Shown: one piece after another, positions 1 through 64,000 of the stretch
How the letters are laid out: every line of letters starts with the position of its first letter
Numbering within the stretch: position 1 is the stretch's first letter
DNA from: Candidatus Omnitrophota bacterium
Lineage (GTDB): Bacteria; Omnitrophota; Gorgyraeia; Tantalellales; Tantalellaceae
Reading direction: 5' to 3'
DNA length: 64,000 bases
NCBI GenBank assembly: GCA_015231405.1
Contig: JADGBR010000003.1
Coordinates: 29,549 to 93,548, forward strand
Translations under genes and position numbers: made by a program
Notes under the pieces: generated by a model
The model's input: only the letters and a program-made list of their open reading frames with translations
Told to the model about the DNA's origin: nothing
Databases searched by the model: none

Positions 1-2
1 AG

Positions 3-1100
3 GTGTACGACGATATTCATACGAGGGGGGTCAGGGACCTAAGGGACATCATCGTCGATAATATGCCGCCGGCAGAAGCGGAGGCGTATTTCCTGGACAG
101 TATAGAAAACGTTGCCAGGCAAAGCTTTTCGGACGGGGTGAGGGAAGTGGAGCTGAGATTTAACCCGTTCAAGGAAATGCTTTATACCGATCCCCTGACG
201 GGCGCAAAAGCCGATATCGGGAGCTATGGGATCATCCTTGACGATCTTCTCCGTAAACTTGACGATCGACTCTCGAAGCTTGAGGCTGAAGCCGATAAGG
301 TATTCGGGAAAGACAAAGGCCCGCACAGGGTTGTCTTTATGTTCTCGATAGGAAGGGACAGGCTCGAGGGTGACAGGTTTGTGAAAGGAGAATGGGAGAG
401 AAAATTCGCGATATTATCAGACCTGAAGGAGAAGTACGGGTTCGCGGCTTTTTACGGTGAAAGGTTGTCCGGTGTGGATATAGCCGGTATCGAGCCTTTC
501 GGTAAGGAACAAGGAGATACCCGGGAGACGATATCCGAAAGGGTCAGGGAAAGATTCCATCTTGATCAAATGGCGGTGATACTGAAGCGTCTTAAGGATG
601 CAGGGTACGCGATAACCACGCACCTTGGCTGCAGGTACGGCTCGAGCCCGAGGGACGACGTCATGGGGCACGCCGCCTTTGTCAAGGCCCACCTTGACGC
701 GTGGGGAGATGTCCTTGACAGGGTGGGGCACGGGAAAATATTTACGACCGGCAAGGTCTATTCCGAGAGCGTGGACGGCGCGGATTCGAAGTGGGCCGCG
801 TATGACGAGGCGACGGCCAAAGCGCTCGTTAAAGAGCTTAGGATGAAGGGTATTGCCATTGAGACATGTCCGCAGAAACTTGAGTCGCGGAGCGTTTACC
901 GCATGATGAGAGATCTCCCGAACGTTTCATGGATCGAAAAAGGCGTTAAGGTCGTATACGGGACGGACGGCTCTTACCTGAGCGGCGGGTGCACTCTGTC
1001 GCAGTGGATAACAAGGCTCATGCTGTCGTTCCCCGCCTCCGGAAGAAAATATTTCGGCACCGGCGACATGATGGAAACCGTATCAAGCGTGAAAAAATCC
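3..1100 (+). other. Adenosine/AMP-deaminase-like (metal-dependent amidohydrolase) domain, N-terminally truncated by the window edge.
   Basis: The motifs VREVELRFNPF, ITTHLGC, LDRVGHG, IETCPQKLESRS and VVYGTDGSY match the A_deaminase signature blocks (VEVRF, HAGE-like, RIGHG, CPxSN, TDDP). Confidence 0.6.
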
Positions 1101-4100
1101 GCGGATATTGAGGAGAATATAAACAAGTACTCCGCCGCGGCGTGGGAACATTTTTACAAGGCGGACAGGGAAGGAACTGGCACGGCACTTCTGGTGACTC
1201 CCAACGAATTTCTCAGGAAGACGATCGCTCTGTCGGGGGGTCTGCTGGAGATCAAAGACCCGTATTACATGAGGATGGTCTGCCGCCGAGTGGAAGAGAT
1301 CAGGGAAAAGAATTCGGCGGGGCTGCTTAATGAGCTCTCTGTATCTACGGGCCAGATGAGGGAACAGGTTTCAGAGAGGGCCAGGGGGTATCTGGAGAAA
1401 GGAGAACGAAAGTTCACCGCCGAACAGATCCTAAAGGATTACGAAAGGGTGATAAACAACCTTTTCATACTCCAGTCGGCCTTAATGTATCCCAAAGCCA
1501 TGCTGTGGATATTCCAGTCGTTGTACAGGGAGATGGAGGAGTTCAGACTGAAAAGCGAGTCGGAGAAAAAAGAGACGCCGTTCCTTATCCTCATATCCGC
1601 GACTGATCGTATCGAGTCGCTACGGAACTTTTTCCAAAGCCTTGTTGAGGAGGTAGATACTTTCAATTACGGCCTTACGCTCGAGCTTGGCGGGGACGGC
1701 TCTATCGTCAAGCGGACGGATAAGGTAACGGTCGCTATCATAGAGAACAGCTCTGACCCTCTAGTAGCGGTCCAGAACAGGGAACTTATAGCCGAATACC
1801 GGAATAAAGGGTTAAGGATCGTATATTACGGAGCCGATGAGAAGGTGAAAATAGTTGAAATGATACGAAAAAGGGAAGGGGAGAAAAGCCTTTATTACAG
1901 GTTCGGCATAACGCCGGAAGATCTCGGCCGGGACAAGGTGAAGGCCGTCACCGCCGGGATCAAGAACGCGGGATACAACGCCACGAGGAACTTTTCATTC
2001 GAGGTCGCCCGGGAATGTTTCTCGACCATGCCCGACGATTCCGTGTCGGTGCTCATCGACGATGACGAGATGCTTAATTCGCTCCTCGTGAGCGATGAAG
2101 AAGGAGTGAAGATCGAAAGGCCGTTCAGTTTTTTCCATAACGCCGACAGGTATTACAAGGACCCGGTCCTTGAAGTCCTTTCCGGGAATATCAGCGGTGA
2201 CCCGGCCATAGGCGTCGCCGAGATGCTTCACGGCAACCTGCGTGATCTGAAGGAGTTCCTTGAAAGGACCGCGCTAATGGCCCCGGGAGACGATTATACC
2301 AGAAAAATGTTCGAAGGCGCTTCCCAGGAGCTTTCGGAGAACGTGATGATCGAAAATTTTAACGATTACGGGCAACGGGCCACGTGGAGCGGAAAATCTC
2401 CGATGAGGAGAGGATGGGCTTTTCCCAGGGTGCCGCGGGAAGGCGAAGAACGGACCGTTGGGGCGCAGTTCAGGGCTTTCGCGGATGCGGCCGACCAGAT
2501 GTTCTTCGGGCACCAGGAGACGAGGCCCATAGGGTATTCGCCCGACAGCTACATGACAGACAGCGACAACGCGGTCGTACCTAAAATGGTTTGGTCATTT
2601 TTCGGAACGGGCGGGAACCTGATGCTCAGCAAGAAGCTTATCAATTACGCCGATATGACATGCATGCCAACCGGGAAATGGCGCAGGGAAGACGTCATGC
2701 TCGAGAAGCTTATCGAGGTGTTCTACACACCCGTTAACATGACTTTTCTCCCCGTCAGGCATTCAAGGCTTAAAACAGGGCACAGGATGGGGATAACCCG
2801 GAGAGATACCGGCGAACTGAGCTTCGTCCGGTTCCTGGGGAGCGCATATCACGGTTATATTTTCCAGCGGTTCGTCGAGAGGATATTCGATCTGGAGTAT
2901 ATTGGGTCAATGGAGGATTTTATAAGAGTGGCGACGAAGGCCTCGCTCGGGGAATACCCGGGATTTATGGAATGGTATCTCTCCGTCAAAAAGAGGAGAT
3001 ACGAGAACCTTAAACAATATCTGTCCGACCTTAAAGACATGGCTTTGGAAATGAGGGCGAAAGGGTTCTTCACGGAAAAAAAATACTGGTGGAACAACGA
3101 CCCTTCATACGCCCAGTCCGTGAGGGAGATGGAGATCATCGTGGACTCGATCATAGCCGATATGGACCCGGCCGGAAAAGACTACAGCGAGATGTTCGCT
3201 GAGCTACACAAAAAAACTGAGGACACTACCCTTGCCGACGAACGGAAGGTCGTTGACGAGATGAGAGAGTCGTACCCGCATATGCGCAATTACATGAGGG
3301 AACATCCGTATTCATATACCGACCTTAAAAGGACGGAAGAGATACTTTACAGGAGGTCGGCCAAGGCCGGCGTGAGGACGGTACAGGTCACGATCATGAA
3401 CGAGGCCGGCAGGATGGAACGGATAAGGTTACCGCTACATCTTCGCGGCGCGAGCCGTCTCATAAGCGTTTATATCGCGTCTTCCGTATATAACTTCCTC
3501 GTCCGAAACGGCGCCGGTGAAAAGATCTATATAGCCTGTGATGACGAGCAGGAAGCCAGAGGCGTGGTCAAAAGGGTCAAGAAAACGCTGGAGATATCAG
3601 GCCTCGATTTTACCGTAAGGGGCAACTATAACGTTAAGCTTGTTCCTGCCAGGCGCCGTGATCTAGCTGGGATAAGAGAGGAAGAGAGAACCAGGGAACG
3701 GGAACGCGGCCGTATTTTAAAGAACAGGAAACTCAAGGCCCCGGAAAAAGGCGTGTTCATGTGCCTGGACCTCGGGAAATCCTCGGCAAAGATACTGGTG
3801 CATGACGGGAACGCCGTGGTATATAGCGGAAAGAAGGAAGGGTCATTTTATTATAAACGTACTCCCGGTGACATAAAAAGAGAGATCGGCGTTATTGTAG
3901 ACGAAACTCTTACCGCCCTGGGATATGGTAGAGACAGTTTGAGGGGAGTAACTGTCCTTGTTCCCGATATCGTAGACAAGGCCGGGAATAAAGCCCTGTA
4001 CCTGAAAGGGGAAGACCTTCCGTTCCCGGCCATTGTCAGGCACGATTCCGAGGGGCACGCCGCTTATTTCAGGAATAAAGGCCTGGATAACTTTTATCTC

Positions 4101-7100
4101 CTCGCTTTGGGCACACACCCCGGCACGCAGGCCGTAATATTCGGTAAAACAGCGGATGAGCCGATGGAGATGTCGAGGTCGGTGGTATGTATAGACGGAA
4201 GGGAAAAGCCTGTCGAGCTCCGGGAGCTCTTGTCGACCCAGGCGGTGCTTGAGGAGGGCTTGTTCAAGGGCATTATCGACCATGCCGATAACGAGAGAAA
4301 GGACGAAGCGTTCGCCATCATGGCCCAAAAGGCGGAGGAAGGCGACGAGAGGGCATTATCTCTCCTTAACTATCTGGGTGAATACACGGCTATTCATCTA
4401 GTGAACATGGTGAGGCATATACGCTTCGATAAGGTTGTGTTTTCCGGAGGGATGTGCCGCGGGAAATTCGGTGAAATGCTGGCCGAGAATACCATGAGGT
4501 CGCTTAAAACGAGAGGTTTCGGATGGATAAAGCCGGTCCTCATGGGGGATGAGGATATGCAGCTGGCAGGGGCTCTTGGCGGGATATCTCTGGCCGAAGA
4601 ATACTGGATCGGGCCGGACGAGGACGCGAGGCGGCTCAAGGTATATCACAAGATGATCCTGTCGCTTAAGGACGACGGGGACGCGAGCAAATGGAAAGAT
4701 GTTTTTGACAGGTTCAAGGAAGAAAGCGGCGCAAAGCCCGGTGATTTCGAAAAGGTCAGGATGTGTTTTGAGCGGGATGGGGGTAAATATAACGAATTTA
4801 TTTTCCATCTGCCTTTGAAGATGGCCGGCGCCGAGAGGGAGATAGCCGCGAGATATCTATCCAGCTGGATCAATAAGTTCATCGTGTCCAGGGCCGCTAA
4901 GAAGGTAGTAATAGATACAGCGATAGAGGGCATGTTCAAAGAGATAGAAACGTCTTTCGATGCGGAGTATAACGACCCTAATTCGCAGGTGAGCCTTGCC
5001 AGGACGGTCGGCGAATACTGGGATTCAGGGTCGTTCAGGCTGGAACAATACGCCCAAGGGACAGACCTCGATATAGAGCCTTACATAATGGAAAAAGAGA
5101 CGGCCCTGAAACGCGATACGGCGATCAACAGGTCCGTTAAGGCCATCGGCATTAATGTAGGTAAATACAGGATAAAGATAAGCGTAGTCGAGATCATGGG
5201 GCAGGGGAGATATAAGCATATAGGTAAGATAAAGGACTTCAATACCTGGGAAAAAACGGATGACCGCTCCAGTTTCGATACGCTGTACACAAAGCTGATA
5301 AAAGGGGTAAGGGAAGTCCTGGCAGAGAACGGGCTTTCGGAAAGCGACGTTGACGGCATTGGGATAGCGGCCGCGACAGCCGTAAAGAACGGCCAGCCGC
5401 TTGGGCGTCCCATGGGATTCGCAAGGGGTTTTAACCGTGAGGCGGAGCTCGCCAAGCTCAAGGGCCTTAGAGCGAAGATGTCGGAAGATCTTAGCGGCCT
5501 ACCCGTATTCGTCCGGCACGACGGCGATGTCGAATGCCTAGGCATGGCCCGGTCAAAGGGGATAAGGAATCTTCTAGTGATGAAGTGCGGCAACACTCCG
5601 GGCGTAGGTTTCGTCGAGAATGACGGTAACCTGGCTGAGGGACTGAACGAGTTCGGAAAAGTGGTTACCGATATGGGGCGTGACGCCCTCGCCCACGATA
5701 AGACGGGTGTTAAAGGTGAGGTTGCCAGCTATACCGCGTGGGATGGTACATGCAAGGTGGCGAAAAAGATGGGTCTTTACGAAAAATATAATTTCGGGCC
5801 GGAAGATCCGGTGCCAGGGATTTTACAAGGATGGCTGAACTTGAGGACAGATTCGACTTTTAGCGAGCGTGAGGACGCGCGGAAAGTGTTCCTTCAAAGC
5901 GGAAGGGAAACCGGCAAGTTCGTTGTCGAGATGCTCGACCTGTATCCGATAGAGCATATAGGCGTGTCGGGTGGAGTATATTTCGGCGAGTCCGGAAAAG
6001 CCATGAAAGCCGGCATAGAGGAAATATTCAAGGAGAGCGGTCTCCTTGGAAAGATAAATATCATCATAGACAATTACGATATGGAAAAAATGAAATATAA
6101 CGTGACGCTCGGCGGCGCTTATCTCGTATATGACGCCGTAACGCTCGGCGACGGGGAGATCAAAGCGAAGGATTTGGACCACGCTTCGAGGCTTTTCGGG
6201 ATATCGCCGCGCATACTGAAGCTCAAGGCCCGGATAGCAGAATGGAAATGGGGTGGGAGGACCCGGACGGACGGAAGGCCGTCGGCGATAAGGGAACTTC
6301 TCGGCGAGAGCGCGTCGGACGAGCCCGCTGCCGAAGCCTGGTACGGGGCGCATCCCAAACTTCCAAGCCCGGTCGAGATATTCGGTTTAGATACGACTCT
6401 GGATAAGGTCATGGAACGCGTGTACGAGGTGGTGCTGGGCCCGGAAGTCGTCAAGAGGTTCGGCAAGGTTATGCCCATAATGTTCAAGTTCCTGGACGCG
6501 GCCGAATCCCTATCGATACAGTGCCATCCCGGGAAAGAACAAGCCAGGAGGCTCGCGAGGGAGCGCCCGGGAGTGTACGACGAATTCAATAAGCCTGAGG
6601 CTTTTGTCGCCTGTACTGATGAAGGTTTCAGCTCGCTCGGAGGGGTCCTCCCCATCGACGATTTTATAAAGGTCCTCAAATCTCATTTTCCTGATATCGA
6701 GACAGACTATGCCGCCGAAAAAGATAAAGCGGGATACGACCCCGCTCTATTCGTGAAGAAATACGTAAAGCTCGTGCTGGATAAAGGGAACGGGTTCGCG
6801 GACATAGTGATGCCCGAGCTTCTTAATCAGTATAACGCCAAGAACGGGGAGGTGCTGTACTCGCATGACGGCCATGTTAACGCGCTACTCTCCGGTTTTA
6901 TAGCGGAGATAGAGACGAATTCGGATAACACTTTACGCGCCGCCAAGACAGTGAAGGAAAGGGATATACCAAATTTCCTCGAGGCGGCGGACCTGACCCC
7001 GGCGAGGGAAGAGCTCAGAAAATTCAGGGAGACTGACGATCCGGCGGTAAAGAGCTGCATAACGACCGAAGCTTTCGCGCTGGACCTCGTGAGCCCGGGA

Positions 7101-10100
7101 GAGAACGGGGAAGTCGTCGTAAAGACGAGGGATAGTTTTCATCTTCTGGTGGTTTTTAAAGGCTCTGTGATCATAAGGGGTCCGGACGGGCGGGATATTA
7201 AACTCGAGCGCGGCGAAGCATGCCTTATTCCGGCATTCTTCGAGGAATTCAGGATATTATCCGAAGGGGGAGCGGAAGTTTTCGATTCGTTCGTCCCTGT
7301 AATGGCGAGGAAGGGTATAAACAGGCTCAGCGTTTCGCGAATGCCGGAAGAGGCACATGCGGGATCTCCGGAAGGACAGAGCAATGAGAAGTCCGAGATC
7401 ATGGAGATCGGGAACTGTTTTGAGATAGGGAAGACAGGCAATATGAGGTACGACAAGGCCATGAGCGAAGCCTGCTATGAAATGCGGGAAAGAAGATATA
7501 TTTCAGGCGAACAGTGGAAAAAGGCGGTTGGCTCGGGAGGTGTATCAATCGAAATAGTTCCAGGCCTGGACAACAGGCTTTCAGATATCGTCGAAAAGGA
7601 AGGGAAAAAGGTCATCCTCATTAACAAGGATGTTATGGATTCGGACAGGATCTCGGACGAGGACCTCCGGGTAATTCTCATGTTCGTACTCTCGAGCGCG
7701 ATAGACAGGATAACATTCGGGCTTTTCGCGGAAGATATAAGGCTGCTTGTCCCGTCCGGTGAATCGGAGGTGATGATACTTCTCAGGGATATGGAAAGGC
7801 TCTGGTATAACGGGCGCGGAGGAGAGAATGACAGGAATATATTCCTGAATATTGTCAGGCGCCTGGACACAAACTACTCTTTCCTTTATTACAACACAAG
7901 TTACGCTCTGCTTGCCGAGGGGTTCGAGGCCTATAAGGTCAATCCCCAGGGCCGGCCCGGTTGGTTAAAACTGATCAAAAAATATATCGAGGACAACGCA
8001 GGCGATGGAAAGACTTACAAATATGACGTTTATGACAGGGAAGTGGCCAGTTTCAAAGCTTCGGATTTCTTCGCCCTCAGACGGTGGTTCCGGGGGTATT
8101 ATTTTTACTGGGCGAACGCGGTGGACGAGCGCGATCCGGGAACCGGGATCAATTTTATTTTTGACAGGGCCCAAGATCCGGAGTTCCCGCTCACTCCTCA
8201 TTCGGCCATCATACAGGCCTTGAAACAGCCGGTCGAGAGCCGCGAAACCGCCAGAGCGATGGGAGATAAGGACGACGGCAAAAAAAGAACTTTTCTCGAG
8301 GATACGCTCCTTGCCCTTCACGATTGGGACGATATTGACATGGAGAGGATAGACCGTGTGTATATAAGGTATCTCAAATCCGGGACTTTCAAGGAGGTTT
8401 ATTACGTGCAGGTCATTTTGAAGGATGACTTCGCTAAACCGCTCGAGTTCGCGCTTCTTGTCCCCAGGGAGACCGTCCTCAGGGCAGGATACGATATCTG
8501 TATTTCCCCGTGGGAAATAGACAAGTTAGAAGAGCTTAATAAACATGACAGCGCGCTCGTCCCGAAGCCCGGGTCCCGTGTCACGACGCTCAGTTTTCAT
8601 GACGAGGGGAAAAAACCTTTCTGGCAGAGGCGGGATATGTACAGCATGCAGTATGCCGGGAGGGACACGGTCGGCCTCCTGGACCTTTACGACCTCGAGG
8701 ACGATTCTAAAATACAGGTCCTACGGGACGTCGTCTCGAAATACATCATCCTTTGGCACAGGAACGGCGGTTACGAGTTCATATGCGACCCCACGAACGA
8801 GAATGTCTGTTTCCTCGACTGGGACGGCCGGATAGTGGATATGGGAGCTCCGACCTACGATTACGATATCGTATTCATAATGAGATATCTCTGGGAAAGG
8901 ATATGTTTCGATTCTGACGGGAGATCGTTATTCAGCTATGGGAAAGACAGAGACGAAGGTAAAGAGCGTATACCTGACAGGAGTTTTATCTTTGACGGCG
9001 TCGTAGACGCGTTTGTGCAGTCAAGGAAAGGGGAGGAGGTCGAGGAGGCAGTTACCGCCGGGATAAGGTTTCTCCAGAGGGTCAGGAACTATCCGTCTGT
9101 GGAACTCCCGGAAGAATTCAAGGAAGCCTTGGACGAATATCTTGCGAAATATGGAACTAAGAAACTTGATTATAAGATTCCGGAGCGTATAGAGTATAAG
9201 CCGCTTTCGGAGGTCAACTGGGATGTGGTGGATAAGCTCTGGCGCGAAACTGTCCCGGATAAAGGCTTCCAGCCGAACGCGGTATCCTATTTCGATTTTC
9301 TGGGAGTGAATTACATGGCGAAGAGTTTTATGAGGGCCATAGCGACGAGGGGTTTTCCCTTGCCGGATGTGAATTTTACGGTCCAAGATCTCATCCCGGA
9401 ACAGGAAAACGCCATCCTTGAGCATATGGAATTCCGTTTCAAGAGGGATATGATAACCCCGGACAGGTTGACGCTATTATTTCTCAAATCACTGGCCCTT
9501 AAATATGAGGGTTCGGGCGGCGAAAACATCATTGAGCTTGGTATAAACAACTCCGACCAGTATCTCCGGATCATTAAAAAACTCCAGAAAATAGCAGGCG
9601 GCCGCTTTACGATGAAGGGGGAGAGAAAGGGGTTAAGGGACAAAGCTGGCCTTGAGAAGATACTGGGTATATCCAAACTGAATACCATAGAGAACATCCT
9701 TACAGGCGCGAACCCGAAAGTGATCGTCATTGATGATAAGATATGGTCATCGCTGTCAGGGGACGGACTAAAAGAGGCTTTCACGATACTGAACGATCTT
9801 TTGGGAAAAGAAAGGAGAGTTGTCATAACGTCGGAGCATTCGATAGGGTCGCTCCTTAACCGTTATGTGAAAGGCACGGGCTTGAAAAAAGAGATGTACG
9901 ATAAATTGTCCTTTATCGCCAGGAACGGCAAGGAATTTTCGCGGTACGCTAAGGGGGAGAACGGGGACCCAGGGACATGGAGCGTGGAGGAAGGCATAGG
10001 GTTCGGGAGCGCTGAAATAATGGCTAAGATAAGCATGGAGACGGGCCTGCCTCTCTGGAGTTTCCTCTGCATAGGCGACAAATGGAGCGTTCCCATGGCG

Positions 10101-11648
10101 TCTCTGCCGGGAACAGCCGGGATAGCCGTGGAAGGCGGGAAGATATTCTATTTTATGCCTGGCGACATAAACGTGACGACCGAAGTCGCCGATAACGGCC
10201 TTCTCAGGGTGCTCAGGCTGCTGGATTCGGCCCTTGATATCGCGGGGCCTCTAAGTTCGTCTTCAAGCTACGTGGCGAAAGTGCTGAAATATTCTCTTCC
10301 GGCCTCGTTCGAGACCCAAAAAGAATTCGAAGGGTACGATGACCTCATAAGGCATACCGCGGACAAAATAGAGACGAAACATACGGAGCTGGAAGACGCT
10401 AAGATGTTCGTGAGCATGAGCGGTATGGTCGGAGCGGGCAAAAGCACGGTCTCGTCGAGGGTGGTAGAGGAGCTCGAGAGAAGGGGCAAGAAGGTCATTT
10501 ATCTCGGCGAGGACGAGGTTGTCATATCGCGCGCTATCCGGCGCGAGTGGGAAGTGAGGCTCGACCCGAAGCTGAACGATTTTTACGCGTACCATGACTG
10601 GGATAAATTGAGGGCGATAATAGGCTGGCTGAAAAGTACGGGGAATGGTAAAAAAACATTTGACGGGCTTTACAATAATAAAACGGGAGAATGCGACGGG
10701 AGACGCGAATTCGATATAGACGAGGATACGATAATAATATTTGAGGGGATATATCCGGAAGATACGGATATTTACCCGAAAGAGCTCTTCAACCTGCGGT
10801 TCCATTTCACTATCCCTTTCGACACGTCACTTGAGAGGGACGTTGCGCGGGTGCTTGAGCGTTCAGACAGAACGGAGATGGAAGCCAGGGTCAAATCAAA
10901 AGCCCTCTGGGGTACTTTGACGGGACTATTCCTAAAATGCAGGGACATGATAAAGAGAGGAGATTGCGAGATAATAGACATGTCCGACCTAATGGCTCCG
11001 AGACTCATTAGGTATAAGAGCACGGCCATGGGTGGGCCCCGGATGAGGAAAAGAAATCCGAAGATCACTTTACCTGAAGGATTTTCCGATACCGAGCCGT
11101 CGGTGGTCCTTAAAAAAGATGTTCTAAAAGAGTATTTAGATGACAAACGGTCGTACAGGATAAGGTACGATACCGCCAGACTTTCACTGTCTCAGCAAAA
11201 AATACTGGAAACGTACGCCTCTGTCATGGGCAGGGATATTAAGCTAGCCCCCTACATCGGTCGAGACGGGAGCATGGAGCCTCTTGTCACGGTGTTCGCG
11301 GAAGGAACGGACGGGTTTAAAGGCGAAGCGAGCGTCGAGGTGAAAGTGCCCGAAGGCTCGATTGGAGAATATTTCCTCAGGATTACGGGGATATTGAATA
11401 TAGCCATGGCTGCTTCGAACCTGGAGGCGGGTAAAGGCGCCACGGTGGGCTCGGAAATGAGCAACGGACCGATAATGGGTTTTATCAGGGAACAGTACAG
11501 AAAGATCACCGGACGTGACCCGGACGCTGACGGCGTTATGTACGATGTATCGAACATGAAAATAGAACTTCCGGAGTCTTACAAAATGAGTATGGCTCTA
11601 ATTGAGGAATTTAACGAACTCGCTTCGAAGGCGCTCGTCGCGGCTTAA
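3..11648 (+). CDS. Giant multidomain protein, 5'-partial. The ORF is open to the window edge; at least 3881 aa lie in the window. It is a mosaic of enzyme-like domains (see the sub-features below).
   Basis: A single uninterrupted + frame runs from position 3 to the TAA at 11646-11648. The adenosine-deaminase-like domain at the start lacks its N-terminal HxH segment, so the gene continues upstream. Multiple recognisable catalytic motifs are present along its length. Confidence 0.85.
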   Translation: MYDDIHTRGVRDLRDIIVDNMPPAEAEAYFLDSIENVARQSFSDGVREVELRFNPFKEMLYTDPLTGAKADIGSYGIILDDLLRKLDDRLSKLEAEADKVFGKDKGPHRVVFMFSIGRDRLEGDRFVKGEWERKFAILSDLKEKYGFAAFYGERLSGVDIAGIEPFGKEQGDTRETISERVRERFHLDQMAVILKRLKDAGYAITTHLGCRYGSSPRDDVMGHAAFVKAHLDAWGDVLDRVGHGKIFTTGKVYSESVDGADSKWAAYDEATAKALVKELRMKGIAIETCPQKLESRSVYRMMRDLPNVSWIEKGVKVVYGTDGSYLSGGCTLSQWITRLMLSFPASGRKYFGTGDMMETVSSVKKSADIEENINKYSAAAWEHFYKADREGTGTALLVTPNEFLRKTIALSGGLLEIKDPYYMRMVCRRVEEIREKNSAGLLNELSVSTGQMREQVSERARGYLEKGERKFTAEQILKDYERVINNLFILQSALMYPKAMLWIFQSLYREMEEFRLKSESEKKETPFLILISATDRIESLRNFFQSLVEEVDTFNYGLTLELGGDGSIVKRTDKVTVAIIENSSDPLVAVQNRELIAEYRNKGLRIVYYGADEKVKIVEMIRKREGEKSLYYRFGITPEDLGRDKVKAVTAGIKNAGYNATRNFSFEVARECFSTMPDDSVSVLIDDDEMLNSLLVSDEEGVKIERPFSFFHNADRYYKDPVLEVLSGNISGDPAIGVAEMLHGNLRDLKEFLERTALMAPGDDYTRKMFEGASQELSENVMIENFNDYGQRATWSGKSPMRRGWAFPRVPREGEERTVGAQFRAFADAADQMFFGHQETRPIGYSPDSYMTDSDNAVVPKMVWSFFGTGGNLMLSKKLINYADMTCMPTGKWRREDVMLEKLIEVFYTPVNMTFLPVRHSRLKTGHRMGITRRDTGELSFVRFLGSAYHGYIFQRFVERIFDLEYIGSMEDFIRVATKASLGEYPGFMEWYLSVKKRRYENLKQYLSDLKDMALEMRAKGFFTEKKYWWNNDPSYAQSVREMEIIVDSIIADMDPAGKDYSEMFAELHKKTEDTTLADERKVVDEMRESYPHMRNYMREHPYSYTDLKRTEEILYRRSAKAGVRTVQVTIMNEAGRMERIRLPLHLRGASRLISVYIASSVYNFLVRNGAGEKIYIACDDEQEARGVVKRVKKTLEISGLDFTVRGNYNVKLVPARRRDLAGIREEERTRERERGRILKNRKLKAPEKGVFMCLDLGKSSAKILVHDGNAVVYSGKKEGSFYYKRTPGDIKREIGVIVDETLTALGYGRDSLRGVTVLVPDIVDKAGNKALYLKGEDLPFPAIVRHDSEGHAAYFRNKGLDNFYLLALGTHPGTQAVIFGKTADEPMEMSRSVVCIDGREKPVELRELLSTQAVLEEGLFKGIIDHADNERKDEAFAIMAQKAEEGDERALSLLNYLGEYTAIHLVNMVRHIRFDKVVFSGGMCRGKFGEMLAENTMRSLKTRGFGWIKPVLMGDEDMQLAGALGGISLAEEYWIGPDEDARRLKVYHKMILSLKDDGDASKWKDVFDRFKEESGAKPGDFEKVRMCFERDGGKYNEFIFHLPLKMAGAEREIAARYLSSWINKFIVSRAAKKVVIDTAIEGMFKEIETSFDAEYNDPNSQVSLARTVGEYWDSGSFRLEQYAQGTDLDIEPYIMEKETALKRDTAINRSVKAIGINVGKYRIKISVVEIMGQGRYKHIGKIKDFNTWEKTDDRSSFDTLYTKLIKGVREVLAENGLSESDVDGIGIAAATAVKNGQPLGRPMGFARGFNREAELAKLKGLRAKMSEDLSGLPVFVRHDGDVECLGMARSKGIRNLLVMKCGNTPGVGFVENDGNLAEGLNEFGKVVTDMGRDALAHDKTGVKGEVASYTAWDGTCKVAKKMGLYEKYNFGPEDPVPGILQGWLNLRTDSTFSEREDARKVFLQSGRETGKFVVEMLDLYPIEHIGVSGGVYFGESGKAMKAGIEEIFKESGLLGKINIIIDNYDMEKMKYNVTLGGAYLVYDAVTLGDGEIKAKDLDHASRLFGISPRILKLKARIAEWKWGGRTRTDGRPSAIRELLGESASDEPAAEAWYGAHPKLPSPVEIFGLDTTLDKVMERVYEVVLGPEVVKRFGKVMPIMFKFLDAAESLSIQCHPGKEQARRLARERPGVYDEFNKPEAFVACTDEGFSSLGGVLPIDDFIKVLKSHFPDIETDYAAEKDKAGYDPALFVKKYVKLVLDKGNGFADIVMPELLNQYNAKNGEVLYSHDGHVNALLSGFIAEIETNSDNTLRAAKTVKERDIPNFLEAADLTPAREELRKFRETDDPAVKSCITTEAFALDLVSPGENGEVVVKTRDSFHLLVVFKGSVIIRGPDGRDIKLERGEACLIPAFFEEFRILSEGGAEVFDSFVPVMARKGINRLSVSRMPEEAHAGSPEGQSNEKSEIMEIGNCFEIGKTGNMRYDKAMSEACYEMRERRYISGEQWKKAVGSGGVSIEIVPGLDNRLSDIVEKEGKKVILINKDVMDSDRISDEDLRVILMFVLSSAIDRITFGLFAEDIRLLVPSGESEVMILLRDMERLWYNGRGGENDRNIFLNIVRRLDTNYSFLYYNTSYALLAEGFEAYKVNPQGRPGWLKLIKKYIEDNAGDGKTYKYDVYDREVASFKASDFFALRRWFRGYYFYWANAVDERDPGTGINFIFDRAQDPEFPLTPHSAIIQALKQPVESRETARAMGDKDDGKKRTFLEDTLLALHDWDDIDMERIDRVYIRYLKSGTFKEVYYVQVILKDDFAKPLEFALLVPRETVLRAGYDICISPWEIDKLEELNKHDSALVPKPGSRVTTLSFHDEGKKPFWQRRDMYSMQYAGRDTVGLLDLYDLEDDSKIQVLRDVVSKYIILWHRNGGYEFICDPTNENVCFLDWDGRIVDMGAPTYDYDIVFIMRYLWERICFDSDGRSLFSYGKDRDEGKERIPDRSFIFDGVVDAFVQSRKGEEVEEAVTAGIRFLQRVRNYPSVELPEEFKEALDEYLAKYGTKKLDYKIPERIEYKPLSEVNWDVVDKLWRETVPDKGFQPNAVSYFDFLGVNYMAKSFMRAIATRGFPLPDVNFTVQDLIPEQENAILEHMEFRFKRDMITPDRLTLLFLKSLALKYEGSGGENIIELGINNSDQYLRIIKKLQKIAGGRFTMKGERKGLRDKAGLEKILGISKLNTIENILTGANPKVIVIDDKIWSSLSGDGLKEAFTILNDLLGKERRVVITSEHSIGSLLNRYVKGTGLKKEMYDKLSFIARNGKEFSRYAKGENGDPGTWSVEEGIGFGSAEIMAKISMETGLPLWSFLCIGDKWSVPMASLPGTAGIAVEGGKIFYFMPGDINVTTEVADNGLLRVLRLLDSALDIAGPLSSSSSYVAKVLKYSLPASFETQKEFEGYDDLIRHTADKIETKHTELEDAKMFVSMSGMVGAGKSTVSSRVVEELERRGKKVIYLGEDEVVISRAIRREWEVRLDPKLNDFYAYHDWDKLRAIIGWLKSTGNGKKTFDGLYNNKTGECDGRREFDIDEDTIIIFEGIYPEDTDIYPKELFNLRFHFTIPFDTSLERDVARVLERSDRTEMEARVKSKALWGTLTGLFLKCRDMIKRGDCEIIDMSDLMAPRLIRYKSTAMGGPRMRKRNPKITLPEGFSDTEPSVVLKKDVLKEYLDDKRSYRIRYDTARLSLSQQKILETYASVMGRDIKLAPYIGRDGSMEPLVTVFAEGTDGFKGEASVEVKVPEGSIGEYFLRITGILNIAMAASNLEAGKGATVGSEMSNGPIMGFIREQYRKITGRDPDADGVMYDVSNMKIELPESYKMSMALIEEFNELASKALVAA
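3750..4620 (+). other. ROK/glucokinase-like (ASKHA fold) sugar-kinase-like domain 1.
   Basis: An N-terminal phosphate loop MCLDLGKSSAKILVHDG and a C-terminal glycine-rich VVFSGGMCRGKFGEML are typical of the ROK/ASKHA fold. Confidence 0.45.
5150..6130 (+). other. ROK/glucokinase-like (ASKHA fold) domain 2.
   Basis: The motifs KISVVEIMGQGRY, DGIGIAAATAVKNG, LLVMKCGNTPGVGFVENDGNL and HIGVSGGVYFGESG match the ROK family motif pattern. Confidence 0.5.
6280..7330 (+). other. Type I phosphomannose isomerase (ManA-like cupin) domain.
   Basis: AWYGAHPKLPSP matches ManA ELWMGAHP. KFLDAAESLSIQCHPGKEQA matches the PMI type I SIQAHP zinc motif. A C-terminal cupin segment GEACLIPA follows. Confidence 0.65.
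8600..8900 (+). other. Aminoglycoside-phosphotransferase/protein-kinase-like catalytic core.
   Basis: LWHRNGGYEFICDPTNENVCFLDWDG matches the Brenner HxDxxxxN motif followed by a DFG-like DWD. Confidence 0.4.
10380..11000 (+). other. Uridine-kinase/phosphoribulokinase-like P-loop NTPase domain.
   Basis: Walker A VSMSGMVGAGKSTVS and the downstream IIIFEGIYPED match the PRK/UK family motif. Confidence 0.55.
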
Positions 11649-11663
11649 ACCAATAGGCAGGAT

Positions 11664-14600
11664 ATGGGATCTAACGGGATAAAGAAGATTTACGGAAAAT
11701 ATATAATAAGAATGGTTTCGGCGGCGCTCGTCTCTCTGATGGTCGCGAACGACATCGGCTACGCCCTTTCCCCGGGATCACGTTTTACCGAAGAGTCCGG
11801 ACCAGGACGGAACGAGCTGTTCAAGGGAGCGGTTTTCAGGGTAGTGTATGAGATCATCGGGAAGTACCTTGAGATGGGTATCGATCCCGTGACGATCATT
11901 GGCGATATAAAGGAAGGGATAGGTATTGTCGAGGAAGCTTTCCGGAGGGAAGAGGGGCTTCCCTCGTCCGCGAAAACCGCCAATTTCGACCCTCTTCTTT
12001 ACGGATTCAATATCGACGAGCTCGAATATTCCCCAGTAGAAAAAGCCTTCAGGCTGCCCATCTACCGGGGAGGCCAAAAGATCCACACCTACAAATTCTA
12101 CATGACCCGAACGCCCGATAAAGAGCCCGATCACACCATCGAACTCCCAACCGGCCACCCCCTCTACGCCAGCATCGAACTCAGGGACAGTCCCCATAGG
12201 GACACCCTTACGCACGGAAACTCAGAAAATTCCTCGAATTCCGGAAATGATGCCCACGGGGCTATTAGACGGAACGTAAGTAACGAAGATATAGAAGCAG
12301 CCATTGACGGAGACTTGGATCTTCAAAGCGTCAAGGATGAAATATCTATGATCGATATCATATTCAACGATATGGCGCTCGATACGAACGTGGATCTTGA
12401 AAAGAAAGCCGAAGAGTATGGTGTAACGGCGGACGAGCTAGTGAAAAGGATAAAACTCGCCAGGGAGGTGTTCTCGGAAGGCCGGAGAAGCCAGGCGAAG
12501 TTCAAGTTATTTAACGCCATTATCAGGAACCCGTCGACATACGCTTTTGGTTACGTGAAGCCTGGGGTCTTCGCGTATTCCCGGGAATTTATAAATGACC
12601 TGGGGCATGATCTTAAAGCGGAATACCTCATGCATGAGCCTCTTTGTTATTACCTGTCGGAATTGATAGGTGAAGAGAAAGGGCATAAATTGGCGAGGGA
12701 GATCCAGTCCTTGTACTTCTACTCCAATTATGGCCCGACGGGAGACAGGGAGTTAGACCCATATGACTGGTTGCGAGGGAAACTGACCGATTTTATACGG
12801 GACTTTACTATACGGGTGCTCGAGAAAGAAAAGAAAATGCCGGAACTTGATCTTGGCGTTCTGGATAAATGGGTTGATGCCCAGGCAAAGGCCGAACAGG
12901 CGCACCTTAGAGCGCTCAGATTGAGATTGACTGAGTTGATCCTTATGAAAGGTTCGCTCAATGAGGTGATAATTGACGAAAAAAGATCGAATTCCGGATT
13001 TACCGCGTCAAATAAACATTTATTGAGCGACATGACCCGGAAGGTCAAAGACCTGGTTAAATTTATCGAAGATGTGCTTCCGGTAATAACCGTAGCTGAG
13101 AGGGAAGGGTTGGGGTATCTGATCAGATCCAGGGCGGAAAATGACAGGTTCAGGAGAGTAGCTATTGAAATAGGCCTCGGGGTCCTTGGGAAAGGGAGTG
13201 GAGAGAAATATCCGGTTCTCGAAATATTCAGCGAACACCTTAAAAAGTTTGAGACGACTCTTAGAGGGGAGAAATCGGAAGTATTTACCCGGCGCCTAGC
13301 CGCGCATATCAAGTGGTGCGAAAGCATAGAAAAAGAACTTGCCCGGCTCCAGAAGGAGTCATTACCATCGGGAGCTTTAGCGAAGAAAGGCGAGCATCGA
13401 GGATCGATCAGCCGGGACACCCAGGAAAAGTCTATGGTCCATGGACCATTGTCCATTGTCCCTGCCTCGCCGGCAGGCAGGCATGGTCAATCGTCCATGG
13501 TCCCCGAAGCACAACGGGTTACACCAAAAATCGGGGATCGCGGGTCGAAGACGTCGCTCAGGGCGAAGATCCTGGCCTGCGCGTTCCTGGTGGGGGTTAT
13601 CCTGGTTGTCGAACCATTGATGGTTTACGGCATGAACTGGTTGATCCCTAAACGGTTCATAGCTGATATTTTCCCGCTCGGGTTCGCTTCGGGCGCCTTG
13701 GAATTCGGTACGGTAAAAACTTTTACGGCTTTTGTCGTATTCAGGTTCTTTGGAGAGATCCTGGCACAGGTAGCCGTCAGGTGGATGAAGGAAGGGATAA
13801 AAGGGATAAGTTTAAAACGGGACATAGACTGGTCGAAGGTGCGGGTCGTATGCTACTTCGCGGGCGGATTCCTCAGCTGGTTCCTGCCTTCCGTTTGGGG
13901 CGTATTTAAGGCCTCTTCGCTTGATCCGCGTTTGTACGGGTTTGCTGATCTGATAGTCGCCGGGCCCATAACGCTGCCCGTCCTCTTCGGTGCGCATCTT
14001 TTCATGAAATGGGCTTATACGCGCGAGAAAATGGATCCGGGGAAGTCGCTCAAAGAAACATTTTACAGGATAGGGTTCACGTTCGTTTTCGCGATAGTGT
14101 ATTGGTGCACTATCCTGGGGATGGTATTTTCGACCGATAGGCCGCTGGACGAGCAGGCGTATATCATCGCATACTTCACGCCGTTCTACGCCATCGCGCA
14201 AAGTTTCGCGGCTAATTTAACCGATGTGGGTAAGGGCGTTAAGATGCGAAAATGGGCGCTGCCTATGATAGCCGCGGCGGTGTTATACAACTTAAGGTAT
14301 TTCTTTTTTAACCTTTCGAACACAAATCTAATAGTCGGGTTCGCGCTCTGGGCTATTCCTATAACGCTCGGGTTCAGACTGAACAAGCCCCTGGGCCCGG
14401 TCTGGGCGACGGCGCCGGAGGAAGACGGCATTTATCGGAAAATATCGGACCATTTGGCCAAAGATCCCGGGGATATGACCATAGTCGTGCCGGAAGCGGC
14501 GTCAGAGAGCGCACTTAAGGGGATTGATAGGATAATAGCTAAATACGGTGATAAGGTAAAGCCCATACTGATCGGCAACGCCGGCGATATAGAAAAAATT

Positions 14601-17600
14601 ATGCTCACGCAAAAACTCGACCATCTTATAAAGTCGAGCCGGAAGGAGATTATAAATATAAACGATAAGGGCGAGATCTATGAGGAGACGGTCAGGATCG
14701 TGGGTGAAGGCCGGGCGAGGATAATCCTCAAAGGAAAAAGCTCGTCGGATGTTCTCATGAAAATGATACTGACCGCGGGCAAGAAAAGACTGCGTGTTCC
14801 GGGGAGCAGCATAACGCATATGCGCCTATTCGAGATGCCGGACGGCGGGCCCTTACTTATGACGGACGGCGGTATAAACGTCATGTCCGATACGGAAGAC
14901 GCTGACAAAAGGGTAGCCAAAAAGATAGCCGGAATAGACAATTCCGTGAGGGTTATGCGCCATCTGGGTGTAACTAGGCCCTTAGTGACCATTCTGGCCG
15001 AAGGGAAGAACGGCGAAAAATGGATACGTGAGGACGCCGAGGGGATAATTTCAGAGCTTAAGAAGAGGGGAGTCGATCCGGGGTTTGATATCGAAGGGCC
15101 CGTATCGCTCGGGGAAGTATACGGCCGAGGTAACTTATCCCGGCGCATCCTTGTTTTTCCTTGGATAGGCCCCGCGAACATCATTTATAAAGCAACGGCC
15201 GGATTCAGGAGGGAACCGGAACATGTGAAAGATATTCCGGTACGAACAGCTTCCGGGAAAAAGGGAAAACTCAGCGTCTTCGAATATCAAATTGACGGCA
15301 CGAAGCGTTATCTTTCCGTGGCCGTCCCCCCTCCGGGGGCGGACCTGGAGGAAAAAAAGGAATTCATAAAAAGATCCAGCAGGATGCTTTTTAAAAAATA
15401 TGGCATAGGAAAGCCTAAAGTGGCTATATTGGATTTCACCGAGCAAGCTGAAAATTTCGAGAAAGTGCCTACGATAAAGGACGGGATAGCGCTCAAGAAG
15501 TACTTTTCGGAAAGAGACGCCGGATGCGTGGTCGACGGCCCAATGGCATACGACGTCGCTGATTCGAAAGAGGCGGCCAAGGCGAAGGGGTATGACTCCG
15601 TAGTCGCTGGGGACGCGGATATGTATTTCGCCCCGGATAACGATACCGGGAACATGCTTGAATCCCTGTATAAATATTCCGGCAAATTGAAGTTGGGTTG
15701 GAACGCCTCCGACCTTTCATACGGTGGCCTCGCGACGGACAATGGCGAACCGGTTTTTGTGGTGGTCCCATCGAGATCGGACTCTGAGTTCCACAAAGAG
15801 CGGTCGCTAGACGTCGCGGCGGAACTCATGTCACGCGACCGGGAAGAAGGAGTTAACATCCGCCCGGAGGGCAAAGGAACCCCCGGAAAATCTCCCCCCG
15901 GCGGATCCATAGCTGAAGCGCTCAAGGTGGTCAACGTGTCGCTGCTCAAGGAAGGAACTTTAGGGAATATATTCACGCGTCGGGAATTCGCCCAGAAAAG
16001 GATCAATGCCAAGAGACAGGCACAATATTCGCCTGGCACGGTTGCGGCGGAGCTGGATTCATTGACGAGAATAGGGGTACTGGACCGTGTTCGTGACGGC
16101 CTGGCCTATAAATATTACGTGAGGGACTGGTACAAGGACATAAGGCCCGGGGTAAGGAAAAAGTTACAAGTTATGGTCGAAAATGCCGTGAGGGCAAAGG
16201 AAGTCAGGGCAAATCCTCTGGATGAGAAAGATCTTTTATTCCTGCAGAACGCCCTGGTGAAGATGATGAAACGGTATTACAGCGCCACGGTCTTTTCGAT
16301 AATACCCGAAAAACAAAAAAACCGTGTTATGGAACAGATCGTGGACATGGAATGCCATTTTTGCGATACACCGCGTGAAAGGAAGAAGTGGACCGCCTAT
16401 CATACTTACATGGCCGGCGAGCCCGAGAGGGAGACAAGGATAGTGCGATACAACAATAAGGTCATAGGTCTTATGCTTTTTAAGCGGGATACCGGAAATG
16501 ACTGTATCAGAATATTGAGGATGAAGATCCACCCGGAATGGGAAGACAAGGGCGTAGATCATTACCTTGTGGACACGGTTAAGGCGGAGATGGTCGAAGG
16601 CGGGGGTTTGGGGAAATGCCGGGTCATATTGAACGAGAACGACATCAATGCCTGGGAGTTTTACAGAAGCGCGGGATTCAGGTCTCTGGAGAAGAGAGGA
16701 GAGGGCGCCCGCGGATTGGATGTAATGGAGTTCATGCCTGGAATTTCTACCGATGAGAACGGATCGAGTCAAGAAGATGTTCTCTTGGTCAGGAACGCCA
16801 TAGAGAGCGCGTATCACGACCTCGCCGAACGGTTCATGGAAGTGCCGGTTGAGCGGCTCGACAAGGATATGGATCCCGAGCTTATCAAGTCGGGGTATAA
16901 GTACACTGCCAGGACAAGCGGACGAGAAGTGGAATTTTCCGATATGTTCGAGGCGGGCGATCGGGAAGGTAAAAAGGCGATTGGAGCCATGAGGATCGTA
17001 TACGGTGAGGTTTATACGTCAGGCGAGATAGCCGAGGCGGCTAAAGAATACGGGATGCGTTACAGCTCCCCGGAATATATCAACCGTGTAGCCGTGATCA
17101 ATGGTGAAGTGGCAGGGTACATCAGATGCCGGCTTCTGATGAACGGGATGAAAGTTGATTTTGAGGAAAGGATATTTGATCAGAGGTATAACGGCATAGG
17201 GATCGGTGATCTTCTGATAAACGATTTGAAGATACTTCTTTCGACGCGGGCATACTCAGGGTTCGGTAAATGCGTAACATCTTTTCGTTCGCCGCAGGGA
17301 CGGCGCATGGTTGACTATTTGGGTAAGCACGGATTCAGGCCCGTTAACGGGCATAATAAGAAGTTTATTCTTGAAGGTGCTGACATCACTAAGATAAGCG
17401 GCCCCGAAGGGACTATCATCACGGATACCCTTTTCCAGGGAGGCGCGAGCCCGATATTGACTTACGGGCAACCCTATGAACTCCCGGAAGACGAGGAAGG
17501 CGGAACCGGACATGATAAGGATCCGCTGGACGGCTTGTACTTCATGACCGAAAGGCCCGAAATGGCTGAAAGAACGGTCAATTTCATAAAAACATTCCTT

Positions 17601-20600
17601 TTGTATCGCAAGCAGGTGACATTGGTTAACCGAGACACATATACGGGAGTAGACCGCTATCTGTCGATATCTGAAAGCTCCTGGAGTTATATGAAGGATA
17701 ATTTCAGGTTAAGCGAGATACCTCTTTATGTCTATGAGGAGAAAGTGCCGGGAAGCAGCAACACAAAACCGTTCATGGTAGCTCTAAGAATCGACGAGAA
17801 CCTGAAAAGCAACCTGATGTGGTTCGATAAGATGGAGGGCAGATGGATATCTGACGTAGCAAAGCAGATCATTATCAAAACCGGGGACGGGAACGATAAT
17901 ATCAAGGCTGTCTATATACCGCTTGAAGAGAGTAATCCGCCGGGAATGGCTGGCGCGAGGCCCAGAGACTTCCTTAAACTGGAATTTGATGCGACGAACG
18001 GAGACGGCTCAGGCAAGGATTTCGCGGAAGAGATAACGAGGCTTTTAAAGGAAAAATACAATCAGCCCGGGAGCGGTCCCCGTCTCAGCCTAAAGATGTC
18101 GGTAGTATCTCTCCCCGGATCGGCTTTATTCCGTCATATAGAGATCAGGAAACCGCAAAACGTATTAAAGCTGATCAACGGTTCCGAGAAATTGTCTAAC
18201 GGCAGGTTTACGGCCGAGGGGCTCTTCCTGGAAGGGGTGTCGTCCGGGCGAAGAGTGAATGGCCAAAAGATTAAGTCACAGGTTGACGCCCGTATAGATC
18301 TTGAGGCGCTAGCGGATCTTGGGATGATTGATAAATGGGGGGATAACCTTTTTAGCCTCAGGGACGATTACAAGGCTCTGTCAAAAAAGGATAGGATGAC
18401 GATAGAAAAGGAGCTGATACATTTATCCCATGCCGAGAACGGATCTTTCGATATCATGGAAAGGAATCTCAGGCTGACAATAAAAGATCTTATTAGCCGC
18501 AATGTTCGTCAAGTCTCCAGCGAGGATGTAACCCCGGGATCAGGGATAAGGAATGGGTGGACAGTAGGCACCGAGTTAGTAATGGCATCATCTGACGGTT
18601 ATCTGGAACAGTGTGCCGGGATAAAGTCTCTAACCGGACAAGGGGGGCTCAAGTCAAAGGGAAGAGGAAGCTTCAAACAGGAAATGAGAACAATGAAAGA
18701 TCTTCTGGCAGGGGTTGGAGTAGAAATGACAGCCGCGCTTTATGGACGCAGGGTAGTCGGTTATGTGATCATCCGTAAAAGAGAAGAAGAGAGGAGCGTA
18801 GAGATACTCGATATATGTGTCCACCCTCTCTTTTATGAGCGGGGAGTCGACGAGAACCTTTTAAAATGGGTCCTATCCTTGTTAAGTCCGGGGGAAAAAG
18901 GATATAAAAAGGTCTTTTACGATATAGCGGCATCGCCGGATGAGAAAGAACGATCTTTTGAGAGGCTGGGATTTTATGAGGAAATACCGGAGGAGGCCGA
19001 TCCCGTGATCGAGCGCGGAAAGATGAGGCTGGTGGCGAGGCCCAAAGAAGCGTCGGACGGGGATAGGAAAAAACTTCCCGGCGGCGCATTGCACAAGGCG
19101 GTCGCGTGTATCGGAGAGCATGATGATATTTTTGGGAACAGAGAAAATCCGTTTACGTTAAGAAAATTTATGCGATTTAGAAAATATTCGTACAATACTG
19201 TGCTGACAGAAGTCAGGGCCTTAATAAAACTTGGTATCCTGGAAAAAGCCGGGAAGAAAGGGAATGTCCCGCTTTACAGGGTCACCCGGCGTTTTGAGGA
19301 CGCACCTCCGGACGTCAGGTTCAAAGTATATGAAGCCCTCGAACGCGGGTTGGCCGAAAAAATGATACACGCGGCGCCCACCAGGGACGAACTGAAAATG
19401 GTCCGTTACGAGATCGATCACACGCTTGCGCCGTATGAGACGGTTGAAAGGCCAAAAGCAACGGCAAAACCGGCGGAAAAAATAATAACCTTCCCGGTTA
19501 ATGGAACACACGCTGAAGCAGTTGTTACAGAGGTCATTAACGATATGAAAGCCCCAGAACCGGCAGCATATAGCGGTTTCATGAGCGGCATGATGGATAT
19601 GGTATTCAATGAAACAAGGGATTTCACGCCGATACTTTCAGGGTCCGGGTATCTAAAGAGGACAAGTGAGATATTAGAAGATCTTATGGCGCTTGAAAAA
19701 ACGATATACTTGTCCATTCTTGAGGAATCAATGCGTAGCCCGGCGAGGTCAAAACGGTTGACACAGGCTAAAGAGCTCGTCGAAATGAGCAATGGAATGA
19801 CGGTAAAAGCGGCTGAAGTCGTAAAGGCCTGGCGGAAGACAGGGTATATGGCGGTCGAGCTTGACCCCGACGAGGTGAAAGCCGGGATCGGGCTCAGTAT
19901 AGGGAGGCGTCTTTTCGCCCTTGGTGAGGGGGAGGACGAGTTTTACGGACTTTTGTCCTGGACTTTCAATAAACTGAACGAGATCCTGGCCGAAGACGAC
20001 TTGTTCGGAGGGATGTTCCTGAGGGATACGGAACGTTCGATCATTAAACTCCGTGAACTTATGACCGACCTCCGAATCACCGTGTTCCGGGAATATTTCC
20101 TGGAATATTCATTTGCAGGAAACATGTTCAGGGATAATAAGGACATGATGGAACGTTTCGATCTGGATATAAAAGCCAATTTCAGGGAGAGGTACGACGT
20201 CTGGTATGAGTCGAAATGGGAGAGGATAAACGATCTCGCGAAATTCGCCGGCGATATCCTGGACGCCGCCGAGAAGATAAGCGATTTAAGAAGATACGAC
20301 TTCCCCAAAGCGAAGGGTTTCGAGCTGGAAGAATTGAAAATGGAACTCATTAGTGCCCTCAAATTTAACAGGCGTGTATGCCGCGACCAGTTAGACCTGG
20401 ATTATCTGGATGAACAGGTCTTACCGCTGATGATCTTCGGCGGGGACGGAAAAGGCGTGGATCATTACAGGATGATCTGGTCGGGAGCGATGACCATGAT
20501 AAGAAAACGGTTCAAAGGCATGTCGAGAAAAGAGCTTACCGCCCAGGATAGTAATATCGTGGAAGGCGGGCTGGCGGTTCCCTTTATGCTTATGGGGGGT

Positions 20601-21461
20601 ATGGTAGACCTCAGGATCGAGAATACCGGCAACGTTCTTGGATTTCTTCGCGACTTGCATTTTGTGCCGGAAAGGGCGGGGGATCATAGTGACAGGCCTG
20701 GTCCTCAAGCAGCGGCCTTGGACTTCCAGAACGAATTTTTCGTTCCGGGAAAAACCGAAGCCGCCGGTCCAGGAAAGAATCCTTCCTATAAAAAAGTTCC
20801 GGGCATCAGGATAGGGCCTTTGACAGCCGTACAGGAAGCAAAACACGCTCTGTCTTTTACCAGCAATGTCAAACTCTGGAAAAATAAAGATAAAGAGGAC
20901 GCTTCCTTCATAGCCCTTTCCACCGGGTGGATCAAAGGTTACGAAAGAGGAGGCGCTCAGCATAACGGAGGCTTGAACCGGGCTATTTCGTCAGTAAGGA
21001 ATTACTGCGAGGCTAAAGGGATAAAGTTGATAGAAGGTGACGACGCGGCCGTCGCGGAAGAGGTTAAGGCCATGAAAAGCCGTAATAAAGCCGCTTCCGG
21101 AGTAGTTCTTGCGGGCGAACGTTGCATAGGGCTTATAGAAGAAGCATTCTTGGAAGAGCTTACCCTCCGTGACGATGAAAAGAAAAAAGTTCTCCTTGGC
21201 CTGGTCGATAACAGCCGGCTTGAGGAAGAAAGCTATGTGCCTCTTATGGAACAGCTGTCGCTTATGATAAAGCTTCTAAGATACCAGGAGAGATATCCTG
21301 ACTACCTTTTAAGAAGAAAAGACCTTCTTGGGAAAAAATTTGACAGAGAAAACCGCCTTGGCCTGGAATTCGATCCGGAAAGGTGGGTCGTGAAATTCAA
21401 ACCCGCGAAGATGGACGTAGAGTCACTTCGGCCTCTGTATTTCGCCCAGATAGCCGCATAG
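11664..21461 (+). CDS. Giant (3265 aa) signal-peptide-bearing membrane protein with a phosphotransacetylase-like domain and three GNAT acetyltransferase domains.
   Basis: The ATG at 11664 lies 15 nt after the upstream stop. The N-terminal hydrophobic signal is MVSAALVSLMVANDIGYA. The single ORF runs to the TAG at 21459-21461. Confidence 0.85.
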   Translation: MGSNGIKKIYGKYIIRMVSAALVSLMVANDIGYALSPGSRFTEESGPGRNELFKGAVFRVVYEIIGKYLEMGIDPVTIIGDIKEGIGIVEEAFRREEGLPSSAKTANFDPLLYGFNIDELEYSPVEKAFRLPIYRGGQKIHTYKFYMTRTPDKEPDHTIELPTGHPLYASIELRDSPHRDTLTHGNSENSSNSGNDAHGAIRRNVSNEDIEAAIDGDLDLQSVKDEISMIDIIFNDMALDTNVDLEKKAEEYGVTADELVKRIKLAREVFSEGRRSQAKFKLFNAIIRNPSTYAFGYVKPGVFAYSREFINDLGHDLKAEYLMHEPLCYYLSELIGEEKGHKLAREIQSLYFYSNYGPTGDRELDPYDWLRGKLTDFIRDFTIRVLEKEKKMPELDLGVLDKWVDAQAKAEQAHLRALRLRLTELILMKGSLNEVIIDEKRSNSGFTASNKHLLSDMTRKVKDLVKFIEDVLPVITVAEREGLGYLIRSRAENDRFRRVAIEIGLGVLGKGSGEKYPVLEIFSEHLKKFETTLRGEKSEVFTRRLAAHIKWCESIEKELARLQKESLPSGALAKKGEHRGSISRDTQEKSMVHGPLSIVPASPAGRHGQSSMVPEAQRVTPKIGDRGSKTSLRAKILACAFLVGVILVVEPLMVYGMNWLIPKRFIADIFPLGFASGALEFGTVKTFTAFVVFRFFGEILAQVAVRWMKEGIKGISLKRDIDWSKVRVVCYFAGGFLSWFLPSVWGVFKASSLDPRLYGFADLIVAGPITLPVLFGAHLFMKWAYTREKMDPGKSLKETFYRIGFTFVFAIVYWCTILGMVFSTDRPLDEQAYIIAYFTPFYAIAQSFAANLTDVGKGVKMRKWALPMIAAAVLYNLRYFFFNLSNTNLIVGFALWAIPITLGFRLNKPLGPVWATAPEEDGIYRKISDHLAKDPGDMTIVVPEAASESALKGIDRIIAKYGDKVKPILIGNAGDIEKIMLTQKLDHLIKSSRKEIININDKGEIYEETVRIVGEGRARIILKGKSSSDVLMKMILTAGKKRLRVPGSSITHMRLFEMPDGGPLLMTDGGINVMSDTEDADKRVAKKIAGIDNSVRVMRHLGVTRPLVTILAEGKNGEKWIREDAEGIISELKKRGVDPGFDIEGPVSLGEVYGRGNLSRRILVFPWIGPANIIYKATAGFRREPEHVKDIPVRTASGKKGKLSVFEYQIDGTKRYLSVAVPPPGADLEEKKEFIKRSSRMLFKKYGIGKPKVAILDFTEQAENFEKVPTIKDGIALKKYFSERDAGCVVDGPMAYDVADSKEAAKAKGYDSVVAGDADMYFAPDNDTGNMLESLYKYSGKLKLGWNASDLSYGGLATDNGEPVFVVVPSRSDSEFHKERSLDVAAELMSRDREEGVNIRPEGKGTPGKSPPGGSIAEALKVVNVSLLKEGTLGNIFTRREFAQKRINAKRQAQYSPGTVAAELDSLTRIGVLDRVRDGLAYKYYVRDWYKDIRPGVRKKLQVMVENAVRAKEVRANPLDEKDLLFLQNALVKMMKRYYSATVFSIIPEKQKNRVMEQIVDMECHFCDTPRERKKWTAYHTYMAGEPERETRIVRYNNKVIGLMLFKRDTGNDCIRILRMKIHPEWEDKGVDHYLVDTVKAEMVEGGGLGKCRVILNENDINAWEFYRSAGFRSLEKRGEGARGLDVMEFMPGISTDENGSSQEDVLLVRNAIESAYHDLAERFMEVPVERLDKDMDPELIKSGYKYTARTSGREVEFSDMFEAGDREGKKAIGAMRIVYGEVYTSGEIAEAAKEYGMRYSSPEYINRVAVINGEVAGYIRCRLLMNGMKVDFEERIFDQRYNGIGIGDLLINDLKILLSTRAYSGFGKCVTSFRSPQGRRMVDYLGKHGFRPVNGHNKKFILEGADITKISGPEGTIITDTLFQGGASPILTYGQPYELPEDEEGGTGHDKDPLDGLYFMTERPEMAERTVNFIKTFLLYRKQVTLVNRDTYTGVDRYLSISESSWSYMKDNFRLSEIPLYVYEEKVPGSSNTKPFMVALRIDENLKSNLMWFDKMEGRWISDVAKQIIIKTGDGNDNIKAVYIPLEESNPPGMAGARPRDFLKLEFDATNGDGSGKDFAEEITRLLKEKYNQPGSGPRLSLKMSVVSLPGSALFRHIEIRKPQNVLKLINGSEKLSNGRFTAEGLFLEGVSSGRRVNGQKIKSQVDARIDLEALADLGMIDKWGDNLFSLRDDYKALSKKDRMTIEKELIHLSHAENGSFDIMERNLRLTIKDLISRNVRQVSSEDVTPGSGIRNGWTVGTELVMASSDGYLEQCAGIKSLTGQGGLKSKGRGSFKQEMRTMKDLLAGVGVEMTAALYGRRVVGYVIIRKREEERSVEILDICVHPLFYERGVDENLLKWVLSLLSPGEKGYKKVFYDIAASPDEKERSFERLGFYEEIPEEADPVIERGKMRLVARPKEASDGDRKKLPGGALHKAVACIGEHDDIFGNRENPFTLRKFMRFRKYSYNTVLTEVRALIKLGILEKAGKKGNVPLYRVTRRFEDAPPDVRFKVYEALERGLAEKMIHAAPTRDELKMVRYEIDHTLAPYETVERPKATAKPAEKIITFPVNGTHAEAVVTEVINDMKAPEPAAYSGFMSGMMDMVFNETRDFTPILSGSGYLKRTSEILEDLMALEKTIYLSILEESMRSPARSKRLTQAKELVEMSNGMTVKAAEVVKAWRKTGYMAVELDPDEVKAGIGLSIGRRLFALGEGEDEFYGLLSWTFNKLNEILAEDDLFGGMFLRDTERSIIKLRELMTDLRITVFREYFLEYSFAGNMFRDNKDMMERFDLDIKANFRERYDVWYESKWERINDLAKFAGDILDAAEKISDLRRYDFPKAKGFELEELKMELISALKFNRRVCRDQLDLDYLDEQVLPLMIFGGDGKGVDHYRMIWSGAMTMIRKRFKGMSRKELTAQDSNIVEGGLAVPFMLMGGMVDLRIENTGNVLGFLRDLHFVPERAGDHSDRPGPQAAALDFQNEFFVPGKTEAAGPGKNPSYKKVPGIRIGPLTAVQEAKHALSFTSNVKLWKNKDKEDASFIALSTGWIKGYERGGAQHNGGLNRAISSVRNYCEAKGIKLIEGDDAAVAEEVKAMKSRNKAASGVVLAGERCIGLIEEAFLEELTLRDDEKKKVLLGLVDNSRLEEESYVPLMEQLSLMIKLLRYQERYPDYLLRRKDLLGKKFDRENRLGLEFDPERWVVKFKPAKMDVESLRPLYFAQIAA
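13540..14400 (+). other. Polytopic transmembrane block (about 7-8 predicted helices) inside the giant protein.
   Basis: Successive hydrophobic stretches include LACAFLVGVILVV, FPLGFASGALEF, VVCYFAGGFLSWFLP, LIVAGPITLPVLFGA, IGFTFVFAIVYWCTILGMVF, WALPMIAAAVLY and IVGFALWAIPITLGF. Confidence 0.6.
14475..15790 (+). other. Phosphate acetyl/butyryl-transferase (Pta/PTB)-like domain.
   Basis: TIVVPEAASESALKG matches Pta IVFPEGxDxRVLKAA. ITHMRLFEMPDGGPLLMTDGGINV is Pta-like. MAYDVADSKEAAKAKGYDSVVAGDADMYFAPDNDTGNMLESL matches Pta AGxANVLIFPxLxAGNIxYK. Confidence 0.6.
16260..16710 (+). other. GNAT N-acetyltransferase domain 1.
   Basis: VIGLMLFKR...IRILRMKIHPEWEDKGVDHYLVDTVKAEM...INAWEFYRSAGF is a GNAT motif A/B pattern. 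Confidence 0.5.
16900..17350 (+). other. GNAT N-acetyltransferase domain 2.
   Basis: VAGYIRCRL...RYNGIGIGDLLINDL...MVDYLGKHGF is a GNAT-like pattern. Confidence 0.4.
18600..19000 (+). other. GNAT N-acetyltransferase domain 3.
   Basis: VVGYVIIRKREEERSVEILDICVHPLFYERGVDENLLKWVL...ERLGFYEE is a GNAT motif A pattern. Confidence 0.45.
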
Positions 21462-21557
21462 GCTTTTGCCTGTTGCCTATTATTGTTGGATCATGTTAGA
21501 AAAGCATAAATACATTTAACCGGCAACGGACAACCTGCAACCGACAACAAACAGTTT

Positions 21558-21725
21558 TTATCCTTTGATTATAGCTTCTGTAGGACAAACCGCCGCGCAA
21601 GCCCCGCAATCCGTGCATTTTTTTGGATCGATCTTATAAGGGCTGCCTTCGGATATCGCCTCAACGGGACATTCCGGCTGGCACTGCCCGCAAGATACGC
21701 AATTATCGGTAATTTTATAAGCCAT
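21558..21725 (-). CDS. 2x[4Fe-4S] bacterial-type ferredoxin, 55 aa. It is absent from the supplied ORF track because it is shorter than 60 aa.
   Basis: Manual translation of the reverse strand gives MAYKITDNCVSCGQCQPECPVEAISEGSPYKIDPKKCTDCGACAAVCPTEAIIKG, with two canonical CxxCxxCxxxCP clusters. A strong SD AGGAGG lies 7 nt upstream of the ATG, and the stop is a TAA. Confidence 0.8.
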   Translation of the reverse strand: MAYKITDNCVSCGQCQPECPVEAISEGSPYKIDPKKCTDCGACAAVCPTEAIIKG

Positions 21726-21821
21726 GGGTAAATCCTCCTAATAGGGTTCAGTAAAATTTCATGAAAGAATAACATAAAATCAATGTCGGGTCAAGCCAAT
21801 TCAAAAAACGCAACAAGTTTC

Positions 21822-21886
21822 AGTGTCAGGCCTCCCCATTGGACAAAACTATTGGTGGATAATGTCCAATGGGGAGGCCTGACACT
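21822..21886. repeat. Perfect 24-bp inverted repeat, agtgtcaggcctccccattggaca (21822-21845) / tgtccaatggggaggcctgacact (21863-21886), with a 17-nt spacer.
   Basis: Read directly from the sequence. It lies in the divergent intergenic region between the ferredoxin (-) and the 6951-aa gene (+). Confidence 0.9.
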
Positions 21887-21920
21887 ACTATTAGTATTTC
21901 AAAAAGTCAGACAAAGCGAG

Positions 21921-21949
21921 TTGACAAATCTGTTAAGATTTGATAAACT
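21921..21949 (+). promoter_or_regulatory. Candidate sigma70-type promoter for the 6951-aa gene: TTGACA, a 17-nt spacer, then TAAACT.
   Basis: The -35 hexamer ttgaca at 21921-21926 is an exact consensus match. A 4/6 -10 hexamer taaact lies at 21944-21949, about 60 nt upstream of the ATG at 22010. Confidence 0.35.
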
Positions 21950-22009
21950 GAGCTATCCGGAAAAGCTGAGTTTGTTTTAAATTACTAATTACAAATTTCA
22001 TAATATTAT

Positions 22010-25000
22010 ATGTTCAAGAAAATCGTTGTTTATTTCCTGTGCATCACCTTCCTTTTCGACCAAAGCGGGATAGGGAAATATGCCTATTCTCAGGGATCTC
22101 CCCGGGATACCTTGGCTGTAACTTCCATGTTCAATGAGCTTAGCGCCAGTGTCGCGGGGATGTCTGAGAAAGAGGGACACTCACCGTTCGATGTCATACG
22201 TAAGCATTTCGAAGAAGAATCCTTTATATTCCCGTTCATAATTTTCACTTTAGGTCGGGTATTCATAAAAGAGACATCCGGCGATATTGTGTACGATGAC
22301 GAAGTTCTCCGCGGGCATTTGGGCAGAACGCTTGTGGACAGGTTCGGCGGAGCGGATTCGGAGTTTTTTATCAAATATGATGTGAGAGGAGCTTATCGGG
22401 ATAAGGGCTCTATCGTTATCCCTTCAAAGAACGGGGATATTCGTTACAGGTTCTTCCTGATTGACGATAAGGAGAAGTTTTCCGGAGAGGATATCATAAA
22501 AGAATGGGAACCGGTCGAGCTGGAGGACCAGAAGACGAACCGGAAGATCGTTATGGCCGTGAGGCAGGAGAATGTCCCGTACTCCGTCCATGAGAGCGAG
22601 GCGAAGTGTGAAGAGAACTGCGCCTCCGGAACGTGGACCCTGGACCAGGAGCCCACCCTTAACGCGATGATATCCAGATTGATAACAAGCGGTACTGGCA
22701 ACGTTTCAGATGAGGAAAAATACGTGAAAGACATAGCCGGGATAAAGCCAGCCATACGGGACGCATTGAGACTTTATGGGGCTTCTACGCCGGATGATAT
22801 CAGGGAAGAAGACGAAAAACTCCTGGGAAGCATCGATCATTCGATGAAAGTCGATGACCTTCTCGCCAAGGTCGAGGCCCTTTTGAATAATCCGAAATTT
22901 AAGATTTTATTCCTTATCCCTGACGACGGCGAGGATAAGTTCAGTTTCCTTTTCCGTGAGAAAGGGGTGAAGCCTTATAAGCTCACGGCTTACGCGCATT
23001 TCGGGCATCATAATACAAAGGGCGCGGATAGGGAGGAAAATATTTACATATCAGCGCCGTATTATGACAATTTAACACGGTCCGACAGGATCGCGCTTAT
23101 CGTTCACGAGATGGTCCATCTCATACTTGGCCGGGGGGATAAGATCCACACGCTCGCGGATGGTATCGCCCAGTCTGTGACGTATGCCCATGAAAAGGCG
23201 AATATAGACGCTGCGGCGTTTATGGGGGAAATAACCAACTACCTTGTATCGAAGGAAAAGATGTACGTCGCCGCCGTTACGAACAACGAGGAGCTGGCTA
23301 TAGAAGCACGGGGCGAGTGGAAAGCGGCGATAAGTAAACTTGGAGATTCCGGCATGTCCGGCGAGTCTATGGAACTTTTTCTGAGGAATGATATCTCGAT
23401 GAGGGTGAAAGGGGCGTTAATAGAACTCGGCGCTTCGCCCGAGGCTGTGCCGGGTGAGTCTTTTCGTGAAAAATTCATCGAGGTATTCGGAAAAAGAGAA
23501 GGGTATATTCTCGCTAATCACCTGAATTACGAGATGAGCGCGCACCCTGCCGCCCGTCAGAATGACATCTTTTATATCATCGAGATCGTCGGTCATATGT
23601 CGGAAAGGCTGGCGACGGAGATGAAAGTGATGACAACTCAGGAAGAAGCGGCCTTCGTTAAAGAGACAAGGGAAAATGTCATAGATGAAGTCGTGAACGC
23701 TCTTTTTGACGAACCGGGCCTTAAAAGTACATGGAAAGATGAATTAGGAAAAAGCATTATCCCCATGACGCTCGATGGTTTATTTCCGGAAGAGATGTTC
23801 CGTAAAGGGTATCTGGCCGAGAACAGGGAGTATATATCCAAAAAATTAATGGGCCTGCCGATAATTACAAGCGCTTACGGCGAGGCCGATCCCGGGATAA
23901 AGAAAGTGTTCTACCGCGGCGGGGCAAGCCGGGTGGAGCTCGAAGCCACATTGTGGCATGAGATAATCCACCACCTTGGAGAGATCGGGGTCCTCAAGAT
24001 CGACCCGAGGTGGGAATATACGCCATGGTCGGTCGACCTTTGCATGAGGGTTATCCGGAACTCAAAACTTCCAGGTTCTAGTATCGAAAAATCCGAAGAA
24101 AGAATAGCGATGTACAGCGAGGAATACTTGCCGTTCGTGAATATACTATATGCCCACGGTAAAACCCTGGGGGCCGACGAGGGAAAGAAGAAATATCTCC
24201 TGAGGCAGCTGGAGACGGAAGAAAAAGCCGCGTATTTCTCGATAGACCTTCTGGTTGACGAGGCTATCCTGGTCTGTCAGGGGACGGAGTTTTCGACGGC
24301 TGAATTGAAATATTACCGCAATAATTCTAACAGGCAATTCACCGAACCCGACGATATCGTCAGATTTAACCGCGCCAGATACGTTTCGCAACAGGCGGCG
24401 GCTTATATCATGGCAGGGATGTTCATGACGGACTATATCGATCCGGCAAAGCAAAAACATCCCTTAAGATCCCTAAGGGATTATTTCGAGGAGCTCGACG
24501 ACGTCATAGGGAAGCCCGCTCCGGTTGACCGCGATTGGGTCGATAATTTCGAGGAAGAGCTGGAGAATTTCGGGACGTCGGTATTTAAAAAAACGACGGT
24601 CATGAGGTCGTCCGACACTACCGACAGGCTGGGATTGTGGTGGGCGGACGTTGACCAGTTCAAAGTGGTGATGAATTACTGGCCCGTGACCATATGCCCC
24701 TGGGATAAAAGTAACCCTGACAGGACAAAAGCCCGCTCAGACGCTAAAAAGAGGGGGCTCGGTAATTTCATGCTCGCCAGATACAGGGGCGAGGCTATGA
24801 AGGAGGCCGAGAAGACGGTCGAGGCGCATCATGAGTTCTTCTGCCGTCCCGAATTAGACATACTCTGGCAGACCCTTCTTATCCCGAGGTCGATCTTTAG
24901 CGCTATCCCCGATACTTTAAGGAAAGAAGTATCCGAGGATAAAAAGGAGAAATACAAGGACGTCCCGGAGCTCATACAGGCCGTATTCGACGGTAAATAT

Positions 25001-28000
25001 GATATGGGGAGAAGGGACGTCGAGAAAGGCATATATGATTCGTATTACAGGCATCTCAAATACCTGGATTCTATCCTTTACATGTGGACGAAGTATCGTC
25101 CTCTTGAGGATAAAGATTCACTTCCGATGGACCCGCGGGTAGACGCGGGTAGCGACGTCGAAGAGGCGTTGCGGAATACCTCGGGCGCATGGGAAAAGAT
25201 AATGTTCCGCGTGAACGAACATAATGAATATGAGGATATTTTCAATATCATCGAAACGGAGATATTGCCCGAATATATGAAGCTGTTCGAAGCGGATGTG
25301 AAGGAGGAAAAGGCTAAAGAGGCTTTAAGGCAGATGCCGGATAAAGGAAGCGTTAAAGACCCGGGTGATCTCACACCTGAAGAAATAGATGAGCTGAATA
25401 AAAAATTCGATGAGCTGCCGGATGAAATAAAAGAAGCCATAATGCAGGATATCATGGATCAGATGAACTCAAGTCCCATGAACAGCAACGGGAGCGGTAA
25501 CGGCGAAGGTGGAAAGAGCGGTCAGGCTCAGCAGGGTAAGCCCGGAAAGGGATCTAAAGGAGGACAGGCAAGGCCCGGAAAACTTTCGGGACAGCATGGG
25601 ACGCCAACCCCCGAACAACTCCAGAACGAAATAGACGGTATTGAGCGTACGGTTGACGCGCTCGATAAGATGGTCGATGACATAGCTAACGGAGCACAGG
25701 GGATTGGAGAAGGCTCGGGGGATATCAATGATGGTGTTCAGGGTCCACACCCTGGAGGTAAACCTGAAGGCGAAGGGGATAAAGGAGGCAAAGGGCAAAA
25801 AGGTAATGGAGGGGTTGATGTTGAAGGCTTGCAGGGGAAAGCCGGCGATCTTCAGAAAGCTGCCCAGGGGCTTGGCAATCACGGGAATAATTTGAGCCAA
25901 AGCGCCGGTGATCTTCTCAACTCGACTTTTGACGCCACAGGGGCGCTCCCGCATCCTGGTATGGGTAAAGGCGCCCGGAAGAACGCCGCCGAATTCGATA
26001 AAAAAGCAAAAGAAGTTAACGACAAGATAAAAGCGCTTCAGGATAAGATAAACGAGTTAAAGCAGCTCCTTGACAGGATGAAGGAAATAAAAGATCAGGG
26101 CAGTAACCCCCAGCAGATGGGACAGGCGGCCGGCAAGGTAGGAGGGAAAGCCAGGGAGGTAAAGAACGCGAGCAGCGGGATAAAACAGGGGGTGGAAGGG
26201 TCTAAGGAGTCGCTTCAGGGACTCAAGGAGAAGTTGGGACAGATAGTGAAGGATGTCAGGGGATTGGCCGGGAAAGGGAAGGGTGAGGTCGGAGCTGGAG
26301 GGTCGAAGGTCGAAGGGAAAGGGGGAGCAGAAGGGGATACCGGGGATAATAGGGGTGAGCCGGCCCCGGGGAAGGGGCAACCGGCAATAAACGATGCGAA
26401 CGATCAACCCTCACGAGGCTCCGACGGGAACGCTTTACCGGACGGTAAGGATAATACGGGTAAAAGCGCCTCTACCCCGTCAATGTTCAAGGACCAGGGC
26501 ACAGCGGAGTCTAACAGGAACAAAATACCGCATATACCTTTTAAGAGCGGCGCGCCCGCGACGGCGCTTCAAAATATAGTGGATAATTCCGCAAAGACCG
26601 GTGAAGAAGGCTCCGGCGCCCTAGAGGTATCTGTCGACGATGAATTCGAAACGGAAGTCGATCCTTCATGGCAGGATATGCGCAATGAGATGCTCTGGAA
26701 ACAGAATGAAGATGAGACGGGTCTTAATAGGAAAGAATATGCGAGATATTATAAATACCTGGAAATGCTCGGCGGCCAGGATACCATAGACGAAATGAAG
26801 GAGTCGTTCAGGTATCTCCTGGGCCTGGAGGAAAATCCAAAAAAGTTCTGGAGAAAATACAGCGGTATGCTGACGAAAGCCGTAAAAGTCGTAATGGGAC
26901 GTAAAGGCTACAGGATAACCAGGAAAACTAAACCCAAACCTTTAAAGGTATCTCTCCTTGTCGACGTGAGCGGCAGTATGCATGATAGAAAGAGAATAAC
27001 CCAGGCGGCGCTAACCATAATGATGATGCTTGAGGTCATCCTTGACCTTAACGAGGACCTGGAGAGTGCCGGCCTTCCTCCTATAGAGTTCGAGGTAGGC
27101 CTTTTCTCGGAAGAGCCCAAGGTCTGGATAAGCCATGAAAAGAGCCTGAGCGTCGAAGGAGAGACCCGTAAACAAAGGCTTATCTACGATACCATAACCA
27201 AAGGTCTTTTAATGGGCGGCGGGTGGACCGACGACACCAAGGCTATCGGGACTATGATCGACCGGGCCAGTAACGCCGAAATGACCACATGGGACGCGGG
27301 CGATGAAGCCAGGAGAATACTATTTTTCCTCTCGGACGGTAATCCGAACACATGGGAGGGAGGCGATATCCAATATCTCGTGAATACTTACGCTCAGGAC
27401 GTGGTCGAGAATCCGGTCGAGGTATTCGGCGTGAGTATGGGCGATGAGGAAGCCAGGAAATACACCGCCCATAAGTTCGGCGACAGGGCTGTTATCCCGG
27501 AGCGAGAGGATATGAGCGATATACCCGAAAAAGTCCTCACTCGTTTCCAGGAATGCGTAACTGTAGCCGCTACCGAGTACAGCTGGGCGGACCTGTTAAC
27601 GCTTGCCGCCACGATAGGGTGGTTCCTGATCCCGACTTTCCTGAAACCCGCTTATGATATCCTGACGTCCCTTGCCGGCACTTTACTTGTCAGGGGACAG
27701 AACGGAGCGGATACTAACGCCGAGAAACCCTACAGGGAGACCGGATACAAGAACTTCAGGTATCAGGAGAAGGACGGCAAGGACTGGCTTGTGTATTTTA
27801 TTAAGGACGAGAAAGGCAATGTGATAGAGGAATACAGGTGGCAAAGGGGCGCCGGCGGGGCAATGTGCCCCAAAATGACGACGTTCGACGACCGGTATAA
27901 CGAGAAACTTATCTCGGATATCATTTCCATGTCATGCCAGAGGGATGTCCAGTACACTTCGTACTCGAAGAACGGTGACTATTATCTCAGGTACCAGGAG

Positions 28001-31000
28001 GTCAGCAGTAACACGGTTGAACTGATGCACAAGGTCAAAGATAGTAAAGGCAGGGAACGCTGGGTGGTAAAAGAACCGTTCAATACCAGTCTCAAACTCC
28101 CGGATGGCGAGCCGCAGCCCGATGAGTCCGTGATATATGAGAAGGATGGGCTACGCTGGAAAAGGGACAAAAAGGGCAATTTATTCATAGAGACAAGGGA
28201 TGAGAAATGGTCCCTGTGTAATGTCGAGGACGCGTCTTTAAGCGCGAACGTTTTAGTCCAGGCCGACAAGGACACCGGAGGTTATATAATATTCGACGCC
28301 GCAAAGGCCAGGGTCGTTATGGCGACAGCCGGCGACGCCGGCGACATCTCCGTCGGGCAGGACATGAAAATAGACATTTTCAAGCGCGAGAAAGAATTCG
28401 GGAATAATATCATACGCCTTATCGGCGATACCGGCCTCGGCAAGGACGAATTGATGAGAGCCGCGGCGAGTCTCATGCACGAGGAGATATATTTCATAGC
28501 CGGCAATTCCGGTATGGAAGTGGATGACTTGACAAGGCATGAGACCATAGGGGGCGGTGAAAGGGGGACTTCGGAAGAGCTTTACACGATATTCAACCGG
28601 GTACTGCATAACGGCGGCTGGGTGGTGATAGACGAGGTCAATAAAGTGCCGAAACCCGTTTTAAGCGCGCTCAAAGCTTCGATCACTAATAAGACGCATC
28701 GGCAGACCATAGACGGCGTCGAGAAAAGCGTCCCGAACCATCCGAGAGCGAGGATATTCGGGACAAGCAACGCGTTCACGCGTGATTTCAGCCATGAGGA
28801 ACCGCCTGACAACGCCGCGCAGAGCAGGTTCAGGGATATACCGTTCGTATGGCGCGACCCGGATTCGGAGAAAGAGCTTCAGAAATATCTGGCCGTCAAG
28901 AAGCTCGATAAAATGGGCCTTAGCGCGGAAGAAAGGGAAAGGCGAGTCAGGATAATAAAAGACGCGGCCAATGTTCTTGTCGATATAGCGTGGCCGATGC
29001 GTCTGGGTTACGCCGGTTACACGGACGAGCAGTCGGCTCCGACCAAGAGCAAAAAAGGTGAAGATCTCAGGAAGGTCTGGGTCGAGCTCATGCAGGAGGA
29101 ACCGAAAGCTACGATAGGCAAAAATACCGTTAAAGCTCCGTCGCCGAGGACGATATTGAACATAATAAACCACGCCGCCATGTTCCCTGAAACGTGGAAA
29201 AATTCGCCTCTTAGCGTCTGTAAGTTGTGGTTCAACCTGGAGGCGGATGTTCTGAAGCCGAAAGTGCGAGAATCGAAACAGAACGGCATTATGACCGAAT
29301 TCATGACCGCTCCCGGGAGAGGAACGAGGGGAGGGATAAAGGATAACGATTTCCAGCCCAAATTGATCTTGGACGCCGATGAGTCTTTCGCGCTCGACAA
29401 GAATAATAAGAATATCCTGATAGTGACCCCGAAAAAAAGCCTGGACGCTTCAGGTCAACTCGCCCAGACATGGGACCCGATAAGGATATGGATACATGAC
29501 GAAGCGAGCCGCAATATGGAGATATCGGGCGTTCCCGAAGACATAAGGTACTGGCTGAGGGCGAAGAACGAAAATAACGCGAAACTGCTGTACCAGGCTT
29601 TGCAGGCGAGGGCGCTCGGTAAAAGCCTTATCTTCGTCGGTGACCAGAGCGCCGGTAAAAGCGTTCTCGCTTTCGCCATAGCCGAGCTTCTGGACGGGAA
29701 GGACATACCATCGGTGGAAGTGAACCTGAACACGGAAAAAGAGGACCTCACTTTTAAACAGCGCATAAGGAATTTCGTGTCGAAGTTTTGCGACAGCCCT
29801 GTGGCCCAGGCTCTACGGGAGAAAAAGACCATGGTGCTTGAAGAGAGCAACCAGGGCGAGCCCAATGTCATGGCGGTACTCAATGAGGTCGCTGAACGTA
29901 TGTTCCTCACACATGTCGACGGGGAACGTGTCGGGGACGAGGGTGACGGGCGAGCCGGGGCGATAAACTGCATAAATACCCCCGGGGAAAAAGGTTTCAA
30001 TGTCAGGCGTTTCAGCCGCGAGTATATAGAGAGGCATGCGGTTCTCCGTTTCGACATGCTGGCCCCGGGCGATATGGCCGATTACCTTTCCTATTCCGCG
30101 GAGCGCGAACATGGAAATGAAAGGCTGAATTCGAAGATCATAGGATGTAAACGGGAAGGCGTGAAGCATGCCGACGGTACTGATAAATGGGACGGGTTCG
30201 CCGGAGTGTATCAGGAGCTTAAATACAGGAAAAATAAAGCCGCTACCGCCGCCGAAAGGCGAAAACTACCGCCGCGCGTGCCGTCGATAAGGGAATTCAA
30301 AAGCCTTATACAGGACATGGTCGAGTATTGGAACAAATGGCGTCTTGACGGGGAAGGCGCCCCGGACCACAAGGTCATTTTCAGGAGGTTCGTTAATAAT
30401 TATTTCGTGATGATAGGGCGGGCTAACGAGCGGTACAAATGGGTGGAAACCATAAAAGAGGCATTTAAGGCGGCCGGGCTTTACCCCGTCGATCCGAACA
30501 ATGAGAATGACGCCGATTATCTCTCAGAGAAATTCCTCGATAAAGAGGGGGTGCTGGTTCAGAAGCTTGGCGTCCTGCGCGAAGAGATCGACACGACCGA
30601 TGACGAACTTAACAACGCCTTGAAATGGATACAGGACGAGGTCATGCCGGCATCGACTTTCCGAAGGCTGGAGTTTATCCAGAAAAGAATGGAGGAGATG
30701 AAAAGCGGTTGGGGTGGCCTTAAGGAGGAAGAGATAAAGGGAAGGCTCCACAATATGCGTGTGGTCTGGCAGATACTGTATCTCGTCAAAAAAGAACGGA
30801 GCGGCAAGGGGCTCGACAGCCACAGGATCGAAAACCTTGAAAAGATGGAGCAGATAATGACCCAGATAATACAGGGACATTTACTATCCCTCGGGATGGA
30901 TCCCGAAAGCTTTTTAATGCCTGCTGGATATAATGACCTTACAAAACCGTATGAGACGCTCGCGGATATGAAAAAGAGGGAATTTATCCCGACCGGAGAA

Positions 31001-34000
31001 GATGTAATAGACCGGGCTTTGAACCTGGTAACCGTCTCTCCCAAAGATGAAACTCTTATAAACAATGTTACCGGTTCGGTGCTTGCCGACTTCTTCGAAG
31101 GGCGATTTATTATCCCTCCCGTGATACCCGGCAATAAACCCGTGATACCCCACGAATACGCCGAGGGCCTGCGCCTTCTATACATAACTTACCTAAATAT
31201 GAAAAAAGCCCAAGAGTGGAACGGTGAAAGCGTTAAGATAAAAGAATATTTGGCTGAGATCGAGAAAGCGTTATCCATGTACCCGCTGAACAGGGAAGAA
31301 GTGGAATTTTATCGGGATATAGTCAATATAGGCGCGCCCGACGCGGCCGGGAAATGGGAAGGGATAAGGCAGGAGATCGCGGAAATAAAGGGCAGGATGT
31401 CTATAAAAGGGTCTAAACCGGATAGGGCGATAGAGGAAGAGGATTCGACGGTCATCAAGGGACTTGTCAGCGCCTTTATCGGCAATAAAGACGACAGGGA
31501 TATCGCCCTTATCTATCGCCACCTGATATCCGCTTATGTGACCCACGAGGGCCGGATACAGGATCTGGCTGAATTGGATAAACGCTTAGCGCGTATACTC
31601 TTTGAGGCCTGGAAAGACGCTCTGGAGGGGCCGACGGTCAAAGTCAAACGCCCGGCCGCCGATAATCAACGGCTTAAAGCAAGGAGAGCGCTCATAGCCG
31701 CCGCGAAACGGCTCGTTGACATCGTTAGATCCGGACATCCGGATGAAGAACCCCTGCTCAATAAACTTTTACGCCGCCTGACATCCAAAACAGCCTTAAA
31801 AGCCATGACATTAGAACCCGTTCACACCGAAACCCGTGCACCCGTGCACTCTGATATACAGCCTACCGCATCGTTATACGAAGTAGTTCCGTGGGATTAC
31901 ATGGATCCCGCCGAGGACGGCGAGCCGTCAGATAAGGTGAACGAGTTACGGGCCATGGCTTACGGCCCGGACGGGGTATTGTATGTACTGGACGAAAGTG
32001 AGTTCAGGGCATTCGATGAGACGATCAGCCTTCCATTTCAGAACGGCCTCGGCAAGAAAAAACTTCCGGAGAAGGCATGCGATATAGCCGTAAGGAGTGA
32101 TGATATTATATTTACTTTAAATGACGATGATGATACCAGCCCTCAGGGATTTACCATCAGGGCATATTATAAAAAAGGCGATGAGGCAACGGGTGCCGTG
32201 TCGGACGATGGAAAAGTCAAGTTGATTAGCTCTACCAATAAGGTCTTGAAAGGAAGACATATAGTAATATTTCAGAATAGAACAATATGTGTATTGCTGA
32301 GGGATGAGAACGCTATAGTCATTACAGATAAGGCCCATTCTCAAGTTATTGACCCCCTGCATCGTACGATGCTTGCCGGGATAAAGAGCGCTGATATAGC
32401 GGCCATGGCTGACGGTGGCGACGGCTGCCTTCTCCTATTGGACAAAAAGAATAAACAGCTTATTAAGGTCCGTCCGGTCACCGGGGCGGATGTCAATTTT
32501 GAGTGGAGTATCCCTCTTGAGGAAAAATACGGCATATCCAACCCCACCGCCATGACACGCACCCCCGACGGCAAGATCATCATCGCGGCGCTGGGCGCCG
32601 ACGGCAAAACCGTGTTTTACAGGCTGAACTCCGACGGCTCGCTCGACAAAGAGAACACAAATAACGGACAGATCATGCTTAAAGCGTCCGTCGGTCCCGT
32701 AAAAGCCATCGCCGCCGACAAAACCGGCAAGATCTCCGCGGGACCCGAGCGCCCAAAAGTGAAAACCATCTGGACTATAAAAGAAACCACAGAACAGGTG
32801 CCCCTAACCCCACAACAACCTGTGCACCCGTTCACCGGTGCACCCGTGCACCCGGAATACGTCTCAACCAAATTCAAACTAAACGACCTCGCAGCCAATG
32901 ACATAAAGGACATGGCCATCGACAGCAAGGGCAATAAGTATATACTCGCGGACGGGAAGCTGTTCTCTTATGACAGGTTCGGGAGGAAGAGGAATGATTT
33001 CAAAGCGCATGGGAGCGTGGTGGACGCAACAATAGGGTTAGCGATAGGCCTGAATGACGATCTTATCTTGATCCTTAACGCGCATAATCAAAGTCTTCAG
33101 GTCATCTCCCCCGACGGAACACCCAAAAAAAATAATACGGAGAATAACGGGTGTATAAAAGTATCTGATGCCGCTGCGACAATCGTGATGAGACCGGGTA
33201 AAGCCGCGGTCGGGCCTGACGGGGCGCTTTATTTTACTCATGCCGGGAATGACCGCCAGTTAGTATTTATTACTCCCATGGAGATGTCTACCGGATGGAT
33301 CAAGGGTCCGGCTTGTCTGGATCTTCCGGCGGATATAGCTGCCACCGATATCGAGAAGATCTCGATATGCGACGATAACTCTATAATTATTTTCGATAAG
33401 AACGGTAAAGCACTCCGCAAATTACGAAGAGAATCCGAACAGGCGTCTCAATTAGTTCCGGTAGACGGGTTCGGCAAAGATAATAACGGCAAGGTCGATC
33501 TCAAGAGCCTCGGAATTCACTGGGCCCAAGATTGTTGCCTGGGCCCGGACGGAGAGATATTTCTCATGGACAGAGATACGGGCGATTCCGGATTCGGGGC
33601 TATCTATGTTTTGAGACCCGACGGGGCATTGAGTGGTAAGGAAAAATCGTCTTCCAAATTACGATACGAGGGTGAACCGATCACTGTTGGGAAGATGGCT
33701 GTGAACGTAAAAGGCGATATCGCCGTGGGCGTGAGCCATCCTGTCGCGGGTATAGTCTTGTCATTGAAAAGGAAAATAAACCCGGTGAAGATCTCCGTTC
33801 CGGCGCCGCAAGGCTTAACTTTTGACAATAAAGGGAACGTTTATGTGATAACGGGCAGGGAGATCCATTCCTTCAGGCCGGATGGCACCCCAAACGGTAA
33901 ATTCGGGAAAAACGGCATTTATTATCATTGGAGCGCTGACGAGGAATTCACGGGGATAACTTTTTGCCGGGAAAGCCGGCGCCTGCTGGTTTCGTTATCG

Positions 34001-37000
34001 AAGCAGGATGTCGTCCATGAAATATCGCTCACAGGGGAACACAAAGGCACTATTACAAATTCTTTCGGAAATAAACTGAATAAGCCAGGGTACCTTACGA
34101 CAGACGGTAAAGGAAAATTATTCGTCGCTAACCTCGGAGATAATAGTATTTCGGTGATTAATATCATCAATAAGACGCCGGATGCTACGGATGGATACGT
34201 TCTGGAAGACAGTGTGTTAAAGCTGAAAGGCGGCATCCAGCTCCATCAAAAAGGCTCAATGACGATCGGCAATGACGGCAATATCGTCGTCGCCGATTAT
34301 GAGACCGGGAAAATAGTCATTATTAACAAAGACGGCACAAAGAACGATGAGTTAGATTGCGGGGGTGAACACAAAGCCATAGTAGCCGGCGTCGACAAAG
34401 ACAGGGTAGTTGTATCAAGTGGTATAGGTGTAGTTTCGGCTGATAAGAAAGGAGGTACCGTGATCAGGCATCCCGGTATAAAAAACCTGGACAACATCGA
34501 TGGTTTCGCCTGGGACGGTTCCGATAGGATAGCGTTCATATCGAGTGAAAACGGACTTCTCATCCTTTCGGAGTATTTTCGGAGAAATAGCGATATGCAT
34601 AAAGATGAATACGATATCGCCAAAATCCCCGGAACCGGCGAAGCGGTCCATTATGTTGAACAGGTGAAAGTCACCGATAGCGAAAGTGCTTTCAGCGGGG
34701 TCGCGTATGACAGTAAGGGGAACGTTTATATACTGGAAGAGAATAGGATCAGGTCATATACTCCGGAAGGCCGGATAAATATGGATTTCCATCCTTCGGG
34801 TGAAATAGTCCTCTCCGGCAAAGCCCGGGGTATCTCTATCGGCCCGGGGGATATGATCTACACCATAGATGGTACAAATGATGTCGAGGGTTGGTCCTTA
34901 AGGTCTTTCAGCGCGTCGCATGCGCTAAGAAAAGAACACAAGATCAAAATATTCCGTACCAAGAAAAAGCCGGTCGTTCAGAGTTTCCATGTTACGCAGG
35001 CCGAGGATGGGACGATGTATGTCGTTTTGGCGGATGCCAATGAAATCGCCATTATCGGGCATGAGGAATTAAAGCGCAGCAGTATCAAACTGAATACCGG
35101 TAATCTCACCATGATCGGTATCGACAGGAACGACATAGGTGGGATAGCCCCGGCGGGTACAGGGTGTCTCTTTGTCCTGGACAAAAAGGAGGCCAGGCTC
35201 TATAAGAAGAGGTTGAAACCCGGAGAGGTTTCCGAGAACGATCCCGATTTCGCGCCTAAAGACCTGAAAGCGATGTACGGTATCGCTTCACCCGTAGCAC
35301 TTACCACATCCCCCGAGGGTAAGATATACATAGCCGCCCGCATGGCTGATGGTACGACCGCACTTTACAGACTTAATAATGACGGCACTCTTGATAAAGA
35401 AGGCACCCGTAACGGCAAGATCGTCCTGGACAAAGAAATCGGAGAGGTAAAAGACCTGGCGGTAGACAGAAAAGGCAATATCTCCGCGGTCCCGCTGGAC
35501 AAAGGAGAGAAGAACTACTGGAAAATAACCAAAACCCCAAAACAGCGGCCCGACATAACACATGACACATTACACATAACACAACCGCCTGTTACGGCGC
35601 CGCCCGTTCCGGAAACGGCGGTCACGCGTATCCTGAACTTTTTATCCGGGCACCTGACGACCGGACCCGAAAACAAGATTGAAGCGGCTGAAGTTGCCGA
35701 TTATAACGCGGTGAAAGACACGGCGCTCAGTCAGAAGTTCAACTGGCCGGTAATGGGTGACGCGGCTTTTGATAGTAAAGGGAACATATACCTTATAACA
35801 AGTTGCCGTATTTTTTCCTTCACCCCGGCGGGTGACGGATGGGTGCCTAATACCGGGTTTTTCGGGACAGGTAGTTATGAGACATCGAGTGATTTCAGTT
35901 TTAAACGTATCAGGATAATAAAACACGGTGAGGAAGAACATATAGTAATAACCAATAGCGTCATTATGGGCGACCAGAAGAATGACGGGGAAATAATAAC
36001 GTTGAGAACTGACGGTACCGAGTTTAGGAGGGGAAAGACCGACGAGCTTCAATTGGACAGGCCTACCCTGATATCCAACGCGACGGGGTCGCCTCTTATA
36101 CAGGTCTATAACGAGAACACTAACAGTGTCACATGCCATAATATGGAGAACATGGCGCCGGACATTTCAATGGGCTCCGATCCGAACAAAGGGCGAATAA
36201 GCCTTAACGATATCGTGACGAAGACCTCTGATCCCAAAACGTCCGACGAAGTGACCGCCATGGCGACCGACAGCGCCGGAAGGCTCTACATAGCGGTACA
36301 TCACAAGTCCTCTGGTGAATATATAATCCACGCGATGAATAAGGACGGCAGCCCTTATACTGGTTTCACGGGTTTCGGAGGCGTGCCGGGACAAGCAAGG
36401 ACAGAATACCGGATAATAAAAATGGAATTCATGGGCGATGGTACATTGTTTCTGGGATTTTCCGTGGGCAAAGAGGAAAAACATGTGCATGCCCTGTGGA
36501 GCCTGAATGGGAGCGGAGACAACAATTTGAAATATTCCTATAGAGGCGGGAACGGATGTGTCGGAGTATCGGGTGAGAAGCTGACGGAACTTTCGAGGAT
36601 GGCTTTCGCCCCGGACGGTCGAATATTCGCTTTCAGTAAGGCTGAGGACTACGCGGCGGTGATCACGCCGGTAAGATCTTCGGAGACAAGAGCCGCAGTT
36701 ATCCCGGGTTATACGGCCGTTGAAAAGGTATGCCAGCCGACGACAGTAAGCGGGCCTACGGTCATCCTGCCGGTAGATGTGGAATGGAACAAGGTAAAAG
36801 ACATGGCGGTGAGTGGCGACGGGAAAATTTATATACTCGAGGAGGAAGGTATCCACTCTTTCAACCGGGACTGGACGCGTAATAAGAGTTTTAACGGTAA
36901 CGGATGGAAAAGGGCCGAGCTAAGCGATAAATTCGTCAGTTTCGCGGTTTTGGAGGGGAAGAACAGGATATATGTGATAGATGAGAATGGCAGCCGTGTT

Positions 37001-40000
37001 TGCTCTTATGATCTTCGTGGGATAAGGCAGGGTGGGGTTGTTTCTCTCGTTAGATACAAAGACGGAATGGGGGATCCTAGATTATTCCATTTCCAGGGAC
37101 CGTCGTTCATTAAGGCCGGGAATAACGGGATCCTATACCTGTATAACAAGACAATAAAGACGCTTATAGCTTACGACCCGGAGACGGAAGAACTTTACAC
37201 GGAGTTCGGTTTGAAAGGACAGGTGCGTTTCAACTTTGGCGCCGGTACCGGCGATATTGATATGACCGCTATGGGTTTTGACAGTAAAGGGAATGTTTTT
37301 GTGGGGGTGTCGGTCGCCGGGCGTCATTACATTGAAGCTCTGAATAATAGAGGTCAAGGGATCGGTATATTCACACCTACACTGGGAGTTGCCGGGAGTG
37401 ACAAATATTGCGAGGTGCCAGCTCCGGTAACCGGCATAAGTTTCACTTATAAAGGCGATGAGATCGTCAATATGACCGTAAGTATGCAGAACGGCGAGGA
37501 TAGTTTAGCCGGGTTTACCCGGGATGAAAAAACAGCCGGAAAGCTGGCGCTTGACCCTAAATATGATCGTAAAGGATTAAAGGGCCATATCCCGTTCGGA
37601 GGCGCTATGCTCGACGGAATATCCGCCATGCACGGCAGACCCGACGGTACGCTTATCGCGATGAGCAAAGGGTCGAAGACGATGGCTGAACTTACACCCG
37701 ACGATGCGGTATTTGCCGGGATAACGGACGAGTCACCTGAGGAAGAACCTGGTGAAAAAGAAAAACTTCTCGCGGATATCAAGCGCCGTATCGAAGAAGG
37801 TAAAGACCGTACTGCGCTAGAGTTATCCCTGCTGAAAAGCCTCGCGGAAAATACGGCAAACGGGAGTTCACCCGAAGACGTATTACAGGCATTGCTGGGA
37901 TCATTGCCTGAAGAAGAAGGTAAGGAGAGGCAAACCCACACCTATACGGACGGTTCGGAAAATGAGCCGGAGGTAATTGACGAGGGTTCGTTGGGAGCGT
38001 TCGTGTCAGAGCTATTCGGCTGGGACAAGGGCGGAGACGCGGACATAGCCATGAGCCCTGACGGAACGATCGTAGAACTCCGTTTTCATAACGGCATGGG
38101 GTCATTGGGCATACACGGTCCTGACGGCGCGGTCGAATGGGTGGACGAGGCGAATGGAAAATTCAAAGAACCCCGGGCGGTAGGCGTAAGCCCGAACGGC
38201 GGATGGTATTTTGTGCTCAATAAAGACGGAAGTGTAAGCGTCCTGGACAATAAAGGCGTTCCTCAGGATGTCGAGGCGCGTCCGGAAAACGGCATTATTA
38301 TTCAGGAAGCCGTCGATATGGCCGTTGTGAATAACGGCAGCCTTGTTATAATAGACAGTACCGGCAGACAGATATTTAATATCTTTTCGACCGCTCCGGG
38401 TAAGATGGAATATTCGGGTGGGGATATTGCCGCAGGCCTAGACCTCCTTTCGGTGGATATCAATAAGAAGACCGATGATATCTATATCCTTACCGAAAAC
38501 AATAAGGTCCTCACGCTTGATAAGTTCAGGAACGATAAAACAGTTCATGGGGACAGCCCTCTTGTGGATGTCTTGGAAATACTGCGCCTAGCCGGAGTGC
38601 CTGGCGAGATCATAAGCACTATCGATCTTAAAAAAATAGCCGTCGACCCCGACGGTAAAATAATGCTATACAGCATATGCGACGCGGAGAGCGAGGACGA
38701 CGCGGAGCCATACGGCCAATTCATTTTCCTCACACCGGACTTTCAACTGGACAGGACCGTTAACGGCACGGGCATAGTTGACGAAAGAGATCTGGGCGTC
38801 CGCGCGGCCGGCGCGATAAGCGCAACCGGTAAAATGTCCTTTCTTGTGGGAGATAATTCATCGAAGGCGATGAAACGGGTTGTGATCAAGGGAAGGCCCA
38901 TTACGAACTATAGCGCGAATCCAATTCCCGAATTTAACGGGATAAAAGCTGTCGATGTATTGATCAATAACGATGGAGGGGTAAGTCTCCTACCCGATGA
39001 CCAGGGGAAGTCATTAGGAGAAGTCGGGGGAAACCTGTTCGTCCTTAACGATAAAAAAATTAAAGTTACGGGGATCCATGATAATGAGCCTGACCTTATG
39101 TTCGGTAACGGCACCGGCACGATCGAGCCTCGGGGATTCGATCTTGATAACCCGGCCGCCATTGCCGTCTTAGGACGCGACCATATATTGATAGCCGATA
39201 ATTTGATGTCCGGCATAGGACCGCGGCCCGTTTATTGCGTCGACAGGAATGGGAATAAGGATGATAGTTTCGGCACAGTAAACCCTGATACCGGCGAAAA
39301 GGGTCAGATATATCTCTCCGATAATATCGTAAAGGCTGCGGTAAACCATCTAAAACGAAAATTCTATGTTCTGACCGTCATTAATACAGTCGAATGCTAC
39401 GATCATAACGGCAAAAAGGATAACGGATACGGGATAGACGGAGTTTTGGACATTAAGAAACAGCTTGGCATGGGAAGCGGCGCGGAAAATCTCGAACTCG
39501 CCGGTGTCACTATCGACCAGAATACCGGTTATATTTACGTCACCGATAAAGGGAACGCGAGGATATACATGTTCGACGAAAATGGCGCCGCCTTTTACCA
39601 TAACGGGAAACCATATTGTATAGACGTATCAGACGGCGCATCGGAACGGAAACCCGAAGGCATTGGCGTTAAAGGCGACGGCAGTATCATCTTCGGCGAT
39701 ACCAAAAACGCCGAGGTGATAAAGCTCGTTCCGGCGGGGTTGACTTCCGGCGTGACCGGAACTCCCGTCTCCGGAAGATCGACGGCTCCGGTGCCGATAC
39801 GTCTCCGGGCCACGAGCCTGGCCGTGACTAAAAATAATGATATTGTCGCGCTGGAATCAGGGAACTCGACCATTAATTTCGTCGACATCGGAGGTAAAGT
39901 TAAAATGGCGGCAGTACCCATACTGAGCCATTTGTCCGCGGCTATGGACGGGGAAGGCGAAAACTTTTTTGTTCTGGAGAAAGATAAGACGGATGCGACT

Positions 40001-42865
40001 TATATAAAAGTCTATAGCAGTTCGACATATGGCAAGACCGGCATAGAATTCGGCAAAGAGAAAAACGACAGGATAGATCCCCAGGGGTTCACTTTCGATA
40101 ACCCCGTAGACATCACCGTGATCAACCATGACAGGATACTGGTAGCGGATAAGACGGTAGGGGTTATCTATTGTATCAACAGAAATGGCGATTTGGTCAA
40201 AAGCTTTTGGGATGAGGTATCTCCGGAAAAAGGCCGTATTGTGGTCGGGATAGGAGAAAATTATAACATTACGATCGACAGAAAAAATTCGAGGATCCTT
40301 GTTTTAAAGGATGACGGTGAACTGTTGTTCTTTCGCTTTGACGGAAGGCCCGCTAAGCGAAAGATCTATGATATGGGTATATTCGATAAATTGAACGTGG
40401 CTACTTGGCTGGATATTTTTAAAGGCCCGCCTACTTCCCTGATGAATACGCCGGGAGTACTTGATGCCTGGCGTAATATCCATCCGTTTGTCACCTTAGA
40501 TCTGAAAACCCCGGAATTCGCGGGCATAACATCCGATCCTCTAACTGGTAATATTTACGTCTCGGATAAAGCGAACGATTGCGTCTATGTGCTTGACCAT
40601 AACGGCCTTTTCATCCCTCCGGCCATTATTAAAGGTCCCGACCACGGCTTCACTAAACCCGGGGCGCTTGTTTTTGACAAGGATGGCAACCTGGTGGTTG
40701 GCGATATTGCCAATATGACGTTGGTCACGATCGCGACAGGGAAAATTGTCCCGACCGGAAAGCCTCGCGCCGTAGCGGTCGGTAAACCCATCAATATACT
40801 TACGGAGCCGACGAAACTAGGCGTGAATAAGGATAATGAGATCATTGCCGTCCAGCAGGGGAGACACAGGAACTGGTATGTCGATAGGAACGGTGTGCCT
40901 CAATGGTTTGATTACGATGATCGCATCCAAAGTTTCGGCATGGACGCCGAAAACGAAAGAGAATTCGTCATAAATAAAGACCCCGAAGGGATGTACGTGC
41001 ATGTTTTTCTCAGTACGAAAAGCGCCGCGGAGTCCGTGGACCTGGATTTTGGTGCGAGAGAGGACGGCCAGATCCATCCCGACGGGTTCTCTTTCGCCGA
41101 CCCCGTCGACGTCGCCGTGATCGACCATGACCATATACTTGTGGCTGACAAAGGGTCAAGTTGCGTGTGGTGTATGGATAGAAATGGCAGGTTATCAGAT
41201 AAAGATTTCGGTTCGAATGGGAAGGGCGGTTTTGTAGCGTCGGTCGATTGCGAAAAACTTGCCATCGACAGGAAAAACAGGCGTTTTGCAGTGCTTGACA
41301 GCAAGGGCAATGTGAGATTCTTCGGTTTTGACGGGATAGAAATTCCGGTGACAATATTCGGTATAAAAACCGCCTGTGCGGAAATACCAGCCTGGTTAGA
41401 TTATTTCCATAAGGATATTGTTCCGGTCGGCGACGCGAAGCGTCAAATTTACCCCGAACTTCACAAGGCCCTCGAAGGCGAGCTAAAAGAGATCAAGCTG
41501 GAAGATATCACGTTCGACCCGGCGACCGGAAACCTTTTCGCTTCAGACAGCGCCAACGACAACATCTACGTCATGAACGGGAACGGCCAGCTCATACTCC
41601 CCGGCGTCATCAAAGGCTCCGAATTTGGCTTCAGTAAACCTAAGGGCCTGACGATCGATCTTGACGGCAACCTAGTCATAAGCAGTACGGGAAATAAAAA
41701 GCTCGTAAAACTGAGGTTGGAAGAGATGGCGCGTCCGGGAAGCGGGGCGAACGAGTGGAGTGCCGACCGTGGGACTGACGTTGATGTAGATGTAATAGAA
41801 GAGTTAAAGCGGGAACTTGGTACTGTTCCTGATGCCGAAGGCCCGGGCGTATCGGCCGGTGAACCATTAAAGGCAGGCGACGTGGAATCCGAGGAAGTCG
41901 ACGAAAGGCAGGCGGTGCCGCCCATGCTCGGTAACGCTTTGAGGGCATTACTGGCGGTCAGGCTTTCCGAGTTCCTGGTCGGAGCGTGTTCGGTGGTCAG
42001 GCAATATGCCGGGCAAAATGGCTGGAACAGATGGGTGAAGGACGAGGCGGCGAAGGTCATTAATGAGCGCGGTGAAAAAGATGGTAGAGCCGCGGATATG
42101 CTCCGGGAAGCCATTGAAAAAGGCGAGATGGAACTTGAGGAAAATCTCACATTTGAAAAATTTGCCGCGGCAAATTTTTCAAAAAGTAGAGAAAAAATAA
42201 CGAATTTTTCAATGTATGGGGCTTCGGCGGGGTTTCCGGGTGACGGGAAAGCGAGGAACCTGATACTCTTTGCAGATGATATCCTCGATAACGCCGTGAT
42301 TTACGGGCTACGGGAGGCACTGGCGGATGTAATAGGCGGAAGGAAAGTGCTTGCCGGGGGTCGGGTATTTTTATACACGAAGGTCAAAAAGGAAGACGAA
42401 AAGAATTATTTGATTGTGGCGGGTCTCGAAAAACTTATAAAGGAAAGCGTCCCCGCGACCGAGGTTGTCCTCATAAACAAATGGGACCATAACAACCTGC
42501 AACAAGACGAGCTCACCGGGGTGAAAGAGATAAAGGAGCTCATCGAAAGCGTCAATAACGCTATGGGGAGAAAAGGGATAGGGGAGAAGGTCGTGGAGAA
42601 TAACATTCTCGCCGTGATCCGTTCATCCCGCGACTGGTCAGACGAAAGCCTGGAGTATGACTTGAAAGTCCCGCTCATACTTATGAACGGCGGCGCCCGA
42701 GGCATATTCCCGTTCAAAACAATGATAGAACTGGCTCTCCGCATCCAGAACCGGGAAGAAGGTTTTAAAGACTGGGTCCGGGAGATGTTGCCGGTCGTCC
42801 CGCTGGTAGGCGATATGTACCGGAAATATCTCGATTACCGGCAACGAGTGTTGACGCAGGCGTAA
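22010..42865 (+). CDS. Giant (6951 aa, 20.9 kb) secreted or anchored protein. It contains two HExxH motifs, a disordered Gly/Lys-rich linker, a VWA domain, two AAA_5 ATPase modules, a long NHL-type beta-propeller array and a C-terminal domain of unknown function.
   Basis: The single ORF runs from the ATG at 22010 to the TAA at 42863-42865. The N-terminal hydrophobic segment is VVYFLCITFLFDQSGIG. Motifs are given in the sub-features. Confidence 0.85.
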   Translation: MFKKIVVYFLCITFLFDQSGIGKYAYSQGSPRDTLAVTSMFNELSASVAGMSEKEGHSPFDVIRKHFEEESFIFPFIIFTLGRVFIKETSGDIVYDDEVLRGHLGRTLVDRFGGADSEFFIKYDVRGAYRDKGSIVIPSKNGDIRYRFFLIDDKEKFSGEDIIKEWEPVELEDQKTNRKIVMAVRQENVPYSVHESEAKCEENCASGTWTLDQEPTLNAMISRLITSGTGNVSDEEKYVKDIAGIKPAIRDALRLYGASTPDDIREEDEKLLGSIDHSMKVDDLLAKVEALLNNPKFKILFLIPDDGEDKFSFLFREKGVKPYKLTAYAHFGHHNTKGADREENIYISAPYYDNLTRSDRIALIVHEMVHLILGRGDKIHTLADGIAQSVTYAHEKANIDAAAFMGEITNYLVSKEKMYVAAVTNNEELAIEARGEWKAAISKLGDSGMSGESMELFLRNDISMRVKGALIELGASPEAVPGESFREKFIEVFGKREGYILANHLNYEMSAHPAARQNDIFYIIEIVGHMSERLATEMKVMTTQEEAAFVKETRENVIDEVVNALFDEPGLKSTWKDELGKSIIPMTLDGLFPEEMFRKGYLAENREYISKKLMGLPIITSAYGEADPGIKKVFYRGGASRVELEATLWHEIIHHLGEIGVLKIDPRWEYTPWSVDLCMRVIRNSKLPGSSIEKSEERIAMYSEEYLPFVNILYAHGKTLGADEGKKKYLLRQLETEEKAAYFSIDLLVDEAILVCQGTEFSTAELKYYRNNSNRQFTEPDDIVRFNRARYVSQQAAAYIMAGMFMTDYIDPAKQKHPLRSLRDYFEELDDVIGKPAPVDRDWVDNFEEELENFGTSVFKKTTVMRSSDTTDRLGLWWADVDQFKVVMNYWPVTICPWDKSNPDRTKARSDAKKRGLGNFMLARYRGEAMKEAEKTVEAHHEFFCRPELDILWQTLLIPRSIFSAIPDTLRKEVSEDKKEKYKDVPELIQAVFDGKYDMGRRDVEKGIYDSYYRHLKYLDSILYMWTKYRPLEDKDSLPMDPRVDAGSDVEEALRNTSGAWEKIMFRVNEHNEYEDIFNIIETEILPEYMKLFEADVKEEKAKEALRQMPDKGSVKDPGDLTPEEIDELNKKFDELPDEIKEAIMQDIMDQMNSSPMNSNGSGNGEGGKSGQAQQGKPGKGSKGGQARPGKLSGQHGTPTPEQLQNEIDGIERTVDALDKMVDDIANGAQGIGEGSGDINDGVQGPHPGGKPEGEGDKGGKGQKGNGGVDVEGLQGKAGDLQKAAQGLGNHGNNLSQSAGDLLNSTFDATGALPHPGMGKGARKNAAEFDKKAKEVNDKIKALQDKINELKQLLDRMKEIKDQGSNPQQMGQAAGKVGGKAREVKNASSGIKQGVEGSKESLQGLKEKLGQIVKDVRGLAGKGKGEVGAGGSKVEGKGGAEGDTGDNRGEPAPGKGQPAINDANDQPSRGSDGNALPDGKDNTGKSASTPSMFKDQGTAESNRNKIPHIPFKSGAPATALQNIVDNSAKTGEEGSGALEVSVDDEFETEVDPSWQDMRNEMLWKQNEDETGLNRKEYARYYKYLEMLGGQDTIDEMKESFRYLLGLEENPKKFWRKYSGMLTKAVKVVMGRKGYRITRKTKPKPLKVSLLVDVSGSMHDRKRITQAALTIMMMLEVILDLNEDLESAGLPPIEFEVGLFSEEPKVWISHEKSLSVEGETRKQRLIYDTITKGLLMGGGWTDDTKAIGTMIDRASNAEMTTWDAGDEARRILFFLSDGNPNTWEGGDIQYLVNTYAQDVVENPVEVFGVSMGDEEARKYTAHKFGDRAVIPEREDMSDIPEKVLTRFQECVTVAATEYSWADLLTLAATIGWFLIPTFLKPAYDILTSLAGTLLVRGQNGADTNAEKPYRETGYKNFRYQEKDGKDWLVYFIKDEKGNVIEEYRWQRGAGGAMCPKMTTFDDRYNEKLISDIISMSCQRDVQYTSYSKNGDYYLRYQEVSSNTVELMHKVKDSKGRERWVVKEPFNTSLKLPDGEPQPDESVIYEKDGLRWKRDKKGNLFIETRDEKWSLCNVEDASLSANVLVQADKDTGGYIIFDAAKARVVMATAGDAGDISVGQDMKIDIFKREKEFGNNIIRLIGDTGLGKDELMRAAASLMHEEIYFIAGNSGMEVDDLTRHETIGGGERGTSEELYTIFNRVLHNGGWVVIDEVNKVPKPVLSALKASITNKTHRQTIDGVEKSVPNHPRARIFGTSNAFTRDFSHEEPPDNAAQSRFRDIPFVWRDPDSEKELQKYLAVKKLDKMGLSAEERERRVRIIKDAANVLVDIAWPMRLGYAGYTDEQSAPTKSKKGEDLRKVWVELMQEEPKATIGKNTVKAPSPRTILNIINHAAMFPETWKNSPLSVCKLWFNLEADVLKPKVRESKQNGIMTEFMTAPGRGTRGGIKDNDFQPKLILDADESFALDKNNKNILIVTPKKSLDASGQLAQTWDPIRIWIHDEASRNMEISGVPEDIRYWLRAKNENNAKLLYQALQARALGKSLIFVGDQSAGKSVLAFAIAELLDGKDIPSVEVNLNTEKEDLTFKQRIRNFVSKFCDSPVAQALREKKTMVLEESNQGEPNVMAVLNEVAERMFLTHVDGERVGDEGDGRAGAINCINTPGEKGFNVRRFSREYIERHAVLRFDMLAPGDMADYLSYSAEREHGNERLNSKIIGCKREGVKHADGTDKWDGFAGVYQELKYRKNKAATAAERRKLPPRVPSIREFKSLIQDMVEYWNKWRLDGEGAPDHKVIFRRFVNNYFVMIGRANERYKWVETIKEAFKAAGLYPVDPNNENDADYLSEKFLDKEGVLVQKLGVLREEIDTTDDELNNALKWIQDEVMPASTFRRLEFIQKRMEEMKSGWGGLKEEEIKGRLHNMRVVWQILYLVKKERSGKGLDSHRIENLEKMEQIMTQIIQGHLLSLGMDPESFLMPAGYNDLTKPYETLADMKKREFIPTGEDVIDRALNLVTVSPKDETLINNVTGSVLADFFEGRFIIPPVIPGNKPVIPHEYAEGLRLLYITYLNMKKAQEWNGESVKIKEYLAEIEKALSMYPLNREEVEFYRDIVNIGAPDAAGKWEGIRQEIAEIKGRMSIKGSKPDRAIEEEDSTVIKGLVSAFIGNKDDRDIALIYRHLISAYVTHEGRIQDLAELDKRLARILFEAWKDALEGPTVKVKRPAADNQRLKARRALIAAAKRLVDIVRSGHPDEEPLLNKLLRRLTSKTALKAMTLEPVHTETRAPVHSDIQPTASLYEVVPWDYMDPAEDGEPSDKVNELRAMAYGPDGVLYVLDESEFRAFDETISLPFQNGLGKKKLPEKACDIAVRSDDIIFTLNDDDDTSPQGFTIRAYYKKGDEATGAVSDDGKVKLISSTNKVLKGRHIVIFQNRTICVLLRDENAIVITDKAHSQVIDPLHRTMLAGIKSADIAAMADGGDGCLLLLDKKNKQLIKVRPVTGADVNFEWSIPLEEKYGISNPTAMTRTPDGKIIIAALGADGKTVFYRLNSDGSLDKENTNNGQIMLKASVGPVKAIAADKTGKISAGPERPKVKTIWTIKETTEQVPLTPQQPVHPFTGAPVHPEYVSTKFKLNDLAANDIKDMAIDSKGNKYILADGKLFSYDRFGRKRNDFKAHGSVVDATIGLAIGLNDDLILILNAHNQSLQVISPDGTPKKNNTENNGCIKVSDAAATIVMRPGKAAVGPDGALYFTHAGNDRQLVFITPMEMSTGWIKGPACLDLPADIAATDIEKISICDDNSIIIFDKNGKALRKLRRESEQASQLVPVDGFGKDNNGKVDLKSLGIHWAQDCCLGPDGEIFLMDRDTGDSGFGAIYVLRPDGALSGKEKSSSKLRYEGEPITVGKMAVNVKGDIAVGVSHPVAGIVLSLKRKINPVKISVPAPQGLTFDNKGNVYVITGREIHSFRPDGTPNGKFGKNGIYYHWSADEEFTGITFCRESRRLLVSLSKQDVVHEISLTGEHKGTITNSFGNKLNKPGYLTTDGKGKLFVANLGDNSISVINIINKTPDATDGYVLEDSVLKLKGGIQLHQKGSMTIGNDGNIVVADYETGKIVIINKDGTKNDELDCGGEHKAIVAGVDKDRVVVSSGIGVVSADKKGGTVIRHPGIKNLDNIDGFAWDGSDRIAFISSENGLLILSEYFRRNSDMHKDEYDIAKIPGTGEAVHYVEQVKVTDSESAFSGVAYDSKGNVYILEENRIRSYTPEGRINMDFHPSGEIVLSGKARGISIGPGDMIYTIDGTNDVEGWSLRSFSASHALRKEHKIKIFRTKKKPVVQSFHVTQAEDGTMYVVLADANEIAIIGHEELKRSSIKLNTGNLTMIGIDRNDIGGIAPAGTGCLFVLDKKEARLYKKRLKPGEVSENDPDFAPKDLKAMYGIASPVALTTSPEGKIYIAARMADGTTALYRLNNDGTLDKEGTRNGKIVLDKEIGEVKDLAVDRKGNISAVPLDKGEKNYWKITKTPKQRPDITHDTLHITQPPVTAPPVPETAVTRILNFLSGHLTTGPENKIEAAEVADYNAVKDTALSQKFNWPVMGDAAFDSKGNIYLITSCRIFSFTPAGDGWVPNTGFFGTGSYETSSDFSFKRIRIIKHGEEEHIVITNSVIMGDQKNDGEIITLRTDGTEFRRGKTDELQLDRPTLISNATGSPLIQVYNENTNSVTCHNMENMAPDISMGSDPNKGRISLNDIVTKTSDPKTSDEVTAMATDSAGRLYIAVHHKSSGEYIIHAMNKDGSPYTGFTGFGGVPGQARTEYRIIKMEFMGDGTLFLGFSVGKEEKHVHALWSLNGSGDNNLKYSYRGGNGCVGVSGEKLTELSRMAFAPDGRIFAFSKAEDYAAVITPVRSSETRAAVIPGYTAVEKVCQPTTVSGPTVILPVDVEWNKVKDMAVSGDGKIYILEEEGIHSFNRDWTRNKSFNGNGWKRAELSDKFVSFAVLEGKNRIYVIDENGSRVCSYDLRGIRQGGVVSLVRYKDGMGDPRLFHFQGPSFIKAGNNGILYLYNKTIKTLIAYDPETEELYTEFGLKGQVRFNFGAGTGDIDMTAMGFDSKGNVFVGVSVAGRHYIEALNNRGQGIGIFTPTLGVAGSDKYCEVPAPVTGISFTYKGDEIVNMTVSMQNGEDSLAGFTRDEKTAGKLALDPKYDRKGLKGHIPFGGAMLDGISAMHGRPDGTLIAMSKGSKTMAELTPDDAVFAGITDESPEEEPGEKEKLLADIKRRIEEGKDRTALELSLLKSLAENTANGSSPEDVLQALLGSLPEEEGKERQTHTYTDGSENEPEVIDEGSLGAFVSELFGWDKGGDADIAMSPDGTIVELRFHNGMGSLGIHGPDGAVEWVDEANGKFKEPRAVGVSPNGGWYFVLNKDGSVSVLDNKGVPQDVEARPENGIIIQEAVDMAVVNNGSLVIIDSTGRQIFNIFSTAPGKMEYSGGDIAAGLDLLSVDINKKTDDIYILTENNKVLTLDKFRNDKTVHGDSPLVDVLEILRLAGVPGEIISTIDLKKIAVDPDGKIMLYSICDAESEDDAEPYGQFIFLTPDFQLDRTVNGTGIVDERDLGVRAAGAISATGKMSFLVGDNSSKAMKRVVIKGRPITNYSANPIPEFNGIKAVDVLINNDGGVSLLPDDQGKSLGEVGGNLFVLNDKKIKVTGIHDNEPDLMFGNGTGTIEPRGFDLDNPAAIAVLGRDHILIADNLMSGIGPRPVYCVDRNGNKDDSFGTVNPDTGEKGQIYLSDNIVKAAVNHLKRKFYVLTVINTVECYDHNGKKDNGYGIDGVLDIKKQLGMGSGAENLELAGVTIDQNTGYIYVTDKGNARIYMFDENGAAFYHNGKPYCIDVSDGASERKPEGIGVKGDGSIIFGDTKNAEVIKLVPAGLTSGVTGTPVSGRSTAPVPIRLRATSLAVTKNNDIVALESGNSTINFVDIGGKVKMAAVPILSHLSAAMDGEGENFFVLEKDKTDATYIKVYSSSTYGKTGIEFGKEKNDRIDPQGFTFDNPVDITVINHDRILVADKTVGVIYCINRNGDLVKSFWDEVSPEKGRIVVGIGENYNITIDRKNSRILVLKDDGELLFFRFDGRPAKRKIYDMGIFDKLNVATWLDIFKGPPTSLMNTPGVLDAWRNIHPFVTLDLKTPEFAGITSDPLTGNIYVSDKANDCVYVLDHNGLFIPPAIIKGPDHGFTKPGALVFDKDGNLVVGDIANMTLVTIATGKIVPTGKPRAVAVGKPINILTEPTKLGVNKDNEIIAVQQGRHRNWYVDRNGVPQWFDYDDRIQSFGMDAENEREFVINKDPEGMYVHVFLSTKSAAESVDLDFGAREDGQIHPDGFSFADPVDVAVIDHDHILVADKGSSCVWCMDRNGRLSDKDFGSNGKGGFVASVDCEKLAIDRKNRRFAVLDSKGNVRFFGFDGIEIPVTIFGIKTACAEIPAWLDYFHKDIVPVGDAKRQIYPELHKALEGELKEIKLEDITFDPATGNLFASDSANDNIYVMNGNGQLILPGVIKGSEFGFSKPKGLTIDLDGNLVISSTGNKKLVKLRLEEMARPGSGANEWSADRGTDVDVDVIEELKRELGTVPDAEGPGVSAGEPLKAGDVESEEVDERQAVPPMLGNALRALLAVRLSEFLVGACSVVRQYAGQNGWNRWVKDEAAKVINERGEKDGRAADMLREAIEKGEMELEENLTFEKFAAANFSKSREKITNFSMYGASAGFPGDGKARNLILFADDILDNAVIYGLREALADVIGGRKVLAGGRVFLYTKVKKEDEKNYLIVAGLEKLIKESVPATEVVLINKWDHNNLQQDELTGVKEIKELIESVNNAMGRKGIGEKVVENNILAVIRSSRDWSDESLEYDLKVPLILMNGGARGIFPFKTMIELALRIQNREEGFKDWVREMLPVVPLVGDMYRKYLDYRQRVLTQA
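23105..23119 (+). other. HExxH zinc-metallopeptidase-like motif 1 (LIVHEMVHLILG).
   Basis: The HEMVH pentapeptide is embedded in a hydrophobic helix context. Confidence 0.35.
23957..23974 (+). other. HExxH(H) zinc-metallopeptidase-like motif 2 (LWHEIIHHLGE).
   Basis: Read directly from the translation. Confidence 0.35.
25480..26560 (+). other. Disordered Gly/Lys/Gln/Glu-rich low-complexity linker of about 360 aa, with an embedded short coiled-coil (KIKALQDKINELKQLLDRMKEIK).
   Basis: Composition of the translation, for example NGSGNGEGGKSGQAQQGKPGKGSKGGQARPGK and GKPEGEGDKGGKGQKGNGG. Confidence 0.7.
26940..27520 (+). other. Von Willebrand factor A (VWA) domain with an intact MIDAS motif.
   Basis: LKVSLLVDVSGSMHD has the MIDAS motif DxSGS. 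The downstream ILFFLSDGNPN is the typical VWA beta-strand followed by SDG. Confidence 0.65.
28390..28830 (+). other. AAA_5 (MoxR/midasin/dynein-type) ATPase module 1.
   Basis: Walker A IIRLIGDTGLGKDE and Walker B GGWVVIDEVNKVP, followed by RIFGTSN which resembles sensor-1. Confidence 0.6.
29600..29950 (+). other. AAA_5-type ATPase module 2.
   Basis: Walker A SLIFVGDQSAGKSVLAFAIAELL and Walker B-like TMVLEESNQGEPNVM. Confidence 0.5.
31950..41720 (+). repeat. Array of several dozen NHL/six-bladed beta-propeller-type repeats with large internal duplications.
   Basis: The blade motifs GNVYVITGREIHSFRPDGTP, GKLFVANLGDNSISVIN, GNIVVADYETGKIVIINKDGT, GNIYVSDKANDCVYVLDHNG and GNLFASDSANDNIYVMNGNG recur. 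Duplicated modules lie at about 32380-32900 vs 35130-35640, and at about 40000-40750 vs 41050-41720. Confidence 0.65.
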
Positions 42866-43010
42866 TTTTAGTGCGCCCTTGTTCGCTAAAGCTTCTGAGG
42901 GCTGGAGTTATTTTGTAGGGGACGGGCGAGACGCGGGATGGTCGCATTATTGAATTCCACCCAATTAATTTACCAATTAGTTTTTGCCTAAGCGGTATCA
43001 TTAGGTAAAC

Positions 43011-45272
43011 TTGATTCATCAATCATCCAAAACGATAAAAGCTTGGAATATGTCCCATACCCATAAACATCTCGAAGAGCTCCTGAAAGCACATGAAAGT
43101 GCTTTCAGGCTGCGAATGAACCGGATGGCGATAGCTCTCGTCTTATCCGCGATCACACTCGTCTCTTTTGGCGGTTATTACTACATCGTTAAAAAAGCTA
43201 TACCGGACTCGATCAACCTTATGATGGGCGGGAGGGTCAATGGCGTAAGCTGCGTCCTGGACGGGTACGACAGTCTCAGGTTCACGGGCTTTTCAGGGAT
43301 GGAGATCAGAGGCGCGAATTTATCTGTCGTCGTGTACGGCGAACGATTTTCCTCTTTTCGGGGCAGGTATACGGTATACGCCCGCACTGTAAATATCGCC
43401 CGCGGCGATAGATCAGAAAAAGAGATCGCCATGACGGCTGCCGGGATAGATGTTATTCCACTGGGAGACCTAAAGGGCTTGGGGCTGAGTCAGGGTTCCT
43501 TTATCCGGCCGGGGAATAAACTTCTAAGGAACTGCGAACTGAAGATCCTGTGCCGCGGGGCTGAACCGGTAAAGGGGAATATCATCGACAAACTGAAAGT
43601 GTTCAAGAGAGGCAAAAAAGAGCTGGTCTCGGCCAGTTTTCGTGGAAGTTCAGAGCTGTCGGTGGAAGGGCGCGATATAGCTCTTGATTTCTCGGTTAGT
43701 AAGGATGAAAAAGGTCTTGCATTGGATATTGATGACGGACAGCTCTCAAAGGTATTTGATTTTATTTTAAGAAAGGAACTGGAGCGGGTGTTCCCCTCCG
43801 TCGATATAAGGAACGTTGTTTCGGGATCTATCAAAATTGACGGGGGGAAGTTATCGGCTGAGCTTAAAGGATTAAAGATCGATCTCTTGTCAAAAGGTCC
43901 GGCTATGGGGCCGGCCGGTACGAAATATGATCTTTCGGCGGACAATATATCGATCCGGCTCGCTGACAGGGAGCAAAAGATATTTATTTTAAGCGCGGTA
44001 GGGCTTGGCCTTAAGTCTGAGAATATGCCCGACAGCTCGAAATGGCTGGATCTTTCCGGAGAGATCGTGAAGAACGGCAAACTGGAGTACAAGTTCATGA
44101 TGGATTACAGGGATCCCCTGAAAATAGCACTGGCGCTCAAAAGAACTCACGAAGGATTCATGGGCCTTGTCGAAGGCCGCGGCGTGGATCTTGACTTAAC
44201 GGCATCAGGCGACCTGGGGGTCTTTCTTAATAAGGAAACCGTCGTCGCGGGCGTAGCCTTAACGGTGAGGGACGGGTTTCCCGTCCTGGAAGTGGAGAAA
44301 GCCTCTATGGCGAAGATCTCGGAATTATTGATCATTTCGGCCATAAACCGCGGGATGCCTGGATTTAAACTTAAGAAAATAGATATAGGGGATTGTGATC
44401 TCTCGCCTTACGGGAACATCAAATGGCGGGGTGTGAAGATCGACTTGGGAACGGTCGGGGTATCGGGTTCAGTGATCTTAAGAAATTGCGCGGTCTATAT
44501 AGAGAGTATAGAACTGGGTTCTTCCGGCCGGGGCGGCATTGAACATAATCTCATCATACACAACCTGAACGTGGACGCGGGTTTTTACGGGACTATGGAT
44601 CTTGACAACCCCGGTGAGAAGAGATTCGCGCTCGTAGGCGGGGAATTTTCGTTGCCGTTCCGTTTGGATAATTACACAGGAGGTGTCGACGGCCAGTTCG
44701 AGGATCTCTTAAGCGGTATTCGTGATCTCTTTGAAAAGGGAGTGACGGGACTCTCGGTCAACTTTTCAGCTCAGGTAGAATTCCCGGTTAAAGGCAGGTA
44801 TTTTTCACCTAAGATCACGATAGGAAAAAGGGCAGGGTCTAACGTTCTTATGATGGACCGGCAGGATATCACCGATATATACAGGTACGCCGGGATAAAA
44901 AAAGACCTGACCTCCTCCGAGCTGGATCTCTTATCCATGAACCCGCTAAAGATACCGCAAATGGTGTGGATATGGGACAAAGCGATGTCGGAGGCGGACA
45001 GGGTGGTGCGGGATGACCCCGGGATTTCGCATGACGCTTATAGACATGTATACTGGAGCTATCTGCTTACCGGGGCCTTCGGTCCGGTATTTGCTAAAGC
45101 CCTCACGGACGCCCATGAAGAAGGCGATAACACGAACACCCAGTCGGAGCACATGATGGACTACAATAATAACAGGGTAGGGGTGATGTACGCCGAAGCC
45201 CGTTACCCGGAATCCGAGGTGCTCTGGCGTTTCAAAAAAGATAGGAACGTGATCCATATTGTCCAGCAATGA
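43011..45272 (+). CDS. Hypothetical membrane-anchored protein (753 aa from a TTG start; alternative ATG at 43050), with a large extracytoplasmic region.
   Basis: The ORF runs to the TGA at 45270-45272. The N-terminal TM helix is MAIALVLSAITLVSFGGYYYIV. I recognised no family. Confidence 0.6.
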   Translation: MIHQSSKTIKAWNMSHTHKHLEELLKAHESAFRLRMNRMAIALVLSAITLVSFGGYYYIVKKAIPDSINLMMGGRVNGVSCVLDGYDSLRFTGFSGMEIRGANLSVVVYGERFSSFRGRYTVYARTVNIARGDRSEKEIAMTAAGIDVIPLGDLKGLGLSQGSFIRPGNKLLRNCELKILCRGAEPVKGNIIDKLKVFKRGKKELVSASFRGSSELSVEGRDIALDFSVSKDEKGLALDIDDGQLSKVFDFILRKELERVFPSVDIRNVVSGSIKIDGGKLSAELKGLKIDLLSKGPAMGPAGTKYDLSADNISIRLADREQKIFILSAVGLGLKSENMPDSSKWLDLSGEIVKNGKLEYKFMMDYRDPLKIALALKRTHEGFMGLVEGRGVDLDLTASGDLGVFLNKETVVAGVALTVRDGFPVLEVEKASMAKISELLIISAINRGMPGFKLKKIDIGDCDLSPYGNIKWRGVKIDLGTVGVSGSVILRNCAVYIESIELGSSGRGGIEHNLIIHNLNVDAGFYGTMDLDNPGEKRFALVGGEFSLPFRLDNYTGGVDGQFEDLLSGIRDLFEKGVTGLSVNFSAQVEFPVKGRYFSPKITIGKRAGSNVLMMDRQDITDIYRYAGIKKDLTSSELDLLSMNPLKIPQMVWIWDKAMSEADRVVRDDPGISHDAYRHVYWSYLLTGAFGPVFAKALTDAHEEGDNTNTQSEHMMDYNNNRVGVMYAEARYPESEVLWRFKKDRNVIHIVQQ

Positions 45273-45342
45273 CCGCGGCAGCGAGACCGTGTCATAGTGG
45301 GACGACAGTCTGAACGGGGGACTATTACTTTTAGGAGGTTAT

Positions 45343-45771
45343 ATGTTCACAGCCGATATGGTAATGACAAAAAAGGTATACAAAGTCAAAAAAGGCCAGC
45401 CTCTTAAGGATGCCATGGAGATCATGCTGAGCAAAAAAATAAGGGGTATTCCGGTCGTCGACGACGCGAACAACCTTGTCGGTATAATCACGGAAAGCGA
45501 CATGCTCAAGATCCTTATAGACGACGATATTAACGATGCTGATCCGGTCGAGAATTTCATGACTAAAGACGTTAAATGTTTCAATGCCAGGGACAAGATT
45601 ATGGACATATTTAATTATTTCATAGAGAGTCCCCGGAGGAGAGTGCCGATATTAAAGGACGGTAAGCTGGTCGGGATAATCTCGCGCAGAGACCTGATCA
45701 GCCTGATCCGAGACCTCAAAAAACGGGACTTGCAACGGACCAACTGGTGGGCAAGGATCATCCCCGCGTAG
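45343..45771 (+). CDS. CBS-domain pair protein (142 aa).
   Basis: SD AGGAGG upstream. IRGIPVVDDANNLVGIITESDMLKIL and RRVPILKDGKLVGIISRRDL are two CBS motifs. Confidence 0.8.
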   Translation: MFTADMVMTKKVYKVKKGQPLKDAMEIMLSKKIRGIPVVDDANNLVGIITESDMLKILIDDDINDADPVENFMTKDVKCFNARDKIMDIFNYFIESPRRRVPILKDGKLVGIISRRDLISLIRDLKKRDLQRTNWWARIIPA

Positions 45772-45779
45772 AGGCCGCG

Positions 45780-46226
45780 TTAAAAGGCCTTTACCTGCCA
45801 TATTTTTTTCCATCCTTTTTTTAATATGTCTCTCAAGCTGTCGAAAGCGATGCGTTCGACGGAAGCTTCTTCATCCAGCCATTCGTAAGCGGTTATCTCT
45901 TTATTGTCGACATTGACCTTTTCACTGGACGTAAAAGCGAGGAAATACACCGAATGCTTCTCTATGCTCTCGCCCTTCTTTCCGGGACGGTTGGACAAAG
46001 TTCCGTACACGTCCTCCTCTCGGAACCCATCGATGACCTTTAAGCTCTTTATCCCCGTTTCCTCCTCTGTCTCCCTGAGAGCCGCCTCAAGCTCAGTTTC
46101 CCCATCCTCCAAATGCCCCTTTGGGAAACCCCATATCTTATTGCGCTCGCTGTAGATCACCAGGCACTTTAAGCCATCTGCGGTTTTACAAAAAACCAAA
46201 AATCCTCCCGAATATTCCTTTCTCAT
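45780..46226 (-). CDS. NUDIX hydrolase (148 aa).
   Basis: The Nudix box GFPKGHLEDGETELEAALRETEEETGI (GX5EX7REUXEEXGU) is present, with SD AAGGAGA upstream on the reverse strand. It converges on the CBS gene with an 8-nt gap. Confidence 0.85.
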   Translation of the reverse strand: MRKEYSGGFLVFCKTADGLKCLVIYSERNKIWGFPKGHLEDGETELEAALRETEEETGIKSLKVIDGFREEDVYGTLSNRPGKKGESIEKHSVYFLAFTSSEKVNVDNKEITAYEWLDEEASVERIAFDSLRDILKKGWKKIWQVKAF

Positions 46227-46540
46227 CCAGTCTCCTTTATGTGCGGTATGATAGCTTTAATTTTATCACGGTAATAAAATATTCTCCACCCTTATAAATT
46301 CTTAGGGTCTTTACACGATATAAGCCTGTTTGTATATGTAACCCACATCCTTGCTTAATTAACCAAAATATAGGCAAATTATACCACTTATAGCTGTATA
46401 TTTAATTAAAACCTTCCTTAATATCCCACTCTGGAGAAAAAATAGAAAAATAATAAAAGAAAAAAAAGGTAGTAATACATTGAAACTTTTTCCTGAAAAA
46501 ACGGTTATATATGGTAGAGGCATGAATAAAGGAGATAGCC

Positions 46541-46687
46541 ATGACGATCTATAAAATATTAGAAATAGCCGGAGGAGAAACAGGGCTAAAGATCCATTTG
46601 CCATACACTTTTTGCCAGAAGTTAAAATGGTTGTTCCTTGTACACTACTATTCAAATCAAAGTTTAAGGGAGACCGATAAGGGGTGA
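46541..46687 (+). CDS. Small 48-aa ORF, possibly a SpoVT/AbrB/MazE-like (swapped-hairpin) DNA-binding or antitoxin-like protein.
   Basis: SD aaaggaga lies 5 nt upstream of the ATG. The translation is MTIYKILEIAGGETGLKIHLPYTFCQKLKWLFLVHYYSNQSLRETDKG. The ORF sits in AT-rich DNA where random ORFs are short, and its stop overlaps the next ORF. The fold assignment is speculative. Confidence 0.4.
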   Translation: MTIYKILEIAGGETGLKIHLPYTFCQKLKWLFLVHYYSNQSLRETDKG

Positions 46688-46692
46688 TAAAT

Positions 46693-46887
46693 ATGATCAT
46701 GATCAAATGTCGCAAGTGCGGATCGATAAGTTACTCTTCATATGACGGGGCGAAATGTGCATGCGGGGGGGTAAGTGAAGACGCTGAGGAAAAAGCTGTT
46801 ACAAATACATTGCCGCTAAAGGGGGAAAAAAACATAGGAATATTTTTCGGCGAGGTATTGGCTTTGATCAATATGATCCTGATCTAG
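46693..46887 (+). CDS. Small zinc-ribbon protein (64 aa).
   Basis: SD aagggg lies 8 nt upstream. The translation is MIMIKCRKCGSISYSSYDGAKCACGG... with a CxxC-x12-CxC motif. It lies directly upstream of the nuclease gene. Confidence 0.45.
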   Translation: MIMIKCRKCGSISYSSYDGAKCACGGVSEDAEEKAVTNTLPLKGEKNIGIFFGEVLALINMILI

Positions 46888-46912
46888 CGACCGCGAAAGG
46901 ATCGATCAGGAT
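46876..46912 (+). promoter_or_regulatory. 9-bp stem hairpin (atcctgatc / gatcaggat, 19-nt loop) overlapping the SD and start codon of the DUF2779-like gene.
   Basis: Read from the sequence. The stem's 3' arm includes the first two bases of the ATG (46911-46913), and the loop contains the SD aaagga. Confidence 0.35.
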
Positions 46913-48449
46913 GTTCTTAGTGGCAACCGGATATGTTTTGTGGCATAGTATTGACATGTTCAAACATATCTCGGGGCGGGCCGGATCCCTCGGCGATATC
47001 CTTACAAAGTCCAGGTTCCTCAACGGCCTTCAATGTCCGCTTTTTCTTTGGACCCAGGCCCGTTTGCCTGAAAGGATACCGAGGCCTGACGCGGCAACGG
47101 CGAGGAGGTTTGATGCCGGGGACATGGTCGGCGAACTTGCCAAGAAAGTGTTCCCGGACGGCATCGACATTCCCCGCGATGATTTTTTCGGCAATATTGA
47201 GCTTGCCGGGAAAGCCATGAAAAAACGGCTGCCGATCTTTGAGGCGGGTCTTTTTGCCGGGAGGGTGTTTTCAAGGGTCGATATACTCGAGCCATCGGGA
47301 AAGACCGGATGGAACATTATCGAGGTTAAGAGCTCCGCGAGCGTCAAGGATCTTCATATAACAGACGTAGCGTTCCAGTACTTTTCGGCGATAGAAGCCG
47401 GTCTGTCGGTGAATAAGTGCTATCTAATGCATGTAAATACAGGGTATGTAAGGCGCGGGGATATATCGCCGTCGGAGTTTTTTGTCAGAGAAGATGTAAC
47501 GAGAAAAGCCGGGATCCGAGCCAGCGGCATCGGAAAAAAAGTTGGCGAGCTGCTTAAGGTCTTAGACGGCGACAGAATTCCGGAAAAAGACATAGGCGAG
47601 TGGTGCAGGTCGCCTTATCACTGTCCGATGATAAAAGAATGCTGGCGGTTCCTTCCGGATCATAGCGTCTTTGATCTTGCCGGGGCGGGAAAGAAGGCGT
47701 ATGAGCTTTATCGGGCTGGGATCCTCGCGATCACGGATATACCCGGCGGATATCCGCTTAAAAAGAATCAGATCATCCAACAAAAATGCGAGAGGGAAGG
47801 GCGTCCACACGCCGATATTAAGGCAATAAACGATTTCCTGTCGTTTTTGGAGTACCCGCTGCATTTCATGGATTTCGAGACGGTGAATCCGGCGGTGCCG
47901 CTTTACGAAGGGACAAGCCCTTTTGAGCAGATCCCTTTCCAGTTCTCTGTGTTCGTCGTCGAAAAAGAGGGAGCCCGGGCCGAAAGGAGGGATTTCCTGG
48001 CGGAAGGGATGATCGACCCCAGACCGGAATTCCTCCGTGAGCTTAAAAGCGCGTTAGGCCCGAGAGGGACAGTTGTGGCCTACAATAAATCGTTCGAGAA
48101 CGCCGTTCTCCGGAAGCTCGCGGTGATGTCGCCGGAAGACGCAGACTGGGTCCAGGACGTGATCTCAAGGACGGTAGATCTCCTAAGCCCGTTCAAGTCG
48201 TTCCAGTACTATCACCCTGGCCAGAAGGGAAAAGCTTCTATCAAGAATGTTCTTCCTGCGCTTACGGGTATAAGCTATGACGGCCTCGAAATATGTGAAG
48301 GGGGCGCCGCGTCCGACGCGTTCTTGGCGATCGTCGACGGAAGGCTCTCCGAAAAAGATAAGGCGAGAACACGCGCCGGTCTTATAACATACTGCGGGCA
48401 GGATGCCGAAGGGATGGTGCGGATCCTGGAAAAGCTTAAGAAAATTTAG
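46911..48449 (+). CDS. Cas4/RecB-like PD-(D/E)XK nuclease fused to an RNase-H-like/DEDD-type exonuclease (512 aa). It resembles the family I know as DUF2779.
   Basis: The N-terminus is RFLNGLQCPLFLW. The PD-(D/E)XK core IIEVKSS is followed by the Cys cluster CRSPYHCPMIKEC (a Cas4-like Fe-S site). In the C-terminal half, MDFET, YNKSFENAV and ASDAFLAI resemble DEDD exonuclease motifs. Confidence 0.55.
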   Translation: MFLVATGYVLWHSIDMFKHISGRAGSLGDILTKSRFLNGLQCPLFLWTQARLPERIPRPDAATARRFDAGDMVGELAKKVFPDGIDIPRDDFFGNIELAGKAMKKRLPIFEAGLFAGRVFSRVDILEPSGKTGWNIIEVKSSASVKDLHITDVAFQYFSAIEAGLSVNKCYLMHVNTGYVRRGDISPSEFFVREDVTRKAGIRASGIGKKVGELLKVLDGDRIPEKDIGEWCRSPYHCPMIKECWRFLPDHSVFDLAGAGKKAYELYRAGILAITDIPGGYPLKKNQIIQQKCEREGRPHADIKAINDFLSFLEYPLHFMDFETVNPAVPLYEGTSPFEQIPFQFSVFVVEKEGARAERRDFLAEGMIDPRPEFLRELKSALGPRGTVVAYNKSFENAVLRKLAVMSPEDADWVQDVISRTVDLLSPFKSFQYYHPGQKGKASIKNVLPALTGISYDGLEICEGGAASDAFLAIVDGRLSEKDKARTRAGLITYCGQDAEGMVRILEKLKKI

Positions 48450-48464
48450 AGGAGGATAACTGAT

Positions 48465-49664
48465 ATGGCGAATGAGTTGATCAAGTGCCCTGCCTGCGGG
48501 GCGGAGTTCGAATTATCGCAGGCGATAGCGCGGGATATGGAGACGGCATTCTCTAAGAAATACCAGGCCCAAATGAAAGAGTTCGAGGAGAAGGCGCGTC
48601 GTGAGATGAAAGAGCAGATGGAAACCGCGCAGAAGAAGTTCTCCGAAGATGCCCGTAAAAAGGCCGAAGCCGCTTTGAAGGGAGAGATCGACGAGCTTAA
48701 GGTCGAACTGGATTCGAAAACTAAAAGGCTCGATGAGAGCCGGAGAGAGGAGATAGCCCTCCGTAAGAGGCAGCGCGAACTCGAGGAGAAGGAGAAGGCT
48801 CTCGAGCTTGAGACCGCGAGAAGGATCGACGCGGAAAGGAAGAAGATACAGGAGGATACGCTTAAGAATTCGGAGGAGCGCTATAGGCTGAAAGACGCCG
48901 AAAAGGATAAACAGCTCTCCGATATGAAAAAGCAGATAGACGAACTTAAGAGGAAGGCCGAGATAGCTTCGCAGCAGAACCAGGGTGAGGTGCTTGAGCT
49001 CGAGCTTGAGGCAATGCTTAAGGATGAGTTCCAGTTCGATGATATCGAGCCAGTCGGAAAAGGGCAGAAGGGCGGGGACATTATCCAGACAGTAAAAACG
49101 CAGTCCGGACGTGTTTGCGGGAAGATACTCTGGGAAACTAAGAGGACGAAAGCATGGTCCGACACCTGGATACAGAAACTCAAGGACGATCAGAGGGACA
49201 CAAAAGCGGATATCGCCGTTCTTGTCTCGGAAAGCCTGCCGAAAGGGATGAGCCAGTTCAGGGTTATAGACGGCGTCTGGGTCGCGGCTTTATCATCGTC
49301 ATTAAGCCTGGCGCTCGCGCTCAGGGTTGTCCTCACGCAGGTGGCGAGGGAAAGGCAGCTTGAGACCGGGAAGAAAGAGAAGATGGAGCTGGTTTACAAT
49401 TATCTTACGGGCGTCGAGTTCCGTAACAGGGTCGAGGCAATAGTCGAATCTTTTCTGGCAATGAAACATGGCCTCGATAGGGAAAGGACGGCGATGAACA
49501 AGATCTGGGATAAAAGGGAAAAACAGATACAGAGAGTGCTCCTCAATATCGGCGGAATGCAGGGCGATATCGAGGGCTTATCGGGGATGACCCTCCCCAG
49601 GATCGACGCGCTGGAACTGCCTGAGGGGGATACGGAGGCTGAGGAAAATGACGTGGTCAGCTGA
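48465..49664 (+). CDS. DUF2130-like protein (399 aa) with an N-terminal CxxC knuckle, a long Lys/Glu-rich coiled coil and a C-terminal PD-(D/E)XK-like core.
   Basis: SD ggagga upstream. The N-terminus is MANELIKCPACGAEFELS. About 200 aa of heptad-like EEKA/RKK repeats follow. The C-terminus carries GDIIQ...ILWETKRTK (D...ExK). Confidence 0.55.
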   Translation: MANELIKCPACGAEFELSQAIARDMETAFSKKYQAQMKEFEEKARREMKEQMETAQKKFSEDARKKAEAALKGEIDELKVELDSKTKRLDESRREEIALRKRQRELEEKEKALELETARRIDAERKKIQEDTLKNSEERYRLKDAEKDKQLSDMKKQIDELKRKAEIASQQNQGEVLELELEAMLKDEFQFDDIEPVGKGQKGGDIIQTVKTQSGRVCGKILWETKRTKAWSDTWIQKLKDDQRDTKADIAVLVSESLPKGMSQFRVIDGVWVAALSSSLSLALALRVVLTQVARERQLETGKKEKMELVYNYLTGVEFRNRVEAIVESFLAMKHGLDRERTAMNKIWDKREKQIQRVLLNIGGMQGDIEGLSGMTLPRIDALELPEGDTEAEENDVVS

Positions 49665-50316
49665 TCAGGGGATATGCTGTTTTATCTCTCTTCCCGACAG
49701 CCGGAGTACGGAATTTATCGGTGAGCTCATCAGGCATTTCAGCGATGATGATCATGATCTCATACTGGGTTTCGTGGGTTTCAATAACCTGGAGGAGAAG
49801 GAATATAAAAAATATGAGGTTGAGATACTGAAGAGGAGCGCGGGGTATAAATTCGGCTATGTCGGATTTGATCCCGGTATTAAGGTTCTGTTCGAGAGAA
49901 TGATGAAGGGGCTTTTCACCCCCGTAATAAATGGGGTGAAGGCCTATCGCATGAGCGGGGAGATGCGGGATCATTTTATCCGGAACTATTTGGCTAAACT
50001 AAAACGCGCGCGTGGGACTATCTGGGACCTGGGTGTTTACAGGAACGACAGCCCGGTCATGGAATGCCATGACGATCTTACCGCTATAACATTTTACGAT
50101 GAAAATGAGATCAATGCCGGGTTCCTGGATAAGATGATCGACCGGAACATATTGGCGAACTACGCTATCACGGAAAAAGCGCCGGAAAATTTCATATGCC
50201 CCGGATGCGGAAGACCGAGCATCGATCAGTACCTCGTAGTAGCGAAAAACTTCACGCCGTCTGGTGACAATTTCGTTTGCGGGAGATGCTATAATAAAAT
50301 ATCCGTGACAATATAA
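49648..50316 (+). CDS. Hypothetical protein (222 aa) with a C-terminal zinc ribbon; it overlaps the upstream gene by 17 nt.
   Basis: The ATG at 49648 lies inside the end of the DUF2130-like gene, which suggests translational coupling. The C-terminus is CPGCGRPS...CGRCYNK. Confidence 0.6.
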   Translation: MTWSADQGICCFISLPDSRSTEFIGELIRHFSDDDHDLILGFVGFNNLEEKEYKKYEVEILKRSAGYKFGYVGFDPGIKVLFERMMKGLFTPVINGVKAYRMSGEMRDHFIRNYLAKLKRARGTIWDLGVYRNDSPVMECHDDLTAITFYDENEINAGFLDKMIDRNILANYAITEKAPENFICPGCGRPSIDQYLVVAKNFTPSGDNFVCGRCYNKISVTI

Positions 50317-50499
50317 CGGATATCTCCAAGATATCGTTCACCGTGCCAGAAATACTCAGTTCTTTCCTGGGTCTCATAGCTAACGTCTAAAAAAAGTCTT
50401 AGATGTTACAAATCAATTGACTAAAATGCAAAAATAAGTTAGAATAATAAAATCCAAGAAAGCATAAAATGCAAAAAAGATAAATATCCCCGACTTATT

Positions 50500-52704
50500 A
50501 TGCCTACACGCAAAATTCTTTCGTTGATCATTGTATGTTCGGTTATATCAACCGACATTAGCTGGTGTTCGCCGGATCGTATGGAGTTGGCGACCAGGTC
50601 GATCTTTGGTCAGGATAAGGTCCGTGACAAAGGTATGATAAAGTATTATCTGGCCAGGCTCTTTTGGCCCGGGAGGTTCTTGTTGCCGATACCCGGAGAT
50701 GTAAATATAAGAGTGCCGAACGAAGATATTGGTATTGTTTTGGAATTCTCGCGCGAAAATGAGAAAGTGTTTTCCGGGTTGATAAATATCCCTTTCGCGC
50801 GGCATATTCCATGTAAAGTGGGACATTTTCAATATTACGCGTACATTACACCTGACACCTCCGGTAAAGCGCCCGAGATAACAATTTACGATATCGATGA
50901 ATTTGAGGCCGTTGAGAGACGTGGTTCTCTCGGGCATTATAGCGATCTATCGGTTCAGGCCGAAACCGTTCACGGTGAAATCGGATCGGAAGTAATGAGA
51001 ATAGAGTCGGACGGGGCTTATGAGTTGCGCATTAAATACAGCCCCGGAGGGAATAAGGAAGAAAGGGTAACTGATCTCCGGGAATTGGCGGTATCGCGCG
51101 TGGGTGAGGGATCCGGACAGAGGGAACTCGAGAATTGGGATAATTTTACGCTCATCCCGCATCTTAAAACTTTGTGGACCGGTTCCACGGAGATCATAAA
51201 GGCTAGAATCAGCAAGGCTATCCGTGTGATCCAGATGGAGTTCATGGGTATGCTCGTGACAACGAGCAAAGAACGTTTAGAGAGTATAGACAGGGTCATC
51301 ATCGATAACTATATCCCGAAGGGTGATAAGCCTTTCCTTGTCGCGGATACGGCAGTAAGTATGGGGTTCACCAGCGTCGATCTCGCGACGGCTTTGGAAA
51401 AAGCGGGAAAAAATTTCCGTATAATATCTTCTGACCGCATGATCAAGATAAGGTTAGTCGCGAGGAATGGCTGTTGGGCCATGTTCTATTCGAGCGGAAA
51501 ACTTTTAGCCGTCAGATATAAGGGGTCGGTGTACAGGGAAGGAAAGTTCGACGATCTGCCGGTCACCGTGATAGATGGCTTGTATGAATCATATAACAGC
51601 GGCCATTTCAGCGAATTTTCGAGAAGCTCTCCCGAAGTCGAAGAGTATATGAGGCAACATCCCGAAAGGTTGTATCAAGCTGAGATCGACGCGATGGACC
51701 CCAACCTTGATGAGAATAAATATGAGGTTGTAAGATGTTTTAATCTTTTTCAGTATTTCAATAATACCGACAGGCTGAAGATCGTGCGGAATTTGGGGCG
51801 TACGGTAAAAGAAGGAGGATATCTCATCGTCGGTTTTGGCAGCGAATACATACAATACGCGGTTTGGCGAAAAAACGGGAATAGGCTTTTAAGGGTAGAC
51901 GCTGACAGGGAAGGAGCCGACTATCTATACGGGCTTATAAATAACCCGGGGATGTTCAGGGATATCGATCTTGCCGACCTTTCAGGGAATCTGACCCCGG
52001 GAGAAGAAACGAGGGTGTACATGGATGAGAGGTTTAATAGAGCCGTCTTGGGAGCGGGTAAAACCGCGCGGGAGATCGCCGGAGCGCTGATGAGCATGGC
52101 GATCGATCTTAGTGAGGGAGAGAAAGCTCTCCTCGCGCTTGACGAAGATCTGGGAAAAGAAGGCACTGTAAATCTCATAAGGTCCATTGAAGAAGAGCTT
52201 TGCGGGCTTAAAACGGATGTTGACTGGAAGGAAATATTCGGAAGGATCACTATCATAAGAGGAAGAGGCTCCGCCCTTGTTAGAGATGTATTATCTCTTA
52301 CTGATGAGAGTGCCGGGAAAGATAAGATAGAATTGTCGAACGTTATGTTGATAGCCGGGTCGAACGGTGAGATCGCGAGCGCTTCCGGCGCTTTTCGGGG
52401 TGAGGCCATCGTAACGCTCATAGATGACGCCAACCTCGATATGATGAGTTATTATCCTTTCGGCGAGATCGTCCTTTTCACTGTCGGCAAAGCGCTTTTA
52501 AGGCGCGGTATCGGGGCATACAGCGAGGAACAGCTGATAAGTTTATGCAAGGCGATGAGTATTGAAATGCCAGAGGGCGATGACTGCCGTAAATACGTTA
52601 CATCAAATGTCGCCAAGATCACGCTTCGGCGCTGTGAAATATTCGAATATGACGAACAACGAGCTATATTCGCTAATATGAGCAGCGTGATACGATCACT
52701 ATAA
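50500..52704 (+). CDS. Hypothetical protein (734 aa) with a central Rossmann-fold, SAM-methyltransferase-like segment.
   Basis: FLVADTAVSMGFTSVDLA resembles motif I, and VVRCFNLFQYF...LGRTVKEGGYLIVGFG resembles motif II/III of class I methyltransferases. I recognised no other family, and the start codon is uncertain. Confidence 0.55.
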   Translation: MPTRKILSLIIVCSVISTDISWCSPDRMELATRSIFGQDKVRDKGMIKYYLARLFWPGRFLLPIPGDVNIRVPNEDIGIVLEFSRENEKVFSGLINIPFARHIPCKVGHFQYYAYITPDTSGKAPEITIYDIDEFEAVERRGSLGHYSDLSVQAETVHGEIGSEVMRIESDGAYELRIKYSPGGNKEERVTDLRELAVSRVGEGSGQRELENWDNFTLIPHLKTLWTGSTEIIKARISKAIRVIQMEFMGMLVTTSKERLESIDRVIIDNYIPKGDKPFLVADTAVSMGFTSVDLATALEKAGKNFRIISSDRMIKIRLVARNGCWAMFYSSGKLLAVRYKGSVYREGKFDDLPVTVIDGLYESYNSGHFSEFSRSSPEVEEYMRQHPERLYQAEIDAMDPNLDENKYEVVRCFNLFQYFNNTDRLKIVRNLGRTVKEGGYLIVGFGSEYIQYAVWRKNGNRLLRVDADREGADYLYGLINNPGMFRDIDLADLSGNLTPGEETRVYMDERFNRAVLGAGKTAREIAGALMSMAIDLSEGEKALLALDEDLGKEGTVNLIRSIEEELCGLKTDVDWKEIFGRITIIRGRGSALVRDVLSLTDESAGKDKIELSNVMLIAGSNGEIASASGAFRGEAIVTLIDDANLDMMSYYPFGEIVLFTVGKALLRRGIGAYSEEQLISLCKAMSIEMPEGDDCRKYVTSNVAKITLRRCEIFEYDEQRAIFANMSSVIRSL

Positions 52705-53012
52705 TTATAGTTACCATAATGTCCATTTCGTGCGGTGGGACGGCAAGGTGCCGTACGAAGAATCCCATCTCCATCATGACAGCACCAAGGCTATCACAAC
52801 GTTATAGATAAAAAAGCAAGAAATAAGCTATTTAATATATTTACGCTATGGTGTATACTTGTAAATAGCAAAAGCGAATTTTGTCGTAACGTTAAACAAG
52901 AAATTAGCCTTTAAACAAATCCGTACCAAAAAATGCGAATATAAATACGAACGATTTGTTATATTAACTATAGCTAAAGAATTTTAAAAAGGATAAAAAA
53001 AGGGGGGAGATA

Positions 53013-56000
53013 ATGAATAAGCATCTTGTTTGTTTGAAAGGTATGGTAATTATTTTTACGTTGTTGGTATCAGCTACATTAGGGGTAGCATTTGCTGAGA
53101 ACGATATTCTTCAGGATTTTAAGAGTAATCTTGAAACTATTCATGGCATGAAGATAGACTTGGATAAAATCGTGGTCAATCCGGATTTTCCGGGTGGGAT
53201 ATTGGTCAGTTATTCGGACGAGATGACCAATTGGGCGATAGACGCCGTTTATTTGGCTGACGGGAAACTGGGACAGGTGCGTTTCGGGTCGCTGAATTCC
53301 AAAATTGCCATCGAGGTTACACAGTCGACATGGGCGCTCGATACCTGGAACGAGACAGTTCAGGAAGGGGAGTTTTACAGGGGGGATCCAGGGAAAAACA
53401 CCGTTACATTCGGAGTAGACCCGCAATCCGGGGAAATACGATTTTATTATAGCGCGCAATTCGGGTACGCTCCGGAGAAAATAGCGTGGGCAAGCCCGCT
53501 ACGGCTGGATGACCTGAGAGAGTTATTGGGGAGATTTTATCAAGTCAACGATATGGCGGAAGAGCTGACAGTGAAGTTGCGACAGTATCAGGCAGAGTTG
53601 TTGACGCTTGCCCCGGTAGAAGATAAGCTTGATCGGGCAAGCGAGGAGTATACGGTAATGTATAACGCGTATATCCGCTATGACGGGTCCCTTAGAGTGC
53701 AGTTCCCTGTAACTGATATCCAGTTGGCTGCCGCATGGCATCTGCCTAAAACAAAACGGCAAGAACTTATAAACCGCATCAATGCCGCGCTTGTCAATGA
53801 TCCTATCGACATAGAGGAACTCAAATTGCTTCTTAACGAAAATGTCATGGGAATAGAGGAATCCGTGGATTCATTTAACGGTATCCGAGATATGTTCTTA
53901 TCCGGGATCGAAGAGGTGAGACTGGCGATAAGGGGTATGGACGAAGTCAACGATATGGCCGCTGGTTTCAAGAAGGAAATAGAAGCGCTTTACGGAAGAG
54001 ATATTGACGGGCAGGCGATAAATATTGTCGATATAACAGAAACCGCCGAGGGTATTGAAGCTATGATCACGGTAACGGAAGATGATCTTTCTCTGCGTTT
54101 TAAGGTGGTTGTTAAAGGCGGGTCAATAACAGAGATAACATCCGAAAACAGCCACGGTGTAAGTTTTATGGATATCTGCATGTTTATCAGGCAGAGCGTG
54201 GCTGAAGGTATGCTCATAGATACCAAAGAAGCACGTATAATCGGTATAGGGGTAACTCCTGCCGGTGATTATGAGTTCCTGATCGAGGCCGGTGATTTAG
54301 AAGTTAAATGCCTATACAACGACGCGCCGAATGACAAATATATCATAACCTCCGCGTTGAGCAGATCGACCGGCGTGGATTATCTCGCAAAAGGAACTGA
54401 ATACTTTAAGGAAGTGTTCAACGGTGTGAATGGTCTGGCGGTCAGAGCTCATATGTTCCCGGGATACCCACAGATGGCACTTTTGTTCCAAGGCCCCAAA
54501 GGCGAGTCTTCTATAGGGATATGGGTCATGCTGGACTCTAAGGGCGGCGCGTACTGCACGGACGACCGCGACGGGAGGACATTGCCGGATAAGGCCCTAT
54601 CCATAAGAAAAGAGGTGGCCGACGGGTTAAAGATCGATATCAACGAAGTGCAGATAAACGGCATGGATGTGATGGCGTCCGGGGAATACATATTTTATGT
54701 GGATATGGCCGACGGGGAATACTCCTTTACCTATATATGGTCCGCCGACGGGTCGGGGATAAGGCTTGAATCCGTGCGCAATAACATTAGCGGCTTACAT
54801 GCAAGTGTAATATACGAAAATATCCGGATGGTTAACGGCTATGATCATCTTATGCCCATGCGTATCATAGATTCTGAGAATGGCGGTATACTTGTCTATA
54901 TGAATTATTCGTTCATACCTGGAGATGACCCTGCCGGACCCAATCACATCGAGTTGACCGGGCTCTATTACCCCGGGGGGGCAACTTTGCGCATTCTCGG
55001 AGCGGTGGACCCGTTAAAACTGGCTACGGGCGGATATTGCATACCGGAGATGCTTTTAGCGCGAAATGCCGTTCGGGAGATGTTAAATATTGATCCATCC
55101 GGAATAGCTATAGGTGAAGTAGTCCAGGGCCCCGAGGATACTTACCGTATATCGGTGAAACCTGATGGTGCGGGTTTCCCGGAGAGTATTATTGTGACCG
55201 TTAAGGATGGGGCTATCGAAGATATAAATAACGATGAAAAATACGGCGTAAGTTTTCCCGAAAAATGCCTGTTCATCAGAGAGCAGGTAGCCGCGGGCCT
55301 ATCCATAGGTATAGATAAGGTGTCTATAAACGGCATAGGAATGACCGCGGCGGGAGATTATGAGCTCCTGGCCGACGCCAATGACCTGGAAGTGAAATGC
55401 CTATACAACGACGCGCCGAATGACAGATATATCATAACTTCCGCGTTGAGCAGATCGACCGGCGTGGATTATCTCGCGAAGGGGACTGATTACTTTAAGG
55501 AAGTGTTCAACGGTGTGAATGGGCTGGCGGTCAGAGCTCATATGTTCGCCGGAACTGATCAGATGGCACTTATATTCCAAGGCCCCAAAGGCGAGTCTCC
55601 TATCGGGATATGGGTAGTGCTAGACTCTAAGGGCGGCGCGTACTGCACGGACGACCGCGACGGGAGGACAATGCCGGATAAGGCCCTATCCATAAGAAAA
55701 GAGGTGGCCGACGGGCTGATGATGGATATCAAAGAGGTGTATATCAACGGTATGAACGTCAAGTACGGGGGAGATCATGAGTTTTTAGTGGATGCCGGCG
55801 AGTATTCGTTTGTTTATATTTGGCCGGGTGACGGGTCAGGAATAAGGATGGTAGAAGCGTTTAACAACCGTACCGGAAAAGACCTTCTGAGTAAGGCTGT
55901 TGAAGCGTTGAGCGACGTATTCAACCCGACAAGCTATGTGTTGTCGTACTGGGGAAGCGGAGAGGGTTGCATGGGCTTTGCGTTCAGGCTCCCTGACGGG

Positions 56001-59000
56001 CCTGGAGTGAAGCTGAACGTTAGCGTAGAGACCGGTGAGCTTATGCCCAATTTTAGCGAGATGGTAAATGTCGTAATGGCCGCGCGAAATGAAGTGGCAC
56101 AGTCCATGGGAGATGAAATAGCGGATGTTCACGTGGACGGAGCGGCTGAGGAGTATGACCATGAAGCCGGCGTATATGTCGTTACCAAACTCACAATAAC
56201 GGCAAAGGAATACGTCTTTACGTATGTTGACAAGAAAGACGGTCAAGGAATGAGGATAGAAGCGGTGTATAACAAGAATACCGGCCTGGAACTACTGGGT
56301 AAGGCTATTGAACAGCTGAAGAACTTAATGAACCCGACAAGTTATGAGCTTTCATATTGGGGCACGGGAGAGGGTTGCATGGGCTTCGCGTTCATGCTCC
56401 CTGACGGCCCCAAAGTGAAGTTGAATATAAACGCCGAGACCGGCGAGCTTATGCCTGACCTTGACAATATGGCCTCGGTGATCATGGGGGTAAGAGAGGA
56501 AGTCGCGAAGCTTGCGGAAATTGACATTTCTCTAACCCATGTCGACGGAGCGGTCGAGAACTATGATGATGTAACCCGTCTTTACGTTGTCAGCAATCTG
56601 ACCATAACAACGGATAAATATATTTTTACTTACGAGATCGCCCAAGACGGGTCCGGGATGAGACTGGTAGAACGCGTCGACCGGCCGGCCCCGTTGTCGC
56701 AGGTGAACGCCGGTAAAGAAGCTTTGGCGGCGCTCCTCCGCTCGCCGAACGGCGCCGAAGATATAGTTTTCATCGGCACGGACCCGGATAACGCCTTGAA
56801 GCTAAAATATCAGTATGCTCAAGTGACTGTTTATCTTAAGGTCATTCCGGAAGAAGGAACATATACTAAAAATATAAAGTACAGGGTAGATTTTCCCGCC
56901 GGCATGAGAGAATCGATAGAAGCCGCTTATGCCTCCGCGATAGTGCGCCTTGAGGACGTTACTTACTGGGGGATCACAGGCATGAACGGGGATCTCTCCG
57001 AAGATCTCTGGATACCGGGATATTCTGTCACGATCAACGCGGAAAAGGGAGCGATAGTATATAATTGCGGGATCCGGAACGATATGACCGTTGATCGGGA
57101 AGCGTCGAATTATGTCTTTACGAGGCCTGAAAACGCGGAGGATTCCGTGATATTAACTTTCAAGGGAGAGGAAATAATGGCATGGGGCAGGATCCGGCTA
57201 CTGCCATTAACTCTCTCGGATAAAGAAACCGGGAAGACACTGGTCTCATTCCGTCATGTATTTGACAATAGCGGCGCGGTGGCATGGACTATCGCCGAAT
57301 ACTACCAGGGCGAGAACGTAATACTTACGCGCAGCGAAAAAGGCGCGATCGATCCCGTGGACATAGGGAGATTAGGCGAGAATTGCGCCTACGCGCTCCT
57401 GGCCATAGAAAAAATGGCGTATAACACTCATCCAGACCTATCTTCATTCGAGCTATTGAACGTGAAGGAAGAAGGTGACAATGTCATTGTCTCTCTCAGA
57501 ATGTCTCTGGGCAGGGATAGCGTCTTCGGGACATTTTCGGTGAGTAAGATCAGCCTGGTAGTCACTCCGGCAGATAATTATCCGGACTTGAAATACGGCA
57601 TTGATTACGTATACGACGAAACCGGCAGGGTCACGATCACGAGGCTGACGACGCCTCAAGGCGAAGAACTTACCATAATAGGTAAGCTTGAACCTTTGGT
57701 CCTTGTCAGGGGAGAATACCCGGTCTCAAAAATCCTTGAAGCAAGGCGTGTTCTGGCCGAAGAGCTCAGCCAGAACGCGAGCTCGATAAATATCGGCGAA
57801 GTCTGGGAATTTGGCGGTAGAACCCTCGTGAGTCTTGTGCCGACCGCCATTAGTATCGGTTCAAATTTGATCGTCGGGGTAAAGGATACGCCTTCGGAGG
57901 ATACCGACGGGGACGGAAAGCTTGACGCCAGCGAAGACCTGGACGGCGACTGGAAGCTTGACGTGAACGAGGACCTTGACGGCGACGGGAATCTGGACAT
58001 AGACGAGCAGGCCCTCGCTGCAGCGGAGTTCTCGACATGGACGGTGAATGGGCGGTTCGACGTGGATAATGATGGCCGTATGGATATTAACGAGGACATT
58101 GACGGCGACGGGCATCTGGACTTATATGAAGATTTAGACGATGACGGCATCCTGGATATAGAAGAGGATGTTAACGGTGACGATGTTCTTAATGGTCCCG
58201 GGATAAAGGCCGAGATTTTGGATCCTTCTGTCCTGTCCAGGGCCATTAAAATCGCCAGGGAACGCGCGAAGAGCCTGAACATAGAATTGGGTAAGATCCA
58301 GAAAATTGAAACGATAGGGCAAGACGAGGTACATATATGTTATGACTCCGATCTCGGCGATGTCATTACCAATGTGCGCCTCGACGGTAACGGCCTGGCG
58401 ATCCTCGCGCGATTCGATCTAAGGCTGAATGGAATGAACCGGACAATATATTTCGAGGAGGTTAACGGAAAAATGCTGGCCCAGGGGATAGCGGACTCCT
58501 CGAGCAATAAAACGCTGGTGAAATTAAAGTATCAATACTTCTCGAATACCGGAGAGATCTACCTTACGGAATTGATCTTCAGGGACGGGAAAAGGCTTGT
58601 CTTCCATGGCGAGGTCGATCCCTTCGCCCTGGCCAGGGGCGAATATCCGCTGGATGCCATTAAGGTAGCGCTCAGAAAGGTCGCGGAAACCATCGGCCAT
58701 ACGGACGCGAGCACTATACAGATAAAGGCATGGAGCGATAATAACGGTGAATTTGACCTGGAACTGGTGACGACCGAGAACGCGGCCCATATGAATTTCG
58801 CGGTAAAAATCACGAAGAGCGATAACGGCGGGTATGAGGTAGTGTTCCCCGACAAAATGATAGAGGCCATAGACCGGACGCGCGGACTTTGCCTATGGCA
58901 GGTCCTTGATCCTGTAAGAGTGCATGACATAAGGATACGTGAGAGCGAGGCGTATGTCTGGTGGGAAACGAAGTATGGCGATAAGGATGTCAATCTGACG

Positions 59001-61934
59001 GTAACTTACGATATCGCTCATGATACCGGGCTTGTCGATCTCATCGCGAGTATAGACGCGAAAGGGTTATTAAACGCGTACGATTTCATGAATACGCTTC
59101 TTGCCGCGTACGGGCCTTTCGGGGCGGTACCCGGAACGAGGTTATACACGCTCATTAACACGATAAACCAGACCGACGCGTACGGGAATGAGCTGGGAGC
59201 TGAGGAGTATAAGGAAAAGCTGCTGGCAGCCGCCGGGGCGTTCGGAGACCGGGACCTTGTTGTCCGTGAGATGAGCGTCATTGTCACGGACGCGAAGCTT
59301 TTCAATTACAACGCCGTGATCACGTATGAACAGCATGAGTCTGGCAGGCTTGTCCCTGACAGGATAGAGGATGGCCATGGCAATGTTCTTGTCAGTTTCA
59401 GCTACGAGATGGTAGAGAAGTGGGATAAAGAAAACAACGCGTACGTGTGGGATATGATTACCACCGTGACATTCAATAACGCGAGCCCTTATGCCGATCC
59501 TTGTGACTCCGGGCCTATTACCGTGGCGGGAGTGCCGGAGGGTATTATGAACCTTGTGACCAATAAACTCACTGATACCTGGCTATTCTGGGTATTTGCC
59601 AGGAACGAGGTGGATGATCTGTATCAGTCATATTTCCTGAGGGAGCCGAACGTCGAGATGGTGTCCTACTGGGTGGACGCGGCGCGTGAACGCGGCCTAA
59701 CACGCCTCTTATCCGACCTTGGGACCGGCTTGGATAATATCAGATCGCTTGCGGGCGTAAGCGCTAGAGGCGAGGATATTGACGGTGACGGGAATCTTGA
59801 CATAGACGAGCAGGCCCTAGCTGCCGCGGAGTTCTCGACATGGACGGCGAACGGGCGGTTCGACGCGGATAATGACGGCAATATGGACAACAACGAGGAC
59901 ATTGACGGCGACGGGCATTTAGACGCCATGAATGAGGATATCGACGGAGACAGGAATTTCGATACGGGTGAGGATACTAACCATAACGGCGTTCTTGATC
60001 CGGGAGAGGATATCGACGGGGACGGAGTGCTTGACCTGTCCGAGGACCTGGACGGTGACGGGAATCTTGACATAGACGAGCAGGCCCTAGCAGCTTCGGT
60101 GTTCTCTACATGGACGGCTAACGGGAAATTCGATGTGGATAATGACGGCATAACGGACTCCAACGAGGACATTGACGCTGACGGGCATTTAGACGCCGTG
60201 AATGAGGATATCGACGGCGATCTCCATTTCGATTCCGGGGAATACGCTCAGCCAAATGCCGGATGGCCGTGTACGGACCGAGACGCGCTCATGATAGTGG
60301 CGCATTTCAGCGATATTATGGACAAAGGGGCAAGAGACCTCTCCGGGGACAATATCGTCGATAACTGCGACCTTACGATCTCAGGGCTCGTTTATGAGCT
60401 TGCTATCCACTACCGTGACTCTCTTAGCGCGGATATGCTCCGCATATTCGACGCCGACATGAACGGCGCGGTCGAGCGCACCGATGCGGACCTGGCCGCT
60501 CTTAAGATAGCTTACGGGGACGGAAGAACATTAGGTAAGATAAAGGAATTCGCGGACATTTTGGCGGAGGATCCTCTGGGCGGGCTGGATAAAGAGAGGG
60601 CGGGCGAGATATATGATCTGGCAATAAAATATTCATCGATCCTGGATGAAAGCGTCCTCGCCAAACTCGACCGTGACGGCGACCGGTGTATTACGGAAGC
60701 TGACAAAGAACGGTTTATTTCAGTTATAGACCGGGCCGTAGAAGAGATCGCTCTCGTCAGGGAGGGAACGTCCCGTATATCGGCAGATCAGCTGGACCTT
60801 AACGGTGACGGAGGCGTTGATATGTACGATTACAACAATGCGCAAATGGTCCGCAAATACGCCGAGGTATATTTTAATTATTTGGATGAGGAAACCGCGG
60901 CGCTATTGACGGCGAACCCGCTGAACGTTGTGCTTGAAAGGATCAAGATGGCGCTTGCCGGGATCAGGACGGTCGTCGATTATGTGAAAAAGATGACTGA
61001 CGTGCTGTCCGGTGTGAACGGGGACATAGCTTCCGTTGTCGGTGAGAACGGGTTCATTGATAAGTTATACGAACTCGCTATCCGGTACGAGGGTTATCTT
61101 CCGAGGGAATCATTCCAGGCCCTGAACCGCGACGGGAATACGGTCCTGGATATTACGGATAAAGAAGCCGTCATCGCCGAGATAAACTCGATGGCCGGCC
61201 AGCGCGACGCAAAAAAGTCTTTCGACGTGACGAGGGCCGATGGGACGAAGGAAACATATACAATGGCGACGGTCGGTGAGTCCACGAAAACCCTTATAAC
61301 GCAGAAGGTCAATACTGACGGGACATATGTCGTTTTTGAAACGTATCACAAGGGGACCGGCACCGATAACCTGAGCCTGAAATACAGTTCGGTCGATAAT
61401 AAATTACTGGCTCAGTATAAGAAATATTCTAACGGCAGGGTATCGGGAGCCCTTTACACCGACCCGGATGAGTTCGGGAACGTCTATTACCACTTCGCAA
61501 ACGAGGATTATTACTCTACCTCGGAAAAAGACGCGCCTTTTGTGGGCAGGATCGATATGATACAGAGGGCCTCCGCCGATGAGGCGGGCGCCATATCGTA
61601 CAAGATCTACTACAAAGGCGACAGCGGCGTGGCCAGATCGGTTTACGCTTATTCGAAATTGTCCTTCAGCGGAACTGTTTACATGTATGAATATGACGAA
61701 AATAACAAGCTCGTCAAAGTGAAAGATTTCCTGAACAATAAAGAGCTTGAGATCGGAGCGGCGGATATGGCGACATCTTCGGCACAACTCGATAAAAAGA
61801 AAGATATGGTCCAGCAGGTAATGGAGGATGAGATGAACGCCATGAAAACCGTCCAGAACATACTTGTCAAGAACAAGGCTTCGGAAAACCTGAAAGCCCA
61901 GCTGATGAACGTCAAAAGCAAGGAAGGGATATGA
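53013..61934 (+). CDS. Giant (2973 aa) secreted protein with duplicated modules, Asp-rich DxDGD calcium-binding repeats (thrombospondin-type-3-like) and dockerin-like EF-hand motifs.
   Basis: SD ggggggag lies upstream of the ATG at 53013. The signal peptide is MVIIFTLLVSATLGVAFA. The ORF runs to the TGA at 61932-61934. Motifs are given in the sub-features. Confidence 0.85.
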   Translation: MNKHLVCLKGMVIIFTLLVSATLGVAFAENDILQDFKSNLETIHGMKIDLDKIVVNPDFPGGILVSYSDEMTNWAIDAVYLADGKLGQVRFGSLNSKIAIEVTQSTWALDTWNETVQEGEFYRGDPGKNTVTFGVDPQSGEIRFYYSAQFGYAPEKIAWASPLRLDDLRELLGRFYQVNDMAEELTVKLRQYQAELLTLAPVEDKLDRASEEYTVMYNAYIRYDGSLRVQFPVTDIQLAAAWHLPKTKRQELINRINAALVNDPIDIEELKLLLNENVMGIEESVDSFNGIRDMFLSGIEEVRLAIRGMDEVNDMAAGFKKEIEALYGRDIDGQAINIVDITETAEGIEAMITVTEDDLSLRFKVVVKGGSITEITSENSHGVSFMDICMFIRQSVAEGMLIDTKEARIIGIGVTPAGDYEFLIEAGDLEVKCLYNDAPNDKYIITSALSRSTGVDYLAKGTEYFKEVFNGVNGLAVRAHMFPGYPQMALLFQGPKGESSIGIWVMLDSKGGAYCTDDRDGRTLPDKALSIRKEVADGLKIDINEVQINGMDVMASGEYIFYVDMADGEYSFTYIWSADGSGIRLESVRNNISGLHASVIYENIRMVNGYDHLMPMRIIDSENGGILVYMNYSFIPGDDPAGPNHIELTGLYYPGGATLRILGAVDPLKLATGGYCIPEMLLARNAVREMLNIDPSGIAIGEVVQGPEDTYRISVKPDGAGFPESIIVTVKDGAIEDINNDEKYGVSFPEKCLFIREQVAAGLSIGIDKVSINGIGMTAAGDYELLADANDLEVKCLYNDAPNDRYIITSALSRSTGVDYLAKGTDYFKEVFNGVNGLAVRAHMFAGTDQMALIFQGPKGESPIGIWVVLDSKGGAYCTDDRDGRTMPDKALSIRKEVADGLMMDIKEVYINGMNVKYGGDHEFLVDAGEYSFVYIWPGDGSGIRMVEAFNNRTGKDLLSKAVEALSDVFNPTSYVLSYWGSGEGCMGFAFRLPDGPGVKLNVSVETGELMPNFSEMVNVVMAARNEVAQSMGDEIADVHVDGAAEEYDHEAGVYVVTKLTITAKEYVFTYVDKKDGQGMRIEAVYNKNTGLELLGKAIEQLKNLMNPTSYELSYWGTGEGCMGFAFMLPDGPKVKLNINAETGELMPDLDNMASVIMGVREEVAKLAEIDISLTHVDGAVENYDDVTRLYVVSNLTITTDKYIFTYEIAQDGSGMRLVERVDRPAPLSQVNAGKEALAALLRSPNGAEDIVFIGTDPDNALKLKYQYAQVTVYLKVIPEEGTYTKNIKYRVDFPAGMRESIEAAYASAIVRLEDVTYWGITGMNGDLSEDLWIPGYSVTINAEKGAIVYNCGIRNDMTVDREASNYVFTRPENAEDSVILTFKGEEIMAWGRIRLLPLTLSDKETGKTLVSFRHVFDNSGAVAWTIAEYYQGENVILTRSEKGAIDPVDIGRLGENCAYALLAIEKMAYNTHPDLSSFELLNVKEEGDNVIVSLRMSLGRDSVFGTFSVSKISLVVTPADNYPDLKYGIDYVYDETGRVTITRLTTPQGEELTIIGKLEPLVLVRGEYPVSKILEARRVLAEELSQNASSINIGEVWEFGGRTLVSLVPTAISIGSNLIVGVKDTPSEDTDGDGKLDASEDLDGDWKLDVNEDLDGDGNLDIDEQALAAAEFSTWTVNGRFDVDNDGRMDINEDIDGDGHLDLYEDLDDDGILDIEEDVNGDDVLNGPGIKAEILDPSVLSRAIKIARERAKSLNIELGKIQKIETIGQDEVHICYDSDLGDVITNVRLDGNGLAILARFDLRLNGMNRTIYFEEVNGKMLAQGIADSSSNKTLVKLKYQYFSNTGEIYLTELIFRDGKRLVFHGEVDPFALARGEYPLDAIKVALRKVAETIGHTDASTIQIKAWSDNNGEFDLELVTTENAAHMNFAVKITKSDNGGYEVVFPDKMIEAIDRTRGLCLWQVLDPVRVHDIRIRESEAYVWWETKYGDKDVNLTVTYDIAHDTGLVDLIASIDAKGLLNAYDFMNTLLAAYGPFGAVPGTRLYTLINTINQTDAYGNELGAEEYKEKLLAAAGAFGDRDLVVREMSVIVTDAKLFNYNAVITYEQHESGRLVPDRIEDGHGNVLVSFSYEMVEKWDKENNAYVWDMITTVTFNNASPYADPCDSGPITVAGVPEGIMNLVTNKLTDTWLFWVFARNEVDDLYQSYFLREPNVEMVSYWVDAARERGLTRLLSDLGTGLDNIRSLAGVSARGEDIDGDGNLDIDEQALAAAEFSTWTANGRFDADNDGNMDNNEDIDGDGHLDAMNEDIDGDRNFDTGEDTNHNGVLDPGEDIDGDGVLDLSEDLDGDGNLDIDEQALAASVFSTWTANGKFDVDNDGITDSNEDIDADGHLDAVNEDIDGDLHFDSGEYAQPNAGWPCTDRDALMIVAHFSDIMDKGARDLSGDNIVDNCDLTISGLVYELAIHYRDSLSADMLRIFDADMNGAVERTDADLAALKIAYGDGRTLGKIKEFADILAEDPLGGLDKERAGEIYDLAIKYSSILDESVLAKLDRDGDRCITEADKERFISVIDRAVEEIALVREGTSRISADQLDLNGDGGVDMYDYNNAQMVRKYAEVYFNYLDEETAALLTANPLNVVLERIKMALAGIRTVVDYVKKMTDVLSGVNGDIASVVGENGFIDKLYELAIRYEGYLPRESFQALNRDGNTVLDITDKEAVIAEINSMAGQRDAKKSFDVTRADGTKETYTMATVGESTKTLITQKVNTDGTYVVFETYHKGTGTDNLSLKYSSVDNKLLAQYKKYSNGRVSGALYTDPDEFGNVYYHFANEDYYSTSEKDAPFVGRIDMIQRASADEAGAISYKIYYKGDSGVARSVYAYSKLSFSGTVYMYEYDENNKLVKVKDFLNNKELEIGAADMATSSAQLDKKKDMVQQVMEDEMNAMKTVQNILVKNKASENLKAQLMNVKSKEGI
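54150..54790 (+). repeat. Module copy A of a recent intragenic duplication.
   Basis: About 340 nt (54295-54630) are roughly 93% identical to 55384-55720. The encoded peptide is EVKCLYNDAPNDKYIITSALSRSTGVDYLAKG...CTDDRDGRTLPDKALSIRKEVADGL. Confidence 0.8.
55230..55860 (+). repeat. Module copy B of the same duplication.
   Basis: See copy A. The encoded peptide is EVKCLYNDAPNDRYIITSALSRSTGVDYLAKG...CTDDRDGRTMPDKALSIRKEVADGL. Confidence 0.8.
57895..58200 (+). repeat. Asp-rich calcium-binding repeat block 1 (DxDxDG, TSP3/EF-hand-like).
   Basis: The peptide is DTDGDGKLDASEDLDGDWKLDVNEDLDGDGNLDIDEQALAAAEFSTWTVNGRFDVDNDGRMDINEDIDGDGHLD. The 150-nt unit at 57975-58125 recurs at 59776-59925 and 60049-60200. 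Confidence 0.7.
59770..60240 (+). repeat. Asp-rich calcium-binding repeat block 2, holding two further copies of the 150-nt unit.
   Basis: The peptides EDIDGDGNLDIDEQALAAAEFSTWTANGRFDADNDGNMD... and DLDGDGNLDIDEQALAASVFSTWTANGKFDVDNDGITD... show high nucleotide identity between copies. Confidence 0.7.
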
Positions 61935-61940
61935 TCCGTC

Positions 61941-61982
61941 CGGAACGGTTATCCCCGGGGTTACCCGGGGATAACCGTTCCG
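61941..61982 (+). terminator. GC-rich hairpin immediately after the stop of the 2973-aa gene: a 19-bp stem (cggaacggttatccccggg / cccggggataaccgttccg) with a 4-nt loop.
   Basis: Read from the sequence. It lies 7 nt after the TGA at 61932-61934. No clear U-tract follows, so it could equally be a stabilising or processing stem. Confidence 0.5.
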
Positions 61983-62104
61983 CGACTCCCCGGACAAGAC
62001 CCCTAAATGGATAGTGCAACCATTTGGCTGATTTTGATCACGCTATCGGCGAGGTGTGGACATCCTCTTCAAGCCTTCCCCCGGGAATTTCTTAACGCCT
62101 TCCA

Positions 62105-62225
62105 CATGCCGTTTTTAGACCTTGCGCATTCACCCTCCTCCGCCCTGAACCACTCGCTTTGCTGCTCGGGTACAGGGCTTCGGAGGGTGAGACGCAAGAA
62201 AGGGGGTTGTCATAAAAACGGCATG
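62105..62225 (+). ncRNA. Candidate structured RNA element (or leader RNA) of unknown family.
   Basis: The nested helices are catgccgttttt (62105-62116) / aaaaacggcatg (62214-62225), then caccctcc (62131-62138) / ggagggtg (62182-62189), then gccctg (62142-62147) / cagggc (62173-62178). The element lies in a 640-nt stretch with no convincing ORF. Confidence 0.25.
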
Positions 62226-62626
62226 TTAAAGGCTAAAATTCCCCAAGGGGCCCCTTTGCTTAAAGAGGATATCCACACCTTGACCCGTCCCCGTCATGGA
62301 TCAGTCCATGAATTTTCAGGTTATTCAACGAGGGGTGAAGGCGTGAAGGAGATGGGGTTCTTCGTACGGCACTTTGCCGTCCTAACATCCAAAGTAGTCT
62401 TGTGCGTGGACCTTGCAAGCATTACTATGAAGACCACATACCGAACTAGAAGTTTGCAAAGTGCCGGTAGAAGGTTCCCATCTCCTTCCCGCCATCGCGA
62501 CGAGAAGCAAGGAACTCTTAGAAAGTCAGCATGCTTTTCACACTATCATCTAAATGTTATTTCCCGCCGCAGGTTTTTAAAGCATGCTATAATTATTACC
62601 GGAGAATGTTCAACCGGGAGATAAAA

Positions 62627-63064
62627 ATGGACCGATATATGAAAGACGCGATCGAGGAAGCCAGGAGAGGGCTGGATGAGGGCGGGATACCTATCGGGTC
62701 GGTCATCGTTCATAGGGGCAAGGTGATCGGGCGTGGGCATAACAGGCGTGTCCAGAAGGGGAGCGTGGTGCTCCATGGGGAGATGGACGCACTGGAGAAC
62801 GCCGGGCGCCTTCCGGCTTCGGTATATAAAGAGTGCGTTCTTTACACTACTCTTTCGCCCTGTCCCATGTGCTCGGGGGCGATACTCCTTTACGGTATAC
62901 CGCATGTAGTTATAGGAGAGAACAAAACTTTTTTGGGAGAGGAGGAGCTGCTCCGCTCGCGCGGCGTCAAGGTCGAGGTTCTCGGGGATGCCTCATGCAT
63001 AACGCTTATGGAAGATTTTATTAAGAATAAGCCCCAACTCTGGAATGAGGATATCGGCGTATGA
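62627..63064 (+). CDS. Cytosine/nucleoside deaminase of the CMP/dCMP-deaminase zinc-binding family (yeast FCY1-like), 145 aa.
   Basis: VLHGEMDALENAGRL matches the HAE/CAE zinc motif, and TTLSPCPMCSGAILLYGIPHVVIGEN matches PCxxC. The whole sequence aligns closely by eye with yeast Fcy1 (IGRGHNxRxQKGSxxLHGEIS...TLSPCDMCTGAI). The start at 62627 is preferred, with gggag 10 nt upstream. Confidence 0.75.
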   Translation: MDRYMKDAIEEARRGLDEGGIPIGSVIVHRGKVIGRGHNRRVQKGSVVLHGEMDALENAGRLPASVYKECVLYTTLSPCPMCSGAILLYGIPHVVIGENKTFLGEEELLRSRGVKVEVLGDASCITLMEDFIKNKPQLWNEDIGV

Positions 63065-63273
63065 TGGATTTCAGCCCGGCGAAGATACTGGCCTGCACGA
63101 TCTTCAGCGGAATAGGGTTTGCGGTATTTATTTACGGAAAAAAAGAGAAAGCCATCCCTCCTGCTGTCATAGGCGCGGCTTTAATGGCGTATTCTTATTT
63201 TATCTCCGAGACCCTTTATCTTTATCTCATCGGTATAGCCCTTATCGGGGTGTTATTTATCTGGAGGGATTAG
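63061..63273 (+). CDS. Small two-TM membrane protein (70 aa).
   Basis: The ATGA start/stop overlaps the deaminase. Two hydrophobic helices are ILACTIFSGIGFAVFIY and LYLYLIGIALIGVLFIW. Confidence 0.5.
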   Translation: MMDFSPAKILACTIFSGIGFAVFIYGKKEKAIPPAVIGAALMAYSYFISETLYLYLIGIALIGVLFIWRD

Positions 63274-63390
63274 GGAATGCGCTATGAAGGAACTTTTTCT
63301 GGTGTCCGGGGGTTTAATATATCGGAGGAGATATATCATCGTAAAATCCCGTTTCCATGTTTTGTCAGTCTCCATAAGCGAGGAGGGAAA

Positions 63391-63999
63391 ATGAAGAGTA
63401 AGAGCGGGCTTGTTATTGTCGCCGGGGTAATAGTCGTCCTGATACTTTCCGGTTGCGCCACTTGTCGTATGGCGGAACCGTCCATCGCGGAGTTGAACGC
63501 TGTCAGCCAATTCAAGAAGAAGCTGGCGGTCATAGGCATAAGCGATGACGCTTCTCAGATAAAAGGGGTCGGGGATATCGCTATTACGAACGTCGAATCG
63601 CTTCTCTTCAGGCAGTTCACCTTACTTGAGCGGACCCGGATAAATTCTGTCATCGCCGAGCGGGATTTTATGATTTCGGAGGACCCCCGTAAGGCTGTGG
63701 AGCTGGGGAAGATGCTGGGCGTAGATTACCTGGTATTCGGAACAGCGGCCGCGTCGATATCCGAGCCGCGGGTAAGTCAATCCTCGAATACCGACAGTAA
63801 AGGGAAGTTCGCGGGTTCTATACTTAAACAGCAGACGGTCCAAAGCGTGATCACGCTTAAGATAGTGGACGTGGCAACGGGACTAGTCGTGTTCTCGGAC
63901 AAGCGCGGCGCCAATTTTACGCAAGATATCTACAGCCAGAGCTTTGAGGATCAGAACGCGTTCAACGAGGCGGTAAAGACCGCGTATCTTGTCAGCAAT
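63391..63999 (+). CDS. CsgG-family lipoprotein, 3'-partial (it continues beyond the window).
   Basis: SD aggaggg lies 4 nt upstream. The signal and lipobox are VIVVLILSGC. LAVIGISDDA...RTRINSVIAERDFMISEDPRKAVELGKMLGVDYLVFGT matches the CsgG N-terminal pattern. Confidence 0.7.
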   Translation, partial: MKSKSGLVIVAGVIVVLILSGCATCRMAEPSIAELNAVSQFKKKLAVIGISDDASQIKGVGDIAITNVESLLFRQFTLLERTRINSVIAERDFMISEDPRKAVELGKMLGVDYLVFGTAAASISEPRVSQSSNTDSKGKFAGSILKQQTVQSVITLKIVDVATGLVVFSDKRGANFTQDIYSQSFEDQNAFNEAVKTAYLVSN

Positions 64000-64000
64000 A

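Follow-up and report, generated by a model that had tools for sequence, protein, structure and literature searches.

The 64-kb locus analyzed here is probably a stretch of an Omnitrophota chromosome with genes for four very large multidomain proteins that are unrelated to one another and of a kind known from this phylum. ORF listing of the window (the whole stretch of 64,000 nucleotides that was analyzed) revealed four stop-free ORFs on the plus strand, G1 to G4, exactly those that a sequence-only reading of this DNA had reported as occupying about 51 kb of the 64 kb. Together they measure 51,222 nt, or 80% of the window. G1 is open at the left window edge and its N-terminus lies outside the window, such that its 3881 aa are a lower bound.

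3..11648, plus strand: G1, a sequence-orphan multi-enzyme polypeptide of at least 3881 aa (ORF)
11664..21461, plus strand: G2, 3265 aa, MBF0215924.1, HQL30_02900 (ORF; exact look-up)
22010..42865, plus strand: G3, 6951 aa, MBF0215926.1, named 'AAA family ATPase' (ORF; exact look-up)
53013..61934, plus strand: G4, 2973 aa, MBF0215936.1, HQL30_02960, a predicted secreted acidic repeat protein of pI 4.4

G2, G3, G4 and a DUF2130 protein of the window are exact matches to proteins of a GenBank Candidatus Omnitrophota MAG (MBF0215924.1, MBF0215926.1, MBF0215933.1, and MBF0215936.1), in agreement with the Omnitrophota setting proposed earlier. By tetranucleotide signature, the nearest of 69 ranked entries was likewise an Omnitrophota locus (rank 1). 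A literature search showed that these locus tags and accessions are mentioned by no paper.

The giant ORFs are very improbable as artefacts, whether from chimeric assembly, from repeat collapse, or from gene fusions or pseudogenes in which stops are missing by chance. The source is a short-read-era MAG, and G1 and G2 lie in the same reading frame, separated by one TAA and five codons, where a single sequencing error could merge or split them. However, when the window was shuffled 100 times, stop-free runs reached 349 codons at most, and log10 P for 6951 stop-free codons is approximately −163; runs of 3–7 thousand stop-free codons are thus impossible by chance. Codon-position GC was alike across G1–G4 (GC1 0.53–0.56, GC2 0.36–0.38, GC3 0.58–0.63), indicating that all four are coding sequence. 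No long near-identical DNA repeats were found in the window, and since the best internal repeats, those in G4, are only 71–86% identical, the repeat collapse or expansion that had been named as a possible refutation is unlikely. Moreover, G3 is collinear over ~2,900 aa with proteins of similar size (6414–7493 aa) from independent assemblies. Finally, G1 finishes with a C-terminal tail and G2 starts with a leader motif that are both found in a wider family (see below), which suggests that this TAA truly separates two genes.

The four genes had been described as a tandem array. They do share one strand, but the real order is G1–G2, a minus-strand ferredoxin gene, G3, 10 kb with about nine ordinary genes, and G4. 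Between G1 and G2, the expected 15-nt gap (11648 to 11664) was found with an AGGCAGGA Shine-Dalgarno-like stretch, and co-transcription of these two genes as an operon is plausible. The convergent ferredoxin gene closes the G1–G2 unit. G3 has its own upstream region, in which the ferredoxin gene and the long palindrome noticed earlier were both confirmed, together with a sigma-70-like site.

21558..21725, minus strand: 55-aa 2x[4Fe-4S] ferredoxin gene, convergent with G2 and divergent from G3 (NCBIfam FdxA_fam, 85.9 bits, cutoff 65)
21822..21886: perfect palindrome with 24-nt arms and a 17-nt spacer; the promoter-like site of G3 follows 35 nt downstream
21921..21949, plus strand: sigma-70-like site TTGACA-17-TAAACT (consensus match only), 60 nt upstream of the G3 ATG
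61941..61982: perfect 19-bp hairpin with no T-tract, 7 nt after the G4 stop codon

The palindrome occurs once in the window. The Rfam match to mir-2574 on it (45.9 vs 90 bits) was rejected as a hairpin artefact; Rfam reported nothing else, and the window contains no tRNA. A chunked all-against-all BLASTP search revealed no similarity among the G1, G2, G3, and G4 proteins, only repeats within G3 and within G4, which excludes paralogy. The four genes comprise at least three transcription units and are neither one operon nor one paralogous array.

43011..52704: 10-kb spacer block of ordinary genes, with the following members
within 43011..52704: O4, TM plus DUF6973
45343-45771: CBS protein
45780-46226, minus strand: NUDIX
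46684-46887: Zn-ribbon
46911-48449: DUF2779
48465-49664: DUF2130
49648-50316: O7
50500..52704, plus strand: O8, 734 aa, with a leader, an LATRSIF motif at aa 30-36 and a weak SAM-methyltransferase-like region

The 43-52.7 kb block was considered as a defence island and rejected, as PADLOC returned only two weak partial matches (LmuB, 21 bits; PDC-S07, 24 bits). Elsewhere in the window, a deaminase gene at 62627-63064 is 73–81% identical to genes of Ignavibacteria, Geobacter, Bacteroidota, Pseudomonadota, Omnitrophota, and an archaeal MAG and is taxonomically uninformative; synteny with giant genes was not found at Omnitrophota deaminase loci.

Judged by sequence, G3 is a member of a conserved Omnitrophota family of 3–7.5 kaa proteins. 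Its residues ~190-3060 are collinear, at 28–38% identity, with P0069 (7410 aa), P0066 (6421 aa), P0016, P0026 (7493 aa), and P0019 (7258 aa), and the core alignments against P0069, P0066, P0016, P0026, and P0005 span 2,200–2,935 residues. Residues 1-1200 gave 58 matches, 27 of them at E<1e-30. All named homologues are from Omnitrophota, and two family members carry the JGI name 'MoxR-like ATPase'. The ~3-kaa core has the order leader, SprT-like zincin, gluzincin-like module, low-complexity linker, vWA, TM helix, and two AAA_5 domains; it is followed by a lineage-specific repeat region and then by a conserved C-terminal domain.

22010..22132, plus strand: G3 leader with LAVTSMF motif at aa 35-41
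23015..23128, plus strand: G3 aa 336-373, SprT/Wss1-like minimal zincin, HEMVH at 366 (Pfam SprT-like E=8e-5, 22.8 vs 25.6-bit cutoff)
23627..25339, plus strand: G3 aa 540-1110, conserved gluzincin-like metallopeptidase module, HEIIH at 650 and Glu 669
26954..27454, plus strand: G3 aa 1649-1815, vWA with a DVSGS MIDAS-type motif (Pfam VWA, 22.8 vs 23.8-bit cutoff)
27587..27643, plus strand: G3 aa 1860-1878, one predicted TM helix between the vWA and the ATPases (Kyte-Doolittle scan)
28418..28831, plus strand: G3 aa 2137-2274, AAA_5 (MoxR/dynein-type) ATPase 1 (Pfam AAA_5 E=5e-23)
29627..29932, plus strand: G3 aa 2540-2641, AAA_5 ATPase 2 with Walker A GDQSAGKS (Pfam AAA_5 E=7e-10)
31997..41899, plus strand: G3 aa ~3330-6630, NHL/beta-propeller array of ~3,300 aa (Pfam NHL E=2e-25; SGL, Lactonase, SBBP, and others)
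41915..42862, plus strand: G3 aa 6636-6951, conserved C-terminal domain ending LPVVPLVGDMYRKYLDYRQRVLTQA (32% identity to the P0016 C-terminus)

An HExxH motif with a downstream Glu is the likeness that this protein shares with the Gluzincin clan MA(E) (thermolysin-like; M1, M2, M3, M4, M32, M36), and the corresponding residues H650, E651, H654, and E669 were unchanged in 12 of 12 sequences. Residues 540-1110 are a predicted gluzincin-like metallopeptidase with an intact HExxH...E signature. G3 orthologues carry the vWA family PF00092 (for example P0002, precomputed), and P0002 and P0003 have a hydrophobic segment at the position matching the G3 TM helix. The repeats within the propeller region are divergent (26–56% identity), and the NHL region is the lineage-variable part of the family, missing or different in P0016 and P0068. 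No Pfam match was obtained for the C-terminal domain, aa 6636-6951.

A dynein-related AAA_5 ATPase and a MIDAS-type vWA act in one functional unit in MoxR/vWA chaperone pairs and in midasin, and classical MoxR systems consist of separate proteins of 300–600 aa. G3 resembles MoxR-vWA systems and eukaryotic midasin in joining AAA_5 (Walker A) with a putative MIDAS-type vWA, but differs in that a single 7-kaa protein combines the vWA with two AAA_5 domains, a predicted TM helix lying between them, two zincin domains ahead of them, and a propeller array behind.

Synteny with other Omnitrophota, suggested earlier as a check, was not conserved. A metagenome scan with the alignment A1 of the AAA region gave no loci; with A3, five G3-type loci were found that share no conserved neighbours and are flanked by unrelated housekeeping genes.

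G1 and G2 are enzyme-rich. The visible G1 translation starts inside an adenosine-deaminase-like region.

720..992, plus strand: G1 aa 240-330, adenosine-deaminase-like, tentative (Pfam A_deaminase E=3e-4, 20.4 bits, cutoff 27)
4320..4505, plus strand: G1 aa 1440-1501, ROK/sugar-kinase-like, tentative (Pfam ROK, 22.7 vs 22.9-bit cutoff)
6213..7268, plus strand: G1 aa 2071-2422, type I phosphomannose isomerase (PMI), catalytic plus cupin (Pfam PMI_typeI_cat E=3e-19, MPI_cupin_dom)
10410..10826, plus strand: G1 aa 3470-3608, PRK/uridine-kinase-type P-loop kinase (Pfam PRK, 26.4 bits, cutoff 22)
11664..11786, plus strand: G2 leader, hydrophobic at aa 9-27, with LSPGSRF motif at aa 35-41
13569..14369, plus strand: G2 aa 636-902, ~7 predicted TM helices (Kyte-Doolittle scan, not a dedicated topology predictor)
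14472..15821, plus strand: G2 aa 937-1386, phosphate acetyl/butyryl-transferase-like (Pfam PTA_PTB E=2e-13)
16368..16679, plus strand: G2 aa 1569-1672, GNAT acetyltransferase 1 (Pfam Acetyltransf_1 E=3e-13)
17070..17246, plus strand: G2 aa 1803-1861, GNAT-like 2, weak (Acetyltransf_1, 15.5 bits, below cutoff)
18735..18977, plus strand: G2 aa 2358-2438, GNAT-like 3 (Acetyltransf_7 E=4e-5, 24.5 vs 27-bit cutoff)

The G1 PMI matched PDB entries 5nw7/1pmi at E=4e-17, and the P-loop kinase, with Walker A GMVGAGKS, matched a PDB phosphoribulokinase at E=0.002. No k-mer homologue of G1 aa 1900-3099 was present among 5.8 billion proteins. The visible 3881 aa contain one doubtful hydrophobic segment at most and no adhesion module; G1 is probably cytoplasmic, or may be anchored through the N-terminus outside the window. 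G2 consists of the leader, an N-domain of ~600 aa, the 7-TM block, and an enzyme-rich C-terminal part of 2,300 aa, with no adhesion module. Its PTA_PTB domain matched PDB 7vg9, a phosphate butyryltransferase, at E=2e-16, the N-terminal part of the domain scoring 19 bits. A homologue search with G2 aa 1-1000 detected no homologue.

G4 has a classical cleavable-type signal peptide (...GVAFA|EN), after which no TM helix, no Pfam match above cutoff, no PDB sequence match, and no enzyme were detected.

53847..56708, plus strand: G4 aa 279-1232, seven copies of a ~80-aa repeat (jackhmmer; alignment A2)
57900..58157, plus strand: G4 aa 1630-1715, DxDxDGxxD cluster 1 (regex; TRF 36-nt repeat 57906-58007)
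59775..60194, plus strand: G4 aa 2255-2394, DxDxDGxxD cluster 2 (regex; DNA repeat family D1)
60657..60839, plus strand: G4 aa 2549-2609, EF-hand/dockerin-like, sub-threshold (Dockerin_1, 14.3 vs 22.9-bit cutoff; EF-hand_7, 15.1 bits)

The ~80-aa repeat was predicted by AF2 to form one helix and a 5-strand meander (pLDDT 87.6). It gave no Pfam, no PDB profile, and no significant Foldseek match (best LolA/OspA, E=0.09), and this alpha/beta repeat is new. A regex count gave 14 DxDxDGxxD calcium-type motifs in G4, and no TSP3 match was found in Pfam at E<=1. G4 may be fully secreted and act as a calcium-stabilised, surface- or adhesin-type protein. Across the four proteins, the ROK, A_deaminase, VWA, SprT, GNAT 2, GNAT 3, and Dockerin calls lie under the Pfam gathering scores.

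The new items of the locus are two terminal motifs. A leader motif, [ST]xL[AS]P / L[AS]xxSxF, is common to G2, G3, O8, and the wider family, and a C-terminal tail of the form LP-x23-A occurs in G1–G3 and in the wider family.

11568..11645, plus strand: G1 C-terminal tail LPESYKMSMALIEEFNELASKALVAA, LP-x24-A-COOH

Over its last ~170 aa, G1 shows homology to the C-terminal ends of P0027 and P0043 (Ca. Omnitrophus magneticus 'secreted protein'). The pattern P-x(10-24)-[SQAK]A-COOH was found in G1, G2, and G3 and in 0 of 7 other window proteins. It was present in 10 of 25 large family members vs 2.3% of 1040 control ORFs, and a C-terminal Ala in 16 of the 25 vs 10.6% of controls, in a family sample that is phylogenetically non-independent and with a motif that was defined after looking at the data. 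Two truncated ORFs upstream of G3-type genes also end in -AA. Larger units did not survive: a shared N-terminal domain of G2, G3, and O8 was rejected (Smith-Waterman vs shuffles, z<2), leaving the short motif alone, and a C-terminal domain common to G1, G2, G3, and O8 was likewise rejected, since hhalign gave it a probability <1%, leaving the short tail pattern alone. The presence of both motifs in G1–G3 and the wider family suggests, at the level of sequence, some common handling, be it sorting, processing, or turnover. A bolder and rather doubtful proposal is that the leader motif and an amphipathic LP-x(21-24)-[SQAK]A-COOH tail mark an unrecognised Omnitrophota superfamily of 3–7.5 kaa proteins, including G1–G3, with a dedicated sorting, processing, or quality-control pathway; if true, this would explain why G1, G2, and G3 sit together.

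Giant type I-secreted RTX adhesins such as LapA, SiiE, and MpIBP measure 3–9 kaa. The proteins described here resemble them in size, in the repetitive calcium-motif regions of G4, and in the conserved extreme C-terminus of G1–G3. They differ in having no RTX nonapeptide (GGxGxD) repeats, no HemolysinCabind match, and no neighbouring ABC, MFP, or TolC genes; furthermore, G2–G4 have N-terminal leaders, and the adhesin-like G4 is without the C-terminal tail. In a stronger version of common handling, G1–G3 would be recognised at the extreme C-terminus by machinery dedicated to their export or processing, with the LP-x23-[SQAK]A tail as the functional key. This could involve an ABC exporter akin to that of type I secretion, or else a protease that processes the C-terminus or a ClpXP-type degron. 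We consider this unlikely. The tail is enriched in large family members over control ORFs, the truncated ORFs share its ending, and the G1–G3 tails presumably resemble HlyA-type tails and ssrA -LAA degrons; for larger Omnitrophota giants, C39-like domains and a possible link to type I secretion have been published. However, the leaders and TM helices of G2 and G3 misfit classical type I secretion substrates, the window offers neither RTX repeats nor exporter genes, hhalign revealed no C-terminal domain common to the G1, G2, and G3 families, and the enrichment carries the sampling and post hoc limits given above.

According to the sequence-only reading, enzymatic and adhesion-type modules accompany a signal peptide or membrane block in all four proteins. 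This did not hold: the G1 N-terminus is outside the window, neither G1 nor G2 has an adhesion module, and G4 has no enzyme. A Kyte-Doolittle scan, which is not a dedicated predictor, gave ~7–8 hydrophobic TM segments for G2, 1–2 for G3, at most one for G1, and none for G4 after its signal peptide; for such Omnitrophota proteins, TM predictions are published to differ between methods. ATP, acetyl-CoA, or sugar phosphates are used by the enzymes of G1–G3 (the PMI, the P-loop kinase, the phosphotransacylase, the GNATs, and the AAA+ ATPases), and the scan, with a leader and seven TM helices in G2 and a leader and one in G3, would put these enzymes on the cytoplasmic side. Of the extracellular or envelope-associated apparatus proposed earlier, the envelope anchoring is retained, but the predicted topology puts the enzyme parts inside the cell; most of the mass of G1–G3 is probably not extracellular. 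In the working scheme we propose, leaders would carry the N-terminal parts of G2 and G3 over the inner membrane by the Sec route, and, with an odd number of TM helices, the parts that depend on ATP and acetyl-CoA would stay cytoplasmic. The exported part of G3 would hold the zincins and the vWA, which would serve proteolysis and adhesion at the envelope or at the interface with a host, and G2 and G3 could serve as trans-membrane tethers that couple cytoplasmic enzymology or ATPase work to an exported head. Two points speak against this topology. With one TM helix, the ~3,300-aa NHL propeller region of G3 ends up cytoplasmic, an uncommon location for such arrays in bacteria, and a missed TM helix would reverse that placement; the topology also separates the normally cooperating vWA and MoxR ATPases on opposite sides of the membrane.

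Whether the four genes make up one extracellular or envelope apparatus, an operon-like functional cluster with which the bacterium would attach to a host or prey cell and attack it, can be weighed against these data. All four lie on the same strand within 62 kb; leaders are present in G2, G3, and G4, the last two of which also contain adhesion-type modules (vWA, NHL, and calcium-binding repeats); the tail common to G1–G3 and the leader motif common to G2, G3, and O8 make some common handling likely. Nevertheless, a single apparatus seems improbable to us. The genes are not paralogous and are interrupted by the opposite-strand ferredoxin gene and 10 kb of unrelated genes, the enzymes are of cytoplasmic type, and at other G3-type loci the neighbours are unrelated housekeeping genes. 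For G1 and G2, homologues were not detected, so that co-conservation is absent too, and the window is devoid of genes for secretion, pili, or glycoside hydrolases, which are reported to flank giant genes. We thus return to the reading of four mutually unrelated proteins of a kind known from the phylum.

Two surveys of Omnitrophota proteins allow this reading to be placed. West-Roberts et al. 2023 (bioRxiv 10.1101/2023.11.21.568195) described giants of >30,000 aa (genes >90 kb), and Nielsen & Lui 2026 (bioRxiv 10.64898/2026.06.07.730766) catalogued long proteins of at least 10,000 aa; G1–G4 (2,973–6,951 aa; G1 at least 3,881 aa) fall under both size thresholds. The catalogue distinguishes class 1, with several enzyme Pfams and none dominant, from class 2, in which one repeat Pfam such as NHL is dominant (10.64898/2026.06.07.730766). 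G1 (PMI, PRK, ROK-like, and deaminase-like) and G2 (PTA and GNATs) fit the first and resemble its 'multi-enzyme metabolic cluster', many enzyme Pfams (GNAT, ROK, methyltransferase, sugar-phosphate enzymes) tiling one polypeptide, while the NHL/propeller C-terminal half of G3 fits the second and resembles its NHL-dominated 'tandem-repeat scaffold'. Signal peptides and/or TM helices were reported for 94% of the catalogue (10.64898/2026.06.07.730766); here, leaders were found in G2, G3, and G4 and internal TM segments in G2 and G3, and both sets include topologies with signal peptide plus TM and with signal peptide only. Most catalogue proteins are sequence-unique, like G1 and G2. In contrast, the core family of zincin, vWA, TM, and two AAA_5 domains and the terminal motifs are not described in the catalogue, the words 'AAA', 'von Willebrand', and 'motif' being absent from its text (10.64898/2026.06.07.730766), and the flanks of G1–G4 are without the reported T2SS/pilus and GH2 genes.

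The giants of West-Roberts et al. 2023, of archaeovorin and dockerin type, share with G1–G4 an Omnitrophota origin, membrane association, and mixed enzyme content, and list AAA_5, present in G3 too, among their domains. However, archaeovorins have SecA_DEAD and often, near the N-terminus, a C39 or S8 peptidase. G1–G4 have none of these: no SecA Pfam match was obtained at E<=0.01, and no C39 or S8 peptidase was found, G3 having zincin-type HExxH modules instead. Archaeovorins are also rich in transmembrane helices, for which the hydrophobicity scan of G1–G4 gave the segment numbers listed above. The dockerin type (West-Roberts et al. 2023) and the TSP3 scaffolds (Nielsen & Lui 2026) are characterized by multiple Dockerin (PF00404) and TSP3 (PF18884/PF02412) repeats; the DxDxDG and dockerin-like repeats of G4 recall them, but Dockerin_1 is below threshold and TSP3 has no Pfam match.

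The four genes are therefore of a kind already known from Omnitrophota and already in GenBank, and are a solid but fairly ordinary example of it. The very long proteins of Omnitrophota are a recognised puzzle with respect to their export, their action as whole-length molecules, and their function. This locus adds tractable mid-size examples of 3–7 kaa under both published survey cut-offs, and the ~3-kaa core of G3 offers testable parts, namely the gluzincin module, the vWA, and two MoxR-type ATPases. If the superfamily reading is true, the terminal motifs would be the first concrete sequence handle on the targeting of enormous proteins; confirmed phylum-wide, they would turn giant-protein handling into a searchable and experimentally testable question.

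Four very large + strand ORFs (G1–G4, from left to right) together account for 80% of the window (51,222 nt), and the ORF table reproduced exactly the coordinates and lengths assigned to them by the earlier, sequence-only reading.

The four giant ORFs and their GenBank counterparts
3..11648, + strand: G1, 3881 aa, open at the left window edge
11664..21461, + strand: G2, 3265 aa, MBF0215924.1 (HQL30_02900)
22010..42865, + strand: G3, 6951 aa, MBF0215926.1 'AAA family ATPase'
53013..61934, + strand: G4, 2973 aa, MBF0215936.1 (HQL30_02960)

These ORFs cannot be chance products: in 100 shuffles no stretch without a stop exceeded 349 codons, and an open run of 6951 codons has a log10 P of approximately −163. 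All four showed the same codon-position GC pattern, with GC skew and AT skew positive throughout. Collapse or expansion of repeats, which the sequence-only reading had considered capable of undermining the ORFs, was looked for using Tandem Repeats Finder and a repeat finder. No long near-identical repeats were found in the window, the closest being copies within G4 that are just 71–86% identical, so this is of no concern. Furthermore, a chunked all-against-all BLASTP of G1–G4 returned solely repeats inside G3 and inside G4; with no similarity between the proteins, paralogy was ruled out.

G3 was recovered at 100% identity by an exhaustive protein search, and the GenBank records were then retrieved by exact sequence. 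G2, G3, G4, and a DUF2130 protein (MBF0215933.1, exact-sequence match) belong to a 178,336-bp contig of one 'Candidatus Omnitrophica/Omnitrophota bacterium' MAG. All named G3 homologs belong to Omnitrophota (one is a 3635-aa 'secreted protein' from Candidatus Omnitrophus magneticus), and a tetranucleotide comparison against 69 loci of many phyla ranked an Omnitrophota locus first (r = 0.67, weak but concordant). These results confirm the phylum proposed earlier, and we regard the identity of the locus as highly secure. MBF0215924.1 and its companion accessions were not mentioned in the literature searched.

G1 and G2 are multi-enzyme proteins. The visible part of G1 begins within a sub-threshold adenosine-deaminase-like stretch and contains a ROK-like stretch of borderline score, an unambiguous type I phosphomannose isomerase (Pfam E = 3e-19; PDB 1pmi/5nw7 E ~4e-17), and a P-loop domain of the PRK/uridine-kinase type; its one hydrophobic segment is doubtful. 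G2 starts with a hydrophobic leader, followed by ~600 aa without a detectable domain, approximately seven predicted TM helices at aa 636–902 and, right behind them, a phosphate acetyl/butyryl-transferase-like domain at aa 937–1386 (Pfam E = 2e-13; PDB 7vg9 E = 2e-16), together with three GNAT domains, of which one is solid and two are weaker. A word-indexed search of 5.8 billion proteins revealed no homologs of G1 aa 1900–3099 or G2 aa 1–1000, which fits the published observation that most long Omnitrophota proteins are sequence-unique (Nielsen & Lui 2026, bioRxiv 10.64898/2026.06.07.730766). The 90%-identity cluster of G2 is represented, oddly, by a 48-aa JGI peptide (P0062); short representatives of this kind may hide long proteins from representative-based searches.

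Only one TAA and five codons (11646–11666) stand between G1 and G2, which are in frame with each other; a single base change here would yield a fused protein of >7,150 aa. As G1 carries the family tail at its end and G2 the family leader at its start, they are two genes rather than one interrupted gene. The 15-nt gap, which had been measured correctly, the AGGCAGGA stretch preceding the G2 ATG, and a convergent ferredoxin gene that would close the unit indicate that G1–G2 can be one transcription unit, and we judge the coupling suggested earlier to be right.

G3 is unlike the other giants because it is a member of a real family. Three Omnitrophota fragments are collinear with G3 aa 526–2969 at 37–46% identity, and an exhaustive HMMER search with G3 aa 1–1200 gave 58 hits, 27 of them at <1e-30 and many of 3–7.5 kaa. 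BLASTP extended the collinear core to G3 aa ~190–3060, at 28–38% identity to proteins of 6414–7493 aa, and showed that the conserved 316-aa C-terminal domain of G3 is also present in one relative, P0016. The core consists, in order, of a leader, a SprT-like HExxH zincin, a module of 570 aa, a low-complexity linker rich in G/K/Q, a probable vWA domain (DVSGS), a single hydrophobic helix (aa 1860–1878), and two AAA_5 ATPase domains, both of the MoxR/dynein type. The ~3,300 aa separating the core from the C-terminal domain are made up of beta-propeller repeats, NHL (E = 2e-25) among them; other family members have different, unannotated sequence in this position.

Short signatures were found at the N-termini of G2 and G3 and at the C-termini of G1–G3, the N-terminal one also in O8, a 734-aa ORF (50500..52704, + strand) between G3 and G4.

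Terminal signatures
11766–11786, + strand: N-terminal motif, G2 aa 35–41
22112–22132, + strand: N-terminal motif, G3 aa 35–41
50587–50607, + strand: N-terminal motif, O8 aa 30–36
11568–11645, + strand: C-terminal tail of G1, ...LPESYKMSMALIEEFNELASKALVAA
21399–21458, + strand: C-terminal tail of G2, ...KPAKMDVESLRPLYFAQIAA
42788–42862, + strand: C-terminal tail of G3, ...LPVVPLVGDMYRKYLDYRQRVLTQA

The N-terminal motif, L[AS]xxSxF, lies right behind the leader (residues 30–41) and has a background of 5/2414 ORFs from unrelated loci. A variant, [ST]xL[AS]P, is common in the G3-module family, in which 12 of 33 N-termini have L[AS]P behind the leader, compared with 4% of controls. All four metagenomic G3-type ORFs with a visible N-terminus (loci L082, L083, L085, and L086) carry the motif, as CLSPTSSF, NPLASRSG, and, twice, STLSPW. 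The C-terminal tails of G1–G3 are amphipathic, with a proline ahead, and end in [AQ]A-COOH, spaced as LP-x23/24-A in G1 and G3; the tail is absent from G4 and the small window genes. Among the 25 family members with a length of 2500 aa or more, 16 have alanine as the last residue, versus 10.6% of 1040 control ORFs. G1, G3, and 6/25 members show the pattern [LIVF]P-x(21-24)-A-COOH, against 4/1040 controls, and P-x(10-24)-[SQAK]A-COOH is seen in G1, G2, G3, and 10/25 members versus 2.3% of controls (0/7 other window proteins). Two truncated ORFs upstream of G3-type genes end in ...IDIAA and ...FILPLRRLDANRIGALNRLIAEYIEAAA, and the last ~170 aa of G1 are homologous to the C-termini of two G3-module family members.

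Profile comparison did not support a globular domain shared among the G1, G2, and G3 families at either terminus; the signatures are therefore short linear motifs. Being amphipathic rather than hydrophobic, the tail differs from sortase/exosortase signals, and it may resemble HlyA-type secretion tails or -LAA degrons. Classical type I secretion is argued against by the leaders and TM helices and by the lack of RTX repeats and transporter genes. Neither terminal motif appears in the two giant-gene preprints (West-Roberts et al. 2023; Nielsen & Lui 2026).

G4 is acidic (pI 4.4) and starts with a classical signal peptide (...GVAFA|EN). The segment encoded at 53847–56708 comprises seven copies, 28–59% identical, of an ~80-aa repeat; the repeat was modeled as one helix on a five-strand meander (pLDDT 87.6) and had no significant match in Pfam, PDB sequences, or Foldseek against PDB, making it a candidate new repeat family. 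G4 also contains 14 DxDxDGxxD calcium-type motifs in two clusters and a sub-threshold dockerin/EF-hand-like stretch. Its start is preceded by an AT-rich region and a strong GGGGGGAG ribosome-binding site.

Elements flanking G4
52743–52772, + strand: 30-nt element, 240 nt upstream of G4
61941–61982: perfect 19-bp stem with 4-nt loop, 7 nt past the G4 stop, no T-tract
62348–62377, − strand: 30-nt element
62456–62485, + strand: 30-nt element, forming an inverted pair with the preceding copy
62627–63064: 145-aa CDA-fold deaminase (Pfam dCMP_cyt_deam_1)

The hairpin could be a terminator or RNA-stabilizing. The three copies of the 30-nt element (GCAARGTGCCG..GAAG..TCCCATCTCC; 0 expected by chance) bracket G4 and could represent a REP/MITE-like repeat or a trace of G4 insertion as a cassette. 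The ~640 nt between hairpin and deaminase gene (61983–62626) have no Rfam match and no credible gene, a 205-aa ORF (62007–62624) without family match appearing spurious; nested inverted repeats at 62097–62233, 62130–62190, and 62337–62496 may be structured RNA or repeat debris. For the deaminase, genes of 73–81% identity occur across 10 or more phyla, an archaeal MAG among them, consistent with unusually high conservation or frequent transfer and rendering it useless as a taxonomic marker. Its C-terminus presumably resembles cytosine deaminases such as yeast Fcy1.

Upstream of G3, both the ferredoxin gene and the long palindrome noted earlier were recovered.

Elements upstream of G3
21558–21725, − strand: 55-aa di-cluster ferredoxin, FdxA_fam 85.9 bits, divergent from G3 and 285 nt from its start
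21822–21886: perfect palindrome, 24-nt arms, unique in the window
21921–21949: promoter-like TTGACA-17-TAAACT site

The palindrome, which closely precedes the promoter-like site, may act as an operator or form a hairpin in either transcript; its Rfam mir-2574 match (45.9 bits versus a gathering score of 90) is spurious. The ten kb between G3 and G4 encode a TM/DUF6973 protein, a CBS protein, a NUDIX hydrolase (other strand), a zinc-ribbon peptide, DUF2779 (E = 1e-38) and DUF2130 (E = 2e-70) proteins from adjacent genes (46911–49664), and two unknown proteins. PADLOC found no convincing defense system there, DUF2130 giving only a weak LmuB-like partial match. The genes lying upstream of G3-type ORFs at five metagenomic loci have unrelated housekeeping functions (MiaB-like radical SAM, DEAD helicase, alcohol dehydrogenase, acyl-CoA dehydrogenase with ETF, and RlmI-like methyltransferase). 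The G1–G2–G3–G4 neighborhood is therefore not a conserved cluster.

What is shown here is the domain content, the membership of G3 in a family, and the location of leaders and hydrophobic segments; topology and roles we infer. A leader plus an odd TM count (seven in G2, one in G3) would give an N-out/C-in topology, placing the domain-free N-region of G2 and the zincin–linker–vWA head of G3 outside the inner membrane. The PTA, GNAT, and AAA+ domains, dependent on ATP, acetyl-CoA, or acyl-phosphate, would be kept in the cytoplasm, the site of their substrates. G2 and G3 would thus be trans-membrane tethers linking an exported protease/adhesion head to enzymology or ATPase work in the cytoplasm, G4 a fully secreted, calcium-stabilized surface protein, and G1 either cytoplasmic or anchored via an N-terminus lying beyond the window. 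Such a layout matches the 'SP+TM' and 'SP-only' classes of larger Omnitrophota proteins (Nielsen & Lui 2026). However, the TM layout comes from a Kyte-Doolittle scan, the 3,300-aa NHL array ends up cytoplasmic, and the vWA domain is parted from the MoxR ATPases; we consider the model tentative, and identity and model taken together a reasonably probable best explanation. The sequence-only reading, right on phylum and G1–G2 coupling, overreached in giving every protein a signal peptide or membrane block plus enzymatic and adhesion-type modules and in proposing an extracellular apparatus, as the model places most of the G1–G3 mass inside the cell.

Omnitrophota giant genes as defined by West-Roberts et al. 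(2023, bioRxiv 10.1101/2023.11.21.568195) encode >30,000 aa and combine numerous TM helices with SecA_DEAD domains and, often, C39/S8 peptidases. G1–G4 were tested for these defining features: they are shorter (2,973–6,951 aa, G1 counted by its visible part), no SecA or C39/S8 domain was found in them, and the hydrophobicity scan placed ~7–8 TM helices in G2, 1–2 in G3, at most one in G1, and none in G4 after the signal peptide. In the catalog of proteins of at least 10,000 aa (Nielsen & Lui 2026), which distinguishes multi-enzyme, tandem-repeat (including NHL and TSP3), and dockerin classes, G1 and G2 resemble the first, G3 the second, and G4, more tentatively, the third in architecture, all below the size cut-off. 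The locus is thus best filed as mid-size representatives of an already known kind of protein, to which it adds the G3 core family, a gluzincin-like module, a novel 80-aa repeat, and the terminal motifs. Its importance would be greater if the terminal motifs are a phylum-wide handling signal, and moderate to low otherwise.

Follow-up and report, generated by a model that had tools for sequence, protein, structure and literature searches.

A ~4,300-residue Omnitrophota protein that probably belongs to the very long proteins in which this phylum tiles metabolic-enzyme folds

The window analyzed here is a stretch of 64,000 nt from a Candidatus Omnitrophota bacterium (GenBank assembly GCA_015231405.1, contig JADGBR010000003.1, positions 29,549 to 93,548 of the forward strand). 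It opens inside a very large gene, ORF1, whose visible part occupies positions 3-11648 of the plus strand as 3,881 codons in which the sole stop is the terminal one (Table 1). The other two plus-strand frames hold 235 and 193 stop codons over the same interval, and from base composition the probability that the ORF1 frame would be free of stops is ~1e-87. A sequence-only reading of this DNA had described a single very long polypeptide running on upstream of the window. This is borne out by the stop-free frame and by a 4,320-aa ortholog (P0151), which is collinear with ORF1 end to end at 46% identity and in which residue 441 pairs with the first visible residue of ORF1. Because of this collinearity, ~440 N-terminal residues of ORF1 are placed outside the window.

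The ortholog was recovered by an exhaustive HMMER search of 1.84 billion proteins. Another protein-homolog search with aa 1190-2450 and aa 1-400 returned no matches, despite the existence of a protein 46% identical to the query, and homolog scans of genome contigs and metagenome contigs (two of each) came back empty. The contig that encodes the ortholog is an unrelated metagenome contig (42% GC) that aligns with ORF1 in one single tblastn HSP, and the genes surrounding the ortholog are entirely different from those around ORF1, so that the chain is inherited as one unit. A chimera of separate genes, produced during assembly or annotation, is rejected in view of the single open frame together with the collinear ortholog, which comes from an independent sample with other GC content and other neighbors.

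ORF1 is part of a run of giant genes, with signal-peptide-like starts in their products. The next of these, ORF2, is probably cotranscribed with ORF1, and its counterpart is missing beside the ortholog's gene. The ORF2 product combines a signal-peptide-like start, four hydrophobic segments (aa 636-820), and PTA_PTB and GNAT domains. Five of the window's genes (ORF2, ORF3, ORF5, ORF6, and ORF8), as well as a 222-aa ORF, encode proteins identical to entries of the MBF02159xx series from a “Candidatus Omnitrophica bacterium” MAG, where they lie on a 178-kb contig; this places the window in Omnitrophota. Also in the run are a giant of the NHL/beta-propeller type and a protein that matches RHS faintly. 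BLASTP detected no paralogy among the window's giant proteins (the neighbors are not duplicates of ORF1) and no internal repeats in ORF1. No tRNA or Rfam family was found within the window, nor were type II/IV secretion or pilus genes, which have been reported beside Omnitrophota giants.

Table 1. Features of ORF1 and the adjacent gene (nucleotide positions in the window; residues counted from the first visible residue of ORF1)
Feature	Position (nt)	Strand	Residues (aa)	Remarks
ORF1	3..11648	+	1-3881	C-terminal 3,881 codons plus stop of a protein of ~4,300 aa; 5' end beyond the window
ADA-like metal-hydrolase (amidohydrolase) domain	3..1172	+	1-390	~80-100 aa cut N-terminally by the window edge, including the HxH motif
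Possible GT-A-type glycosyltransferase-like segment	1566..2102	+	522-700	FLILISATDR..., VAIIENSSD, LIDDDEM; motif inspection only
ROK-like sugar kinase 1 (ASKHA fold)	3744..4622	+	1248-1540	PF00480 plus motifs
Two-part module with ROK-like kinase 2	4635..6137	+	1545-2045	N-terminal ~170-aa subdomain (RYLSSWINKF), then kinase
Type I phosphomannose isomerase (PMI)	6213..7271	+	2071-2423	Catalytic and cupin parts
Conserved region	7350..8282	+	2450-2760	38% identity to ortholog
Possible protein-kinase-like/APH-like small-molecule kinase	8340..9032	+	2780-3010	GTFKEVY, VQVILK, CDPTNEN (D-x4-N), IVDMG
Faint HAD-like segment	9708..10262	+	3236-3420	VIVIDDKIW, VITSEHS, CIGDKW
PRK/uridine-kinase/PanK-type P-loop kinase-like domain	10395..10877	+	3465-3625	GAGKST, IIIFEGI
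Conserved C-terminal domain	11100..11645	+	3700-3881	Ends ...ALVAA (ortholog ...ALIAA)
ORF2	11664..21461	+		15 nt downstream of ORF1; 3,265 aa; equals MBF0215924.1; adjacent gene, separate from the ORF1 protein

From the N to the C terminus, the protein consists of a signal peptide and a ~330-aa domain (both seen in the ortholog only), the ADA-like domain, a large conserved region, two ROK-like modules, the PMI, the kinase-like and HAD-like segments, the PRK-type domain, and the C-terminal domain. A hydropathy scan across the visible 3,881 aa found no convincing TM helix, and the only hydrophobic stretch (aa 2557-2575) has charged residues inside it. The motifs on which the sequence-only reading had relied are all present (LDRVGHG at aa 238, CPQKLES at aa 289, SIQCHP at aa 2171, HRNGG at aa 2919, DWDG at aa 2939, GAGKST at aa 3477, and IIIFEGI at aa 3577). 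However, its broader statement that each module has the hallmark catalytic motifs of its family needs to be qualified, given an Asn for a His in the PMI, an Asn for an Asp in the second ROK-like module, and HLGC for HAGE and TDG for TDD in the ADA-like domain. These substitutions are all common to ORF1 and its ortholog.

At the level of sequence comparison, the homology of the PMI module is solid. As had been proposed, it is of type I: TIGR00218 matches at 146.8 bits, above its equivalog cut-off of 116.2, over profile positions 4-354 of 359, and SIQCHP is in place. PF20511 scores 70-74 bits (cut-off 22) and PF21621 26.8 bits, and matches with alignments were obtained to PDB entries 1pmi, 5nw7, and 2wfp. 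The zinc ligands of 1pmi are Gln111, His113, Glu138, and His285. In ORF1, the Gln and His (LSIQCHP) and the Glu (NKPE) are kept, as is the SDNxxR motif, and the fourth ligand, His, is replaced by Asn (GHVNALLSG). The same Asn occurs in P0151 and P0003; in the family alignment, this position is His-Ala in 15 canonical PMIs as well as in P0005 and P0010. One His is found two residues upstream of the replaced ligand, in ORF1 only.

The placement of both ROK-type modules draws its support from their relatives. For the first, PF00480 scores 22.8 bits in ORF1, against a cut-off of 22.9, and 36.3 bits in ortholog P0001. The module keeps the ASKHA motifs (DLGKSS for phosphate-1, VRHDSEG with the catalytic Asp, LGTHPG, and FSGGM), and the N-terminal half of the ortholog also shows faint matches to BcrAD_BadFG and FGGY_N. 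The second module has no Pfam match of its own in ORF1. Its motifs are GINVGK (with the Asp replaced by Asn), VRHDGD, CGNTPG, and VSGGV, and it belongs to a family of ~500 aa that includes P0002, P0004, P0006-9, P0011, P0014, and P0015 (E 1e-78 to 1e-31 by HMMER among 1.84 billion proteins). One member, P0009, reaches 32.7 bits on the Pfam ROK profile with the whole profile covered, the family profile matches the ROK N-acetylmannosamine kinase 3eo3 (E 1e-3), and the two modules of ORF1 are similar to each other (E 2e-4). The two ROK-like kinases of the sequence-only reading are thus supported via the Pfam ROK scores of relatives, but the second is without the phosphate-1 Asp: this position is Asn in ORF1, Ser in the ortholog, and N, E, or S across the family. 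Relatives of the second module occur in proteins of 4.7-5.4 kaa, and their fusion partners are PGM, GHMP kinase, PMI, and a peptidase. The ROK family has a zinc-binding Cys motif, CxCGxxGCxE. This motif is absent from both modules of ORF1, each of which has three scattered Cys.

A P-loop kinase module of the PRK/uridine-kinase type, first noted as uridine-kinase-like, is supported by several profile and model comparisons. Against its cut-off of 22, PF00485 gives 22.8 bits when the entire protein is scanned and 27.4 bits when the segment is taken by itself, with profile positions 2-143 of 196 matched, and NCBIfam kinase and udk models score 18-22 bits. In PDB profile searches with two-sequence alignments, this domain gave the sole match (1rz3, E 2.9e-4), and Foldseek, applied to the one stretch modeled with moderate confidence, returned PanK, PRK, Udk, and 3c8u at E 8e-6 to 1e-4. 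Walker A is intact in ORF1 (GMVGAGKST). The ortholog has RAGTSP in its place, with the Lys lost, and has no PF00485 match.

Weak profile scores and motifs suggest, tentatively, that the N-terminal domain visible in ORF1 is ADA-like. All of the expected motifs occur in order, namely VDIAGIE (158), THLGC (206), RVGHG (240), ETCPQKLES (287), and YGTDG (319), and to this extent the initial call of an adenosine deaminase-like domain stands. However, PF00962 remains below its cut-off of 27 (21.1 bits in ORF1, 25.7 bits in the ortholog with its full N terminus) and covers only profile positions 214-319 of 330, and the catalytic Glu and second Asp are replaced. With the NCBIfam ADA models, scores stay at 14-18 bits, the hhalign match to E. 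coli Add is no more than local (E 8.6e-4, probability 24%), and there is no ADA among the PDB profile-search matches for this region. In ADA, the metal is held by HxH, a His (HxxE), and an Asp (TDD), and a catalytic Glu and a second Asp complete the site (mouse ADA numbering). The ortholog carries DLHTHIS, and with it the HxH, upstream of the portion visible in ORF1. Further along, the His is kept (THLGC), the catalytic Glu is replaced by Cys, GHG is kept, and TDD becomes TDG, with the same pattern in both orthologs; the pairing of HLGC with HAGE follows motif order rather than a scored alignment. This region is the best conserved part of ORF1 relative to the ortholog (56% identity).

Motifs or weak profiles hint at GT-A-like, kinase-like, and HAD-like segments elsewhere in the chain. 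The large conserved region that follows the ADA-like domain, which reaches ~aa 1190 (nt 3572) and is 48% identical to the ortholog, may start with a GT-A-like fold. This segment has a beta/alpha pattern in the AF2 model of the ortholog (pLDDT 55-76), and support from Pfam, PDB, and Foldseek is absent. The kinase-like region is 54% identical to the ortholog, and by motif inspection K2807, D2929, N2934, and D2946 are invariant, in the places expected for a beta-3 Lys, a catalytic D-x4-N, and a metal-binding DxG. It had been called an APH-like kinase, a call that is not confirmed: two of the motifs cited for it differ in the ortholog (HRN to HRL, DWD to DWH), aa 2700-3100 and the orthologous segment are without Pfam, NCBIfam, or PDB profile matches, and hhalign against E. 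coli SrkA is negative (E 0.14). In the AF2 model, this region has pLDDT <50. For the HAD-like segment, PF00702 scores 15 bits in the ortholog only, and motif inspection finds the canonical DxD dyad missing. Profile searches gave no match for the conserved region at aa 2450-2760 or for the C-terminal domain.

The AF2 models, made from two-sequence alignments, are poor (mean pLDDT 36.9 and 40.8), and Foldseek with the N-terminal model returned nothing significant. For these reasons, no fold is assigned to aa 400-1190, 2450-3450, and 3650-3881. With both models poor, about half of the ORF1 chain is without a fold match at this level of modeling.

The N terminus of the ortholog is a signal peptide, beginning MKTKSIKYISAILIVVFIVQTNCYG, and the start is verified by an in-frame stop five codons upstream. 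ORF2, ORF3, ORF7, and ORF8 begin with signal-peptide-like sequences similar to it. Judged from the signal peptide of this 46%-identical protein and from the neighbors, the ORF1 protein, whose own N terminus lies outside the window, is probably exported.

Overall, we read ORF1 as the C-terminal 90% of one ~4,300-aa Omnitrophota protein, a mid-sized member of the known Omnitrophota class of very long proteins in which many different metabolic-enzyme folds are strung along one chain. As to what such a protein might do, we lean, with somewhat better than even confidence, toward a model in which Sec exports the chain, as suggested by the N terminus of the ortholog and the signal-peptide-like starts of the neighboring giants. 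The chain would then act beyond the cytoplasm, either at the cell surface or where these bacteria, with their reduced metabolism, meet the host or prey they depend on. Hexoses and nucleosides would be bound there and in part converted, and a coherent step from hexose to hexose-6-phosphate to fructose-6-phosphate could be provided by the ROK modules together with the PMI. Some modules are probably noncatalytic, serving in binding or as scaffold rather than as enzymes, because the remodeled active sites are conserved between orthologs. We infer the export, the location, the substrates, and the catalytic status of the modules. It should be noted that kinases that depend on ATP would have no evident source of it beyond the cytoplasm, which counts against an exported chain.

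The problem of extracellular ATP would be removed if the chain were an effector delivered into or onto a host or prey, the second idea of the sequence-only reading, with its modules draining or rewiring host metabolism where ATP, sugar phosphates, and nucleosides exist. Such a role would suit bacteria that are host-dependent or predatory, as well as the ortholog's signal peptide and the run of giant genes with signal-peptide-like starts (including the NHL/beta-propeller giant and the protein with the faint RHS match). However, neither ORF1 nor the window as a whole yielded a toxin or any component for translocation or secretion, and the ortholog's gene is surrounded by housekeeping genes, so we regard delivery of this kind as unlikely.

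Somewhat less probable is a cytoplasmic substrate-channeling multienzyme, as envisaged in the sequence-only reading, in which all modules are active and hand intermediates along the chain toward the synthesis or modification of a nucleotide-sugar or some antibiotic-like small molecule. A cytoplasmic location is at odds with the signal peptide found at the ortholog's verified N terminus. In favor of this reading, the ROK kinase, the PMI, the nucleoside-kinase-like module, and the possible GT-A and HAD segments would suit nucleotide-sugar chemistry, fusions to PGM, GHMP kinase, and PMI occur among relatives of the second ROK-like module, and the ATP that kinases need is cytoplasmic. Against it, catalytic positions are replaced in the PMI (Asn for His), the second ROK-like module (Asn or Ser for Asp), and the ADA-like domain (Cys for Glu, Gly for Asp), the Walker A Lys is lost in the ortholog, and Pfam and NCBIfam profiles detected in ORF1 neither a nucleotidyltransferase nor a mutase with which a nucleotide-sugar route would be complete. 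Similarly improbable, finally, is a pseudo-enzyme scaffold, in which the folds are kept without catalysis as sugar-binding, nucleotide-binding, or structural modules of an adhesin-like or lectin-like surface protein: canonical catalytic or metal positions are indeed substituted in four modules in common with orthologs, the P-loop differs between orthologs, and the entire family of the second ROK-like module has N, E, or S instead of the phosphate-1 Asp, but at 46% identity the Gln/His/Glu, KPE, and SDNxxR of the PMI, both Asp of the first ROK-like module, the HDGD of the second, and the K/D/N/D of the kinase-like region are invariant, Walker A is intact in ORF1, and the PMI scores above its equivalog cut-off.

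Returning to the exported chain that we prefer, a more specific version can be put forward as a speculative and, on balance, doubtful possibility. Here, a chain of enzyme-derived modules with systematically remodeled active sites (Asn for His in the PMI, Asn for Asp in the ROK module, Cys for Glu and Gly for Asp in the ADA-like domain, and an optional P-loop) would work outside the producer's cytoplasm, either as a metabolic effector inside or on the host that captures its hexoses and nucleosides or as a new type of surface array of “pseudo-enzyme” receptors for host metabolites or glycans. If true, either form would offer a testable handle on the metabolic domains of Omnitrophota giants.

Omnitrophota are widespread, host-dependent nanobacteria, and the extracellular role of the metabolic-enzyme domains in their giant proteins is a puzzle. 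The ORF1 protein presents this puzzle in compact form (4.3 kaa vs. 30-150 kaa), with an ortholog that is complete and whose N terminus is verified as a signal peptide, and with a handful of identifiable modules, each small enough for separate expression and assay. The conserved active-site substitutions lead to concrete predictions as to which modules should be dead, which alive, and which metal-dependent.

The sequence-only reading had noted that a fusion of such modules is not a known pathway enzyme. The architecture has precedent: multienzyme long proteins of Omnitrophota are already described (bioRxiv 10.1101/2023.11.21.568195; 10.64898/2026.06.07.730766) as tiling many metabolic-enzyme domains (including ROK, PGM/PMM, HAD, GNAT, TPI, GPI, and FBPase), with GT and PPDK among the further modules. 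ORF1 is therefore a further example within an established category; the published observations on Omnitrophota are confirmed by it and slightly extended to proteins under the 10-kaa cut-off. Nielsen and Lui worked with a threshold of at least 10,000 aa, and 94% of the Omnitrophota long proteins that they catalogued have a signal peptide or TM helices (bioRxiv 10.64898/2026.06.07.730766). With their “multi-enzyme metabolic cluster” class (Nielsen and Lui 2026), the ORF1 protein shares the phylum, many metabolic Pfam folds per chain with none dominant by copy number, sugar-metabolism content that includes ROK, HAD and GNAT in the gene neighborhood, and a highly unique sequence with almost no close relatives; its ortholog also has the signal peptide. 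Unlike that class, the ORF1 protein has ~4.3 kaa (<10 kaa) and no internal TM helices in its visible part, its PMI, ADA-like, and PRK-like modules fall outside the domains named in the text consulted, and no secretion, pilus, or GH2 genes flank ORF1 in the window.

The giants of West-Roberts et al. (2023; bioRxiv 10.1101/2023.11.21.568195) likewise contain glycolysis or sugar-phosphate enzyme domains (TPI, GPI, FBPase, PGM/PMM, FBA, and PPDK), GTs, and GNAT, in regions predicted to be extracellular, and so pose the same puzzle of metabolic enzymes outside the cell. However, their length is 30 kaa or more, HEAT/TPR repeats or dockerins dominate them, and they carry lytic transglycosylase-like domains (bioRxiv 10.1101/2023.11.21.568195). 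None of these domains were found in ORF1. Membership in the “Archaeovorin” group (at least 30 kaa, rich in HEAT/TPR, no dockerin, GT5/GT1) is ruled out by the length of ~4.3 kaa and by the absence of HEAT, TPR, GT5, and GT1 Pfam matches in ORF1.

Individual modules can also be set beside well-characterized enzymes. Like ManA (1pmi of C. albicans, 2wfp of Salmonella), the PMI gives a full-length match above the equivalog cut-off and retains Gln-His, Glu, and SDNxxR; unlike ManA, it sits inside a 4.3-kaa chain and has Asn for the fourth zinc His. With ROK kinases (e.g., the N-acetylmannosamine kinase domain of GNE, 3eo3/2yhw), the ORF1 modules share the order of ASKHA motifs and the catalytic Asp of (E)NDGN/HDGD, but in contrast to canonical members they are without the Cys zinc motif, and the family of the second module is without the phosphate-1 Asp and has an extra N-terminal subdomain of ~170 aa. 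GNE itself, an epimerase plus a ROK kinase, is the best solved relative of that family and likewise fuses a ROK kinase to another enzyme of the same sugar pathway. However, GNE is cytoplasmic, with two domains and intact sites, whereas ORF1 has eight or more modules, remodeled sites, and, in its ortholog, a signal peptide.

The large reading frame that opens the window, ORF1, is part of a single chain of ~4.3 kaa that is conserved in Omnitrophota. It comprises 3,881 codons in one open frame with the terminal codon as its sole stop, and the other two forward frames contain 235 and 193 stop codons over the same interval; from the base composition, the chance of zero stops over this length was computed as ~1e-87. 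The forward strand, which is purine-rich throughout, carries all large ORFs of the window. With ORF1 residues 1231-2430 as query, exhaustive HMMER searching of 1.84 billion representative proteins recovered P0001 (E 4e-286, 46% identity), a copy with a frameshift of the 4,320-aa ortholog P0151. End to end, ORF1 and P0151 align at 46% identity (tblastn gives one HSP only, of 3,912 columns). Because P0151 residue 441 pairs with ORF1 residue 1, the window lacks ~440 residues of the protein. No in-frame stop occurs upstream of ORF1 within the window, and homology reaches the first residue, so the gene extends upstream, as the sequence-only reading had proposed.

The P0151 gene is on a 28.6-kb JGI metagenome contig (3300033148, Ga0366832_1003767; 42% GC), next to housekeeping-type genes (a Pterin_bind protein, an acyltransferase, FKBP, and LpxD). 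This contig holds no counterparts of the window's other ORFs, and none of ORF2 beside the P0151 gene. Two diverged genomes, whose neighborhoods differ here, have thus each inherited the chain as a single gene, and for this reason an assembly or annotation chimera is excluded.

In the ortholog cluster P0151/P0001/P0152 (L003 4990-17952), another contig (59 kb) has the gene split by gene calling into products of 2,693 and 1,608 aa, the former with an out-of-frame tail at its end; the cause is a sequencing frameshift or else a true gene disruption in that population. Word-indexed protein searches with two parts of ORF1 returned no match, though the collection holds the 46-57% identical ortholog, which shares many exact words with it. 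Negatives from such searches are thus no sign of absence for this family.

Features of ORF1 (residues, aa) and neighboring genes (window positions)
Feature	Position	Strand	Description
ORF1	window 3-11648	+	protein under study
ADA-like domain	aa 1-390		sub-threshold profile and motif order
GT-A-like segment (possible)	aa 522-700		LIDDDEM at its end
ROK-like module 1	aa 1248-1540		PF00480 near cut-off; ortholog above
ROK-like module 2	window 4635-6137, aa 1545-2045	+	~500-aa two-part family
Type I phosphomannose isomerase (PMI)	aa 2071-2423		TIGR00218, PF20511, PDB matches
HAD-like segment (faint)	aa 3236-3420		15 bits, in the ortholog
PRK/uridine-kinase-type P-loop module	aa 3465-3625		Pfam, 1rz3, Foldseek
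ORF2, MBF0215924.1 (HQL30_02900)	window 11664-21461	+	3,265 aa, PTA_PTB and GNAT
ORF3, MBF0215926.1	window 22010-42865	+	6,951 aa, annotated "AAA family ATPase"
ORF4	window 43011-45272	+	753 aa, TTG start as listed
ORF5, MBF0215932.1			exact sequence match
ORF6, MBF0215933.1			exact sequence match
222-aa ORF, MBF0215934.1			exact sequence match
ORF8, MBF0215936.1	window 53013-61934	+	2,973 aa, faint RHS-repeat match

By homology, the chain contains a PMI, two ROK-type modules, and one PRK-type module, and alignments indicate that canonical catalytic positions are substituted, conservedly, in several modules. All motifs quoted in the sequence-only reading are found in ORF1 where it placed them; what they imply differs from module to module. 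At the level of sequence, homology to type I PMI is certain (TIGR00218 at 146.8 bits, where the cut-off is 116.2, with the whole model covered; PF20511 at 70-74 bits; top PDB matches 1pmi, 5nw7, and 2wfp). When aligned to solved PMIs and 15 other PMIs, the module retains Gln and His in LSIQCHP as well as Glu in NKPE, but the fourth zinc ligand is Asn rather than His in ORF1, P0151, and the fragment P0003; more distant relatives retain His-Ala at this position.

Both proposed ROK-like kinases are upheld as homologs, the first through the ortholog (36.3 bits, vs. 0.1 bit short of the Pfam cut-off in ORF1) and the second through its family. Module 1 has the phosphate-1 Asp, catalytic Asp, phosphate-2, and adenosine motifs, all conserved. 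The family of module 2 (among P0002-P0018) combines an N-terminal subdomain bearing an RYL.A.INN motif with a ROK-like kinase. It includes stand-alone members (P0002, P0008, P0009), fusions to PGM (P0004), GHMP kinase (P0006), PMI (P0013), and M54 peptidase (P0012), and members within proteins of 4,734 aa and 5,356 aa (the latter named from an Elusimicrobia MAG). P0009 matches the whole ROK profile at 32.7 bits, and the family profile matches 3eo3, a ROK N-acetylmannosamine kinase, at E 1e-3. The family keeps the catalytic Asp (NDG[DN]), but its phosphate-1 Asp is replaced by N, E, or S (Asn in ORF1, Ser in P0151). The ROK cysteine zinc motif is absent from both modules.

As an isolated segment, the PRK-type module scores 27.4 bits, above the Pfam cut-off, and a profile search with it found 1rz3 at E 2.9e-4. 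Two AF2 runs on two-sequence alignments gave mean pLDDT of ~37-41, with this module the sole moderately confident part; Foldseek matched it to PanK, PRK, uridine-cytidine kinase, and related kinases (E 8e-6 to 1e-4). The match is thus at family level, and the uridine kinase first suggested is not singled out. The Walker A motif is intact in ORF1 (GAGKST, window 10431-10448, aa 3477-3482). In P0151 this motif is RAGTSP and a Pfam scan no longer detects the P-loop domain, whereas the rest of the module still aligns at 40% identity; to judge from this pair, at least one lineage can evidently do without the nucleotide-binding site.

The ADA-like domain is the best conserved region between the orthologs (56% identity), although its profile scores (21.1 bits in ORF1, 25.7 in P0151) are below the cut-off of 27, and hhalign against E. 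coli Add aligned the IAIESCPQK...VVYGTDG stretch alone (E 8.6e-4). Adenosine deaminase motifs occur in the correct order (VDIAGIE for DLAGDE, THLGC for HAGE, RVGHG present, E(T/S)CPQK.ES for E.CP.SN, and YGTDG for NTDD), with HxH present in the ortholog only. If this correspondence is right, metal ligands are kept, and both orthologs carry Cys in place of the catalytic Glu and Gly in place of the second Asp. We therefore regard the fold as probably that of a deaminase-like metal hydrolase, but do not accept deaminase activity.

An APH-like kinase, also proposed, found zero support in profile, PDB, or hhalign searches, and its HRN...DWD motif is not conserved (HRL and DWH in the ortholog). At motif level, a better reading would be kinase-like, with VQVILK supplying the beta-3 Lys, CDPTNEN the D-x4-N, and IVDMG the DxG; these residues are all invariant between the orthologs, in a region of 54% identity. 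Overall, fold assignment covers about half of the ORF1 chain.

ORF2, 3, 5, 6, and 8 and the 222-aa ORF exactly match proteins encoded on a contig of 178,336 bp in an NCBI "Candidatus Omnitrophica bacterium" MAG, so ORF1 presumably has the locus tag before HQL30_02900. The exact ORF4 product is absent from the protein collection, and its annotated start may therefore differ; a single hydrophobic segment lies near aa 39 of ORF4, and a DUF6973 domain is at the C-terminus. ORF2, another multi-module giant, begins 15 nt past the ORF1 stop and has four hydrophobic segments at aa 636-820. ORF3, a giant of tandem-repeat-scaffold type, carries AAA_5, a domain of dynein/MoxR type, near aa 2137-2274, followed by a stretch, thousands of residues long, of beta-propeller repeats (NHL, SGL, lactonase, and others). 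ORF8 is otherwise Pfam-dark. Ordinary-sized genes at window 46911-52704 (+; DUF2779, DUF2130, the 222-aa ORF, and a 734-aa CheR/methyltransferase-like protein) lie where the GC content of the window is lowest (0.45-0.46 vs. ~0.50), and could be a mobile or defense-type islet inserted between giant genes.

An in-frame stop lies five codons 5' of the P0151 ATG, so the N-terminus MKTKSIKYISAILIVVFIVQTNCYG/LAPLL is real. By inspection, it is built like a Sec signal peptide, with a basic n-region, a 12-residue hydrophobic core, and small residues in positions -3 and -1. Signal-peptide-like sequences also begin the neighboring giants ORF2, 3, 7, and 8 (clearly so in ORF8, …LGVAFA/END). From these features we infer that the ORF1 protein is exported. 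It would then act at the cell surface or host interface, where the ROK modules and PMI would process hexoses (hexose to hexose-6-phosphate, then Man-6-P to Fru-6-P) and some modules would bind ligands without turnover. Extracellular kinases face an ATP-supply problem, here too, and two alternatives thus stay viable. Delivery of the chain into a host seems unlikely; no secretion or pilus genes flank ORF1 within the window. That it is a pseudo-enzyme scaffold, in line with the substituted sites, is very unlikely; module 1 keeps its ROK motifs. A cytoplasmic channeled pathway, as in the line first suggested, is quite unlikely, being the reading least compatible with the ortholog's signal peptide and the remodeled active sites.

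Export and action at the surface agree with reports for the phylum. Omnitrophota giants have TPI, GPI, FBPase, PGM/PMM, aldolase, and PPDK domains in predicted extracellular regions (West-Roberts et al., bioRxiv 10.1101/2023.11.21.568195). A "multi-enzyme metabolic cluster" class has a sugar-metabolism module that includes ROK (44 proteins), signal peptides or TM helices occur in 94% of long proteins, and 80% of long proteins are sequence singletons (Nielsen and Lui, bioRxiv 10.64898/2026.06.07.730766). The ORF1 protein, already in GenBank within an annotated MAG, is shorter than the 10-kaa working threshold of the published multi-enzyme long proteins and shows none of the HEAT, TPR, or dockerin features that mark Archaeovorins/dockerin-type giants; the available text of both papers does not mention its combination of ADA-like, two ROK, PMI, and PRK-type modules, conserved as a 4.3-kaa orthologous gene. 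ORF1 probably works like the multi-enzyme long proteins published for Omnitrophota, and its taxon and architecture place it with them. The protein is above all of practical value, as a small and tractable member of a class yet to be explained, and gives specific testable predictions as to which modules are catalytically competent.

Follow-up and report, generated by a model that had tools for sequence, protein, structure and literature searches.

A long Omnitrophota protein combining a predicted membrane anchor, a divergent phosphotransacylase module and GNAT-type domains

What might a single polypeptide do that carries a polytopic membrane block, a phosphotransacylase-like domain and several domains resembling GNAT acetyltransferases? 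The question is raised by ORF2, which lies in a 64,000-nucleotide window (the whole stretch of DNA analysed here) of a 178-kb contig from a Candidatus Omnitrophica MAG. A sequence-only reading of the window had described a single 3265-aa ORF at this position, and the description is borne out by an NCBI entry of identical sequence, MBF0215924.1, [quoted passage not shown]. The features of ORF2 are collected in Table 1.

Membrane-anchored multi-enzyme long proteins with GNATs have already been described for the Omnitrophota (10.1101/2023.11.21.568195; 10.64898/2026.06.07.730766). In the second of these studies 94% of Omnitrophota long proteins were membrane- or signal-peptide-bearing; GNAT, methyltransferase and HATPase domains fell together in one co-occurrence module (10.64898/2026.06.07.730766). 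ORF2 likewise comes from the Omnitrophota, has a signal-peptide-like start and transmembrane helices, and contains several unrelated enzyme domains including GNATs. Unlike the catalogued long and giant proteins, which have sizes of at least 10,000 aa (10.64898/2026.06.07.730766) or more than 30,000 aa, it has only 3,265 aa, and it lacks SecA, dockerin and C39 domains. A PTA/PTB domain is mentioned neither in the main texts of the two studies nor in one supplementary text of the latter. ORF2 thus belongs to a known class of long multi-enzyme proteins, and what is new is its combination of domains.

Table 1. Features of ORF2, with coordinates in the 64,000-nucleotide window
Feature	Residues	Coordinates	Strand	Basis
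ORF2	3,265 aa	11664..21461	+	Single ATG-to-stop ORF
Signal-peptide-like N-terminus	1-35	11664..11768	+	Read by eye; Kyte-Doolittle maximum 1.55
N-terminal region without recognizable domain	36-634	11769..13565	+	Pfam, NCBIfam and PDB null
Polytopic membrane block	635-905	13566..14378	+	Hydropathy
"Long PTB" phosphotransacylase module	925-1395	14436..15848	+	PF01515, NF004472, AF2, Foldseek
PTB C-terminal domain, copy 1	1047-1181	14802..15206	+	Alignments A1 and A2; hhalign
PTB C-terminal domain, copy 2	1182-1364	15207..15755	+	Alignment to CaPTB
S1370-R-S-D-S1374 loop	1370-1374	15771..15785	+	Matches CaPTB Ser279-Arg280-x-Asp282-Ser283
Repeat module w1	1409-1506	15888..16181	+	Smith-Waterman
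GNAT1	1569-1680	16368..16703	+	PF00583, PF13673, PF13508, E 5e-7 to 1e-5 (piece)
GNAT2 (candidate)	~1785-1895	17016..17348	+	PF00583 E = 0.023; motif alignment
Repeat module w2 (weaker copy)	2168-2248	18165..18407	+	Smith-Waterman
GNAT3	2343-2449	18690..19010	+	PF13508 E = 4.6e-5
Repeat module w3	2469-2560	19068..19343	+	Smith-Waterman
C-terminal region without recognizable domain	C-terminal 705 aa	19344..21458	+	Pfam, NCBIfam and PDB sequences null

The ORF2 gene and its predicted membrane anchor

A fragment of an orthologue (L002), from a different metagenome, shares 74% identity with ORF2 across 264 codons, at a dN/dS of about 0.15. ORF2 is therefore a genuine gene on which purifying selection acts. 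An alternative start is present at M17; a lookup of encoding contigs gave no record for ORF2 from either start. Other very long ORFs surround the gene (at least 3,881, 6,951 and 2,973 aa). We rejected the idea of an N-terminal domain common to the long ORFs of the window and their relatives, as well as that of a common C-terminal domain, having found no similarity among either set of termini. ORF1, which contains ManA, ROK-like and kinase domains, is on the same strand with 15 nt separating it from ORF2, so a link between ORF2 and the sugar-phosphate enzymes of ORF1 is possible. A word-index search for homologous proteins gave no match for aa 620-1430 or for the membrane block, and it also missed the existing 74%-identical fragment. 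A search of genome contigs with a single protein gave no match, no phage or viral relatives of ORF2 were found, and the window contained no tRNA genes or Rfam matches.

The N-terminus consists of an n-region with four Lys/Arg residues, a 12-residue hydrophobic core and the sequence GYA|LS. It is signal-peptide-like, as had been claimed, by eye and by Kyte-Doolittle hydropathy, the two bases of the call. Residues 36-634, which may lie on either side of the membrane, had no match in Pfam (E ≤ 1), NCBIfam or PDB sequences. About eight transmembrane helices had been placed at 13540-14400, and hydropathy gave nearly the same limits, with eight clear hydrophobic helices and a weak one at aa 666-683, for a total of eight or nine.

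The number of Lys plus Arg residues per loop alternates between aa 707 and 886 (5, 1, 5, 1, 4, 0), and the loops rich in these residues (aa 707-726, 782-801 and 853-863) are predicted to be cytoplasmic. Because of this alternation, the positive-inside rule, which together with hydropathy is the basis of our topology, predicts a cytoplasmic location for aa 906-3265, some 2,360 residues that include the PTB and GNAT modules. The placement is the same in models with eight and nine helices and holds with or without a real signal peptide, although five Lys/Arg residues before the first helix would face outward if the signal peptide is real. The predicted location would put the catalytic modules where acyl-CoA and acyl-phosphate exist.

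The membrane block (searched as aa 620-930) matched no Pfam family at E ≤ 1, MBOAT, acyltransferase-3 and PlsY included, and its sole NCBIfam match, NuoJ, was at chance level (E = 0.086). One homologue of the block was found, a fragment (P0095) with 40% identity. An AF2 model of the block, from a two-sequence alignment, was unusable (pLDDT 41).

GNAT-type domains and repeat modules

Three GNATs had been proposed for ORF2, with the Q/RxxGxG/A motif as a point to check in each. The three are better described as two domains with profile support and a third, putative one with motif support. GNAT1 scored 29.6-30.1 bits on a piece of the protein, above the Pfam gathering scores; GNAT3, significant by its E value (Table 1), reached 20.1 bits against a gathering score of 20.7 and 24.2 against 27 when it was scanned alone. 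GNAT2 was below threshold (PF00583, 15.4 bits against a cutoff of 20.7) and had no match among PDB sequences. It contains a motif-B-like YxxxxGF (DYLGKHGF) and the only canonical acetyl-CoA loop of the three, R-Y-N-G-I-G (R-x-x-G-x-G). The Q/RxxGxG/A motif is present in GNAT2 and absent from GNAT1 and GNAT3, whose loops are E-D-K-G-V-D and Y-E-R-G-V-D.

GNAT1 and GNAT3 match each other by BLASTP (E = 8e-6), and their best NCBIfam match is TIGR01575 rimI (E = 2e-9, 37.6 bits against a cutoff of 86.4). Like the RimI-type GNAT protein N-acetyltransferases, they have the beta4-alpha3 core and motif B (FYRSAGF in GNAT1, FERLGF in GNAT3). Unlike the RimI-type enzymes, in which the pyrophosphate loop is Q/R-x-x-G-x-G/A, they have E/Y-x-x-G-x-D. 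Since Glu or Tyr replaces Gln/Arg and Asp replaces Gly/Ala in this loop, GNAT1 and GNAT3 may bind CoA poorly.

A linker module of about 95 aa occurs in three copies interleaved with the GNATs. BLASTP of ORF2 against itself revealed no internal repeats, and the copies were recognized by Smith-Waterman alignment with shuffled controls (z = 13.2 for w1 against w3 and 5.8 for w2 against w1, with none of 500 shuffles reaching the score in either case). The first copy looks HTH-like by eye. The middle region of ORF2 had no match among PDB sequences, and about 1,300 aa of the protein have no function assignable by profile and sequence searches.

The long PTB module and its relatives

The Pta/PTB-like domain of the sequence-only reading is clearly recognized by PF01515 (PTA_PTB), with 50.7 bits for the whole of ORF2 and 61.4 bits on a piece, above the gathering score of 24. 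The phosphate butyryltransferase models of NCBIfam also match, NF004472 being the best (E = 2.6e-37), at scores of 118 bits for TIGR02706 and 128.5 for NF004472 that are below the equivalog cutoffs of 410.5 and 399. By sequence, we consider the ORF2 PTB to belong to a divergent subfamily and not to be a classical phosphate butyryltransferase equivalog. AF2 modelled the module with good confidence (pLDDT 89.6, pTM 0.90) as two alpha/beta domains with an inter-domain cleft. The best Foldseek match of the model was the C. acetobutylicum PTB (CaPTB; 7vg9, E = 4e-19, TM-score about 0.66 by target length), and the matches 7vg9, 3u9e (L. monocytogenes) and 1yco (E. faecalis) ranged in E from 4e-19 to 7e-14. 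The two-domain fold is thus common to ORF2 and the classical PTBs, which are its top matches in both sequence and structure.

Unlike these classical enzymes, the ORF2 module forms part of a 3,265-aa membrane protein and has about 470 aa instead of about 300. The extra length is attributable to a tandem duplication of the C-terminal domain, in which the two copies have degenerated in a complementary manner. Copy 1 retains the canonical hairpin motifs ITHMRLF and MTDGGIN together with the invariant PWIGPANIIYKA motif (N...K); the remainder is degenerate. Copy 2 contains LDFTEQ, the Lys of EKVP, VDGPMAYD, AKAKG and DTGN, corresponding to CaPTB K186, D217, K228 and N250. The copies matched each other in hhalign with a probability of 74-76% (E = 2-3e-5), compared with 0.1% for a control against domain I.

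Ten catalytic or binding residues of CaPTB (PMC9706017), conserved across PTB/PTA enzymes, were compared: K186, D217, K228, N250, K254, S279, R280, D282, S283 and E285. All but K254 and E285 are identical in ORF2, including those of the S-R-x-D-S loop, which in CaPTB is catalytic and phosphate-binding. In the canonical copy of ORF2 a Ser takes the place of K254, and an N-x-x-x-K motif survives in the degenerate copy; the equivalent of E285 is shifted by one position. In alignment A1, eight columns are invariant across long and classical PTBs together. We infer from these sequence and model comparisons that the ORF2 PTB module is probably catalytically active.

The long PTB is a rare subfamily with stand-alone members in Spirochaetales MAGs. 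One of these (L005) adjoins an acetate-kinase-family gene and genes for the alpha, beta and gamma subunits of a 2-oxoacid:ferredoxin oxidoreductase, and a second (L006) adjoins the alpha and beta genes. These acyl-phosphate fermentation neighbors give the subfamily the look of a working enzyme. Among 80 metagenome loci, which had mostly ordinary PTBs, only L009 and L010 had the long form. At least seven other large proteins also contain the insert-bearing module, combined with partner domains that are unrelated (methyltransferases, HATPase_c, Fic, LMWPc, DOT1 and MutS_V), a set that overlaps the GNAT/methyltransferase/HATPase co-occurrence module of 10.64898/2026.06.07.730766. The claim that a Pta domain inside a giant membrane protein is undescribed was therefore overstated, all the more so as GNAT-bearing long proteins were already on record. 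Most long PTBs have no adjacent membrane block; one relative (P0005) has a different block directly before its PTB module, and homology between this block and that of ORF2 was rejected, there being no detectable relationship. Another relative (P0011) has a signal-peptide-like start with the PTB module immediately after it, an arrangement hinting at possible export of some members of the family. The lookup of encoding contigs gave no record for P0151, a DUF2130 protein.

A PTA/PTB-fold domain is also fused into a larger protein in the MaeB hybrid malic enzymes, where it binds acetyl-CoA as an allosteric sensor without catalytic residues (PMC7902834). The ORF2 module could in the same way be a non-enzymatic sensor of acyl-CoA or CoA that regulates the GNATs or an activity of the unannotated regions, and GNAT1 and GNAT3 could be pseudo-enzymes. 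The MaeB domains do match our PTB model in structure (Foldseek E of about 4e-10), and the non-canonical CoA loops of GNAT1 and GNAT3, the missing K254 of the canonical PTB copy and the NCBIfam scores well under the equivalog cutoffs all fit such a role. ORF2, however, has no malic-enzyme partner and keeps its S-R-S-D-S loop together with the counterparts of K186, D217, K228 and N250, its top structure and sequence matches are catalytic PTBs rather than MaeB, and its stand-alone relatives sit in fermentation contexts. We consider a sensor unlikely.

Possible coupling of the PTB and GNAT modules

Our preferred interpretation, held tentatively and at a little short of even confidence, is that ORF2 is an inner-membrane-anchored multi-enzyme polypeptide, of a kind numerous in the Omnitrophota, in which the PTB feeds acyl-CoA to tethered GNATs. 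The PTB would interconvert acyl-phosphate and CoA with acyl-CoA and phosphate; tethered beside the GNATs, it could supply or regenerate acyl-CoA from acyl-phosphate and recycle the CoA set free by the GNATs, which would N-acylate cytoplasmic or membrane-proximal acceptors. These may be proteins, given the RimI-like character of the GNATs, or amino-sugar phosphates produced by ORF1, which runs in the same direction. The membrane block would be mainly an anchor. In this form the earlier suggestion of a membrane-tethered multi-acyltransferase polypeptide is reasonable, the domain content being as it had stated, and the functional coupling of PTB and GNATs is what we infer in addition. A parallel is offered by PduL of bacterial microcompartments (PMC4784909), a phosphotransacylase that recycles cofactor locally near CoA-dependent enzymes, much as we propose here. 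PduL has an unrelated fold and is held in a protein shell instead of a covalent fusion, and the direction proposed for ORF2, from acyl-phosphate to acyl-CoA, is the reverse.

A bolder form of the proposal, which we regard as improbable, would make the PTB and three GNATs a self-contained membrane-tethered acylation unit that uses acyl-phosphate and catalytic CoA and in which the duplicated PTB domain replaces a dimer partner. If this were true, the duplicated domain would serve within the molecule as the partner on which free PTA/PTB enzymes depend, and the module would thereby become portable among giant proteins.

The fusion might instead be mechanistically meaningless, with ORF2 a shuffled mosaic or polyprotein of independent enzymes that is possibly cleaved after synthesis, as would be typical for long proteins of the Omnitrophota. 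The long PTB has quite different partners in other large proteins, and the listed relatives include no PTB+GNAT pairing, the PTB module alone being common to them, so a dedicated PTB-GNAT partnership is not conserved. Singletons make up 80% of Omnitrophota long-protein sequence clusters and architectures are variable. Proteolytic processing of giant proteins has been discussed by West-Roberts et al. (10.1101/2023.11.21.568195). Pfam and NCBIfam profile scans of ORF2, however, detected no peptidase domain or cleavage motif, CoA thioesters are used by both enzyme types, and the modules follow one another in a regular order (repeat, GNAT; repeat, GNAT; repeat, C-terminal region) that suggests an organized assembly. 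A meaningless fusion is rather unlikely in our view.

It had also been proposed that ORF2 directly acetylates envelope polymers or secreted substrates. This would require either that the modules work outside the cytoplasm or that acyl groups are passed outward by the membrane block, prey-cell components being a further conceivable target. The signal-peptide-like N-terminus, the P0011 arrangement and the 39% of Omnitrophota long proteins with a predicted signal peptide plus transmembrane helices, for which extracellular roles have been proposed, are all in its favor. The loop charges, however, place the PTB and GNATs inside, acyl-CoA and acyl-phosphate are cytoplasmic metabolites, and the block resembles no acyltransferase or transporter, all of which argues against the proposal; we judge it very unlikely. 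Highly improbable, finally, is a more radical version of the self-contained unit modelled on PlsX, a member of the PTA/PTB fold superfamily that works with the membrane enzyme PlsY via acyl-phosphate: the PTB would make acyl-phosphate from acyl-CoA for a membrane block that is itself a new acyl-phosphate-dependent acyltransferase with a lipid or lipid-linked acceptor, as the blocks preceding the PTB in ORF2 and P0005 might suggest, but these blocks are unrelated to each other and absent from most long PTBs, and that of ORF2 has no similarity to PlsY or any acyltransferase family and no usable model.

Whether or not its PTB feeds acyl-CoA to the GNATs as we propose, the long PTB represents a classical fermentation enzyme in a structural form not described before, one that stands alone in Spirochaetales MAGs and is built into large proteins elsewhere. 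The long proteins of the Omnitrophota make up a large part of the protein universe, one for the most part unexplained, and to our knowledge none of them has an assigned enzyme activity. ORF2 is of a workable size and has a well-modelled PTB with an intact-looking active site and, alongside it, GNATs that use the same cofactor. It lets one ask whether domain fusion in these proteins represents metabolic channelling or mere mosaic accretion.

Gene reality and genomic setting

The sequence-only reading had proposed one 3,265-aa protein here, and ORF2 is indeed a single uninterrupted frame with an ATG start, 15 nt past the stop codon of the co-stranded ORF1. Its sequence is exactly that of MBF0215924.1 ('hypothetical protein HQL30_02900 [Candidatus Omnitrophica bacterium]'), from a 178,336-bp MAG contig, and three further window genes have accessions in the same MAG. 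That ORF2 is a real gene, kept under purifying selection, follows from comparison with P0001/L002, a fragment from an independent JGI metagenome: the two are 74% identical over 264 codons, with pS 0.60, pN 0.16 and dN/dS of about 0.15. The first 35 residues of ORF2 look like a signal peptide, and residues 36-634 had no match in Pfam, NCBIfam or PDB sequences.

The window is a series of long ORFs in one direction, and searches across it for tRNA genes, Rfam families and phage relatives found none. ORF1 carries a class I mannose-6-phosphate isomerase that looks intact (TIGR00218, 146.8 bits, equivalog cutoff 116.2) as well as ROK-like, FGGY-like and P-loop kinase fragments. In ORF3, NHL/beta-propeller repeats take up more than 3,000 aa. 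AAA_5 domains are also present, Pfam gives a weak SprT-like match, and the protein begins like a signal peptide and holds HExxH zincin motifs, a vWA-like DVSGSM motif and a long low-complexity region rich in G, K and Q. Because an opposite-strand ORF resembling a 2x[4Fe-4S] ferredoxin intervenes, ORF2 and ORF3 are probably not one transcription unit. Further along, a small CBS-pair-like ORF and a Nudix-box (GHLEDGETELEAALRETEEETG) ORF occupy a gap between long genes, adjoining DUF6973, DUF2779 and DUF2130 genes.

The long ORFs agree with what has been published on Omnitrophota long proteins (10.64898/2026.06.07.730766; West-Roberts et al.). Such proteins are multi-enzyme, 94% have TM helices or a signal peptide, and their domains include a co-occurrence module of methyltransferase, HATPase_c, GNAT and HAD and a second of sugar-metabolism domains, among them ROK (10.64898/2026.06.07.730766).

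Features of the window and of loci carrying relatives of the ORF2 phosphate butyryltransferase (PTB) module
Feature	Nucleotides	Residues	Strand	Remarks
ORF1	3-11648		+	at least 3,881 aa; runs past the window's 5' end
ORF1 isomerase		2071-2423		
ORF2	11664-21461	1-3265	+	
ORF2 N-terminus		1-35	+	four K/R, 12-residue hydrophobic core, GYA|LS
Membrane block	13566-14378	635-905	+	eight clear helices and a weak one (666-683)
Loop		707-726		K+R 5
Loop		750-758		K+R 1
Loop		782-801		K+R 5
Loop		824-832		K+R 1; acidic
Loop		853-863		K+R 4
Loop		885-886		K+R 0; then tail after TM9
PTA_PTB		925-1395	+	PF01515, 61.4 bits on piece
Repeat w1	15888-16181	1409-1506	+	about 95-aa module
GNAT1		1569-1680	+	clearly significant profile match
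GNAT2		about 1785-1895	+	sub-threshold, E = 0.023
Repeat w2	18165-18407	2168-2248	+	about 95-aa module
GNAT3		2343-2449	+	E = 4.6e-5, RimI-like
Repeat w3	19068-19343	2469-2560	+	about 95-aa module
C-terminal 705 aa		after w3	+	unannotated
Ferredoxin-like ORF	21558-21725		-	55 aa; two CxxCxxCxxxCP motifs
ORF3	22010-42865		+	6,951 aa; MBF0215926.1, 'AAA family ATPase'
CBS-pair-like ORF	45343-45771		+	
Nudix-box ORF	45780-46226		-	convergent with CBS-pair-like ORF
Further long ORF				2,973 aa
L004, MAG labelled uncultured Planctomycetales	3-20600			stop-free frame of more than 6,866 aa; MutS domain V and long PTB
L005, Spirochaetales MAG	1380-2681			stand-alone long PTB, 433 aa
L006, Spirochaetales MAG	9983-11284			stand-alone long PTB, 433 aa

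The membrane block and its orientation

The predicted membrane block was found where it had been placed, and among ORF1, ORF2, ORF3 and the 2,973-aa ORF only ORF2 has a polytopic one. It matched no Pfam family at E <= 1, and its AF2 model was unusable (pLDDT 41). A single relative could be detected: P0095 (locus L089), a metagenomic fragment of 135 aa with 40% identity, encoded on a contig of 647 bp. Both carry the strongly conserved pattern WFLPS...ADxxxAxPITLP...YW...PxYAIxQ, which suggests a conserved, hitherto undescribed membrane domain family.

From TM3 onward the K+R content of the loops alternates, and under the positive-inside rule this predicts a cytoplasmic location for the tail past TM9 and hence for the PTB and the three GNATs. 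This holds both in a model with a real signal peptide, nine TM helices and residues 36-634 outside, and in one with no export, eight TM helices and residues 36-634 inside; only the location of that segment is ambiguous. The placement favours activity, because the cytoplasm supplies both acyl-CoA and acyl-phosphate.

A PTB module with a duplicated C-terminal domain

A Pta/PTB-like domain had been predicted, and PF01515 recovers it. NCBIfam phosphate butyryltransferase models matched with E = 2.6e-37 and 118-128 bits, short of their cutoffs near 400. The AF2 model of residues 920-1405 is confident (pLDDT 89.6, pTM 0.90), and in Foldseek searches PTAs and MaeB PTA domains ranked next, below PTBs.

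For the module, HMMER run exhaustively against 1.84 billion representatives found 14 proteins at E <= 1e-30. These include stand-alone forms of 420-500 aa (P0003, P0004, P0006, P0007, P0008) and large proteins (P0002, 3,824 aa; P0005, 3,187 aa; P0013, P0014, P0015). Further hits came from scanning genome and metagenome contigs: a 1,984-aa ORF (L010), a stand-alone 465-aa metagenomic ORF (L009), genes standing alone in four MAGs of Spirochaetales or Spirochaetia (L005-L008), and the L004 frame. That frame, open at both ends of a 20.6-kb stretch from a 24.9-kb contig, places the module beyond the Omnitrophota.

All of these long PTBs differ from the classical 300-aa enzymes by an insertion of about 145-170 aa at the junction of a beta-hairpin with the rest of the C-terminal domain. 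In hhalign comparisons the insert matched the C-terminal domain with 74-76% probability (E = 2-3e-5, 81-96 columns), against 0.1% for the N-terminal domain as control, which shows, at the level of sequence profiles, a duplicate of the C-terminal domain. The two copies have degenerated complementarily. Copy 1 retains the canonical hairpin (H, TDGG) and an invariant PWIGPANIIYKA motif with the same N...K spacing as N250/K254 of the C. acetobutylicum enzyme (CaPTB, 7vg9); copy 2 retains counterparts of K186, D217, K228 and N250, with Ser at K254. Because CaPTB dimerises through its C-terminal domains (PMC9706017), the duplicated copy may stand in for the partner subunit. The long PTB, which recurs in other large proteins, is a variant of the PTB fold with a tandem duplication that had not been described before.

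Its partners there differ: several methyltransferases, LMWPc and DOT1 in P0002, HATPase_c in L010 and P0013, Fic in P0015 and MutS_V in L004. As the PTB is also the sole part homologous to ORF2, the module is mobile within this domain-shuffled class. PTA_PTB is mentioned neither in the main text of 10.64898/2026.06.07.730766 or of West-Roberts et al. nor in one supplementary text file, and a further literature search found nothing. The initial observation stands and its interpretation is partly supported, with the novelty residing in the PTB variant and in a new domain combination inside an already described class.

GNAT modules and possible coupling

Three GNATs had been claimed; GNAT1 and GNAT3 have profile support and GNAT2 falls below threshold. 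Each aligns over a beta4-alpha3 core with a motif-B-like [FY]xxxxGF. The canonical R-x-x-G-x-G loop is found in GNAT2 alone, GNAT1 having E-D-K-G-V-D and GNAT3 Y-E-R-G-V-D, and the activity of these two is doubtful. A repeat overlooked by BLASTP was detected by Smith-Waterman alignment with shuffles (w1 versus w3, z = 13.2; w1 versus w2, z = 5.8; 0/500 shuffles at score in either case). It contains PGG, FT-R-F and a stretch that is helix-turn-helix-like by eye, and each copy lies N-terminal to a GNAT or to the unannotated C-terminal region.

We tentatively favour reading ORF2 as an acylation assembly tethered to the membrane on its cytoplasmic side, in which the PTB would interconvert acyl-phosphate plus CoA and acyl-CoA plus Pi, could supply acyl-CoA to the adjacent GNATs, whose activity and acceptor substrates are presumed, and might recycle the CoA that they release; such recycling would resemble in concept that by PduL in microcompartments (PMC4784909). 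Demonstrated are the identities of the domains, a confident model of a PTB-type fold, the retention of catalytic residues, the predicted cytoplasmic side and purifying selection. Eight of ten residues listed as conserved across PTBs and PTAs or as the proposed base (PMC9706017) are identical in ORF2, whose S1370-R-S-D-S1374 loop corresponds to S279-R280-x-D282-S283 of CaPTB. The stand-alone relatives occur in textbook acyl-phosphate fermentation contexts: an acetate-kinase-family gene and the genes for the alpha, beta and gamma subunits of 2-oxoacid:ferredoxin oxidoreductase flank the L005 gene, that of L006 adjoins the alpha and beta subunit genes with a methylmalonyl-CoA-mutase-family gene near, and that of L007 adjoins aldehyde:ferredoxin oxidoreductase. 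Given the L005 and L006 neighbours, the free-living insert-bearing PTB looks like a working fermentation enzyme.

A regulatory role is kept alive by the PTA domain of MaeB, an acetyl-CoA sensor, but that domain is without the catalytic residues that ORF2 retains (PMC7902834), and we regard a sensor as unlikely. That ORF2 is a mosaic or polyprotein whose parts act without coupling seems to us quite unlikely. The sequence-only reading had also suggested acetylation of envelope polymers or secreted substrates; the loop charges argue against such direct modification, and extracytoplasmic action is improbable, even though one relative fits cytoplasmic placement poorly. This relative, the 840-aa metagenomic P0011, has a signal-peptide-like N-terminus (MRHKIIQIISITLICAFASQGLAWGQ) directly before its long PTB (aa 62-497) and no other TM or hydrophobic segment; if exported, it would be a CoA-dependent enzyme outside the cytoplasm. 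Least probable of all is an acyl-phosphate-driven membrane acyltransferase like PlsX/PlsY.

With a PTB that may feed its own GNATs, ORF2 is a tractable case in which to test whether metabolic channelling lies behind the fusions in long proteins.
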